A stretch of DNA of 55,370 nucleotides from an uncultured archaeon (lineage in GTDB: Archaea; Thermoplasmatota; Penumbrarchaeia; JASLWR01), in assembly GCA_964342815.1 (NCBI GenBank), contig CAYFHS010000026.1, forward strand, positions 1-55,370. The letters run 5' to 3'. Positions 1 through 55,370 of the stretch are shown piece after piece. The translations under genes and the position numbers were made by a program. The notes beneath the pieces were generated by a model. The model was given only the letters and a program-made list of their open reading frames with translations. It made no database searches and was not told the origin of the DNA. Positions within the stretch are counted from its first letter, which is position 1, and each line of letters starts with the position of its first letter.

Positions 1-76
1 AGGGTGAGGAATTTTCGGCCGCCGTTTTTGGGGATTTTTAAAGCGCCATTGACAGTTAGGTGCATTTGCCCCTTCA

Positions 77-265
77 TTGGCCGTCGCTTCGGCTGTATTT
101 TATGGAATCACTTCACTTCGATATTATAAAGTAAAGTATTACGAAATTAAAGAGAATGGTCTCTTGGATTTTGAATGTCCAGATTGTGGCAAAGCATTGT
201 ATGGACAAGGGCAATACTGTTCTCATTGTAAAACGGGATTTATTGAGGACAAAAAAGAAACGTGA
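77..265 (+). CDS. Small protein or 3' fragment with a hydrophobic stretch and C-terminal double zinc ribbon
   Basis: CPDCG...CSHC motif after AVASAVFYGIT. Same-frame stop at 50-52 and only a TTG start, so it may be a fragment of a frameshifted gene entering from the window edge. Confidence 0.4.
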   Translation: MAVASAVFYGITSLRYYKVKYYEIKENGLLDFECPDCGKALYGQGQYCSHCKTGFIEDKKET

Positions 266-503
266 ACCTAAACCTTGATTGGAAGTAATCCCCAATATAT
301 CAACGGTGGATTCTCACGGTGTGAACTTATATTCTTTTTAATAATTTCAATCACCACTCTCCACTCACCTTGAAAGGAACTCCACCGAATTTTCTTTGTC
401 CGTATTGTATTTACGATAATCTCTTTTTTCCGCCATTAGATTTTGTCCCAATAAAACCATTTCCTGCAAAGTATGAAATCCCATGGGGTAAATATAAGCA
501 ATA

Positions 504-1223
504 ATGGGATTCTTAGGCTGGATGAAGGATAAAATAAACGACGATACCATTGATGACACATTTGTACAAATTGAAGAAAAGTTCCTCGAGGAATGGAAAA
601 CCTGGGCCCGGAAAAAGGAATATATAATTCTCAGGGAAATTCCCGACGATATCCTGAAAACCTCCCAGAAATCTCCTTTTTTAAAGTGCGACAAATCCAA
701 GATACTTTTTCCTCTGATGAAGGAAAATGATCAATATAATGTTTATTCATTCTACCTGGAAAAGGAATTCAAAAGCTTTTTTTCATCTGCGATCCACACC
801 TACAACTGCCTGGTGGCTGCAGCCCGGATCGATCAGGGAGATGGCTACATCGAAATGGAAGCGGAATTGACCGACCTGATGGGTGAGGGGAAGAAGTGCC
901 TGACCCGCATTGACAGCGATTTGAAAAAGTATTCATTCAAAATAAACGGAGAGCCTGTTGGTTTCGTCAGGGATTTCTTCACTGATAAAATGATAGGGCT
1001 TTTCAAATCTTTCGACAGGGTTAACATGAACTACTTCGATTGTCACTTATTTCTGATCAGACCTACGCCCAGAGATATGGCCATGCCCAGAGGTTTTTTT
1101 GACCCCCAACCCTTTCCCCGTTCCTCTATACTGGATATGAATACTCACGAGATATGGGATGTCCAAGGTGTGAAATCGATAGAGCAGATAGTTGATCAAC
1201 TGGACCTGAGTTTGAATAAGTAA
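504..1223 (+). CDS. Hypothetical soluble protein (239 aa)
   Basis: Long ORF with protein-like composition, ATG start, convergent with the next gene; no motif recognised. Confidence 0.7.
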   Translation: MGFLGWMKDKINDDTIDDTFVQIEEKFLEEWKTWARKKEYIILREIPDDILKTSQKSPFLKCDKSKILFPLMKENDQYNVYSFYLEKEFKSFFSSAIHTYNCLVAAARIDQGDGYIEMEAELTDLMGEGKKCLTRIDSDLKKYSFKINGEPVGFVRDFFTDKMIGLFKSFDRVNMNYFDCHLFLIRPTPRDMAMPRGFFDPQPFPRSSILDMNTHEIWDVQGVKSIEQIVDQLDLSLNK

Positions 1224-1279
1224 GGATCACGAAATTGCGTATAGATAAAACCCATATTTGACAATAAGTTCTATAATTT

Positions 1280-4200
1280 TCACTCCGCCTCTGAAATATC
1301 CGCGGTAGGCAATGCTCTTATTTCATCACCGGATTCAAGCAGGGGAAATCTCTTTTGTTCCAATTCCTGCATCAATGTTTCATTTACTGCAATAAACTGT
1401 ATTTCCGCGTTTTCGAAATCATTGGTTTTATACAACGAAATACCCTTCTCGTATTCGGTACGGAACTGGCCGATATCCAATCCCAATAACATACCTTCTT
1501 TGAATCCTGTGTTAATTGCATCATACAATTCCCTTGCCCTTGTTTCCGATTCATCGATTTCAGGTACGTTTACAGGTGTTTCCGTTACAGGATCGGGCTC
1601 CGCCTCAGGTCCCCCTGACGGCGGTATCTCTTCAAGAGATTCTTCAATTATTTCGACCTTTTCTTCTTTTATCGGTATTTCGACTGTAGTTTCCTCTTTT
1701 TCCGTGGTCTTTCTTCCTCTTCTCATGAAAGCGATGAGGAGAATTATAATTATAACCAATAACAGGGCCATAACACCCATCATCGCGAAACCAGTGGGTG
1801 AAGATAATAGATCGCTCGCTCCCGTTCCACCAACTCCACTGTTTCCATCGGTGTCATCATCCCCTTCTGTATCATCATCCCCTGCAGTATCGTCATCACC
1901 CGTGGTATCGTCATCCCCTGTTGTATCATCATCCCCTGTTGTATCATCATCCCCGGCGGTGTCGTCATCACCAGTAGTATCATCATCCCCGGTAGTGTCG
2001 TCATCCCCTGTTGTGTCATCGTCTCCGGTTGTGTCGTCATCACCAGTAGTATCATCATCCCCGGTAGTGTCGTCATCACCACTAGTGTCATCATCCCCGG
2101 TAGTGTCGTCATCATCTTCGCTCGGCTTTTCGGTAACTGTAATATTAACTACGTCGTTTTCTTCATTTCCCGCATCATCCAAAACTTTAAGCGTCACCTC
2201 GTAGATACCCGGAATATCGAATAAAAATGAAGGTTCGTCATCGAATAATTTTAGGTTACTCTTGTTATATCTGAATGACCACGTATAGTTAACAATCCCA
2301 ATATTGTCATCAGAAGCGCTACCGTCAAAGTATACAATGTCACCCTCTTCAATACTATCATCCGAACCTGCATCGGCGTTAGGGATGTCATTATCCGAAA
2401 CAACAATTTCTATCAGATCACCGGATTGGAAATTCCCTGATGTGTCCTCAACGCTTATCGTAAAACTTAAATTGGACGTATCATGGCCGAGAGTTTCGGT
2501 TTCGACCCAGTAACCGTTGTCCGGGATCAAAGAAATGTTCCTACCAAGTGTCCCGTGCTCCCAATCAACATATACCGTTTCCACTTCGATATTGTCCGTG
2601 GCCTGTACCTTGAATTGGAATTCGTCGCCTGTGGTCCCGGTCATATCGCTTTTATCGTTCAGTGTGGGCAAATCATTGTCCGTTACTCCTACGGTATGCA
2701 ATATTCCAGTTGCAAAGTTATCGGAACTGTCCTTTACGGATATGGTGTAAGTGAGATCCACAAGATCGTCGTCCAGTGTAATGGTAGAAGTCCAATATTC
2801 TCCCGAAAGAACCAGCGAAACGTTATCACTCGAATCGCCATGGACCCAATTTGCAAATACCGATCCAACTTTGATATTATCGATTGCGGTCACGTTGAAA
2901 GTGAACTGGTCATTTGTACTTCCTGTTGCTGCCGACAGGTCGGTAAAGGATGGGCTATCATTGTCGATGACGTTTACAGTTTTCAAGTTACTTATTTTCA
3001 AATTATTTGAGGAATCCACTACTGTTATCAAATAACTGAGATCTCCAATACTGTGATCGAGAATAATTGTTTTAGACCAGGAATTTCCCGTTTTCGCAAG
3101 TGTGATATTATCACCCAGGGCCCCCTGGGACCAATTCAGATAAACATCTGTTACCTGAATGTTGTCCGAAGCCGCAACGTCGAAAATGTAATTGTCGCCT
3201 GTTGTTCCAACGCCCGGGCTGTTGTCAGAGATCGTGGGTAGATCGTTATCAATAACATTTATTTTTTTATTTATGCTAATGTTGAAATTAGCGGCCTTAT
3301 CCCGGACATAGAGCTCGTAGGAAAGGGGATCAATACTATCATCCAATGTGATGGTTCCAGTCCAGATATTCCTATTCTTAGTTAACGAGAGGTTCCCCTT
3401 CTGAATCCCGTGGAACCAATTCGCGTGGACGAAGTTTACCCCGATATTGTCCGTAGCGGTAACTCTGAAAGTGAACTGATCACCCGTTGATCCCTCATTG
3501 GGTGATTGATCATCGAACGTAGGAATATCGTTATCGGAAACGCTTACTATTTTTTTGGCACTGATATTGTAGTTATTAAACGTGTCATTAACATAGCTGA
3601 CATAGCTAAGATCATTTATATCATGGGCCATAGAAATATTTCCGATCCAGTATCCGCTGGCCTTGTTCAACGAAAGATTCTGATTCAGATTTCCGTGCAT
3701 CCAATTGACAAATACCTTCCCCATTTTTATATTGTCCGAAGCGGTGAAGTTAAAGGTGAATAATTCACCGGTTGTACCGCTATTAGGGGTGCTATCCTTG
3801 TAGGTCGGAGGATCGTTATCGGTAACGTTGACGATTATCAAATTACTGATGTTATAATTATCGGAAGTATCGTTTGTATATATTGTATACGAAAGCGGTG
3901 AGAGATTGTCTTCAAGAGTTATATTTCCTATCCAGTAGCCGCTGGCCTTATCGAGGGAAAGATTTCTGCCGGAATTCCCATGAGACCAATTAACGTATAT
4001 TTTGTCCACTTCTATGTCATCCGAAGCATTTATCCTGAATGTGAATTTATCAGCAGTGGTTCCGGTGTTATTACTCCTATCGAGATATCCAGGACATACT
4101 GTGTCAGGGATGTTTTCTATAGAACATACCCAGAAATCATCAAGATACATATCCGTTCCCGTAGCCCTGAATTTGAAATCCGCGGTACAATAATATTCCT

Positions 4201-5317
4201 CCAGGTAACTACCATATATGTTATAGCCAAGGGTGGCCCAATTGTTATACATATAAATATACCAGGCATCGTCGATCCCTTGATTACCATTCTTTTGTCC
4301 GTCCCAGCTGCCGGATGAACTGTTCCAGAAATCAAAGGACCAGGTAGATGGATTTGCAGAACCCGAAAAAGTCCAGCCAATGAATATACCCTTTGTACTT
4401 CCACCGTTCGGGGCGCCGTATAATGGAAGTTCATTATCTTTAGTATTAGAGAGATCAACGGCATATTCAATGTATTGAACGCCAGCACTCGCAGCTTCCC
4501 ATACGGTCGGCGCTGTATGGCCGGTTATATCGGGATCATTCTGTGCGGCTAACGAGGTTAAGGACCAACCATTTCCATGTGCCCACTGGTTCTGTTCGAC
4601 ACCAGACTCTACCGTATTGTATTCTCGCATCACATAGGGATAAAAATAGGCGTCATTATTGGTTTTATCCGGATCACCCACCGATTCTATCTTCAAACAT
4701 ACCTCGATTCTACCTGCATATCGGGGCCTCCATGATAGGGAAGTATTGAGTCCCTCGGTCGTGGTATTTTTCCCTGCCGGTAATGGGCCCACGTTCCTTG
4801 AGATATTTACGAATTCACGTCTTGTTTCCCAATTTCCTCCCTTGTTGATAATGTACTCGTGTATCACCAATCTCAAGGTGAATTGATTGATCTGTACCCC
4901 CCCGTCGTTCTTTACTATCGGTGTATAGGTTATGGTGGTATTTTTCACTCCCCACAAGTACTCTCGAAAGCCATTAATGTCATAATACAGTGTATTAAAA
5001 GGCGCATTAGATATATCATCGTACCAAAGCATTCCGTCCCAATCCATTAATAGATCACCATTTGCACCTCTTGTTCTATCAGGTTCTTGTGGACGGAAAA
5101 TATGACACTTTGATTTTGAATTGTATGTTGAAAATGAAGATTGTTCTTCCGCGATGAATCCATCAAGTGCTAAGTTGTCTTTTCCTTCGTTGCTTATTTC
5201 AACTTCTTCTCTATTGCCAAACTCAGCTTCTTTTTGATTTTCATAGATAATCGCATGAGGCAACAATAAACTCAAAATTGCTAATATTATGATTACAGAG
5301 CTTTTCAGATTAGTCAT
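1280..5317 (-). CDS. Giant single-pass surface glycoprotein: signal peptide, CARDB-like and jelly-roll-like domains, six ~95-aa Ig-like repeats, PKD, (GDDDT)14 stalk, TM, cytoplasmic tail with helical module
   Basis: GGAGGT 7 nt upstream of ATG at 5317 (ORF track start 5332). Hydrophobic N-terminus; repeats DNDxPT...GTTG.xFTF...W.HG; PKD ADAGSD..FDGSASDD; TM GFAMMGVMALLLVIIIILLIAF followed by MRRGRK; many N-x-S/T sequons. Confidence 0.9.
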   Translation of the reverse strand: MTNLKSSVIIILAILSLLLPHAIIYENQKEAEFGNREEVEISNEGKDNLALDGFIAEEQSSFSTYNSKSKCHIFRPQEPDRTRGANGDLLMDWDGMLWYDDISNAPFNTLYYDINGFREYLWGVKNTTITYTPIVKNDGGVQINQFTLRLVIHEYIINKGGNWETRREFVNISRNVGPLPAGKNTTTEGLNTSLSWRPRYAGRIEVCLKIESVGDPDKTNNDAYFYPYVMREYNTVESGVEQNQWAHGNGWSLTSLAAQNDPDITGHTAPTVWEAASAGVQYIEYAVDLSNTKDNELPLYGAPNGGSTKGIFIGWTFSGSANPSTWSFDFWNSSSGSWDGQKNGNQGIDDAWYIYMYNNWATLGYNIYGSYLEEYYCTADFKFRATGTDMYLDDFWVCSIENIPDTVCPGYLDRSNNTGTTADKFTFRINASDDIEVDKIYVNWSHGNSGRNLSLDKASGYWIGNITLEDNLSPLSYTIYTNDTSDNYNISNLIIVNVTDNDPPTYKDSTPNSGTTGELFTFNFTASDNIKMGKVFVNWMHGNLNQNLSLNKASGYWIGNISMAHDINDLSYVSYVNDTFNNYNISAKKIVSVSDNDIPTFDDQSPNEGSTGDQFTFRVTATDNIGVNFVHANWFHGIQKGNLSLTKNRNIWTGTITLDDSIDPLSYELYVRDKAANFNISINKKINVIDNDLPTISDNSPGVGTTGDNYIFDVAASDNIQVTDVYLNWSQGALGDNITLAKTGNSWSKTIILDHSIGDLSYLITVVDSSNNLKISNLKTVNVIDNDSPSFTDLSAATGSTNDQFTFNVTAIDNIKVGSVFANWVHGDSSDNVSLVLSGEYWTSTITLDDDLVDLTYTISVKDSSDNFATGILHTVGVTDNDLPTLNDKSDMTGTTGDEFQFKVQATDNIEVETVYVDWEHGTLGRNISLIPDNGYWVETETLGHDTSNLSFTISVEDTSGNFQSGDLIEIVVSDNDIPNADAGSDDSIEEGDIVYFDGSASDDNIGIVNYTWSFRYNKSNLKLFDDEPSFLFDIPGIYEVTLKVLDDAGNEENDVVNITVTEKPSEDDDDTTGDDDTSGDDDTTGDDDTTGDDDTTGDDDTTGDDDTTGDDDTTGDDDTAGDDDTTGDDDTTGDDDTTGDDDTAGDDDTEGDDDTDGNSGVGGTGASDLLSSPTGFAMMGVMALLLVIIIILLIAFMRRGRKTTEKEETTVEIPIKEEKVEIIEESLEEIPPSGGPEAEPDPVTETPVNVPEIDESETRARELYDAINTGFKEGMLLGLDIGQFRTEYEKGISLYKTNDFENAEIQFIAVNETLMQELEQKRFPLLESGDEIRALPTADISEAE
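1847..2116 (-). repeat. 18-nt coding tandem repeat, 15 units (14x GDDDT[T/A/S/E/D] + DDDDTT)
   Basis: Units read directly, e.g. tgttgtatcatcatcccc and agtagtatcatcatcccc; synonymous variation between units. Confidence 0.95.
2396..4109 (-). repeat. Six tandem ~95-aa beta-rich (Ig-like) coding repeats
   Basis: Six aligned units with consensus DNDxPTxxDxSxxxGTTGDxFTFxVxAxDNIxVxxVxxNWxHG...NxSL...W...ITL...LSY..V.D...N. Confidence 0.85.
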
Positions 5318-5614
5318 TTTCATAACCTCCAACTTGGGTTATTCATGTGAAATTTATTCCTTGTCGTTTTACTGGAATAACCCGACTAATAATAAGATTA
5401 TGAAAATGTTGAATAGTTATATATGTTTTATGAGTCTTTGTTATTTGACATCATGGAAAAACCATACCGATCAAATCATTTTTCGTTCTTCCCCGATCTC
5501 CAAGTTATAAGCGAATTTCAACTACACGTATGGGGAAATGCCATTGGAAGGAAAGGAAAAACATTAATAAGTCAATATCGATAATACATCATCGAGAGGT
5601 TTGGTGATACTTAC

Positions 5615-8600
5615 TTGAGATCAAATGCGATTATTGCTGCAATGGTCATCTTGCTTGCCAATTTCTTTATACTTTATACCGTACCCCAAGAGGTAACAGG
5701 GGAAACGCGCTATACTATAGAGGATTTCGGTTCCGGTGTTTCAAAAGGGCTTCCCAATACTGGAGATTACAACTGTATCGGCGTTGGAGACGTGAACGGC
5801 GACCAGGACATGGACATCATCTGTGGAGGTGAATCAAGCTATGGAAATCAACCCCGAACAGGTCTTTATGTCTTCACCGGTGACGGGACGGGAAACTGGG
5901 ATCAGATAAATCTAACGCTGTCCAACTCGTTTGCAGGTATAGAGGTGGCAGATTGCGACAATGACGGGCTTCAGGAGGTATATGCCGGTTATCAGGAGAA
6001 CAGTAACGGTATAGGGGCATGGGAATGGACCGGAACAGGGTTTGAACAAGCTGGAATAACATCTCCTCTGGGCTCGGGAGGAGTGAATTATCTCAGGATC
6101 CGCAATATGACGGGAGATGCCGGCCTGGATATGGCCATTGGCACCCATAACGGTGTCCGGTATTACCAGGGAAGCGGCAGTGCTCCCATATCATGGACCC
6201 AGTATTCCACCGGTTTGAGAAGCAACGGACTCTGCACCCAGATCGACGTGAACGATATAAACAACGACGGCCTATTGGATATCATAGTGGGACAGTATGG
6301 AGACGGGCTTTATATATTTACGCAGGACGCAGGGGGTATGTCCTGGACCGATCGGTCCTCGACGCTCCCGCCCGTAGAGCAGACCGGAAGGGTCCTTGGC
6401 CTGGTAACGGGTGACGTTAACAATGACGGAAACGTGGACATCGTTCTGAACAAGAGGACAAATCCATCCGGGTTATTCCTGCTCCTGGGGAACGGGGGGG
6501 GAGGTACGGGAGTCGATTTCCAGTGGACATATCTCAACAACTCCTGGCAGAACCGACCTATGGGAACATTCTATCAGAGCCATCTTGTGGATATTGATAT
6601 GGACGGTGACCTGGATCTATTAACGGCCAAGGAATCCACGGGACTTCACCTGTATCTCGGGAACGGTGCAGAGAATCCAGGCAACAATTTCGCATGGACC
6701 GAAGTGTTGGGCAAGGGGCTCCCCACAACGGATTTTTACACGGGAGCCAACTACCTCGATTTCGACAACGATGGGGACCTTGACGTGGCCGGATGCACCT
6801 ATGGCAACGGCATGATAGTCCTTGAGAACAATCTTACCCTACCTCATGTTCCCGTAGCACGGGCGGGACCGGACCAGACGATCAACCTGGGTGATACGAT
6901 ATACCTCGATGGTTCTAATTCCCGCGATCAGCAGGATTGTCCCGATGGGGATGACGGAGGAACCATTCTGACGTACCAGTGGAACATCAGTTCACAACCC
7001 GCCGATTCAACTCTTGTAGATGATGACCTGATCCCTTCCGATTCAGTATCAAGTCCTTCATTCATCCCAACTCACTCAGGAAATTATTATCTCACTCTGG
7101 CGGTAAAAGATACAGATGATCATTGGAGTGTTTCGGAGGACCAGATCAAAATAACGGTCATAGGGATCAACAATTTCCCCGTAGCCCATGCAGGAATAAA
7201 CCAGACCGTTCATTCGGGAAGCTTGGTGACTTTGGACGGTTCTGCATCAACCGATATGGACGAAGCGATTGAGATGCTAACTTTCGATTGGAATATATCA
7301 GCAGGAAATCCATCGCCGGTGACCCTGTCAGAAGAATCATCTATGTCGCCAACGTTCATGGCCCCGGATATTACCGGGGATTATCGATTTACATTGGCAG
7401 TTAGGGACTCTTTGGGAGCGTGGTCATCCGAGGACGAGGTAATAATCTCTGTGGAACTTCCAACAAATGTCAGACCTGTGGCGGATGCGGGGAGAGATTT
7501 CTCTGCTTATTCCAACAGGACGATCTTCCTAAACGGGAGAGCATCCCATGATCCTGACGGTAGCATCGTAACATGGGATTGGAACTGTTCCAGCCATTCT
7601 TCCATTACGATATCCGGAGTAAATTCATCAGATCCATGGTTCCAACCTAACAGAACAGGACAATATATATTCACCCTAACCGTCCGGGACGATAGAGGGG
7701 CATGGGCCAATGAAGACGGTGTAGTAATAACTGTGATTGAGGAGAACCGAGCTCCCGTAGCAAACGCCGGAATTGACTTTACAGCATATTATGATGAAAT
7801 GACTAGATTGAACGGTTCTGCTTCGATTGACAAAGAAGGTTACATACTATCGTGGGATTGGAACTGCACGAGTCATACTTCTGTGGTTTTGTCTGAAAAT
7901 AATTCATCTCTTCCAAGCTTCACGCCGGGTGAAGTTGACACATATATATTCTCCCTGCGGGTTATGGACGATCTGGGACTGTGGTCGAACACAGATACGG
8001 TTAACGTTACAGTGGTTGAACGTCCGATCAACCAGGTCCCGATTGCTCACGCGGGCAAGGACCATACTGTGAAGATAAACACCACAGTAGAGCTTTACGG
8101 AAATAATTCATATGATCTTGACGGGGAAATTGTATTGTGGGACTGGTACTGCTCCTCTCATCCGGGACTAGTATTCCAAGATGGAAACAGCAGAAACCCG
8201 TCATTCTTCGCGGGGGAAATCGGTACATACGAGATTATTCTGAAAGTATTTGATGACAGCGGAGATGGGTCGATTAAGGATACTGTTCTGATCACTGTGG
8301 TACCGGAGGATACCCAAATAGGGAACGGATTCGGTAATACTGCTCCCGTGATCTCGTTGACCTCACATAGAAATGTAGAGGTTTTGACTGGAATATCCAC
8401 CATCAGCTGGACAGCCGCGGACCATGACCTTGATCCACTATCCTTCTCGATATTTTTACTCGATCAGGAGGGGGTGGAAATAAAAACCCTTGTCGACGGA
8501 CTACCCTCGGAAAGCAGGACATGGGACTGGAATACTGCCCTACAGCCTGATGGATCCTATAGGCTAAAATTATTGGTGTCTGACGGGACGGATAATGCTC

Positions 8601-9046
8601 AATTTATATCAGATACATTCGAAATACACAATGAGGATGCGGGTACGAGGGAAAATCGCTCCAATTACGGTAAGGTGGTAATCTGGATCGGTGCGATTGT
8701 CCTGATATTGATAATTTTGGTGATGTTATTGATACTAATGAGATCGAGAAGGAATAAAAGAAACGAGGAATCAAAGGTCAGCAGGGATGATGAGAATCAG
8801 GATGATGAAGAATACCGATGGCGTGACTCTGGGAATAAGTATGGGGAAGCGAGTAGAAGGGATTATGAGCGCGTGCACCCTGGACGTAGGGAACGAAATT
8901 CAGACGAATCGATAGATCATTCGGGATGGAGGGATGAAGGATCAACTCAATACGACGATGAGATTGGTTGGGATGATGAGTGGACGGATGATGGTGATTG
9001 GAACGACGATGGGGAGTGGGAGGATGATTATTACGAGGAAGATTAG
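5615..9046 (+). CDS. FG-GAP (7-blade propeller) + 5 PKD-like domains + Ig-like domain, single TM, acidic/Trp-rich tail (paralog A)
   Basis: Seven DxN/DxDGxxD-type loops (GDVNGDQDMD ... DFDNDGDLD); five AxAGxD..L.GS.S.D repeats; TM VVIWIGAIVLILIILVMLLILM followed by RSRR; TTG start after GGTGAT. Confidence 0.9.
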   Translation: MRSNAIIAAMVILLANFFILYTVPQEVTGETRYTIEDFGSGVSKGLPNTGDYNCIGVGDVNGDQDMDIICGGESSYGNQPRTGLYVFTGDGTGNWDQINLTLSNSFAGIEVADCDNDGLQEVYAGYQENSNGIGAWEWTGTGFEQAGITSPLGSGGVNYLRIRNMTGDAGLDMAIGTHNGVRYYQGSGSAPISWTQYSTGLRSNGLCTQIDVNDINNDGLLDIIVGQYGDGLYIFTQDAGGMSWTDRSSTLPPVEQTGRVLGLVTGDVNNDGNVDIVLNKRTNPSGLFLLLGNGGGGTGVDFQWTYLNNSWQNRPMGTFYQSHLVDIDMDGDLDLLTAKESTGLHLYLGNGAENPGNNFAWTEVLGKGLPTTDFYTGANYLDFDNDGDLDVAGCTYGNGMIVLENNLTLPHVPVARAGPDQTINLGDTIYLDGSNSRDQQDCPDGDDGGTILTYQWNISSQPADSTLVDDDLIPSDSVSSPSFIPTHSGNYYLTLAVKDTDDHWSVSEDQIKITVIGINNFPVAHAGINQTVHSGSLVTLDGSASTDMDEAIEMLTFDWNISAGNPSPVTLSEESSMSPTFMAPDITGDYRFTLAVRDSLGAWSSEDEVIISVELPTNVRPVADAGRDFSAYSNRTIFLNGRASHDPDGSIVTWDWNCSSHSSITISGVNSSDPWFQPNRTGQYIFTLTVRDDRGAWANEDGVVITVIEENRAPVANAGIDFTAYYDEMTRLNGSASIDKEGYILSWDWNCTSHTSVVLSENNSSLPSFTPGEVDTYIFSLRVMDDLGLWSNTDTVNVTVVERPINQVPIAHAGKDHTVKINTTVELYGNNSYDLDGEIVLWDWYCSSHPGLVFQDGNSRNPSFFAGEIGTYEIILKVFDDSGDGSIKDTVLITVVPEDTQIGNGFGNTAPVISLTSHRNVEVLTGISTISWTAADHDLDPLSFSIFLLDQEGVEIKTLVDGLPSESRTWDWNTALQPDGSYRLKLLVSDGTDNAQFISDTFEIHNEDAGTRENRSNYGKVVIWIGAIVLILIILVMLLILMRSRRNKRNEESKVSRDDENQDDEEYRWRDSGNKYGEASRRDYERVHPGRRERNSDESIDHSGWRDEGSTQYDDEIGWDDEWTDDGDWNDDGEWEDDYYEED

Positions 9047-9185
9047 AACTTAATACAACTAAACTATTCTTATTCCCTTGAACCTGCCCGTCGAAATTAT
9101 CATTTACCCACTAATCAACCCAGGGGAGAGGGATTCCCATAATCAAGAGGAATATGCTTTTAGGGGAGAACTTATTTTATTACTT

Positions 9186-9461
9186 TTAGGCAATGCCATC
9201 CAATTCATATATCGGAAAATCCCCAAATAATAAAATCTTCAGCGTAAATTCGGTTCCCATCTCCAAACCTCGTATTTCTACTATATCGTTTTTCGTAAAA
9301 TATTCGTTATTGTCACTGTCATTGACGACCATATAAACTCTTGTCCGCTGCATGAGATCTACACCCAAAACAACGATTAAAACTATCAAGGTTAAGACAA
9401 GTAGTATCAAAGCACTTCTCGTCGGGTTGCGTACTTTCTCGGCAATAAAATTACTATGCAA
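9186..9461 (-). CDS. Small membrane-anchored hypothetical protein (91 aa)
   Basis: ATG ORF with one strong hydrophobic helix (ALILLVLTLIVLIVVLGV); fills an intergenic gap. Confidence 0.5.
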   Translation of the reverse strand: MHSNFIAEKVRNPTRSALILLVLTLIVLIVVLGVDLMQRTRVYMVVNDSDNNEYFTKNDIVEIRGLEMGTEFTLKILLFGDFPIYELDGIA

Positions 9462-9748
9462 AGTATCCTATTAATATCTTTCCCATACAATCCAAACCCA
9501 CATGTCGGATTTCTTACTATGGCGGAAATACCGAAGGGGATTTAATAATGAGAGATTAAAAGAGATTTTTTCCCACCGGACATTAACGCGGAACCTTTGG
9601 GATTGAATTCTTCTATTACTTAAACCAAGAAAACGTTATATCTTCGTGACACACTCACCGGACCTCTAATAACTCTGGAAAAGATGACAATCGTTCAGTG
9701 AAGTCGCTACACTTCACAGTACAAAAACCGGAAAAGGACGATAAATAT

Positions 9749-10255
9749 ATGACGACAAGCCCAGGAATAACAAAACGGCTGATCCATAATATACCGTATG
9801 CGGCCACCATCTTGCTGGGGGCCGTGGTGATATATTTTTCAATTGAAGATTCTTTTTTAAAACTTTTATTGTCAGGCGCATTCATCCTGTACGGTATATT
9901 GTCCACCTTGTGGTTCATGATGTTTTTGTGTGTTCACTGTCAGTCATACGGATCCCAAAAATGCCGATCCGGTTTCGGTCTTCTGGCGTCAAAATTGAGA
10001 GCGCGAGGCGATCCGACATTGTTCCGAAAAAAGTTCAAAATACATATCGCGGTAGTCGTTCCGTCGTGGTTCGTCCCTCTAATAATAGGTCTTATTTCGT
10101 TATATGACGAATTCACCTTTACAAAAATGTTCTTGCTCTCACTTTTCATGATAAATTCATTCGTTATACTGCCATTGGCCTCCAGAAACAAGGGATGCTC
10201 GGATTGCCCACAGAGATCGGACTGTCCCTGGATGAAGGACAAGGAACATACATAA
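9749..10255 (+). CDS. 4-TM membrane protein with two Cys clusters (CxxC-x7-C and CxxC-x5-C)
   Basis: Four hydrophobic segments; CVHCQSYGSQKC and CSDCPQRSDCPW. ATG 9749 preferred over the ORF-track GTG 9698. Confidence 0.75.
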   Translation: MTTSPGITKRLIHNIPYAATILLGAVVIYFSIEDSFLKLLLSGAFILYGILSTLWFMMFLCVHCQSYGSQKCRSGFGLLASKLRARGDPTLFRKKFKIHIAVVVPSWFVPLIIGLISLYDEFTFTKMFLLSLFMINSFVILPLASRNKGCSDCPQRSDCPWMKDKEHT

Positions 10256-10487
10256 ATAATTGAAACTTTCCTTCCAAAACTTACTTCAACATTCTAATTT
10301 AACATTTTACTGATCAAAATTGATGCGATCCGGCTTTAATAGTCAATACTTCTTCTCATTTCGATGGATTTTAATATTATTCATTAATCACAATATTATG
10401 GAAAGTTATTATATTTGTTTACGTTGTTATGGTTAATAAGATAATTCATAATGATACTTATTTACGGGAATCGTGAAATAATGAACA

Positions 10488-13400
10488 ATGATGAACAATG
10501 ACGATCAATGGTTAAGATTGGCAGCTCTGTCCCTGGTTTTATGTATCATTGGCGGCAGCTGCGCGGTACTTATTGATGAATTTATTCCCAACACAGACAT
10601 CAACACAAGCTCTGAGGTAGAGAAAACTCCAGAAGTCCAGGGAAAATACGATTCAGATAAACGAGGTCAGCTGCATCCATTCAATCCAAGCCGGTGGTCC
10701 CCCGATTGGGTTCTTGTGACTTCAGGCGGTGTAGGGCGGTACTATGATAAACAACCCCGCCGCGATACCCAAAAAACACCTTTGTGGTATTATAATGATG
10801 CCATAAGCAAAGGAGGACGGATCCCGAAAGAACAGGAGCTGGTTGATTGGGGAAGCCAGTGGGGACGAAACAATATCGGCAGCAGTGCTGACGTCATGTA
10901 TGTCAAAACCGAGAACCCCTTGGACCTAAGATGGACCGATAGGCCCGGATGTAGGTGCGATCAAGATGTACAATTAAATGGCCGAATACCCACAGGAGGC
11001 GGGGGTGGGGTTATCTATCTTTGGGATACTCTGTACGCAAGTGTGGTCATGACGAAAGATACGGCTCTTACGGATCCCGGAAACCAGGAATATATTTGCT
11101 ACTCGGAGTACAGACCCTATAATATTAGCGTCAAGGTGGGTACGACAGATTTTTTAACCGACGCAAAGGAAATGAATCTTTACCTGGACTACAATCATAC
11201 AAATGCAACCCTGAATTACAACTGGATGAACCAGACCTTCTATAAAACCCAAGACCCCAACGGACACGTGGAAGTTCTTCTTGACAAATGCACTGTAGCT
11301 AATGATGGTGTGGAATTCTGGTGGTTAAATTTCACTGTCATCTTCAATTTCACTTTTCCACACGAACGCCTTGTAGATTGTTACGTCGAGACCCTTGCTA
11401 CTAATGGCGATAATTCACGGGATTTTTTCCCATGGCTTTTCCGGGTTGAGAACGATTTTGAAATGGAAGGTACCCCTGAGCTGGTTGGAGAGTATCAGGG
11501 AAAACTCGAAGAAGGAGATTGGATACAAGGTAACGAGACCATCACTCTTTCGAATCTCACTGTGAAGTACGCGGACACATTCAATATTTATCCCGATGAC
11601 CGTTATTTCGACGTCACCCTTACGGACACGGAAGGGAATATCTACTGGGACAACGAATCAAGCGGTGAAGAGGTGCAAATAGAGTTTCCGTCGAGAAATT
11701 TAACCGACCTAAGGGAAAAATATTACATAACCATCGAAAACCTTCCAGGGCGGGCCATTTGCATGAGCAATTTCACTTTTCCGGTAACTATCGATAACGA
11801 GGCACCTGCGGCACCCTTCAATGTGATTTGCCATGCCGACAGTTTCAGGGACAAAGAAACGGAAAATACAGACCAGACCGAAACCTTCGTAACCTGGGAA
11901 CCGGTGGAGGATTTTGAATCTCAATTATTGGGTTATTATTATTCTCTAACCGATAATTCTGGAACGGATAACGGGACGTTTCTAAATTTAACGGAAGTGC
12001 ATATTGAAAATCTTGACGAGGGAGATATCTCGATTTACGTCTGGAGTGTTGACAATGTCGGTAACATAGGTACTGCGTCTAGTTCGGGAATAAGAGTGGA
12101 TCTAACCCCACCTGTATTCAGTGATCTCATTCCCATGGATGGTTCCTGGTTCAATCATAGCGATATCGAATGTTCGGTGATAATTCAAGATCTCAACGGA
12201 TCCGGTGTTGACGCAAGTACCATCGAATACTCAATTTCTTCTCGCGGTTCCGGCGCTTTCGTCCAATGGATACCTGCTTGGCTGCCCTATGATCAGATTA
12301 CAGTGAATCCCACTGTGATATACAACTTCCCGGAGGGGGATACAAACTACATCAAGTGGAGGGCTAAGGACGTGTCGGAGAACGGATTTGTGGAATCGAA
12401 TCCCGTAAATGTTAAAGTTGACATTACCCCGGTTGAATTTGCCCCCGAGATCAGCCCACAGATCGAATGGTATAGCAAACACGAGATTACTTCGACGATA
12501 TTTATCAGTGACATTGGTTGTGGTGTTGATACTGATCGGATCGAGGTGCGGATTTCTACTACAGGTTCCAGTGATTTTGATCCGTGGTTACCTGTCGATC
12601 CGGAAAATATCACCTTAGCCCAGGATGGTTATGAGATTTCGGTCACCTTTCGTTATGCCGAAGGGAAAGATAACTATCTCATGTTCCGGGGAACGGATCT
12701 TGTAGGTAATCCTTATACCCAGTCTAAGAAATTTAACCTGAAGATCGACACAACTCCGGTTTATTTCAGTGATTTCAATATTGACGAAGACGATCCTCTC
12801 GAAGTTTGTGAAGTGGATTGTTTGATCATTATAAGGGATAACGGTTCCGGAGTGGAATCATCCTCAGTTGAATATTCCATTTCCACCGAAGGGGGCGATG
12901 AAAAATTTTTCTCACCCTGGAAAAAGGTTGCTAACGTGGTATCGGGAAATCCTACTCAGGCAACCTTACAGATCGAGTTCGAATGGGGGAGGGAGAATTA
13001 TATTAGATGGAGGGCTAACGACGTGCTGGACTCCGGTTACGGCTATTCCAAAACATACCAAATTTGGATCAATTCAGAACCGCAGGTGACAATCTCATCA
13101 CCCGAATCAAGAATCCTGGTTGACTCGAATGAGTTTGTTCTATTCGATGCAACACTCTGCGAAGATTATGACGGCGACAATCTGACTTTCTTCTGGTCCT
13201 CGAACATTGATCTGAACCGTTCGCTGGGAAATAGTTCACTGTTCAAGGCGAAACTTGCGGTGGGAAACCACAGCATCACTCTGTACGTGTCAGATGGTAA
13301 TGGCAACAATATCAGTAAAAAGTTCAAGGTAAATGTACGAGAAAAGGTTAATACACCGGTGAAACAAGGGCAGGACGAGGAAGGTATTTTTTCTGTCAGC

Positions 13401-14306
13401 AGTAGTGATGATTCTTTATTCTGGTTGATCATAGGGGGTGCTGGAGTATTATTATTGTTGATATTATTGATAATTTTCATTTTGATCGGAAAGAAAAAGA
13501 AGAAGAAAAAGTTAGCTGATGAGACCCTTTTACAGTCACAAATATCTCCAAGTTCATATTACGGACCACCTTCCTCCCCCTATCCCTATGGATATTATCA
13601 ACCTGGAGCTACTCAACAAGGGTATCAGCCGCAAGCTACAAATAATAACTTCGCGCCAGCTTTAGGATATGGTCAGGCCCAACCCAGGCCTATGCTACCT
13701 CCTGCATCAAGCACACAATACCCCCCTGCTCAACCATCTCAAATACCGTATTCCCCGAACGATCAAACGGTGGCTCAAATCCCGCAAAATTCGTCCTCCT
13801 CTACATTCGGACACACCGGTGATTTGTCCTATTCGCTTCCCATGTTCACAACCGAACAGGGAAACCAGAATCTGACCCGAATGGCCCTTCCGCCTGGCCC
13901 GGATGCCGTTGAACCAACCGATTTGTCCCAGGGAACGTATCCGCCACCTTCAGATGTTTCGTTACCCGGGATAGAAAACATTCAGTTCCAGGGAACCCAT
14001 CCACCTTCGCCCAATGTTCCGGATATTAATGCGATCCCGCCAATTCCACTGCAAGATACTTCCGCACCACCGGTGCCCACAGGATCTGAGCCTGACATTT
14101 CAGGAACCTTGGATGATATATTCAACGGAGCGCTTCTCGAAGGACTTCCGCCCCTCCCCGAAGCACCAACCCCCGAACCTAATGTTCAGGAAATAATGAT
14201 GCAGTGCCATTCTTGTGGAAACAGTTATCAGGCGAATATTTCTCAACTTCCCGCAGTAGTTACCTGCACACATTGCCAGACACAGGGCATGGTAGAGTCC
14301 TTGTAA
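10488..14306 (+). CDS. Giant single-pass surface protein, triplet paralog 1 (head, beta-sandwich body, FN3-like, Ig-like x3, PKD-like, TM, poly-K, Pro/Gln-rich tail, C-terminal zinc ribbon)
   Basis: Signal peptide; FN3-like APAAPFNV...TWE..GYYYSL; TM LFWLIIGGAGVLLLLILLIIFILIG followed by K7; terminal CHSC...CTHC. Start may be ATG 10491. Confidence 0.92.
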   Translation: MMNNDDQWLRLAALSLVLCIIGGSCAVLIDEFIPNTDINTSSEVEKTPEVQGKYDSDKRGQLHPFNPSRWSPDWVLVTSGGVGRYYDKQPRRDTQKTPLWYYNDAISKGGRIPKEQELVDWGSQWGRNNIGSSADVMYVKTENPLDLRWTDRPGCRCDQDVQLNGRIPTGGGGGVIYLWDTLYASVVMTKDTALTDPGNQEYICYSEYRPYNISVKVGTTDFLTDAKEMNLYLDYNHTNATLNYNWMNQTFYKTQDPNGHVEVLLDKCTVANDGVEFWWLNFTVIFNFTFPHERLVDCYVETLATNGDNSRDFFPWLFRVENDFEMEGTPELVGEYQGKLEEGDWIQGNETITLSNLTVKYADTFNIYPDDRYFDVTLTDTEGNIYWDNESSGEEVQIEFPSRNLTDLREKYYITIENLPGRAICMSNFTFPVTIDNEAPAAPFNVICHADSFRDKETENTDQTETFVTWEPVEDFESQLLGYYYSLTDNSGTDNGTFLNLTEVHIENLDEGDISIYVWSVDNVGNIGTASSSGIRVDLTPPVFSDLIPMDGSWFNHSDIECSVIIQDLNGSGVDASTIEYSISSRGSGAFVQWIPAWLPYDQITVNPTVIYNFPEGDTNYIKWRAKDVSENGFVESNPVNVKVDITPVEFAPEISPQIEWYSKHEITSTIFISDIGCGVDTDRIEVRISTTGSSDFDPWLPVDPENITLAQDGYEISVTFRYAEGKDNYLMFRGTDLVGNPYTQSKKFNLKIDTTPVYFSDFNIDEDDPLEVCEVDCLIIIRDNGSGVESSSVEYSISTEGGDEKFFSPWKKVANVVSGNPTQATLQIEFEWGRENYIRWRANDVLDSGYGYSKTYQIWINSEPQVTISSPESRILVDSNEFVLFDATLCEDYDGDNLTFFWSSNIDLNRSLGNSSLFKAKLAVGNHSITLYVSDGNGNNISKKFKVNVREKVNTPVKQGQDEEGIFSVSSSDDSLFWLIIGGAGVLLLLILLIIFILIGKKKKKKKLADETLLQSQISPSSYYGPPSSPYPYGYYQPGATQQGYQPQATNNNFAPALGYGQAQPRPMLPPASSTQYPPAQPSQIPYSPNDQTVAQIPQNSSSSTFGHTGDLSYSLPMFTTEQGNQNLTRMALPPGPDAVEPTDLSQGTYPPPSDVSLPGIENIQFQGTHPPSPNVPDINAIPPIPLQDTSAPPVPTGSEPDISGTLDDIFNGALLEGLPPLPEAPTPEPNVQEIMMQCHSCGNSYQANISQLPAVVTCTHCQTQGMVESL

Positions 14307-14437
14307 GTTTTTATTGATGATGGTTGAAGCGGTTAATTAAATAATTTATAAATACGTGGAAGTCAATGTTTTCATCATTATTTCAAAATCAATTTAAATA
14401 ATTTGATAAATATTAGTTTTGTTGGATTAGTGAAAAC

Positions 14438-17400
14438 ATGAATCTGAAAGCACGATGTATAATATTGGCGTCGATTTCAATTGTTTTATGTATGATCGGA
14501 GCGGGATATTCTACAATAATCGATGAATTGATATTAAGTTCTGATATGGATTCTATTGTAAAGGTTGAAAAAATTCAAGATAACAGTGGAGAATACGAGG
14601 AAAGTAACCGGGGCCAGTTACATCCATTCAATCCAAGCCGATGGTCCCCTGATTGGGTTCTGGTCACCTCGGGAGGTGTGGGGAGATATTATGACAAGGA
14701 ACCGCGTCGGGACCGAGGAAAATCACCAAGATGGTATTATAATGACGCAATAAGCAAAGGAGGGCGAATACCTAATTACCAGGAGCTTTGGGATTGGGCT
14801 AACCAATGGGGACGCAATAACGTGGGAAGTAGTGCGGATGTAATGTACGTGGCTCGTGATAATCCCTTGGACCTGAGGTGGACGGATAAACCTGGTTGCA
14901 ACTGCGATGGGGATCTGAATGAAGATGGCTCCATAACCACCGGAAATAATGGAGGCGTCATCTACCTATGGGAAACACTCTACGCCAGCGTGATCATGAC
15001 TAAGGATACCGCCCTGACAGATCCCGGAAACCAGGAATATATTTGCTACCCGAGGTACAAGCCCTATAACATAAGCGTAAAGGTTGGCATGACCGATGCT
15101 CTTACCGATGCAAAAGAGCTGAATCTCTTTCTGGATTACAACAATACTAACGCAACGTTGAATTACAACTGGATGAATCAGACATTTTACAAGACACAAG
15201 ACCCCGACGGCCATGTAGAGGTTCTTCTTGACGAATGTACTGTGGCAAACGATGGCGTAGAATTCTGGTGGGTGAATTTTACGGTAATATTCAATTTTAC
15301 GTTTCCTCACGAAAGGCTCGTGGATTGTTACGTGGACACCCTTGCAACAAACGGGGACAATTCAAGGGATTTCTTTCCATGGCTGTTTCGCGTGGAAAAT
15401 GATTTTGAGATGGATGGAACCCCCGAGATCACAGGAGAGTATCAAGGTAAACTTAAAGAGGGAGATTGGATACGTGGCAATGAAACCCTCATACTGTCGA
15501 ACCTTACTGTTATGTATGCGAATACGTTCAATGTACATCCCGATGATCAATATTTCGACGTCACACTAACTGACTCCCTGGGAAATATATACTGGGACAA
15601 CGAATCAAGCGGCGAGCAAGTTATTATTGAATTCCCATCGAGAAATCTCACCGACCTTAGAGAGAAATATTATATCACAATAACGAACCTTCCTGGTAGT
15701 ACAATCTGTATGAGCAATTTCACCTTTCCAGTAAAAATCGATGCCGAAGCTCCTGCTGCGCCCTTCAATGTTGTATGCCATGCAGACAGTTTCAGGGATA
15801 AGGAAACTGAAAATACAGACGAGACCGAAACCTTCGTAACATGGGAAGAAGTAGAAGATTACGAATCCATGCTCTTGGGTTATTATTACTCATTGGTAGA
15901 TAATTCCGGGACGGATAATGGGACATTTATAAATAAAACCGAGGTCCATATTGAAAAACTCCTCGAGGGTGATATCCTGGTGTATGTCTGGTGTGTCGAT
16001 AATGTCGGAAACATCGGCTCGGCATCAAGCTCGGGAATCAGGGTCGATCTGACACCGCCGGTATTCAGTGATCTAATTCCAGCTGACGGTTCATGGTTCA
16101 ACCACAGTGACGTAGAATGTTCGGTCATAATAACGGATAACGGATCTGGTGTCGATGCAAGCACAATTGAGTACTCTATTTCTTCACGTGGCGCTGGTGG
16201 TTTCGTCCAATGGATACCTGCTTGGCTTCCCTATGATCAGGAAACCGTGAATCCAATTATAACTTACAATTTCCCCGAAGGGGATACCAACTACATCAAG
16301 TGGAGGGCCAAGGACGTATCGACGAATGGATTCGTGGAATCAGATCCCGTAAATGTAAAAATTGATATAACACCCGTTGAATTTGGGGTCGAGATCAGCC
16401 CCCAGATCGATTGGTACAGTACCCATGAGATAAGTTCGACGATATTTATCAGTGACATTGGTTGTGGTGTTGATACTGATCGGATAGAGGTCAGGATATC
16501 GACATCGGGATCAAGTGATTTTGGTAAATGGCTTCCCGTCGACCCAACCAATATAACCGACGCACAGGAAGGATATGAGATATCTGTTACCTTCAAGTAT
16601 GCTGAAGGGAGCGATAATTATCTCATGTTCCAGGGAACTGACCTTGTAGGCAATCCATTTACACAATCAAAAAAATTCAATCTGAAGATGGATACGATTC
16701 CCGTATATTTCACTGATTTCAATCTTGAAGGGGAAAACCCACTGGATGTGTGTGAAGTCGATTGTTTGATCATCATTAGAGATAACGGTTCGGGAGTAGA
16801 AACATCATCTGTTGAATATTCAATTTCCACAGAGGGAAAAGATGAGAAATTTTTCTCACCCTGGAAAAAGGTTGCCAACGTTGTATCGGGAAATCCTACT
16901 CAGGCAACCTTGCAGATCGAATTCGAATGGGGTAGAGAGAATTATATTAGATGGAGGGCAAACGACGTGCTGGACTCAGGATTCGGTTATTCAAAGACAT
17001 ATCAAATATGGATCAATTCAGAGCCGCAGGTGACCATCTCATCTCCCGAATCCAGAATCGAGGTTGACTCGGATGAGTTTGTTCTGTTCGATGCAACACT
17101 CTGCGAAGATTATGATGGTGACAATCTGACTTTCTTCTGGTCCTCGAACATTGATCTGAACCGTTCGCTGGGAAATAGTTCACTGTTCAAGACGAAACTT
17201 GCGGTGGGAAACCACAGCATCACTCTGTACGTGTCAGATGGTAACGGCAACAATATCAGCAAGAAGTTCAAGATCAACGTACGTGAAAAAATTGATCCCC
17301 CGGTTGATAACACCCCGAAAGATAATGGAATTTTTTCTGCCGGTAGTGCTGATGATTCACTTTTCTGGTTAATAATCGGTGGGGCCGGTGTTTTATTTCT

Positions 17401-18301
17401 ACTGATATTATTGATCTTTTTTATTGTATTGAAGAAGAAAAAGAAGAAGAAAAAGGAGGAACAAGCGTCATTTGAGGCCTCATCGACAGGGCTTTACGGA
17501 CCGCCTTCTTCACCCTATCCACAGGGTTATTATCAACCTCAACCATTTCAGCAGGGATACCAACCCCGACCAACTGGTATCGTTTCTCCACAAAGCATGT
17601 ACGGTCAAATGCAGTCCCGACCTGATCTCACCCCGGCTTCACCTCTTCAATATCCATCCACCCCACAAGCTCAACCACAACTTCCACCGTACAATCCGCT
17701 GCCCAGTCAAACCCAGGCCAATACTTCAGCAGCTACAATGGGACACACAGGGGACATATCATACTCACTTCCGGCTTTTACCACAGACCAGGGTCCCCAG
17801 AATCTTAACCGAATGGCACTTCCACCGGGTCCGACCCCCGACGAATCTACGGTTTCTATCCAGTCACCCGTATCCTCCCCTGAGTTTCCTTTAACCGGAA
17901 CCACCGAATTGCCTTTCCCGGGTAGTACTTATACTCCGGAAATTACTCCGCCCATAAATGTAACTCCTCAACCCGTCGATTCGATTTCTGCCCCTTTTCC
18001 TCCGGCAGTTCCCCCTGCTCTGGACGTAGCCCCACCGACACCGGTTCCCCAAACTGCTTCACCACCGGTACCGTTGGAATCCGCAGCGAACACTCCTGAA
18101 GACTTGAACGATATATTTGGCATAAAGGCTCCGGAAGAACCCCCAGCACCGCCTTCACCCCCCACACCGGAATCGGAGGCCACGTCAATAATGATGCAGT
18201 GCCATTCCTGCGGAAACAGTTACCAAGCAAGTATCGGACAGTTACCAGCCGTTGTGACTTGTTCCTACTGCCAGACACAGGGAATGGTCGAATCATTATG
18301 A
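14438..18301 (+). CDS. Giant single-pass surface protein, triplet paralog 2
   Basis: Colinear with paralog 1 along the whole ectodomain; TM followed by K8; terminal CHSC...CSYC. Confidence 0.92.
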   Translation: MNLKARCIILASISIVLCMIGAGYSTIIDELILSSDMDSIVKVEKIQDNSGEYEESNRGQLHPFNPSRWSPDWVLVTSGGVGRYYDKEPRRDRGKSPRWYYNDAISKGGRIPNYQELWDWANQWGRNNVGSSADVMYVARDNPLDLRWTDKPGCNCDGDLNEDGSITTGNNGGVIYLWETLYASVIMTKDTALTDPGNQEYICYPRYKPYNISVKVGMTDALTDAKELNLFLDYNNTNATLNYNWMNQTFYKTQDPDGHVEVLLDECTVANDGVEFWWVNFTVIFNFTFPHERLVDCYVDTLATNGDNSRDFFPWLFRVENDFEMDGTPEITGEYQGKLKEGDWIRGNETLILSNLTVMYANTFNVHPDDQYFDVTLTDSLGNIYWDNESSGEQVIIEFPSRNLTDLREKYYITITNLPGSTICMSNFTFPVKIDAEAPAAPFNVVCHADSFRDKETENTDETETFVTWEEVEDYESMLLGYYYSLVDNSGTDNGTFINKTEVHIEKLLEGDILVYVWCVDNVGNIGSASSSGIRVDLTPPVFSDLIPADGSWFNHSDVECSVIITDNGSGVDASTIEYSISSRGAGGFVQWIPAWLPYDQETVNPIITYNFPEGDTNYIKWRAKDVSTNGFVESDPVNVKIDITPVEFGVEISPQIDWYSTHEISSTIFISDIGCGVDTDRIEVRISTSGSSDFGKWLPVDPTNITDAQEGYEISVTFKYAEGSDNYLMFQGTDLVGNPFTQSKKFNLKMDTIPVYFTDFNLEGENPLDVCEVDCLIIIRDNGSGVETSSVEYSISTEGKDEKFFSPWKKVANVVSGNPTQATLQIEFEWGRENYIRWRANDVLDSGFGYSKTYQIWINSEPQVTISSPESRIEVDSDEFVLFDATLCEDYDGDNLTFFWSSNIDLNRSLGNSSLFKTKLAVGNHSITLYVSDGNGNNISKKFKINVREKIDPPVDNTPKDNGIFSAGSADDSLFWLIIGGAGVLFLLILLIFFIVLKKKKKKKKEEQASFEASSTGLYGPPSSPYPQGYYQPQPFQQGYQPRPTGIVSPQSMYGQMQSRPDLTPASPLQYPSTPQAQPQLPPYNPLPSQTQANTSAATMGHTGDISYSLPAFTTDQGPQNLNRMALPPGPTPDESTVSIQSPVSSPEFPLTGTTELPFPGSTYTPEITPPINVTPQPVDSISAPFPPAVPPALDVAPPTPVPQTASPPVPLESAANTPEDLNDIFGIKAPEEPPAPPSPPTPESEATSIMMQCHSCGNSYQASIGQLPAVVTCSYCQTQGMVESL

Positions 18302-18402
18302 ATCTACTCTAATCGTCTTTGATAAAACAGTTGTCTCATAATTTTTAAATAGCTGAAAATCAATCTTTTCCAATACTTTTTAATATCAAGTTATTAAAAT
18401 TT

Positions 18403-21400
18403 ATGAGTATAAGGGTGTGGATGAGTGAGATCATGAAAGGTAAAAAATCCTGGACTGTGCCGGTAACAGTTGTAATTTTATTCTCGATGTTTTTTACAGG
18501 TTTATTAATTAACATAACTTATTCTGAACAAAATGAAAATCAATCAATAGAAACCGGCTCTCAGAAAACTATTCAAAATATTCCGCTTGTAGAGGAAAAT
18601 CAATCACGCGGCGGCCTGCATCCGTTCCATGGGGGCTATATTGAGATAAATGGGCTGTATTACGACAATAATGTACGCAGGGATCGGGGATATACCCATC
18701 GCTGGTATTATCTCGACGCTATTAGCAAGGGGGGCCGGATCCCCAATAAAGCAGAGATAACGGCATGGAACGACCGGCGAGGAAGACAAATCGACGGGAG
18801 CATAGACATGCTTTATTGTAAAGATCCAGGGTCTGGTCATCAATTTGCATATACTGACAACCCAATGTGCGGCTGCGATTACAACGTAGCTGAGAACGAG
18901 AATCTTCGAAATCCCAATAACGGCGGCTGTGTATATGTTTGGGACACTCTCTATGCCAGCGTGATAATGACGAAAGATACTGCCTTATCTGATCCCGGAA
19001 ACCAGGATTACATATGCTACTCAAGATACAGACCCTATAATATCAGTGTCCAGGTCGGAACAACCGATGATTTAATGGACGCAGAGGAAGTAAGTCTTTA
19101 TCTGGATTATAATCATACAAATGCAACATTGAAGTATAATTGGATGAACCAGACCTTTTTCAAGCTGCAGGACCCCAACGGACATGTGGAACTTCTTTTG
19201 GATAATTGCAGCGTAACCAACGATGCTGTAGAATTCTGGTGGGTTAACTTCACGGTAATGTTCAATTTTACCTTTCCTCATGAGAGTCTGGTTGATTGTT
19301 TCGTCGAGACCCTGGCCACGAATGGTGACGATTCAAGGGATTTCTTCCCATGGCTGTTTCGCGTGGAGAACGATCTCGAGATGGATGGCACCCCCGAATT
19401 GGAAGGTGAGTACCAGGGTAAGCTCAATGAGGGGGATTGGATACAAGGTAACGAGAGCATTACGCTTTCGAATCTTACTGTAATGTATGCAGACACGTTC
19501 AACGTCTATCCCGATGACCGGTATTTCGATGTCACACTTTCTGACTCCGAGGGAAATGTCTACTGGGATAATGAGAGCAGCGGTGAGGAGGTCCGCATCG
19601 AATTCCCATCGAGAAACAAGACCGATCTCAGAGAAAAATATTACATAACCATAACGAATCTTCTCGGCAAGGCCGTTTGTATGAGCAACTTCACTTTTCC
19701 TGTAAACATTGATGCCGAAGCCCCTGCAGCTCCCTTCAACGTGATATGCCATGCAGACAGTTTCAGGGACAAAGAGACAGAGAATACCGACCAGACGGAA
19801 ACCTTTGTCACCTGGGAAGAGGTAGAGGACTTTGAATCCGGGCTCAAAGGATATTATTACTCCCTTACAGATAATTCCGGAACGGAAAATGGGACCTTTC
19901 TAAATTTAACAGAAGTGCATATTGAAAATCTCATGGAGGGTGAAATCTCAGCATATGTCTGGTGTGTGGATATGGTGGGTAATATAGGACCGGCGTCCTC
20001 CTCCGGAATACTCGTTGATCTTACCCCTCCAGTATTCAGTGATATCATTCCTCTGGATGGTTCCTGGCACAATCACAGCGACGTAGAATGTTCGGTGATA
20101 ATTCAGGATATAAATGGCTCGGGTGTTGATGCAAGCACCATAGAATACTCCGTTTCCTCTTTGGGAACCGGTGCTTTCCTTCAATGGATACCGGCATGGC
20201 TTCCCGATGACCAGGAGACCGCGAATCCGATCATTACATACAATTTCCCCGAGGGAGATACCAACTACATCAAATGGAGGGCAAAGGACGTATCGGAGAA
20301 CGGATTCGTCGAATCCGATCCAGTGAATGTTAAAATTGACATTACCCCTGTTGAATTTGCTTCCGAGATATCTCCACAGATCGATTGGTATGGTAAAAAC
20401 GAGATAAGTTCGACTATATTTATTAGTGACATAGGCTCCGGTGTTGATATTGATCGTATCGAGGCAAGGATTTCCACATCGGGCTCAAGTGATTTTGATA
20501 AATGGCAAAGCGTTGACCCTGCCAACATCACTGAGGTTCAGGACGGTTATGAAATAACTGTGGGCTACAGCTATAAGGAGGGAAGCGATAACTATTTAAT
20601 GTTTCGTGGTACCGATCTGGTAGGCAACCCCTATGCACAATCGAAGAAATTCAATCTAAAGATCGATACCACCCCTGTTTATTTCTCTGATTTTAATCTG
20701 GAAGATGAAAATCCACTGGACGTCTGCGAAGTCGATTGTTTGATCATCATAAGGGACAACGGCTCCGGTGTGGAAACTTCATCCGTGGAGTATTCAATAT
20801 CAACAGAAGGTGGCGATGAGGAATTTTTTTCTCCATGGAAAAAGGTTTCAAACGTAGTATCTGGGAATCCCACCCAGGCAAGTATTCATATCGAATTTGA
20901 ATGGGGAAAGGAGAATTACATCAGGTGGAGGGCCGACGACTTACTAGCCACAGGATATGGTTATTCGAAAATATATCAAGTTTGGATAAATTCAAAACCA
21001 GAGATTACGATCTCATCACCCGAATCCAGGATAGAGGTAAGCTCAGATGAATTTGTTTTATTCGATGCGACACTAAGCGAAGATTTCGATGGTGACGAAC
21101 TGACGTTCTTCTGGTCTTCGAACATTGAGCTGAACCGTTCGCTGGGAAATAGTTCGTTGTTCAAGGCCAGATTGGCAGTTGGAAACCATAGCATCACCTT
21201 ATTTGTCTCGGATGGCAACGGTAACAATATCAGTAAGAAGTTCAAGGTCAACGTAAGGGAAAAGGTCTATGCACCGGATGATGTCGAACAGGACGATGAG
21301 GGCATTTTTTCCGTGGGGAGTGGAGACGATTATTTATTCTGGTTTATAATCGGTGGGGCCGTTGTTTTACTTCTCCTGATCCTCCTGATTTTTTTTATCG

Positions 21401-22209
21401 TTCTGAGAAAGAAAAAGAAGAAAAAAGAAGCCGAAAAAGCATCTTATAGTTCACAAACTTCCACTTCTCCACCATATGGGGCATCTTTATCACCCTATCC
21501 ACAGGGCTATTACCACCCTTCCAATATTCAGCAAGAATACCATGCAGTGCCATCAGGAACCAGTATGCAGTCCATGGGGTATGGTCAGATGCAGTCTCAA
21601 CCTCAGCAGTCGCAAGCGGCTCCCCCGCAATATTCATCTTATCAGCCTGTTCAACAACAGTTACCTCAGTACCAACAGCTACCCGGAGGTACTCCGACAA
21701 ATACTTCGATGAACGCTGCGGGACTAGGTCAAGATATATCGTATTCTCTTCCGGCCTTCACCACAGATCAGGGTCCCCAGGATTTAAACAGAATGGCCCT
21801 TCCACCGGGACCTCCTCCTGACGAGCTTGCAGTATCAGTACAGACCGCTGTATCTTATCCTGAAGTTCCAATTTCTGGACCGACGGAATTACAATATCAG
21901 GGTTCACCCCCTTCACCGGCAGCCTCCCTGGAGAATAATGTATTTTCCCCGGTGACGGTCGCAAGTTCTCCACCATTACCGTCAGAACCCGGAACGAACA
22001 CAGCAAGAACACTTGAGGAAATATTCAGCGGCCCCTCCCTGGGAGCACCACCGATCCTCTCCGATGTACCGAATCCGGGAATAGGTATAAAAGAAATAAT
22101 GATGCAATGTCATTCCTGTGGGAATAGTTATCTCGCCAGTGTCGCCCAGCTACCCGCTACAGTGACATGTACGCATTGTCAGACTCAGGGTATGGTGGAA
22201 TCGTTGTGA
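18403..22209 (+). CDS. Giant single-pass surface protein, triplet paralog 3 (most divergent head)
   Basis: Colinear body; head 9 codons shorter with two extra Cys; TM followed by RK6; terminal CHSC...CTHC. True start may be ATG 18421 or 18433. Confidence 0.92.
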   Translation: MSIRVWMSEIMKGKKSWTVPVTVVILFSMFFTGLLINITYSEQNENQSIETGSQKTIQNIPLVEENQSRGGLHPFHGGYIEINGLYYDNNVRRDRGYTHRWYYLDAISKGGRIPNKAEITAWNDRRGRQIDGSIDMLYCKDPGSGHQFAYTDNPMCGCDYNVAENENLRNPNNGGCVYVWDTLYASVIMTKDTALSDPGNQDYICYSRYRPYNISVQVGTTDDLMDAEEVSLYLDYNHTNATLKYNWMNQTFFKLQDPNGHVELLLDNCSVTNDAVEFWWVNFTVMFNFTFPHESLVDCFVETLATNGDDSRDFFPWLFRVENDLEMDGTPELEGEYQGKLNEGDWIQGNESITLSNLTVMYADTFNVYPDDRYFDVTLSDSEGNVYWDNESSGEEVRIEFPSRNKTDLREKYYITITNLLGKAVCMSNFTFPVNIDAEAPAAPFNVICHADSFRDKETENTDQTETFVTWEEVEDFESGLKGYYYSLTDNSGTENGTFLNLTEVHIENLMEGEISAYVWCVDMVGNIGPASSSGILVDLTPPVFSDIIPLDGSWHNHSDVECSVIIQDINGSGVDASTIEYSVSSLGTGAFLQWIPAWLPDDQETANPIITYNFPEGDTNYIKWRAKDVSENGFVESDPVNVKIDITPVEFASEISPQIDWYGKNEISSTIFISDIGSGVDIDRIEARISTSGSSDFDKWQSVDPANITEVQDGYEITVGYSYKEGSDNYLMFRGTDLVGNPYAQSKKFNLKIDTTPVYFSDFNLEDENPLDVCEVDCLIIIRDNGSGVETSSVEYSISTEGGDEEFFSPWKKVSNVVSGNPTQASIHIEFEWGKENYIRWRADDLLATGYGYSKIYQVWINSKPEITISSPESRIEVSSDEFVLFDATLSEDFDGDELTFFWSSNIELNRSLGNSSLFKARLAVGNHSITLFVSDGNGNNISKKFKVNVREKVYAPDDVEQDDEGIFSVGSGDDYLFWFIIGGAVVLLLLILLIFFIVLRKKKKKKEAEKASYSSQTSTSPPYGASLSPYPQGYYHPSNIQQEYHAVPSGTSMQSMGYGQMQSQPQQSQAAPPQYSSYQPVQQQLPQYQQLPGGTPTNTSMNAAGLGQDISYSLPAFTTDQGPQDLNRMALPPGPPPDELAVSVQTAVSYPEVPISGPTELQYQGSPPSPAASLENNVFSPVTVASSPPLPSEPGTNTARTLEEIFSGPSLGAPPILSDVPNPGIGIKEIMMQCHSCGNSYLASVAQLPATVTCTHCQTQGMVESL

Positions 22210-22299
22210 TTCATTTACACTTTACAGTTCTTGTTCGAAAGTACAAATAATTACGATCCGTAACCTGCAAAGGAATCTATCAAATATGGAGGAATTATC

Positions 22300-25200
22300 T
22301 TGAAACGAAAAGCCGTAATCATTACAATCACGTTGTTTTTAGCTAACATTTCCCTTCTAAACCTCATATCAGTGGGGAATCAAGGGTATCCACTGGATAA
22401 CTTCGGTTCCGGAGTTTCAACGGGGCTTGATGCAAATGGGAATTTCAATTATATCGGGGTTGGAAACTTCAACAACGATGCAAATATGGATATGGTTTAC
22501 GGAAGCGGTCAGTGGAGCACCGGAGTGACTAATACCGGGCTTTATGCGGCTGCAGGTAATGGCGCCGGTACCTGGACCAAGAGTACGATAACAGCCACCG
22601 ATTCGTTCGCTGGCATTGCAATTGCAGACTGCGATGGGGACGGTTCGCAGGAAGTATACGCCGGGTACGAATGGAGATGGGCCGGAGCTGCAGCAAATGG
22701 TGTGGGGGCATGGGAATGGAATGGAGCCGCCTTTGCGGCAGGGGGAATCACCTCTCCCATCAATTCGGGTGGCGTGGCGGATATCGAGGTCATCAATGTT
22801 ACAGGAGGTCCAGCTCTCGATATTGTCGTGGGTAAACAATCCGGAGGATTGGCATATTTCGAAGGAAACGGAGTCTCCCCAATTACCTGGACATCGAAGT
22901 CAGTAGGTTTATTGAACTCCAATGAATGCACCGCTGTTGATGTTGATGATATCAACAATGATGGTCTGCCGGATATTGTGGCAGGTCAATACGGCGGAAG
23001 AGGATTACACATATACACACAGAATGCTGCAGGGCAGCTGTGGACCGCAAGAACCGCCTCACTCCCTGCAGGCGCAAAAAGTACGTCCATCATGGGCGCA
23101 GAGGTGGGAGATATCAACAACGACGGGAATTCTGATATTGTTTACAGCACCCATGGCGGTGGAATGAGAACTCTTTTGGGAAACGGTGGGGGTGGAACAG
23201 GTGTGGATTTTCAATGGACCATACCCACGGGAGGAAATTCTAATGGATTTCCCGGGAACTACGGCTCTAATGGTGATTTCCCGCAGATGCAGTTGGCCGA
23301 CATAGATTTCGATGGTGATCTTGATCTCTTAGCACCCAAAACCAGCAGCGGTCTTTATCTCTTTTTGGGAAACGGTAGCGAACAACCGGATGACGGTTTC
23401 GGCTGGGGTCTTGTTTCCGGAAAAGGGCTCCCTGTTTCAGGAACTTATTACGGTTCGAATTTTATCGACTTTGACAATGATAATGACCTGGATATCGCAG
23501 GAGCAACCTGGGGAAGCGGAGTTAAGGTTTTTGAGACCAATTTAATCCTTCCACCCCACCCTATAGCAAATGCAGGGAGCAACCAGACGGTATACCTTGG
23601 AGATACGGTCTTTCTGAACGGCACCAATTCCACAGATGCCCAGGATTGCCTCACCGGAGACCCGCAGGGGAACATACTCACCTATGATTGGAATATCACT
23701 GATCAACCCCAGGGTTCGACACTTACAGATGCGGATCTGGCTCCCTCGGATGCATCAGCGGTTGTTTCCTTCGTTCCGACGCAATCCGGATTCTACATGC
23801 TTTCCCTTGTTGTCAAGGACAGCGAGCAACAGTACAGTCTTTTTGAGGATCATGTAAATATAACTGTCATAATTGATAACAGTATTCCAACTGCCAACGC
23901 GGGGATCAACCAGCAAGTAGAGACCGGGACAACAGTTATCCTTAACGGTTCGGCTTCCACTGACACAGAGGATGCAATAGGGCTGCTATCCTTCGATTGG
24001 AATGTTTCAGGGGGCAATCCTTCGTTGGTCACACTATCCGATGAATCCGTCATTATGCCAACTTTCATTGCACCGGATACTACTGGAGATTATTTTTTTA
24101 CGCTCGTTGTGAAGGATTCCCTGGAAGCGTGGTCCATGGAAGACGAGGTAAAGGTAACTGTCGAGCTTCCACCCAATATCATTCCCAGCGCCCAGGCGGG
24201 AGTTGATTTTTCTGCATTCTCAAATACAACTGTAAGGTTGAACGGGAGCGGTTCACAGGACTCGGATGGTGAAATCGTTACCTGGGATTGGAACTGCACG
24301 AGTCATCCATCTCTTCCCATCGAGAATGAAAACAGCCCATTGCCGTCATTCACTCCAAACCGTTCCGGCCAATATACCTTTACACTGACGGTTCTCGATG
24401 ACCGGGGAGCTTGGGCCCTTGAGGATGAGGTCATTGTTAATATAATCGAAGAAAATCAACCACCCGAGGCCAATGCGGGAGTTGACTTCACAGCCTATTT
24501 CGGTGAAATAACACATCTGAACGGCAGTTCATCCTTTGACCTTGAAGGCCAGATCGTATCATGGGATTGGAGTTGCCTGAATTACCCTAATACAACATTT
24601 GCCAACGGAAATTCTTCAACCCCTTCGTTTACGCCTGAAAAAGTGGACATCTACCAATTTACACTAAAGGTTATGGATGATCTGGGGCTCTGGTCTCACA
24701 CAGATGAAGTGAACATCACAGTAATCGAACGCATCATCAACATTAAACCGATTGCGAATGCAGGCAAGGACAGGATGGTACATGTGAATTCCACAGTTAT
24801 TCTAAACGGCAGCAGGTCCAATGATCCTGACGGTAATATAAGCTCGTGGGTCTGGAACTGCAGTTCCCATGATAATCTCAACTTTATGTATCACGATTCC
24901 GCTCACCCGAGTTTTTATGCTGCTGAGATAGGTACTTACAATATCAGTCTTGCTGTTGTAGATGAGCTAGGGACATGGTCGGCCGAAGACCATGTATCAA
25001 TATCGGTGGTATCCGAAGATACGAACATCACAGATCCACTAGCGAACGCAGCTCCATATGTGAAGCTGACATCGCCCCGAGGGGGTGAGACAATTCTTAA
25101 TACAACTGGCATCACGTGGACGGCTTCGGATGTTGATTTGGACACATTGAGCTTTACCATAGAACTTCTAAACTCAAGCGGCGGTATCGTAAGCATACTG

Positions 25201-26145
25201 GCGACAGGTCTGGATACGGATATCAGAAGCTGGATTTGGGATACTTCAAATGTACCCGACGGGAGCTACCGGATCCGAATAAAGGTTTTCGATGGGATTA
25301 AAATAACCGAGGATACCTCCTCCCCTTTCACCATTGAAAAATCCAAAGACGATAATGATACCGAGGATGATGATATTACAGGTGATGATGATACTGCAGG
25401 GGATGACGATGCAACCGGAGATTCGGAAGAGGGAACGGGGACATTCTTTTCATCTACCACGGGAATCCTGATCATGGCAGGTATCGTTTTGGTTTTTTTT
25501 ATTATTGTTATAATATTGGCTCTGCTGCTTTACGGTAAGAAAAAGAAGGAAAAAAATGAAGAGGTAATAAAAGAAGTTTTTGAGGAAAAACCCATCGTGG
25601 AGGATGAATATTCGCAAAAAGATGAAGGTTGGGGCCCGAAAGACACCGGATGGGATCGCAAATCATTCCGTAATGAGGATTTTTCAGATGGTAAAGCGGA
25701 GGACTATGACGACTGGATGGAGGAAGATACTGATAGTGATTGGGAAGAGGACGGGTTTGGAACCTATAAAAGAAAATCACGGCATGGAAGATATGGAGCA
25801 GGGGTATTACTGTATCACGACACAAAGGTAGAAAAAAGGGGTGGCAAATACGACCGTGAGCACCGGGATGATTATGACTATACAAGAGATGATTTGGATG
25901 ATAACTATGAAGTTGATTTTTACAATGACGAAGCCGAAGAGAAAGATTACGACTATGAATATGACAATGATTTTAATAATGATCCGCATGACATTGATTT
26001 CAACAATGGATATGATGATGCAGACGAAACCAAAGAGAAGGATTTCGACAATAACGATAGTGATGACTATTTCTATTTTGATGACGATGATCAGTATGAT
26101 GAGGATGAATACGAATTTGACCAGTATGACGATTATGATGATTAA
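22300..26145 (+). CDS. FG-GAP (7-blade) + 5 PKD-like + Ig-like, short GDDDT stalk, TM, very long Asp/Tyr-rich tail (paralog B of 5615..9046)
   Basis: GGAGG 7 nt before TTG; seven FG-GAP loops and five PKD units aligned with paralog A; TM ILIMAGIVLVFFIIVIILALLLY followed by GKKKK. Confidence 0.9.
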   Translation: MKRKAVIITITLFLANISLLNLISVGNQGYPLDNFGSGVSTGLDANGNFNYIGVGNFNNDANMDMVYGSGQWSTGVTNTGLYAAAGNGAGTWTKSTITATDSFAGIAIADCDGDGSQEVYAGYEWRWAGAAANGVGAWEWNGAAFAAGGITSPINSGGVADIEVINVTGGPALDIVVGKQSGGLAYFEGNGVSPITWTSKSVGLLNSNECTAVDVDDINNDGLPDIVAGQYGGRGLHIYTQNAAGQLWTARTASLPAGAKSTSIMGAEVGDINNDGNSDIVYSTHGGGMRTLLGNGGGGTGVDFQWTIPTGGNSNGFPGNYGSNGDFPQMQLADIDFDGDLDLLAPKTSSGLYLFLGNGSEQPDDGFGWGLVSGKGLPVSGTYYGSNFIDFDNDNDLDIAGATWGSGVKVFETNLILPPHPIANAGSNQTVYLGDTVFLNGTNSTDAQDCLTGDPQGNILTYDWNITDQPQGSTLTDADLAPSDASAVVSFVPTQSGFYMLSLVVKDSEQQYSLFEDHVNITVIIDNSIPTANAGINQQVETGTTVILNGSASTDTEDAIGLLSFDWNVSGGNPSLVTLSDESVIMPTFIAPDTTGDYFFTLVVKDSLEAWSMEDEVKVTVELPPNIIPSAQAGVDFSAFSNTTVRLNGSGSQDSDGEIVTWDWNCTSHPSLPIENENSPLPSFTPNRSGQYTFTLTVLDDRGAWALEDEVIVNIIEENQPPEANAGVDFTAYFGEITHLNGSSSFDLEGQIVSWDWSCLNYPNTTFANGNSSTPSFTPEKVDIYQFTLKVMDDLGLWSHTDEVNITVIERIINIKPIANAGKDRMVHVNSTVILNGSRSNDPDGNISSWVWNCSSHDNLNFMYHDSAHPSFYAAEIGTYNISLAVVDELGTWSAEDHVSISVVSEDTNITDPLANAAPYVKLTSPRGGETILNTTGITWTASDVDLDTLSFTIELLNSSGGIVSILATGLDTDIRSWIWDTSNVPDGSYRIRIKVFDGIKITEDTSSPFTIEKSKDDNDTEDDDITGDDDTAGDDDATGDSEEGTGTFFSSTTGILIMAGIVLVFFIIVIILALLLYGKKKKEKNEEVIKEVFEEKPIVEDEYSQKDEGWGPKDTGWDRKSFRNEDFSDGKAEDYDDWMEEDTDSDWEEDGFGTYKRKSRHGRYGAGVLLYHDTKVEKRGGKYDREHRDDYDYTRDDLDDNYEVDFYNDEAEEKDYDYEYDNDFNNDPHDIDFNNGYDDADETKEKDFDNNDSDDYFYFDDDDQYDEDEYEFDQYDDYDD

Positions 26146-26412
26146 TGATTATTCGGGTGATTTGCCTGCGGCCCAAAAAAGATAAAAAATTTTTGAAATC
26201 ACTTAAAACAATGGAAAAACCCAATAGTGGCGAGTGATTCGAAGGCTTTTTCACTTAACATCCAATCTCAAAATATATCGCAATAACAAGACATATGTTT
26301 TTTCAACGTCAGAAACAAACATTTATAAAGCATTATCAATTTAAGGTAACCAGATCGCCCGAATCCTATTTTATTAGAGGTTGGGCCGTGAATAATAACC
26401 GGAGGAAATGAG

Positions 26413-26760
26413 ATGAGAATAAACAGAATAGCAATCTTTGGTATCCTTGCGATATTTGTAACGTGTGCACTGTTTCAGAGCGTAGCTGCACAAGACGACG
26501 ATGCTGATTCGGACAGCGAAACTTCATCAAGTTGGACCGACAATATCGGAAACCATATTATTTCAACAGTTGTTTGGGTAGTGATTGGTCTTGTATTGAT
26601 ATTAGTTTTTGTTGGTTTAATTGATCTTGTAACCGATAAAATGAAACATAACTGGCTCAATCTTGAGGAAGTTGCTGGGAACCCTACAGCAATGGCCATA
26701 ATCGCAGCAGGCCTTATGATCGCAATAGCAATAATAATCCATGGCGCGGTCATATCATAA
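26413..26760 (+). CDS. DUF350-like small membrane protein with signal peptide
   Basis: GGAGG 7 nt upstream; two TM helices ending GNPTAMAIIAAGLMIAIAIIIHGAVIS, the typical DUF350 C-terminal pattern. Confidence 0.7.
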   Translation: MRINRIAIFGILAIFVTCALFQSVAAQDDDADSDSETSSSWTDNIGNHIISTVVWVVIGLVLILVFVGLIDLVTDKMKHNWLNLEEVAGNPTAMAIIAAGLMIAIAIIIHGAVIS

Positions 26761-26793
26761 TTAATTTTAATTGTGTTATTTTGAAATTCGAAA

Positions 26794-26825
26794 ACATCCT
26801 CGGTCCACGAGGATGTATTTTTTTT
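26794..26825 (+). terminator. Hairpin + T-tract after the DUF350-like gene
   Basis: ACATCCTCG-GTCCA-CGAGGATGT (9-bp perfect stem) followed by A and T8. Confidence 0.65.
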
Positions 26826-26988
26826 AATATTTTATTACGATAAGTCATCGAATCGAGTAAAGAATCAACTACAAGAGCATAAGATTTATTTATGACCACA
26901 ACTATTAGATACCGCTCACTCCATTTGATATTCGTCAATTCATACTGACGAATTATATTATTTATGAAATCTATCGGAGGCAGGCGGA

Positions 26989-29900
26989 ATGTTGATTCAA
27001 AACTGCAGGATAATGCCAGGATTTATTAAAACTTTGATAGCTATTGTAGTAATCATTTCATTACTCAACGGAATAATACCGATATCGGGAATCGGTCAAA
27101 ATGATTCGAGGATTGCATGTATAGACCCTGAATTGGAGATTCAACCAGTAAAGGAAGAGTTTACAACGGAGATAGATTCCTCCCATGAGAGGTCCGGGAG
27201 AAACTTGCTTTCCTTCAATACGGGAAAAGATACTTTCGTGTGCAATGATTTCGACATGAATGGATACAAGGAAATGAATTTCGGCGCCGAGGATACAATT
27301 TACGTGGCTTATGAGGACACTGCATACAATTATTTCCCTCCATTACGGGGTTTGATAAAATTCGATTTTTCTGGAATTCCTACAAATACAGAGATAATTT
27401 CCGCCAATATGAAATTATATTACGGGGAATCCATAGAAGGTGAGTCCGTACCCCTTGCCATAACCGCTTATCCTTTGACTTGTGATTGGGTCGAGGGTAC
27501 CGGCACATGGGAACAGTACGATGACAACGCTGTTAATTGGAAAACATACGACGGAAAAAATGCGTGGAATACACCAGGTGGAGATTATGATGATCAAATG
27601 GGAGTTGCGGCCACAACTCCTGGAAATTTCGGATGGGTCACATGGGATATAAAGAATATTTTCCAGGAATGGTCGGATGGGACCATTGAGAATCACGGAG
27701 TGATACTCATTTCCAAAACCGAGCCGACCCAACCAACTGTAAAATTGTTAAATTCATTCAACGGGGCCAATAATAAACCGGTTCTCGAGATCCGTTACAA
27801 CAAACCTCCCACAGCCATTATCGATTCAGTGGAACCTAATCCTGTAAAGGAGTTTCGAAACGTCACGTTTACCGGTCATGGGGATGATCCAGATGACGGG
27901 ACTACCAATTCTGGATTTATTTGGATGCTCAAGAATGATTACATCCCCACCATAGTGGTGGGCAATGAAGCCATAAGCACCGTGGACAATTTAACCCATG
28001 GTAGTTACGAGGTCTCCTTCCGTGTGAAAGACAATTTTGGTGTCTGGTCTCCTGACGTTACGTTGAATGAACCGTTGGTCGTCAGTGCTGATGAAGCTCC
28101 TGCTAAGATCGATGATCTTATAGCAGAGGCGCACGGGGGTCTTAGCGGCGCCATAAATCTCACTTGGAAGGCAGTGGCAGAGGATGGGCTTCGCGATGAT
28201 GGGAAGGCAAGCAGGTATATTATAAAATACTCCGATACTTATATGGATAGTCTAGCTTCCTTCAACAATGCCGAGGATCTCGACAGCATAATTGAAATCC
28301 CTGAGCCGAAGAAACCCGGGGGAAGAGAGGAAATTACCATTACCGGTTATAACAAGGGCAGTGAACATTTCTTTGCGGTGATTGCTGAGGATGAGAGAGG
28401 TCAGAGGAGCCCGATCTCGAACGTAGTAAGGGCAATTGCACCGGATCATAATCCGCCGGATGGTATCCTCGATCTAAATGCAGAATCGGGTAAGAGTGAT
28501 GGCGAGATAGACCTTATGTGGACTGCTCCGGGTGATGACGGTATCGATGGACAGGCACACAAATATCAGATCAAATGCTCGAAAGACCGGATACGCACGA
28601 TTTGGGATTTTTACTCGGCCGACGATGTTCCCAATAGTGACGAGGTCCCGTCTCCAAACCCTGCCGGCAGTCGCGAATCTTTTACAGTTACAGGATTAGA
28701 ACGCAGAGAAACATATTACTTTGCCATCAAGACCATGGACAAATGGGATAATATAGGCCCATTATCCAAAGTAGCTGAAGCCATGGCAACCGACAAGATG
28801 GCTCCTTCCATGGTCACTGGTGTCGTTGGCTTCGATACCCCTGATGATCTCGGACAGAGCATCACCATTAACTGGAATATTTCACCTGAAGAAGACCTTC
28901 ATCATTATTCAATCTACGTTGCCATGACACCCATCACAGATGTCAGCCTTATTACTCCGGTCAAAACCATTGATAAGAACCAAGGTACAAAGGCGATTAT
29001 CAGATCTCAGGATATGTCGCTGGTAGATCGGAGGGAATATTATGTAGCAGTCACTGCCGCGGACGACTACAATAACATGAAGACCGAAGTTATCTCTTAC
29101 GGGCCGATCATGTCCCTAAATAATCTGAAGAAAGCCCAACCACTCTTAGATCCTGAAAGAGGTACCACTTACGAAAATAAAGCTATAAGTGAAAATCCTG
29201 CAGTGGATATTGAGATCACTAAACTGGATGTTACAATCAACACAGAAGAGATCGACGACAAGTTCGTTAGTATCACTACATCGTACGAGATCGAGGGGAT
29301 TTCAACGGTCCCAGGGGATCAGATCGATCATATCGATGTCTACGATCACATGAGGGACGGTGAGGACGATTGGGATTGGTCGCCGCTCATGGATCAAGTC
29401 GCTGTCGAGGACCTGGATGATACGGAAACGGATTACGTTGATAAATTATATGAACTGTTCTTTCATCCCGATATTAGCCAAGATATCTGGTCACTGTCCT
29501 ACCAGTACTCTCGTATCGTCGAAAAAGAAGAACTGGCACTTCTGGGTATAGGCGAGAATCCTGAAAATTACGGTGTGAACCAGATATGCATAGTTACATG
29601 GACCGTAACAGCAGAATGGAATTATCTAGTGCAGGAATACGAACAAAAGGTAATCAGTACATGGGTGGATTCGGACAGGGACGGTCTGGCTGACAAATGG
29701 GAAGAAAAATATTTTGAAAGCATTACGAAATATTTTGCTCTCGATGATGCCGATGGGGACGGTTTTTCCAATTTATTGGAATTCCAAGAGAACTCAATAC
29801 CAACTGATGCGAATTCCTATCCTCAGGGTACGCCCGATAAGACAATAGTAGATCCGGTGAATAAAAAAAGTTCGGGACTGGAAGATAAAGGTTGGTTATT

Positions 29901-38508: not shown

Positions 38509-39027
38509 TCACCCATTATCTAACATTCGGATTCTCCCTTCGATTACCCTGAGAGTCGTTTCCAACTCTTTTATATCAAGTGAAATGGGGATTATCTCCG
38601 TTTCGTTTTCATTTAACAACTCCAATAACGCCTGCATGAAAACACCATTGCCGACCACAAGCTTACCTCTCTTATTAACGTAACCAAAAGAGCACGATGG
38701 GGACCGTTCTATTCCTATGAGACCAACTGCTATAAAACCATCCGCGATGAATTTTTCAATGATATTCGTTTGCGCCAAAGCGAGTTCACGGCATAATCTT
38801 TCGAAATCGGGTCTTTGGTAGTACGAAATATCGTGCGGTTCCCGCATCAGACCTTCTCCCAACATCTCAGGACAGGGCATTTGTACGATATTAACATTAT
38901 AATCGTTCAGTAATTCCACAAGAGGCGTCACAATTGCGGGGTAATATTCAGTGAGACCCATTGCTTTGGCTGATTGGCAAAGTATGCAGAAAGGGACAAA
39001 AATAACTTTATTTGAACGTCTCGGCAT
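38509..39027 (-). CDS. DUF523/TudS-related (CD3072-like) putative Fe-S desulfidase
   Basis: Motifs FCILCQ, QMPCPE and GIERSPSC match the C...CPE...SPSC pattern of the family. Confidence 0.75.
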   Translation of the reverse strand: MPRRSNKVIFVPFCILCQSAKAMGLTEYYPAIVTPLVELLNDYNVNIVQMPCPEMLGEGLMREPHDISYYQRPDFERLCRELALAQTNIIEKFIADGFIAVGLIGIERSPSCSFGYVNKRGKLVVGNGVFMQALLELLNENETEIIPISLDIKELETTLRVIEGRIRMLDNG

Positions 39028-39114
39028 AGGTCATCATATCTATAAAATGAAAATAATTGCAGCAGTATAAAGAACGTTTACCTTTTAAATAATATCGCCT
39101 GTACTGGGGGTATC

Positions 39115-39660
39115 ATGGGAATTCGAAGAATAACCCTTGGGATTTACAATACTTATGATCCACTAAAGCTTCGTGAACCGCATCGCCGTTCGATAGCCCG
39201 GGCAGGAGCATTATGCGCCGCGTTTGAGATTAATCTCGCCGTATTTGGTTTTCCTTTTAAGATAGAGCTATCCACACCAATGGAGATGGCGGATTTCGTG
39301 GCAAAGAGCACCACCATCGGTCAAGAGGGAAAATACCTACTCGATATTGCTGCTGAAGGAAAGGTGCAGATTTTCGATTTCGTTAGCAGGGGATTTCCAC
39401 CCCAACTGGGGATTCCTATCGCAACAACGTGCAAACCTGAAATTTCTAAGAGAACGACACCCGGAGAGGTCATGGAGATAATTCGATACAAGAAGGGGGT
39501 TCTTCTGCTACTTGGACTGGGGCCAAGGGGTTTGAGCGATGAGCTAAAGAAAATATGCACATATCATCTTGATATTACCGGCAGGGGATATTCACTGGAA
39601 ACCTGCACTGCAATGGGCGCAATCGCAGGGTATTTGGGTGCTTTGAGGGATAGATTCTAA
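39115..39660 (+). CDS. DUF531 family archaeal protein (SPOUT-like fold)
   Basis: TLGIYNTYD...HRRSIARAGALCAAF..NLAVFGFP and C-terminal GLGPRGL...HLDITG.GYSLETCTAMGAI. Confidence 0.8.
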   Translation: MGIRRITLGIYNTYDPLKLREPHRRSIARAGALCAAFEINLAVFGFPFKIELSTPMEMADFVAKSTTIGQEGKYLLDIAAEGKVQIFDFVSRGFPPQLGIPIATTCKPEISKRTTPGEVMEIIRYKKGVLLLLGLGPRGLSDELKKICTYHLDITGRGYSLETCTAMGAIAGYLGALRDRF

Positions 39661-40787
39661 ATTCCCCTTACCAGACTCGCCGTACCTTTCGAGTTGAAAG
39701 CCCGGAAAAAAACCATTGCTTCTGCATAAGCCATCGATTCAATTGCGTTGATTGTGTCCCGATCAATCCCATATATCTCGTCGAAGAACTGTTTTATTGC
39801 AAATTTTCCGAATTTTCCGAAAATAATCTTATTACTTTTTCCAGGAGCCTTCTCACTATAGGTCTCGAGGACCCAGTTTCGCATCCGCTCGAAAAGGTCT
39901 GACTGATAAATCTTGAAAATATCGAAGATCAGATTCTGCCAGAAGGTTCCTACATTTCCCTTGATAATATCACCTTTTGGGAACTTCGTGCTGATCAGCT
40001 CGCGGGGAGTCCCTGTAATTCCGTGCTGGGCTATACGGACATTTAATTTATTGTCTCTCAGTGCTCTTGCAACCGCCATTGTCTGCGGGATGTCTATTGA
40101 GACCTGCTCTACCAGGTTCCCTTGGATATCATAAGTGTTTCCATGAGCGCTGCCGTTAGCTATGGCCAGAACCTGTGGATATACTCCATTCTCGTTCAAT
40201 GCCGATATGAATGTCACCGCCTCTTCCGGTTTAGTCAGTACCCTGCCGTCAGAGTCTTCCTTACCGATCTCACCTACTTCCACCTCGAGCCCGTAATCAC
40301 TATTGTCCATTTTTTCTTCTATATGTTTGGCGATCTCGGTGGTAGCGTCTATATTCAAAGCAAGCTCCTCTCGAAGATTACCACCCTTGAAATCGAATAG
40401 ATGAGAGGCATCTATTGCAAAGGAAGTAAATCCCGATTCAATCTGGCTATCGATAAGTTTTTTCGTATCTTCCATCTCCTCGGGGCTACCTTCTTTGATT
40501 GTGATATGATCCGCATGTAAAACCCAGGCATCGAAACCTATTTCGTGCGCGGCTTCCATGGTATTCTTTGCGAAATCGCCGGGTAAAAGACCGGTGTAAC
40601 CACGCCTGAGATTCGATTCGGACCTTGCCAACTCGAAGATCACCGCGGAATCCATAGCTTTCGCCGCCCTGAAAATACCTCTAGCCACACCTGCGGTCAC
40701 CCTTGTATTTACTGCCATGATAATAGTATTTCTATCCCTTACCCGATCAAAAAGTATCTTTCCAGGCATTGGTTTGTACCGGTTCAT
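39657..40787 (-). CDS. fba: Class II fructose-bisphosphate aldolase
   Basis: HADH, AIDASH, EVEVGEIG, ANGSAHG, AQHGITG, KGNVGT metal/substrate motifs; AGGAG 8 nt before ATG 40787. Confidence 0.9.
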   Translation of the reverse strand: MNRYKPMPGKILFDRVRDRNTIIMAVNTRVTAGVARGIFRAAKAMDSAVIFELARSESNLRRGYTGLLPGDFAKNTMEAAHEIGFDAWVLHADHITIKEGSPEEMEDTKKLIDSQIESGFTSFAIDASHLFDFKGGNLREELALNIDATTEIAKHIEEKMDNSDYGLEVEVGEIGKEDSDGRVLTKPEEAVTFISALNENGVYPQVLAIANGSAHGNTYDIQGNLVEQVSIDIPQTMAVARALRDNKLNVRIAQHGITGTPRELISTKFPKGDIIKGNVGTFWQNLIFDIFKIYQSDLFERMRNWVLETYSEKAPGKSNKIIFGKFGKFAIKQFFDEIYGIDRDTINAIESMAYAEAMVFFRAFNSKGTASLVRGI

Positions 40788-40858
40788 GCTGTTCACTCCT
40801 CGTTACACTTTTTTATTTATTTCCATTCGTATCGACTGTCATCATTGGGCTATTGTCT

Positions 40859-41755
40859 TCAAGAGCTCTCACGATTCAGTCTCTCGATAAGCTCAATCTC
40901 CTTTTTACCACCTATATATATGGGAACCCTGTCAGCGACTGAGGAAGGATTCACGTCAAGAATATTCCCCAGACCCGTGCTTGCTGCTCCACCGGCCTTG
41001 GTTACTATAAATCCTATTGGGTTTGCCTCGAAAAGGAGGCGTAGTTTTCCGCTCTCCCTTCCCTTAAAACCCGGATATGTGAAAATGCCGCCATTACATA
41101 ATAATTGATGTACATCCGCTACGAAAGAACCGCTGTATCTCAGTTTGTAACCGTCCTCTTCCAGCATCTCGATATATTTTTTATGAACGGGCAGATAATC
41201 CCTTCTCAAGGCACCTGGAGCATAAATCTTTCCATCCGGGATTCTGATATTTTCACGTTGTAAAAAATATTTACCTCTCTTGTTCATTGCGAATTCGTGA
41301 ACACCCTTTCCCACGGTATACACGAGAATATTGAGAGGTCCGTAAAGAACATACATGGCAGCCTCCAATTTTCTTCCCTGGGACAGAACATCATGATGCT
41401 TGAAAATACCCACAATGGTGCCAACCGTAAGATTAACACCGATAAGCGATGAACCGTCCACAGGGTCCAGAGTAACATTATAGGGTTCATCCTCGTCCTT
41501 GTAGACCAGTATGTTCTGCTGTTCTTCCGAGGCAACAGTTTTCACGGTGTCGAGATCGTCTCCCAATCGTTTCACGAGAAGCTGGTCAGCCCATTTGTCC
41601 AGTGCCACCTGTCTCTCACCATAGATGTTCTTGGTATCGGTCATTCCCTGTTTACCCATAAATGCGTCCCTGATTTTTTTGGAACACTCTGCTACCGTCA
41701 ATATCAGTTCGGCAAGGTCGTCGGGGGTATCTTTCAGATGGGTTTCGAGGTCCAT
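40859..41755 (-). CDS. fbp: Class I fructose-1,6-bisphosphatase
   Basis: ASEE, LDPVDGSS, LRYSGSFVADVH, GKLRLLFEANP motifs; cotranscribed upstream of fba. Confidence 0.93.
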   Translation of the reverse strand: MDLETHLKDTPDDLAELILTVAECSKKIRDAFMGKQGMTDTKNIYGERQVALDKWADQLLVKRLGDDLDTVKTVASEEQQNILVYKDEDEPYNVTLDPVDGSSLIGVNLTVGTIVGIFKHHDVLSQGRKLEAAMYVLYGPLNILVYTVGKGVHEFAMNKRGKYFLQRENIRIPDGKIYAPGALRRDYLPVHKKYIEMLEEDGYKLRYSGSFVADVHQLLCNGGIFTYPGFKGRESGKLRLLFEANPIGFIVTKAGGAASTGLGNILDVNPSSVADRVPIYIGGKKEIELIERLNRESS

Positions 41756-42441
41756 ATAGCTTCCCTTCTCGTTTGAATTTCATTGAAACTAACATAAGTA
41801 GAGCACATTATATTAAATAAAATTTTTCTTTTTGTCATCGGATGCTGCGCTAAAGGCAGAGGAATTTGCTTAATCGGGCTGTTTCCCAGGTATTTATAAT
41901 ATTATCTTTTCAGATCTTTCTTTTCCTTGCCATTGTAATCCTGTATTTAAAATATCCAGATGATGGGGTTTCTGTGTGTCAGTGTTTACTGGCATCAAGA
42001 CCTCTATTCGCTTGGCCTTAATAACGTTTTTCATTTTTAGGTCCAATCGTTCCAGTATGTATGTCTTGTGAATATGATTTCATTTTTCAATTCAAGACGA
42101 TCCGGTGTACGATATAACATTGCTGCATTCTCTGTGTTCTTCACTATTCGGTCCTCCCTTTAGAATATGAGAACTCCTTGCTAGTCGTATCAATTTTGGA
42201 TACTGATGACAAATATTGCTCGGAAGGTGGGTTAAACTCAAAAATTAGGATTTCATTCACCGAAAAATGAATTTTACTTTCATGCATTTACGAATTATAT
42301 TTTCTTTTATAGAAATCTACTGGCTCCGATATTTCTCAGACTTGCTATTTAAAACTTACTTTCACCTACCCCCCGATATTTTGCTTATATACCACTATAA
42401 GCTTACTGAATATATAAGGAAAAAAACAGGAGGTAAAAAAC

Positions 42442-42525
42442 ATGGAAGACGAGTTGAATTCGTGGAAGGAAGTATATCGTGCATATGGCTGCCCTGTTAG
42501 TTACGAAGAAAATAGGGAGATGTAG
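42442..42525 (+). CDS. Putative 27-aa small protein MEDELNSWKEVYRAYGCPVSYEENREM
   Basis: AGGAGGT 7 nt upstream of ATG; TATA-like TTATATA at ~42385; below the ORF-track length cut-off. Confidence 0.4.
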   Translation: MEDELNSWKEVYRAYGCPVSYEENREM

Positions 42526-42550
42526 GATAGGTTCATTCGGAGGTGATGCT

Positions 42551-42649
42551 TTGGTCGAAGTTGTCAATGAACAAGGTAACTGGGTCATCTATAAGGATAA
42601 CGAGAGATTTCCGTATTCCTTAAGCACCGTTATATCGATCTGGGATTGA
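42551..42649 (+). CDS. Putative 32-aa small protein MVEVVNEQGNWVIYKDNERFPYSLSTVISIWD
   Basis: GGAGGTGA at 42539-42546, with the same GGAGG-to-start spacing (7 nt) as confirmed genes; TTG start. Confidence 0.4.
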   Translation: MVEVVNEQGNWVIYKDNERFPYSLSTVISIWD

Positions 42650-43099
42650 TTATAACATTACAACATAATACTTTTGAAATATGATGCCATATTTTATCAA
42701 GGTTAAAAAATAGTCGGTGGGTATAATCGTCTTACTTAAAATACTTGTTTTGCAAGGTGGGGCGTCCTGGGGGATCATCATTTATTTGATCTTGATAGTA
42801 TCCCATGGAGCGTATATAATTGACCTTAGAAAGTAGTAAATTAGTCATATTCCGATTCAGCATGAGCTTGCTCATAAAAAAACCTCTTTAGGATTTCACG
42901 ATAATTTGTTTTCCATGTCTGTTGCAGGTTTGATATTACTTTCATTTATATATATAACTTGCCCCTGATACACGCGCTGGTCAATTTAGCTACCAGGATC
43001 ATCGTCAAATAATCTTACAACCTGAGGATTAGTCCATTTTAATCTAATATAAGGGCAAAAGTAAAATAGTAGAACGGGAAAGGAACTGTTCGAGAGACT

Positions 43100-43408
43100 T
43101 TAATCCCGGTATAATCTTAATAATTCGTCGATATCATCATCTTTTTTCTTGGGTTTCTTCTTCAACCTGTTTTTTATAACATCCCGGTACAGAGCAAATA
43201 CTAATCCGATAAAGCACAAGCCCAAAAGACTTCCGACCATGAGAAGTATACCAAGGAGCTCATTTCCCGAGATTATCACAAAGAAACCCACGAGTAAGGA
43301 TAACAGGAATAGAACAGAAAATGCGATCATTATGTAAACCGTATTACGGAGTTTCCCCCCCTGCAAATCCTCATCAAACCATACCATAAGTATTACCCAA
43401 AATCCCAT
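43100..43408 (-). CDS. Small 2-3 TM membrane protein (102 aa)
   Basis: Hydrophobic helices and a charged KKKPKKKDDDIDELL tail. Confidence 0.65.
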   Translation of the reverse strand: MGFWVILMVWFDEDLQGGKLRNTVYIMIAFSVLFLLSLLVGFFVIISGNELLGILLMVGSLLGLCFIGLVFALYRDVIKNRLKKKPKKKDDDIDELLRLYRD

Positions 43409-43519
43409 TTTTTCTTGCTTACACCGCTCATTAGCTTAACACTGTATTAAATCTTACGGTAATTTCTATCATATTTCAAGAGGAAAAAAATATTATCTTC
43501 CTTTTCGATTCTGCCAGAT

Positions 43520-44284
43520 ATGAGAATGATACTGGAGAAATTGCTGAACAGGGACATATCTCTTGATGAATGTGAAGAGATGATCCGAAATAAGGTATTG
43601 AATGTGGATGATTTTGCGAAAATCGATATCAACAGGGAAACCCGGACAGGTATTCCTGAAGTTATTCTATGCTCAGGGAAATCAGATCACCAGATCATGA
43701 CCATCGTCTCCAATATGCTTGAAGACGATAGAAAAGTAATTCTATCAAGGGTTCCCACGACTTTAATGAATTCCTTCGACCATCATTCTTGCCGCATCAA
43801 TAAATATCCAGAAGCAGGCCTGATCGTCTTGGCCGGCAAAGAAAAAAGTGACGGAGAGAAATTCCCGAACGAAAAACCCATTTTAGCTGTGATCGGTGCA
43901 GGTACTGCTGACGTTCCTGCGGCAACCGAAGCTCAAGTATGTGCGGAAGAAATGGGTTGTAACGTGTTCACCGCCTTCGATGTAGGAGTTGCCGGAATCC
44001 ATCGACTAATACCGGTTATCGCCCAGTTGCATGAAAAACGTGTCAAGGTGGTCATCGTAGCTGCAGGAAGAGAGGGTGCCCTTCCCTCAGTGGTAGCTGG
44101 ACTTATGGATAGTATCATTATTGGTCTTCCGGTGTCAACCGGTTATGGGTACGGCGGTAGGGGGAAAGCCGCTTTGATGGGAATGCTCCAATCTTGCGCA
44201 CCCCTTTTGGTTGTAAACATCGATGCCGGGGTCATTGCGGGGATGATGGGGGCTCAGATAGCGAAGATGATTCGTTCATCTTGA
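43520..44284 (+). CDS. larB: Nickel pincer cofactor biosynthesis protein LarB (PurE/AIR carboxylase-related)
   Basis: DINRETRTGIPEVILCSGK, AGTAD, DVGVAGIHRL, VAAGREGALPSVVAGL, PVSTGYG, NID motifs. Confidence 0.88.
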   Translation: MRMILEKLLNRDISLDECEEMIRNKVLNVDDFAKIDINRETRTGIPEVILCSGKSDHQIMTIVSNMLEDDRKVILSRVPTTLMNSFDHHSCRINKYPEAGLIVLAGKEKSDGEKFPNEKPILAVIGAGTADVPAATEAQVCAEEMGCNVFTAFDVGVAGIHRLIPVIAQLHEKRVKVVIVAAGREGALPSVVAGLMDSIIIGLPVSTGYGYGGRGKAALMGMLQSCAPLLVVNIDAGVIAGMMGAQIAKMIRSS

Positions 44285-44405
44285 TATTTTTCTTTCATAA
44301 TATAGGAGTCTCGGAACCGAAATCTAAATAATCGGATAACATATTACCAATTAGTAAGTGGTAGAATATCAAAATATTATAGATGAAAAATGGATCTGTG
44401 GTCAT

Positions 44406-45422
44406 ATGGAGAACCAGGAGAATGAGCCTCAATCACTTGAGAACAAGCTTTCCAATTCGGAAAAAAAATTACGCAAACTGTATGAAAAACGTGATGCCCT
44501 CAACGAGGAAGCTATGTTCCTGAGAAACGAAAGAAATACCCTTAATGACCGTAAAAGAAAGGTTGTCAACTCTATCCGAAAATTGAAAGATACTAGGCGT
44601 GCGGAAATGGAAGATCTTAGGGAGAGAAGGGATGAAGCAGTAATGTCTCATCGTATCCAGCGAGACAAGTTGCATGCAATGGTACAGGTACAGAAGCGGA
44701 AGAGAGAGGGCCACGCAAGATCGTTGAAATCTTCTCGAGATGATTACGAGGGAAGAAATTCCAGGGATAAGAATAGGGACCCGCTTACCGAAATAAACAT
44801 CCTGAATATGGAAATCCAGGCATTATCAATGCAGTACGAAACGACGTCGCTCAGCCAGAAAAAAGAACTTGAGATCATGGAACGTATTAAGGATCTAAAT
44901 AGACAGATAAAAGAGCTGGAAAAGGTCCTTCCTGAGCATCAGCGCAAACAAATGGAACATGAAAATAAAATAATTGCCCGGGAAAGCCTTCGCGAGGAGC
45001 ACGAGTTTGCCCATAGTAATGTAATGCAGCTCTCTCAAAAAGCCCAGTTCTTTCACGACCTATACATAAAAGAGAATGATAAATTCAAGGAAAAAATGGA
45101 CGGTATATACAAAAAATATCAGGATGAGATCGATCAGAAGGAGAAGGAATTGGTACATCTCACACGAGAAGCTGACAGGCGGCATAAAGAGTTTATTGAG
45201 AAAAAAGAGCGGGCGGATCACCAACATCAACGTGCAATGGCTCACAGAGGGGACGTTCTCCTTCTTAGGGAAGAAAGAAACGCCATAGAGCAAAAGATGA
45301 GAGCTATGATCGATGAACAGAACAAATCAGTTAGTAACGCTTTGGATGACAAAGAAAAACAGGAAGAAGCGGCAAAAAAAGCTCTGGAATTTCTTAAAAA
45401 AGGCGGGAAAATTTCCCTCTGA
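44406..45422 (+). CDS. Archaeal long coiled-coil protein (COG1340-like)
   Basis: Continuous E/K/R-rich heptads ending AKKALEFLKKGGKISL; ATG 44406 preferred over GTG 44358. Confidence 0.75.
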   Translation: MENQENEPQSLENKLSNSEKKLRKLYEKRDALNEEAMFLRNERNTLNDRKRKVVNSIRKLKDTRRAEMEDLRERRDEAVMSHRIQRDKLHAMVQVQKRKREGHARSLKSSRDDYEGRNSRDKNRDPLTEINILNMEIQALSMQYETTSLSQKKELEIMERIKDLNRQIKELEKVLPEHQRKQMEHENKIIARESLREEHEFAHSNVMQLSQKAQFFHDLYIKENDKFKEKMDGIYKKYQDEIDQKEKELVHLTREADRRHKEFIEKKERADHQHQRAMAHRGDVLLLREERNAIEQKMRAMIDEQNKSVSNALDDKEKQEEAAKKALEFLKKGGKISL

Positions 45423-45528
45423 ATAATTCTTATGACATATCGTCCAAAAGACTACTTTTTGACGGGCATACTGATATCCGAGCTTTAAAAGTGGAAAAGA
45501 TCAATATTATGGATGTGGTATTATTAAG

Positions 45529-46278
45529 ATGATCGACATCGAATATCAAGACGGCGTTCAAGTCCTGAAGCTCAACCACGGCATAACAAATCCGATAAAT
45601 CTACCCTTAGTCAATGAACTTTCTGAAACCATAGGTAATATTCGAGAGGATCCTAATGTCAATTCACTCGTTCTAACCAGTTCCAACGAGAAGTTCTTTT
45701 CAATGGGTTTCAACATTCCTGAACTTTATCAGCTGGATCGTGACGATTTTAAGGTGTTCTTCCATGGATTCAACCGACTGTGTATGGACCTCTATACCCT
45801 ATCGAAACCCACCGTGGCAGCCATATCCGGACATGCCATTGCCGGGGGATGTATCCTTACCTTCTGCTGTGATCACCGCTTCATTTCGGAAGGAAGAAAA
45901 TTAATGGGACTCAACGAGATCAAACTGGGAGTTCCCATTCCTTATCCCGGCGAGCGTATCCTTTATCAATTGATTGGAGAACGCTATGCATACGAGATGG
46001 TCAGTACCGGAGAGTTCTATCAACCCTCTGATCTTTATCGAATGGGGTTGGTGGATGAAGTGGTTTCTCCGGGGAAATTGTTACTAAGATCAGTAGAGAA
46101 GGCAAGTTCAATCGGAACAATGCCCACAAATGCCTTCCGGATAATTAAACAAAATCGAACGGAACCGGTAATAACACAAGTCCGAAAATACCCCCAAGAA
46201 CTTGAAGAGAGCTTTCTTGATTGTTGGTTTTCCCCAAGCACTCGTGTGAGATTGGAAGAAGCAATGAAAAAGTTTTGA
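45529..46278 (+). CDS. Enoyl-CoA hydratase/isomerase (crotonase) family protein
   Basis: FSMGFNI oxyanion motif, AAISGHAIAGGC, MGLNEIKLG, GLVDEVV. Confidence 0.9.
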   Translation: MIDIEYQDGVQVLKLNHGITNPINLPLVNELSETIGNIREDPNVNSLVLTSSNEKFFSMGFNIPELYQLDRDDFKVFFHGFNRLCMDLYTLSKPTVAAISGHAIAGGCILTFCCDHRFISEGRKLMGLNEIKLGVPIPYPGERILYQLIGERYAYEMVSTGEFYQPSDLYRMGLVDEVVSPGKLLLRSVEKASSIGTMPTNAFRIIKQNRTEPVITQVRKYPQELEESFLDCWFSPSTRVRLEEAMKKF

Positions 46279-46294
46279 AATACAGAGGCATATA

Positions 46295-47026
46295 ATGTGC
46301 TTTACAGTGACCATAAGCAAGGACATTGATTATCTTACGAAGCGGTTCGATGCGGTATTTGCAGATCCTGCTCTTTTTGAACCTATGTTTTATGCATCAG
46401 CCTTTACCCTCCCACGCCTACCGGTTATTACTAATGACAATACCTCGGAGATTAGGATGCTATCCTGGGGATTGGTCCCTTTCTGGATAAAAGATACAAG
46501 GTCAGCAGAGGATATACGTTTCAAGACCTTCAATGCCCAGGCGGAAAGCTTGCATGAAAAACCATCTTTTCGACTTTCGATACGGGAAAAACGATGTCTC
46601 GTTCTGGCGGACGGATTTTTCGAATGGAGGGAGTTCAACGGTAACAAATATCCATATTTTATTAGATTGACCGATAAAAGCGCTTTCGGATTTGCCGGTA
46701 TATGGGATCGTTGGGAGAATGGAATGAATAATTTAGATACCTTCTCGATAATAACAACCAGAGCCAATCCTCTTTTGGAAAAGATACATAATACGAAAAA
46801 GAGAATGCCGGTTATACTGAATAAAGAAGACGAAAAAAGGTGGCTCTCAGACGAATTGAATACGGATGAAGTAAATTCCTTATTGGTTCCCTGCGACGAT
46901 AAGGATATGGAAGCCTATACCGTATCGAGATTGATAAGCCGTAGGGGTACGGAAAAAAATATTCCCCGGGTAATTGAAAGATTCGATTACCCGGAACTTG
47001 AGCATACTCAGTCAAGATTATTCTAG
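46295..47026 (+). CDS. SRAP-domain (SOS response-associated peptidase, YedK/HMCES-like) abasic-site protein
   Basis: Cys at position 2, WGLVPFW, FNAQAESL.EKPSF, RCLVLADGFFEW, FAGIWD, IHN.KKRMPVIL. Confidence 0.92.
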   Translation: MCFTVTISKDIDYLTKRFDAVFADPALFEPMFYASAFTLPRLPVITNDNTSEIRMLSWGLVPFWIKDTRSAEDIRFKTFNAQAESLHEKPSFRLSIREKRCLVLADGFFEWREFNGNKYPYFIRLTDKSAFGFAGIWDRWENGMNNLDTFSIITTRANPLLEKIHNTKKRMPVILNKEDEKRWLSDELNTDEVNSLLVPCDDKDMEAYTVSRLISRRGTEKNIPRVIERFDYPELEHTQSRLF

Positions 47027-49098
47027 TCGATCCTGTTTAACACCTTATCTTTCACAAAAGGCAATGCGCCTCCGGCCTTCAGCATCTCTATCTCTTTGTC
47101 TGATACGGCCAAGGTAACAGAAATTTCGCTGTTTCTCGTTGAATTTTTTACTACTAGTTTATTAATCCCGCCATTAATATCTCCAAGTCCGCCAAGGCTC
47201 AGTACATCCCCCTGTTCGATACCATTATAATCGGACGGATTTGAAAACTCCAAAGGCAGCATTCCCCATTGAATTAGGTTATCTCGGTGAATTCTTGCTA
47301 TGGATTTTGCAATTACAGCGGCAAGACCCAACCACATCGGGGCAATTGCAGCATGTTCCCTGGATGAGCCCTGGCCGTAGTTCTCGCCCCCCATAATGAA
47401 GAAGACCCTGGGGAGGTGGTCCGGGTTCATCTCCTCAGCCCTTTTTACAAAGGTATCATCAATGGGATTGAACACAAATTCAGAAATAGCTGGTATATTA
47501 GAGCGCAGGGGTAAAACCTTTGTACCAGCCATCATTATGTCATCTGTGGTTATGTCGTCACCAGTCCTCAAGAGTACCGGACCTTGGATGCTAGAGGGCA
47601 ATGGTTCGTTTATGGGACAGTCCTTGATATTGGGGCCTTTTAATACTGTAACTTCATTTCTTTGGGCTTTGCTAACTGGGTAGATGAACATGTTCTTCGC
47701 CGTAATAAAATTCTCCGGCTCATCGAATATCTCCGGTTTGATCTCGATTTCCGCCAACGGATCCACAAAACGGCCTCGAACCGCAAACAGCGCTGCTGAG
47801 GGTGCAGACAAGAGATAGCTTCCCGCGCTTTTCTCTCCTGAACGGCCATAGAAATTGCGGTTGAAACTGCGTACCGAGATACCGTTGGTTGGAGGACACT
47901 GCCCCATTCCGATGCATGGGCCGCAGGTGGCTTCCAGCAATCTCGCCCCGGAATCGACGATGTGTTCGAGAAGATTCTCTTTTGCCATCTGGGCAAGTAC
48001 GTTTTTGGAACCCGGTGAAACCGTCATACCAACATGAGAAGCGATGGTTTGTCCCTTCAGAATTGTTGATACTGTTGCTAGTGCAAGGTATGATGCGTTA
48101 GTGCAGGAGCCAACGGATGACTGATCTATCTCTAGGTTGCGCTGGTACAATCGTGAAAGATGTTCCTGAACTGCTACCTTTACGTTTGCAGGAAGAGTTT
48201 CCAAGATCTCTTCGATGGGTTTCCTTTCTACCAGATCGCGTATTTTAACGACGTTTCCAGGGCTATGTGGGAGAGCCACCATCGGTTCTAATGCTGAAAG
48301 GTCCAACTCGATTATCTCATCGTATACTGCATCGGGATCGGCAGTAAATGGTCGGTACCCGTCCACACGCCCCTGAGCATTCAGGAAATGCCTGGTTTGT
48401 TCATCAGATGGAAAAATCGAAGTGGTTGCGCCCAGTTCCGCACCCATATTTGTAATGGTAGCTCTCTCAGGGACCGTGAGATCATGAATACCTGGACCAT
48501 CATACTCGAACACCCTTTTGAGGCCCCCTTTCACTCCAAGCCTTCTCAAGAGCTCAAGTATCACGTCCATGGCCGTAACCCAAGGTTTGCGAAGTGCACC
48601 GGTCAGATGAACCTTTACTACTTTAGGATATTTTAACTCGAATGGCTCTCCAGCCATGGATGTGGCTATAACGAGGCCGCCCACTCCAATGGCCATGGCT
48701 CCTACGCCTCCGCCGGTTGTAGTATGGGAATCGGAACCCAAAAAGATCATTCCGGGCCTTGCGAAGTTCTCAAGGTTTACCTGATGAAGAATCCCATTTC
48801 CAGGGCGGCTGAGAATCGCTCCTTTCTTGGCTGCTATCGTACGCAGGAACTGGTGGTCGTCATAGTTCCGAAAATCAGCTTGTAATGTATTGTGATCGAT
48901 GTAGGAGACCACTAAAGGGATCTGGACTTCAGGTAGATCTATTGCCTCGAATTCCAACCAGGCCATTGTCCCGGTCGCGTCTTGAGTTATGCACTCATCT
49001 ACCTTCACGAAAATGGGATCACCCGGCGAATAACTCTCCGCCTTCCTTCCGGAAATGTCATGAGCCTCGAGTATTTTTTGTGTTAGTGTTAAACCCAT
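47023..49098 (-). CDS. acnA: Aconitate hydratase (small mitochondrial-like type)
   Basis: TQDATG, DHN, GNGILHQ, DSHT, GSCTN, CGPCIG (three cluster Cys), GQGSSREHA; GAGGTGA before ATG 49098. Confidence 0.9.
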   Translation of the reverse strand: MGLTLTQKILEAHDISGRKAESYSPGDPIFVKVDECITQDATGTMAWLEFEAIDLPEVQIPLVVSYIDHNTLQADFRNYDDHQFLRTIAAKKGAILSRPGNGILHQVNLENFARPGMIFLGSDSHTTTGGGVGAMAIGVGGLVIATSMAGEPFELKYPKVVKVHLTGALRKPWVTAMDVILELLRRLGVKGGLKRVFEYDGPGIHDLTVPERATITNMGAELGATTSIFPSDEQTRHFLNAQGRVDGYRPFTADPDAVYDEIIELDLSALEPMVALPHSPGNVVKIRDLVERKPIEEILETLPANVKVAVQEHLSRLYQRNLEIDQSSVGSCTNASYLALATVSTILKGQTIASHVGMTVSPGSKNVLAQMAKENLLEHIVDSGARLLEATCGPCIGMGQCPPTNGISVRSFNRNFYGRSGEKSAGSYLLSAPSAALFAVRGRFVDPLAEIEIKPEIFDEPENFITAKNMFIYPVSKAQRNEVTVLKGPNIKDCPINEPLPSSIQGPVLLRTGDDITTDDIMMAGTKVLPLRSNIPAISEFVFNPIDDTFVKRAEEMNPDHLPRVFFIMGGENYGQGSSREHAAIAPMWLGLAAVIAKSIARIHRDNLIQWGMLPLEFSNPSDYNGIEQGDVLSLGGLGDINGGINKLVVKNSTRNSEISVTLAVSDKEIEMLKAGGALPFVKDKVLNRID

Positions 49099-49114
49099 TC
49101 GATTCACCTCTTCG

Positions 49115-50338
49115 TTAGATCCCCAGTTTGTCATTCAATCTATTTGCCACCTCATCGATGAACTCTTCTGTAAAAACCTTCCTGTTATTAGGATTCGGTG
49201 TTGCTACCAGCATAAGATCACCTGTCATTATTCCATCTTCGATAGTTTCTTTGGCTGCCTCTTCAAGCATCTCAGCAAAATTAATAAGGTCCGGATTAGC
49301 ATCCAATTCACCCCTCTTCTTCAAGCAGCCGGACCAAGCGAATATTAGGGCCATTGAGTTAGTTGAGGTCTTCTCACCTTCAAGGTGCTGGTAATAATGT
49401 TTCTGAACCGTCCCATGAGCGGCCTCGTATTCGAAATAACCATGGGGCGATACAAGGACTGAAGTCATCATGGCAAGGCTGCCGTATGAAGATGCCAGCA
49501 TGTCCGACATAACGTCCCCGTCATAATTCTTTAAAGCCCACAGCATTCCGCCCTCGGACTTCATTATCCTTGCAACAGCATCGTCAATAAGAGTAAAAAA
49601 ATATGTCAATCCTGCATCTTCAAATTTCTTTTTCCAGTTCGCTTCATACTCGGCTTCGAAAATATCCCTGAAGTTCACATCATAAGTTTTCGAAATAGTA
49701 TCCTTGGTGCTGAACCAAAGATCAACTTTCTGATCGAATGCATACGTAAAACTTGCCTTGGCAAAGCTTTTTATCGATTGATCTGTGTTATGTATACCCT
49801 GAAGGATTCCAGGTCCGTTAAAATCCATTATGGTCTTTCTGATAGGTGCACCGCCGTCTTGCGGGGTGAACACGAGCTCGCCCTTGCCAGGCCCGGAGAC
49901 ACGGATCTCCTGGTTTTTATACACATCACCGTATGCATGTCTCCCGATGTGGATGGGCTTTTTCCATTTTCTGACGAAGGGAGGAATATTATTCACAAGG
50001 ATCGGTGCCCTGAAAACAGTTCCGTCAAGCATTCCCCGGATCGTTCCATTGGGGCTTCTCCATTGTTTCTTGAGGTTGTATTCCTTTACCCTTGCAGCAT
50101 TGGGTGTGATTGTTGCACACTTAACGCCTACCTTATGTTCCTTGATTGCGTTTGCTGCCTTGATGGTTATCCCGTCATCGGTATCGTCTCTCTTCTTGAG
50201 ACCCAGATCGAAATACTCGGTTCTCATTTCCAAGTAAGGAAAGAGGAGTTTCTCTTTTACCATATGCCACATGATCCTGGTCATCTCATCTCCGTCAATC
50301 TCAACGATCGGTTTTTCAACTTTTATCTTGTCTGCCAA
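49115..50338 (-). CDS. icd: NADP-dependent isocitrate dehydrogenase (eukaryote-like/type II)
   Basis: [45 protein letters not shown] motifs; GGAGG before TTG; 16 nt upstream of acnA. Confidence 0.95.
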
Positions 50339-50584
50339 TCAAATTCCTCCTAAAATATTGATAGAAAATATCAGATTATGAAAATTTGTCCTCTCTATAT
50401 AAAATTTTTCTCTTAAGAGACTTTGTAAGTTACCTAAAAAACGGAAACGATGAACGGGAGCAATAATATTGGGCAAGTTTCATTATTTTTTCTTTGACAT
50501 GTCCAAAATTAACGATTAGATTTAGATTTATGTTGAATTTCGAGGAAAATTTTATCATTAAGCTACTCAATTATACTAAATAAC

Positions 50585-51682
50585 ATGGTCGAATTCCTTT
50601 CAACAAACGAAAAGAAGGTTCTTTACGGTCTTGTCAGCCTTCCCCGCATGACCGATAAGGAGATTGCTCGAGCTCTCGATATCAAATATTCAACCTTCAA
50701 TACCGTTAGACAGAGATTATACGAACGAGGAATGTTCACTCCATTGAAGATTCCGGACCTGCATCGCCTGGGCTGCGAGATGATGGCAGTGGTCTATACG
50801 AGTTTCAATCCGATCATTTCCGTGGAAGAAAGGGTGGAAAAGACCAGGGGGAATATAGAAATATTTGACGAAATGGTTTTATCCGTGGGTGAGATCCATC
50901 GTGGATTCTCCATATCATTCTCGGAAAATTATACAAACCTATGCCGGATAAATGATATTCGAATGAACTTCTTTGGCAAGAACAACCTCCTTGAGGAAGA
51001 GCACCCCATAGAGGTCCTTTTCCCGTTCGAATTATCCACCATTGCCCGGTTTTTTGATTATTCCCAGTTTCTGAGAGTTCATTTCAACATGGACCGGATA
51101 CTGGAAAATATTCCCCGGGACAGCCCGATATTCCATGTTACAAGAGTTGCCGACATGTTCGAGTTCAACGAGGAAGTAAAGCTTACAACCGCTGAAAGGA
51201 AAGTACTGCTGGCCGCACTGAAGAACCCTGCTTATAATTACGCCAAAATAGCCGAAGAGACGAAAATGTCCCGTCATACGGTTTCCGCAGCTCATAGGAA
51301 ATTGGAATTGAGCGGCCTTATTACTCCAATAAACCTTATCGATGTTAAAAAGCTGGGTATCGAGATAATTACTCTTTCCCACACCCAATTATCCCCAAAA
51401 TCAGGGAATGTCAGGAAAATGGTGGAAGAAGAGATAGAGAAGTCTCCTTACGTCGTTTTCATGGCATCAAGAGAGTTTGAGATCGTCACCATATCCGTTT
51501 TCAAGAACTTCGATTATTTCAAATCTGAAAAATGGCGGATACTCCGACTGATGAAGGAGAACGGCATTAGCGGTGAAACACAGATTAACAGGCTTTTTTC
51601 ATTGAACAAGCTGGTAACTATAAAGAAAATAAGTTTTGCGCCTCTCGTGGAAAAACTTCTGGGTATGGGGAGTGAAAGCTGA
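50585..51682 (+). CDS. Tandem-duplicated Lrp/AsnC-like transcription regulator
   Basis: Two homologous halves: LSTNEKKVL...IARAL...RLYERG...PDLHRLG and LTTAERKVL...IAEET...KLELSG...IDVKKLG. Confidence 0.8.
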   Translation: MVEFLSTNEKKVLYGLVSLPRMTDKEIARALDIKYSTFNTVRQRLYERGMFTPLKIPDLHRLGCEMMAVVYTSFNPIISVEERVEKTRGNIEIFDEMVLSVGEIHRGFSISFSENYTNLCRINDIRMNFFGKNNLLEEEHPIEVLFPFELSTIARFFDYSQFLRVHFNMDRILENIPRDSPIFHVTRVADMFEFNEEVKLTTAERKVLLAALKNPAYNYAKIAEETKMSRHTVSAAHRKLELSGLITPINLIDVKKLGIEIITLSHTQLSPKSGNVRKMVEEEIEKSPYVVFMASREFEIVTISVFKNFDYFKSEKWRILRLMKENGISGETQINRLFSLNKLVTIKKISFAPLVEKLLGMGSES

Positions 51683-51752
51683 ACAAGGGTGCGTCTTAGA
51701 ATTTATTAGTCGATTCAGAGGAAAATACTCCCATTGGGTTCCAACTTCTTTA

Positions 51753-51767
51753 CGCAATATTTATAAG
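51753..51767 (+). promoter_or_regulatory. BRE/TATA of tRNA-Thr
   Basis: CGCAA-TATTTATAAG about 30 nt upstream of the mature tRNA 5' end. Confidence 0.65.
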
Positions 51768-51793
51768 AAATAATTTCTATTATCCGGCGACAT

Positions 51794-51866
51794 GCCACCA
51801 TAGCTCAGCAGGTGGAGCAGCTGACTTGTAATCAGCAGGTCGGGGGTTCGAATCCCTCTGGTGGCT
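51794..51866 (+). tRNA. tRNA-Thr(UGU), intronless, CCA not encoded
   Basis: Acceptor GCCACCA/TGGTGGC plus discriminator T; anticodon arm GCTGA-CTTGTAA-TCAGC; T-loop GGTTCGAATCC. Confidence 0.97.
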
Positions 51867-51892
51867 CTTACTTTACACTGCAAATCCCCTGG

Positions 51893-51907
51893 GAAAACTT
51901 TATATAG
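51893..51907 (+). promoter_or_regulatory. BRE/TATA of the integrase gene (probably leaderless transcript)
   Basis: GAAAA-CTTTATATAG; TATA core about 28 nt upstream of ATG 51930; no SD-like sequence. Confidence 0.55.
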
Positions 51908-51929
51908 TAGCTAGGGCTATGGCCAAATT

Positions 51930-53162
51930 ATGGGAATTATTGACTACTCCAATCGGATCGGCAACGTCCTTGCAAGGATCAGGACGGGGCCGAATGTTTC
52001 TGAGGAGAACCGGGAGATCATTCTTGAATATTACCGACACCTGCAGCTCAGTGATTATTCTGCCGCGAGAACATACAAGATACTGACGCATCTCTGCAAG
52101 ATTGCCGAGAACATTGATTTTGATCTCAAAAAGGCTATCCGAGGGGACATCGAGAATTTCGTTATCTGGTTGAAAGAGAGGACGGATATCAACGATACAA
52201 CCCGGGTCGATTACAAGACTGTTATGAAAACCTTCTATAAATGGCTGAACGGCGGTGAGAGGTTTCCCGAATGTATCGAATGGATGAAGGCTACACATCG
52301 ACATATCAACAAGAAATTACCGGAGGCCATGTACTCTGAGGACGACGTCCGAAGATTGATCGAAGGTGCAGGGACCCTCCGGGATAAGGCTTTTATTTCG
52401 CTTTTATGGGAGACCGGTGCCAGGATCGGAGAGATCTATGATATCAAAGTAGGTGACCTGGATGAACACAAATACGGTCTCAAGGTTGTGGTGAACGGAA
52501 AGACTGGACCTAGAAGACTTCTTCTCATAAGCTCGGTCCCTCATATCAACCAGTGGCTGAACGCTCACCCCAACGGGAGAAAAAGCGACGCTCCGCTGTG
52601 GATTAATTTAGGTACTAAGGGTACGGGAAAGAAAACAGGTTACAGGGCTCTAACCAACGCTATTGAGAAGGCTAGAAAGAATGCGGGGCTGGACAAGCCG
52701 GTGAATCCTCACCATTTCAGGCACTCGAGGGCAACCTATCTAGCCAACAAATTCACAGAAGCGCAATTATGTGAATGGTTCGGATGGGTGCAGGGAAGTG
52801 ATATACCGGCAAGATACGTCCATCTTTCAGGCAGAGAGATCGACGTGGAGTACGGAAGATTACATGGTATCAAGGATAAGGAGGAATCGAAGATTTCAAA
52901 ACTTGCGCCTACCAAATGCCCTCGATGCGATAAAAGGATCCCACCGGATGCCCAGTTCTGCTACATGTGCGGGATGGCGTTGACCGTAGAAGCCGGAAGG
53001 GACATAGAGGAGAAGGAGCAAGAGCTTGCTGTTGATTTCTCAAGGGTCGCAAAAGAGGACCCGCAGGTTTTGGATGACATGCAGAAGTTCGTGGGTTTGC
53101 TGAAATTGTTGGAGGACAACCCAGAGCTTCTCGAGAAAGCAAAGAGGCTTATGGGTAAATAA
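51930..53162 (+). CDS. Tyrosine recombinase/integrase with C-terminal zinc ribbon (archaeal tRNA-targeting type)
   Basis: ETGARIGE (R), GKTG (K), HHFRHSR (HxxR), FGW, ARYVHL (Y); CPRC...CYMC. Confidence 0.95.
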   Translation: MGIIDYSNRIGNVLARIRTGPNVSEENREIILEYYRHLQLSDYSAARTYKILTHLCKIAENIDFDLKKAIRGDIENFVIWLKERTDINDTTRVDYKTVMKTFYKWLNGGERFPECIEWMKATHRHINKKLPEAMYSEDDVRRLIEGAGTLRDKAFISLLWETGARIGEIYDIKVGDLDEHKYGLKVVVNGKTGPRRLLLISSVPHINQWLNAHPNGRKSDAPLWINLGTKGTGKKTGYRALTNAIEKARKNAGLDKPVNPHHFRHSRATYLANKFTEAQLCEWFGWVQGSDIPARYVHLSGREIDVEYGRLHGIKDKEESKISKLAPTKCPRCDKRIPPDAQFCYMCGMALTVEAGRDIEEKEQELAVDFSRVAKEDPQVLDDMQKFVGLLKLLEDNPELLEKAKRLMGK

Positions 53163-53277
53163 CACTTAAACCCGTGAACGTGACAGTTATGCGTTCATTC
53201 TCCGTTAAAATACAGTTTTATAACCCCCTAGAAACTTTAATTCCTTATAATATTTGTTTAATACTATTAAATTTAAG

Positions 53278-53296
53278 GGTTTTGTATTACAAAACC
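53278..53296. promoter_or_regulatory. Perfect 19-bp palindrome, operator-like
   Basis: GGTTTTGTA-T-TACAAAACC. Confidence 0.5.
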
Positions 53297-53411
53297 ACAC
53301 GAAACCGAAAGAAATTATTGAGAAAAGTAGATATTAATTAGAAATGTTTAAATAAATTAATGCCAATATGTTTATTATTCTGTAAATAAGTTTGATTGCA
53401 GAGGGATTTGT

Positions 53412-53573
53412 ATGGATAAGGAGATATTAGCATACTACAGTGCCAACAAGGATTGGTTATTTTCTCTGACACGGCTAAACTCTCCTTTCATCAGAGCGAT
53501 TGCAAGGGCAGTCATAGAAAGTGCAAAACACAAAATCGAATCAGAGCATAGGGGATATAATGGAAAACAATGA
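53412..53573 (+). CDS. 53-aa micro-protein MDKEILAYYSANKDWLFSLTRLNSPFIRAIARAVIESAKHKIESEHRGYNGKQ
   Basis: GAGGGA upstream; its stop overlaps the next ORF by 14 nt. Confidence 0.55.
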   Translation: MDKEILAYYSANKDWLFSLTRLNSPFIRAIARAVIESAKHKIESEHRGYNGKQ

Positions 53574-53685
53574 AAGAGAATTGTTATTGATAGAAGAGCT
53601 TGCACGGCATGGAAGTTCCATTACAATACGGTCTATCGCTCTCGCGCTTCTTAAAAAGAAAATAGAAGGACATCAATATGAGTAA
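53560..53685 (+). CDS. 41-aa micro-protein MENNERELLLIEELARHGSSITIRSIALALLKKKIEGHQYE
   Basis: GGGGA upstream; overlaps the previous ORF (14 nt) and the next ORF (8 nt); shares a motif with the previous ORF. Confidence 0.55.
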   Translation: MENNERELLLIEELARHGSSITIRSIALALLKKKIEGHQYE

Positions 53686-53938
53686 GGAATGTTACGCATT
53701 GAGGGTAGAAAAGGACATTCATCAGTTGTTTACTTCTGATGAAGGTCAAGAACTTCGAAAGGAGTTAAGTGAAATAATGACAATATTTTCCTGTGTGACA
53801 AAATTAAAAAAAGATAAGGCTGCTTCAAATCTCGATCGCAATAAGATAATGGCGGAATCATTGTATCAACATTACACACTAAAATCTGAAGAAAAAAAAG
53901 CGCTATTGCAAGTCGGAAGGAAGAAGTTTAAACGATGA
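53678..53938 (+). CDS. 86-aa hypothetical protein, possibly with a ribbon-helix-helix-like N-terminus
   Basis: ATG coupled to the upstream stop; YALRV strand followed by a helical EKDIHQLF segment (weak). Confidence 0.55.
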   Translation: MSKECYALRVEKDIHQLFTSDEGQELRKELSEIMTIFSCVTKLKKDKAASNLDRNKIMAESLYQHYTLKSEEKKALLQVGRKKFKR

Positions 53939-54717
53939 TATCCCCAAATACCAATCAGATAAATAGAAAAGAATGTGAATAGTTCTTTCAATTCATTCTC
54001 CATACGAAGAGACATCTCTCAATCTTGTACATACCTGTAATAAAAATCTCTTGAAGTTTTCATTTTCATGTATTCCCCAGCCTATGAGGTGCAGGTCTTT
54101 ATCCTGTTTAATTTTTATATTCTCTTATATCCTTTTAAACACATTTCTCCTAGAACGATCCGAAATGTTGAGGTAAAGGTTCTAAGAAAGTTTCAATTGC
54201 CTTAAGTGTTCTTTAACGATTATGTCCATTTTTCAAGCGAGATAAAATGTTTGAGTTTCTCATTTAATTTGAAACGATGATTTTCGTGCATCCCACTCCC
54301 TGAAACGTTTAATCTTGAAAAAATAATGAGCCTGCGTTTAGTCTTTATCATTGAGCATACTCTGGAATTTATTGTACTTTACCATCGAGTATTTTAGGGA
54401 TTTAGTCCAATGAATAAACAAGCGTTAACAGAGGTTAATGAATGTAAATGTTTTTTATAATAGATTTGTACAATAATCGGTTGTTAACAAGATTTTATGA
54501 CTGTTAATCTTTGATATTTTCTTAAGTTTACATGCGTTAACAATTATTAACATAATGAAGGACCATATTTTTTTTTCAATATAAGATTTGTTGTGACACA
54601 CAGCATGATTGGTAGAAAATACCCCTATCCAGTAGAGAAATAAAAGTAGCGAGGAGTAGATTTGAACTACTAATAGATTCACATTCTCCAGAGGTTCATC
54701 AAGAGCCTTGAAATTAT

Positions 54718-55365
54718 TCACTTCTCCAAAAACCTCAAATATCCCCGTATCGCCTTCCCCTCTCTCGTAATCTCGAAAAACAAGTCCCTTCCCTCCCTTC
54801 TCGACACTACCATCCCATCGTTCTCAAGAGACTTCAGAGCGACATGCACATCGTTCCTATCCGCTCCAAACCGTCTGGCCAGATTCCCTATCGTGTCTTC
54901 GTCCCCGATATTCCTCAGTATAAGCCTCCTTAAACCTGGAGAACCTCGCGGCGGCCCTCTATCGAGTTCCTTCCTCGGATACTTCTGGTCGACGGTCAGG
55001 TGGCTTAAAACCGGAAACTCAATAATACGGTCCTCCAGCACCTCGTAGAGCTGTAAACCCATGTTAAACCCTACCGTGGCCACTGCAAGGGCAAGCGTCT
55101 TTGTGGAACCGGTTATATTCAATCGGAGCGTGTTCTTTCTCGCTACATTTCCCATCCGGCCTGTAACCACCGCCGGGCCGATCGTTTCCTCTGCAAGTAG
55201 CTGCTGTAAAGGTGCAATAAGACCATTGTGAGAGCTCCAGAAATCCTGTATGTCCGATAGCTCGATAAAACGAAAACATTCCTTTCTAAGGATCCCAGAC
55301 CCAATTATTTCCCTTAATTCTCCGATATATCTAGTTTCTTCATCGCTATTTATTCTTTCATACAA
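54718..55365 (-). CDS. CARF-like (Csa3/DUF6293-type) + C-terminal winged-HTH regulator, probably truncated by the window edge
   Basis: LRLNITGSTKTLALAV...LYEV..RIIEFP resembles the CARF 'N-x-T-G-G-x-K' core; TIGNLARRF..DRNDVHVALKSLENDGMV..RREGR..FEIT is a wHTH. Frame is open to the window end. Confidence 0.7.
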   Translation of the reverse strand: MYERINSDEETRYIGELREIIGSGILRKECFRFIELSDIQDFWSSHNGLIAPLQQLLAEETIGPAVVTGRMGNVARKNTLRLNITGSTKTLALAVATVGFNMGLQLYEVLEDRIIEFPVLSHLTVDQKYPRKELDRGPPRGSPGLRRLILRNIGDEDTIGNLARRFGADRNDVHVALKSLENDGMVVSRREGRDLFFEITREGKAIRGYLRFLEK

Positions 55366-55370
55366 TCCCT

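What the first reader, a model, noticed from the sequence alone, without database searches (positions are those of the whole stretch)
1280..38368. 37-kb island of eight giant receptor-like surface proteins built from shuffled modules
Eight genes (ORFs of 1350, 1143, 1272, 1287, 1268, 1281, 1387 and 2387 aa) all share one layout: signal peptide, sequon-rich beta-sandwich ectodomain, one TM helix, basic stop-transfer patch, then a cytoplasmic tail of roughly 100-400 aa. Archaeal S-layer and archaeosortase substrates normally end just after the TM helix; long structured tails are a receptor-like trait. No transporter, hydrolase operon or two-component gene lies in the island. Inference: a dedicated adhesion/sensing system.
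Basis: partly seen in the sequence, partly recalled or inferred. Interest (0 to 1): 0.78.

Follow-up and report, generated by a model that had tools for sequence, protein, structure and literature searches.

The report
Cluster of giant tailed archaeal surface proteins
Eight neighbouring genes of an uncultured marine Thermoplasmatota archaeon encode huge sugar-coated surface proteins that each cross the membrane once and end in a long tail inside the cell, but they are a local pile-up of a roughly 270-member genome-wide repertoire, not a self-contained system.

Summary
All eight ORFs are at the stated coordinates. Each has an N-terminal hydrophobic leader, a beta-rich ectodomain, one strong TM helix, a K/R patch and a 103-396 aa tail.

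The "dedicated system" reading does not hold. The genome (4.35 Mb, 89% complete) has about 273 such single-pass giants, 25% of its DNA. Of these, 195 have tails of 80 aa or more and most stand alone. This is its second-longest run. It comes largely from tandem duplication (G3-5 at 69-75% identity, G2/G6 at 53%). I found no shared upstream motif and no partner gene.

Synteny is kept in a congener (relative named Thermoplasmatota archaeon ETNP2_MAG_1). Only the G7/G8 pair is kept in another genus.

The tails are mostly disordered. G3-5 end in a conserved C4 zinc ribbon. G7 has a different zinc ribbon plus a helical domain. G3, G4, G5, G7 and G8 share an [LM]ALPP motif that is about 18-fold enriched in tails genome-wide.

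Sister proteins elsewhere in the genome carry Ser/Thr kinase, winged-helix or RING tails. The layout is therefore used for signalling in this genome, though none of these eight has such a domain.

Best reading: adhesin-type receptors whose tails dock an unknown cytoplasmic partner.

This scan has reported zinc-ribbon-tailed giants before, in this genome and in other Thermoplasmatota. I found no published description.

The parts
1280..5332 (-). G1, 1350 aa. Leader, ectodomain with a PKD domain (aa 981-1066) and an acidic Asp/Gly/Thr-rich stretch just before the membrane, TM at 1733-1789, 150-aa acidic tail at 1283-1732 with RALPT near its end.
   Evidence: Its ectodomain falls in the largest ectodomain cluster of the genome (34 members). 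Ortholog 88% identical in G001 and 57% in G003.
5615..9046 (+). G2, 1143 aa. FG-GAP repeats plus five PKD domains, TM at 8678-8734, 103-aa acidic W/Y-rich tail at 8735-9043.
   Evidence: It is 53% identical to G6 over the ectodomain only. Tail identity to orthologs is about 30%, which is compositional only.
9698..10255 (+). Small Cys-rich multi-pass membrane ORF (185 aa) between G2 and G3, with no family match.
10488..14306 (+). G3, 1272 aa, first gene of the tandem triplet. Variable head, all-beta stalk ending in a PKD-type domain, TM at 13425-13481, K-run, Pro/Gln/Tyr-rich tail at 13482-14303. Conserved Y-x-LP-x-F ... MALPPGP island at about 13830-13898 and a C-terminal C4 zinc ribbon at 14205-14276.
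14438..18301 (+). G4, 1287 aa, paralog of G3 (75% identity). TM at 17372-17428, tail at 17429-18298, zinc ribbon at 18200-18271.
18403..22209 (+). G5, 1268 aa, paralog of G3 and G4 (69-70% identity). TM at 21346-21402, tail at 21403-22206, zinc ribbon at 22108-22179.
22300..26145 (+). G6, 1281 aa, paralog of G2 (FG-GAP plus five PKD domains). TM at 25465-25521, 207-aa very acidic Tyr/Phe/Trp-rich tail at 25522-26142.
   Evidence: The G001 ortholog ectodomain is 83% identical, with a much shorter tail.
26413..26760 (+). Small membrane ORF (115 aa: leader plus two hydrophobic helices) between G6 and G7.
26989..31152 (+). G7, 1387 aa. DNRLRE domain, fn3, TM at 29905-29961, tail at 29962-31149. 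The tail holds a type-B zinc ribbon (30127-30192), an FLALPPHL motif, a confidently modelled helical domain (about 30334-30735) and an acidic repeat end.
31205..38368 (-). G8, 2387 aa. CARDB, three MAM domains, Big_5, two CarboxypepD_reg domains, 71 sequons, TM at 31793-31849, tail at 31208-31792. The tail has three RGPPGPP repeats, an LLALPP motif and a basic RKVVRRKVV end.

Best explanation
What it is: a local concentration of eight genes for giant, probably N-glycosylated, type-I membrane proteins. Each has a ligand-binding ectodomain outside, one TM helix and a cytoplasmic tail. They belong to five unrelated ectodomain families. The host is a marine Thermoplasmatota archaeon that devotes about a quarter of its DNA to roughly 270 proteins of this layout.

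How the cluster arose: by tandem duplication (G3-5, G2/G6) and juxtaposition. It is not a multi-component machine.

Ectodomains (shown): chains of Ig/FN3/PKD-like sandwiches carrying FG-GAP, MAM, DNRLRE or unannotated heads.

Tails (shown): inside the cell, largely disordered, carrying small conserved elements. These are a C-terminal C4 zinc ribbon in G3-5, a different zinc ribbon plus a helical domain in G7, and an [LM]ALPP motif about 110-135 residues after the membrane in G3, G4, G5, G7 and G8.

Function (inferred): the ectodomains bind particles, polymers or other cells. The tail elements are docking sites for one or a few unknown cytoplasmic partners that cluster, anchor, sort or signal from the occupied adhesin. 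The logic resembles the ZnR-linker switch of bacterial GltJ or an integrin tail. G2 and G6, with acidic aromatic tails, and G1 may use another partner or none.
For: Layout and topology.

Genome-wide census: 296 ORFs of 1000 aa or more; 273 single-TM giants covering 24.8% of the bases; 195 with tails of 80 aa or more.

Paralogy.

Ectodomain folds.

Selection on the triplet: dN is 0.15-0.22 in the zinc ribbon and 0.08-0.11 in the stalk, against 0.43-0.57 in the middle of the tail, with dS saturated. Twelve invariant columns in the 40-residue ribbon across 11 copies from four genomes.

Tail modules recombine with ectodomains. Type-B ribbons sit on at least 11 ectodomain clusters. The G8 ortholog in G002 has a type-B ribbon where G8 has none.

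The type-B ribbon also forms six tandem repeats in a leaderless soluble protein that is conserved across the class, so it is a cytoplasmic module.

ALPP motif: 42 copies in 50.6 kaa of tails, against 1 in 304 kaa of ectodomains; shuffles give 2.3 +/- 1.6. Outside the G3-type family: 15 observed against 1.4 +/- 1.2. The motif is kept in G7 and G8 orthologs of two other genera and in metagenome homologs.

Sister proteins with the same layout carry Pkinase (126-157 bits), tandem wHTH and zf-RING_2 tails.

An STT3/AglB homolog is present, consistent with the sequon enrichment.

GltJ precedent for a ZnR + disordered linker + linear motif acting as a switch: PMC11135422.
Against: No partner has been identified. 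No Roadblock/MglB, GYF, GYF_2 or SH3_1 domain was found. No tail in the window has a catalytic or DNA-binding domain. The tails of G2 and G6 are conserved only in composition. The zinc ribbons fall below the family thresholds: TIGR02098 scores 15.6-16.0 bits against a cut-off of 20.9. The G7 helical domain matches only generic helical bundles. There is no expression or localisation data. The census rests on a simple hydropathy rule, not a trained predictor. Much of the ALPP signal comes from one paralog family.
Confidence: 0.6

Rival explanations
1. Passive surface coat. The eight proteins are structural glycocalyx or S-layer-substitute components. The tails serve only as membrane anchors, spacers or retention and stability signals, with no information passing inward.
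For: The proteins are extremely abundant and diverse, covering 25% of the genome. Sequon load is heavy. Most tail sequence is low-complexity. The G2/G6 tails drift freely. The island tails have no signalling domain.
Against: Thirty-five giants in the same genome manage with tails of 30 aa or less, so long tails are not needed for anchoring. The ribbon and the ALPP motif are conserved far above their surroundings. The same layout carries kinases and wHTH domains in sister proteins.
Confidence: 0.22
2. One reading: the 37-kb island is a dedicated, co-operating adhesion/sensing system whose eight members act together.
For: It is the second-longest run of such genes in the genome, against a chance expectation of a longest run of 2.4. 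The order G3-like/G6/G7/G8 is kept in the congener G001, and G7/G8/DUF531 is kept in G003. Five of the eight share the ALPP motif.
Against: Similar genes occur on most contigs, and 108 stand alone. Five of the eight are recent paralogs. G1-G6 homologs lie on other contigs in G003. There is no shared upstream motif and no accessory, regulatory or export gene. The ALPP motif and both ribbon types are genome-wide, not specific to the island.
Confidence: 0.08
3. Proteolytic release. After ligand binding the tail is cut off at or near the membrane, and the released zinc-ribbon fragment acts in the cytoplasm, for example on nucleic acid, in the manner of Notch or of membrane-tethered transcription factors.
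For: Zinc ribbons are common nucleic-acid and transcription-factor modules (general knowledge). Eight sister proteins carry true wHTH tails. ALPP could equally be a processing site.
Against: No protease gene is linked to the island. The ribbons give no significant match to TFIIB or TFS-type families. The ALPP motif lies more than 100 residues from the membrane.
Confidence: 0.06
4. Artefact: mis-assembly of repeats or decaying pseudogenes.
For: The source is a MAG of 116 contigs. Relatives' assemblies break inside G1 and G7.
Against: All eight frames are open over 1143-2387 codons. Full-length homologs of matching length occur in independent NCBI, ENA and JGI assemblies. The same gene order is seen on G001 contigs. 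dN is far below the saturated dS.
Confidence: 0.02

Closest known systems
GltJ of the Myxococcus xanthus Agl-Glt focal-adhesion machinery (PMC11135422) and ZitP of Caulobacter (PMC5182065, PDB 2nb9)
   Same: Both are single-pass membrane proteins whose cytoplasmic part is a small C4 zinc ribbon joined to a long disordered linker. In GltJ the linker carries a short conserved binding motif, and the ribbon and linker act as a protein-docking switch.
   Different: In GltJ and ZitP the ribbon is N-terminal, so the orientation is opposite. Their external parts are small, and they are bacterial. Here the ribbon is C-terminal on giant glycoprotein ectodomains. The MJ0042-type model is hit only below threshold. 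The profile match to 2nb9 is not significant (E 0.07). No MglB/Roadblock or GYF domain was found.
Integrin alpha subunits and other metazoan type-I adhesion receptors (DSCAM, contactins, RPTP-sigma)
   Same: Type-I topology. G2/G6 have FG-GAP repeats on a leg of Ig-like domains. G3 is a string of Ig/FN3-like domains whose best Foldseek matches include DSCAM, contactin-2 and RPTP-sigma. The tails lack enzymatic domains and would work through adaptors.
   Different: No Integrin_alpha2 leg domains (PKD domains take their place). No GFFKR-type tail motif. No beta-subunit candidate was sought. The tails here are 103-396 aa with zinc ribbons. The resemblance is by architecture and fold class only, at 8-13% identity.
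Bacterial and archaeal giant Ig/PKD-repeat adhesins (for example GhpA of Aureispira, PDB 9fly/9flp; PKD-rich surface proteins of methanogens)
   Same: Very long beta-sandwich chains with PKD, Big, CARDB and fn3 domains exposed on the cell surface.
   Different: As far as I know, those proteins are secreted, cell-wall or outer-membrane anchored, or end shortly after a C-terminal anchor. A long conserved cytoplasmic tail is not part of their description.
Archaeosortase (PGF-CTERM) substrates and archaeal S-layer glycoproteins
   Same: Large, sequon-rich archaeal surface glycoproteins with a C-terminal hydrophobic helix.
   Different: Those proteins end a few basic residues after the helix. These continue for 103-396 residues. 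No exosortase-family gene was detected in this 89%-complete genome, although the model used is insensitive.
Receptor-like Ser/Thr kinases and transmembrane transcription regulators of the same genome (L025-L031)
   Same: Identical layout of giant ectodomain, one TM helix, K/R patch and tail. At least one of the kinases also has the ALPP motif.
   Different: Their tails hold Pkinase or tandem wHTH domains. None of the eight island tails does.

Membership tests
MJ0042-type zinc ribbon (TIGR02098; ZitP/GltJ class) | Match to the family model above its curated cut-off | tested here: inconclusive
   G3 scores 15.6 bits and G5 16.0 bits against a cut-off of 20.9, and G4 gives no hit. Pfam Zn_ribbon_4 scores 12.7-13.2 against 30.3. 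A sister tail on another contig (L024) passes at 37.8 bits.
MJ0042-type zinc ribbon (TIGR02098; ZitP/GltJ class) | Four Cys in two CxxC knuckles about 18-20 residues apart | tested here: met
   The pattern CHSCG...(18)...CxxC is invariant in 11 copies from four genomes.
MJ0042-type zinc ribbon (TIGR02098; ZitP/GltJ class) | Detectable sequence similarity to the solved ZitP ribbon (2nb9) | tested here: inconclusive
   The profile of A3 against PDB gives E 0.07 and 15.9 bits, with the two knuckles aligned separately.
GltJ-like ZnR-linker switch | Cytoplasmic ribbon plus disordered linker with a conserved short motif on a single-pass membrane protein | tested here: met
   The G3-5 tails have a K-run, a P/Q/Y-rich linker, a conserved Y-x-LP-x-F...MALPP island and a terminal ribbon.
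GltJ-like ZnR-linker switch | Partners of the MglA/MglB (Ras-like GTPase / Roadblock) and GYF type encoded in the genome | tested here: inconclusive
   One Ras-family GTPase was found (122 bits). No Robl_LC7, GYF or GYF_2 hit was found in an 89%-complete genome.
Integrin alpha-like receptor (G2, G6) | FG-GAP repeats of a beta-propeller head | tested here: met
   FG-GAP_3 scores 84.3 bits (4 stretches) in G2 and 70.8 bits (5 stretches) in G6.
Integrin alpha-like receptor (G2, G6) | Integrin leg domains (Integrin_alpha2) and a GFFKR-type membrane-proximal tail motif | tested here: not met
   No Integrin_alpha2 hit; five PKD domains take their place. The tails start LMRSRRNKR and LLLYGKKKK.
Archaeosortase / PGF-CTERM substrate | Protein ends within a few basic residues of the C-terminal helix, preceded by a PGF motif | tested here: not met
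   Tails are 103-396 aa, with no PGF motif before the helix.
Receptor Ser/Thr kinase | Protein kinase domain in the cytoplasmic part | tested here: not met
   No Pkinase hit in any of the eight tails at E up to 1. Four sister proteins tested give 126-157 bits.
Transmembrane transcription regulator | DNA-binding (wHTH) domain in the cytoplasmic part | tested here: not met
   No HTH hit in the eight tails. Three sister proteins tested have tandem HTH_24 / HTH_HVO_0163_N domains.
PKD-domain surface adhesin | PKD domains in the ectodomain | tested here: met
   G1 52.5 bits, G2 129.7 bits and G6 117.5 bits for PKD_4. The membrane-proximal domain of the G3 family matches KIAA0319L and collagenase PKD structures at E 6e-7. 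No PKD domain was found in G7 or G8.
Type-I membrane topology (N-out ectodomain, C-in tail) | Positive-inside rule; glycosylation sites outside only; tail modules of cytoplasmic type | tested here: met
   K/R counts are 3-8 after the helix against 0-3 before it, and sequon enrichment is confined to the ectodomains. The tails carry Cys4 ribbons. The same ribbon type occurs in a leaderless soluble protein. Cleavage of the leader was not testable.

The most novel reading that the evidence does not exclude
The [LM]ALPP motif, together with the terminal or juxtamembrane zinc ribbons, is a common cytoplasmic 'docking code'. Dozens of different giant adhesins, five of the eight here, would plug into one still unknown intracellular adaptor or cortical scaffold through it. 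The leaderless six-ribbon protein is one candidate component. The archaeon would then have an integrin/focal-adhesion-like outside-in coupling system built from parts unrelated to the eukaryotic and myxobacterial ones.
Probability: 0.25. Interest if true: 0.85.

Novelty: new variant of a known kind. Interest (0 to 1): 0.58.

Why it matters
Archaeal surface proteins are usually treated as passive coats that end at the membrane. This marine Thermoplasmatota archaeon spends a quarter of its genome on single-pass surface giants. Their inner tails carry conserved zinc ribbons, a shared proline motif and, in sister proteins, kinases, DNA-binding domains or RING fingers. This suggests a very large receptor repertoire in an archaeon, with the same topology as animal and plant receptors.

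If the tails do dock a common partner, that would open a testable route to how wall-less or lightly walled archaea sense and hold on to particles in the ocean. It would also define several unannotated domain and motif families. For this particular island the lesson is more modest: it is a duplication-rich hotspot of that repertoire, not a separate machine.

Tried and rejected
- **Phase variation or frameshifting at the K-run after the TM.** The lysines are encoded with interspersed AAG codons and the A-runs are only 4-7 long. The only run of 9 or more in the window is T9 at 54568. Rejected.
- **Shared promoter or regulatory motif.** No 8-mer is shared by three or more of the eight upstream regions.
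- **Known fold for the G7 tail helical domain.** Foldseek found nothing at E below 0.7. The best full-length VIA matches, EzrA 4uy3 (Z 10.2) and BB0323 6rjw (Z 10.5), are in the range the tool calls uninformative for helical bundles. It is a lineage-restricted domain, seen in 14 clusters out of 1.84 billion.
- **G1's tail sharing the G7 helical domain.** An iterated HMM found only three members, and G1 is not among them.
- **Direct sequence hits.** The G3 sequence against PDB gave none. ESM Atlas gave nothing usable for G3 and only sub-0.9 leads for the G7 tail.
- **Pfam and NCBIfam on the island tails.** Nothing was significant.
- **Candidate proline-motif readers and MglB-like partners.** Robl_LC7, GYF, GYF_2 and SH3_1 were not found. 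These are short models searched against an incomplete genome, so the negatives are weak.
- **Archaeosortase.** Not found with PF09721, but the control shows that this model is insensitive.
- **Literature.** No paper in the held library describes zinc-ribbon-tailed archaeal surface giants or archaeal type-I receptor kinases. The source paper of the ETNP MAGs does not list the relative by name.
- **My first regular expression for the type-A ribbon** matched nothing. I used the BLAST-based tail families instead.
Full report

I call them G1 (1280-5332, minus strand), G2 (5615-9046), G3 (10488-14306), G4 (14438-18301), G5 (18403-22209), G6 (22300-26145), G7 (26989-31152) and G8 (31205-38368, minus strand).

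Each has an N-terminal hydrophobic segment and one very hydrophobic 19-residue window near the C-terminus (Kyte-Doolittle 3.1-3.8). The remaining tails are 150, 103, 274, 290, 268, 207, 396 and 195 residues.

The 15 residues after the helix hold 3-8 Lys/Arg, against 0-3 in the 15 before it. N-x-S/T sequons run at about twice the compositional expectation in seven ectodomains; G8 has 71 against 28.7 expected. They are at or below expectation in every tail. G7 is the sequon-poor exception. An STT3/AglB homolog is present in the genome.

Between the eight genes there are only two small membrane ORFs, at 9698-10255 and 26413-26760. The flanks are housekeeping genes: DUF531, class-II aldolase, FBPase, aconitase and isocitrate dehydrogenase. 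A tRNA-Thr with an integrase lies 13 kb further on.

**2. What the ectodomains are**

- G2 and G6 are paralogs, 53% identical over the ectodomain only. Each has FG-GAP repeats followed by five PKD domains.
- G1 has a PKD domain. Its ectodomain belongs to the largest ectodomain cluster of the genome, 34 members.
- G7 has a DNRLRE domain (87 bits) and an fn3 domain.
- G8 has CARDB, three InhA-type MAM domains, Big_5 and two CarboxypepD_reg domains.
- G3, G4 and G5 are a tandem triplet, 69-75% identical over their full length, with no Pfam hit.

An AlphaFold model of G3 residues 30-1000 was built on 41 homologs (mean pLDDT 82). It shows a small alpha/beta head, a long all-beta chain and the TM helix. 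Its Foldseek matches are strings of Ig/FN3 domains: titin/MyBP-C, DSCAM, GhpA, contactin-2 and RPTP-sigma, at 8-13% identity. A profile of the family identifies the membrane-proximal domain as PKD-type (E 6e-7 to KIAA0319L and collagenase PKD).

"Beta-sandwich ectodomain" is therefore correct. "Shuffled modules" is only weakly true inside the window: PKD-type domains are the one module shared across families, and the rest of the similarity is paralogy.

**3. Organism and relatives**

The window is a whole contig of a 4.35-Mb, 116-contig, 89%-complete genome. Its congener is titled "Thermoplasmatota archaeon isolate ETNP2_MAG_1". Database homologs of G3 are all unnamed hypothetical proteins of Thermoplasmatota MAGs. 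The G3-type stalk occurs in multiple copies in all 36 same-class genomes searched.

**4. The island in its genome**

Scanning all six frames gave 296 ORFs of 1000 aa or more. A simple hydropathy rule found 273 proteins of 700 aa or more with a single strong C-proximal helix. Together they make up 24.8% of the bases. Of these, 195 have tails of 80 aa or more and 35 have tails of 30 aa or less.

Of the 195 long-tailed genes, 108 stand alone and 24 are in pairs. There are five triples, then runs of 6 (contig 10), 8 (this window) and 10 (contig 1). Random ordering gives a mean longest run of 2.4. Clustering is therefore real. However, the two other long runs are tandem arrays of G3-type paralogs, and five of the eight genes here are also paralogs.

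I found no shared upstream 8-mer. The genes have separate AT-rich upstream regions.

Synteny:
- In the congener, contig 146 carries [G3-like][G3-like][G6-like][start of G7], and contig 150 carries [end of G7][G8]. This is the same order and orientation as in the window.
- In another genus of the family (G003) only the convergent G7/G8 pair next to the DUF531 gene is kept. G1-, G2- and G3-like genes lie on other contigs.

I conclude that the island is a duplication-prone hotspot of a genome-wide repertoire, not a dedicated system.

**5. The tails**

Composition is low-complexity throughout:
- Pro/Gln/Tyr-rich in G3-5.
- Very acidic with Trp/Tyr/Phe in G2 and G6.
- Acidic and Pro-rich in G1, G7 and G8.

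No Pfam or NCBIfam family is significant on any island tail. Three kinds of conserved element do stand out.

*(a) A C-terminal C4 zinc ribbon in G3-5.* The consensus is MQCHSCG-x-Y-x5-LPA-x-VTC-x2-CQTQG. Twelve of its 40 columns are invariant in 11 copies from four genomes. In the triplet, dN is 0.15-0.22 in the ribbon and 0.08-0.11 in the stalk. It is 0.43-0.57 in the middle of the tail and 0.21-0.57 in the head. dS is saturated. The ribbon resembles MJ0042-type ribbons only below threshold and has no significant PDB relative. In this genome about 30 proteins share this tail. It is expanded only in this family of genomes, at 10-19 hits each, with single hits elsewhere in the class. More distant G3-type proteins of other Thermoplasmatota also end in a C4 ribbon.

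*(b) A second ribbon in G7, 56 residues after the membrane.* Its form is C-x2-CG-x(9-10)-WYC-x2-C, which I call type B. It is followed by a disordered linker and a confidently modelled pair of helical bundles with pLDDT above 90. The helical domain is rare, seen in 14 clusters out of 1.84 billion representatives, nearly all inside giant proteins. It matches only generic helical folds. The type-B ribbon gives 27 hits in this genome and 21, 8 and 11 in the family's other genomes. It sits on at least 11 different ectodomain clusters. It also forms six tandem repeats in a leaderless soluble protein of about 480 aa that is conserved across the class. That protein is good evidence that the ribbon works in the cytoplasm.

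*(c) A short motif, [LM]ALPP followed by small or acidic residues.* It occurs in G3, G4, G5, G7 and G8, at 107-135 residues after the TM; G1 has RALPT. Genome-wide counts:

| Region | ALPP copies | Residues scanned |
|---|---|---|
| Tails | 42 (in 36 proteins) | 50.6 kaa |
| Ectodomains | 1 | 304 kaa |
| Other large ORFs | 8 | 562 kaa |
| Shuffled tails | 2.3 +/- 1.6 | same as tails |

Outside the G3-type family there are still 15 copies, against 1.4 +/- 1.2 expected. It is kept in G7 and G8 orthologs of two other genera and in metagenome homologs of G7, while the flanking sequence changes. It also occurs in RING-type tails and in a receptor kinase.

Tail identity to orthologs is 59% (G7) and 54% (G8) in the congener, where the ectodomains are 74% identical. 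G2 and G6 tails are conserved only in composition. The G8 ortholog in G002 carries a type-B ribbon that G8 lacks, which shows tail swapping.

**6. Context that bears on "receptor-like"**

Other giants of the same layout in this genome have tails with bona fide domains:

| Tail domain | Evidence | Approximate family size |
|---|---|---|
| Pkinase | 126-157 bits, four of four tested | 9 |
| Tandem winged-helix | three of three tested | 8 |
| zf-RING_2 | above cut-off | about 10 |
| PPDK_N + double zinc ribbon | one protein | - |
| Canonical DZR / Zn_ribbon_1/3/4 arrays | several proteins | - |

In all, 86 of 208 tails have a CxxC...CxxC pattern. The layout is therefore demonstrably used for transmembrane signalling in this organism, with the type-I orientation of animal and plant receptors. 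None of the eight island proteins has such an output domain.

**7. Mechanism**

Shown:
- Type-I topology, by the positive-inside rule, the sequon distribution and the cytoplasmic-type tail modules.
- Adhesin-type ectodomains.
- Conserved ribbon and motif islands in otherwise drifting tails.
- Recombination of tail modules with ectodomains.

Inferred: the ectodomains bind particles, polymers or cells, and the ribbon and ALPP elements dock cytoplasmic partner(s).

The closest worked-out analogue is GltJ. There an N-terminal ribbon folds back on a motif in a disordered linker, and binding of a GTPase releases it to recruit another protein (PMC11135422).

I could not find the partner. One Ras-family GTPase exists. 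No Roadblock, GYF, GYF_2 or SH3_1 domain was detected. These negatives are weak, because the models are short and the genome is incomplete.

**8. Comparison with the known, and novelty**

The proteins share an architectural logic with integrins and other type-I adhesion receptors, and with the GltJ/ZitP ribbon-linker modules. They fail or are inconclusive on the defining tests of each family (see the membership table). They are not archaeosortase-type substrates.

I found no paper in the held library that describes zinc-ribbon-tailed archaeal surface giants or the ALPP motif.

This scan has already reported the phenomenon, both elsewhere in this genome and in other Thermoplasmatota.
- the census and run statistics;
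- the synteny test;
- the type-B ribbon and its soluble six-repeat relative;
- the G7 helical domain;
- the ALPP motif.

I rate the finding a new variant of a known kind: single-pass adhesion receptors with adaptor-docking tails.

**9. Caveats**

- The census uses a hydropathy threshold and first-start ORFs, so the counts are approximate.
- Cleavage of the leaders is untested.
- Start codons of G1, G2 and G6 (TTG) are only the first possible ones.
- No expression data exist.
- Paralogs are not independent, so the ALPP enrichment is best judged from the value outside the G3-type family.

Noticed in passing
G000 contigs C8:38689-41601, C49:9384-15014, C20:54680-62932, C5:120256-122787 (L025-L028): Giant type-I proteins whose cytoplasmic tails hold intact Hanks-type protein kinase domains (Pkinase 126-157 bits). 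The BLAST tail family has nine members. The orientation is that of eukaryotic receptor kinases, not of bacterial PknB.
   Followed up: partly
G000 C19:68608-72477, C11:82920-86048, C2:90176-94615 (L029-L031): Giant ectodomain, one TM helix and two tandem winged-helix DNA-binding domains in the tail. These are candidate membrane-tethered transcription regulators, in a family of about eight.
   Followed up: partly
G000 C25:49074-55019 and C1:288748-293916 (L015, L021); also C28:42597, C29:7174, C24:31027 (L032-L034): Tails with one to three RING-type fingers (zf-RING_2 above cut-off). Some members also have a segment that looks Roadblock/longin-like but gives no Pfam hit.
   Followed up: partly
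G000 C3:11767-13212 (L044): A leaderless soluble protein: a helical N-domain followed by six tandem type-B zinc ribbons separated by Ala/Pro/Glu/Lys linkers. Orthologs of 480-534 aa occur in G001, G002, G007 and G012. It is a candidate cytoplasmic scaffold related to the ribbon in the G7 tail.
   Followed up: partly
G000, 12 short or juxtamembrane tails (e.g. C1:60083-63427, C2:308861-312001, C13:37329-40388): An acidic [DE]-x-[LFM]-G-R-[VI] motif 10-20 residues after the TM helix. It occurs at 0.26 per kaa in tails against 0.06 in ectodomains. None of the eight island proteins has it.
   Followed up: no
G000 C17:43835-45160: The only STT3/AglB oligosaccharyltransferase match (74 bits) lies inside a 2846-aa open frame. 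This suggests an unusually large or fused AglB.
   Followed up: no
G000 C14:63484-63972: A single strong Ras-family small GTPase (122 bits, 201-aa frame). It lies on a contig that also carries giants at 46488-51317 and 68898-71057.
   Followed up: no
G002:C23 (L050), ortholog of G8: This ortholog (43% identical ectodomain) has a type-B zinc ribbon in its tail where G8 has Pro-rich repeats. Tails have been exchanged between orthologs.
   Followed up: partly
window 51794-53162: A tRNA-Thr(UGU) is followed 63 nt later by a tyrosine integrase with a C-terminal zinc ribbon. This is probably the edge of an integrated element. It is 13 kb from the island and shows no link to it.
   Followed up: no
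window 9698-10255 and 26413-26760: Two small membrane ORFs sit inside the island (185 aa, Cys-rich, multi-pass; 115 aa with a leader and two helices). The first has no family match; the second was not searched against any family library. Whether they are expressed or related to the giants is unknown.
   Followed up: no
G003:C94:5533-6426 and G001:C146:9995-11320: Homologs of G1 and of the G3-type genes in relatives contain single in-frame TGA codons. These could be pseudogenisation, sequencing error or recoding.
   Followed up: no
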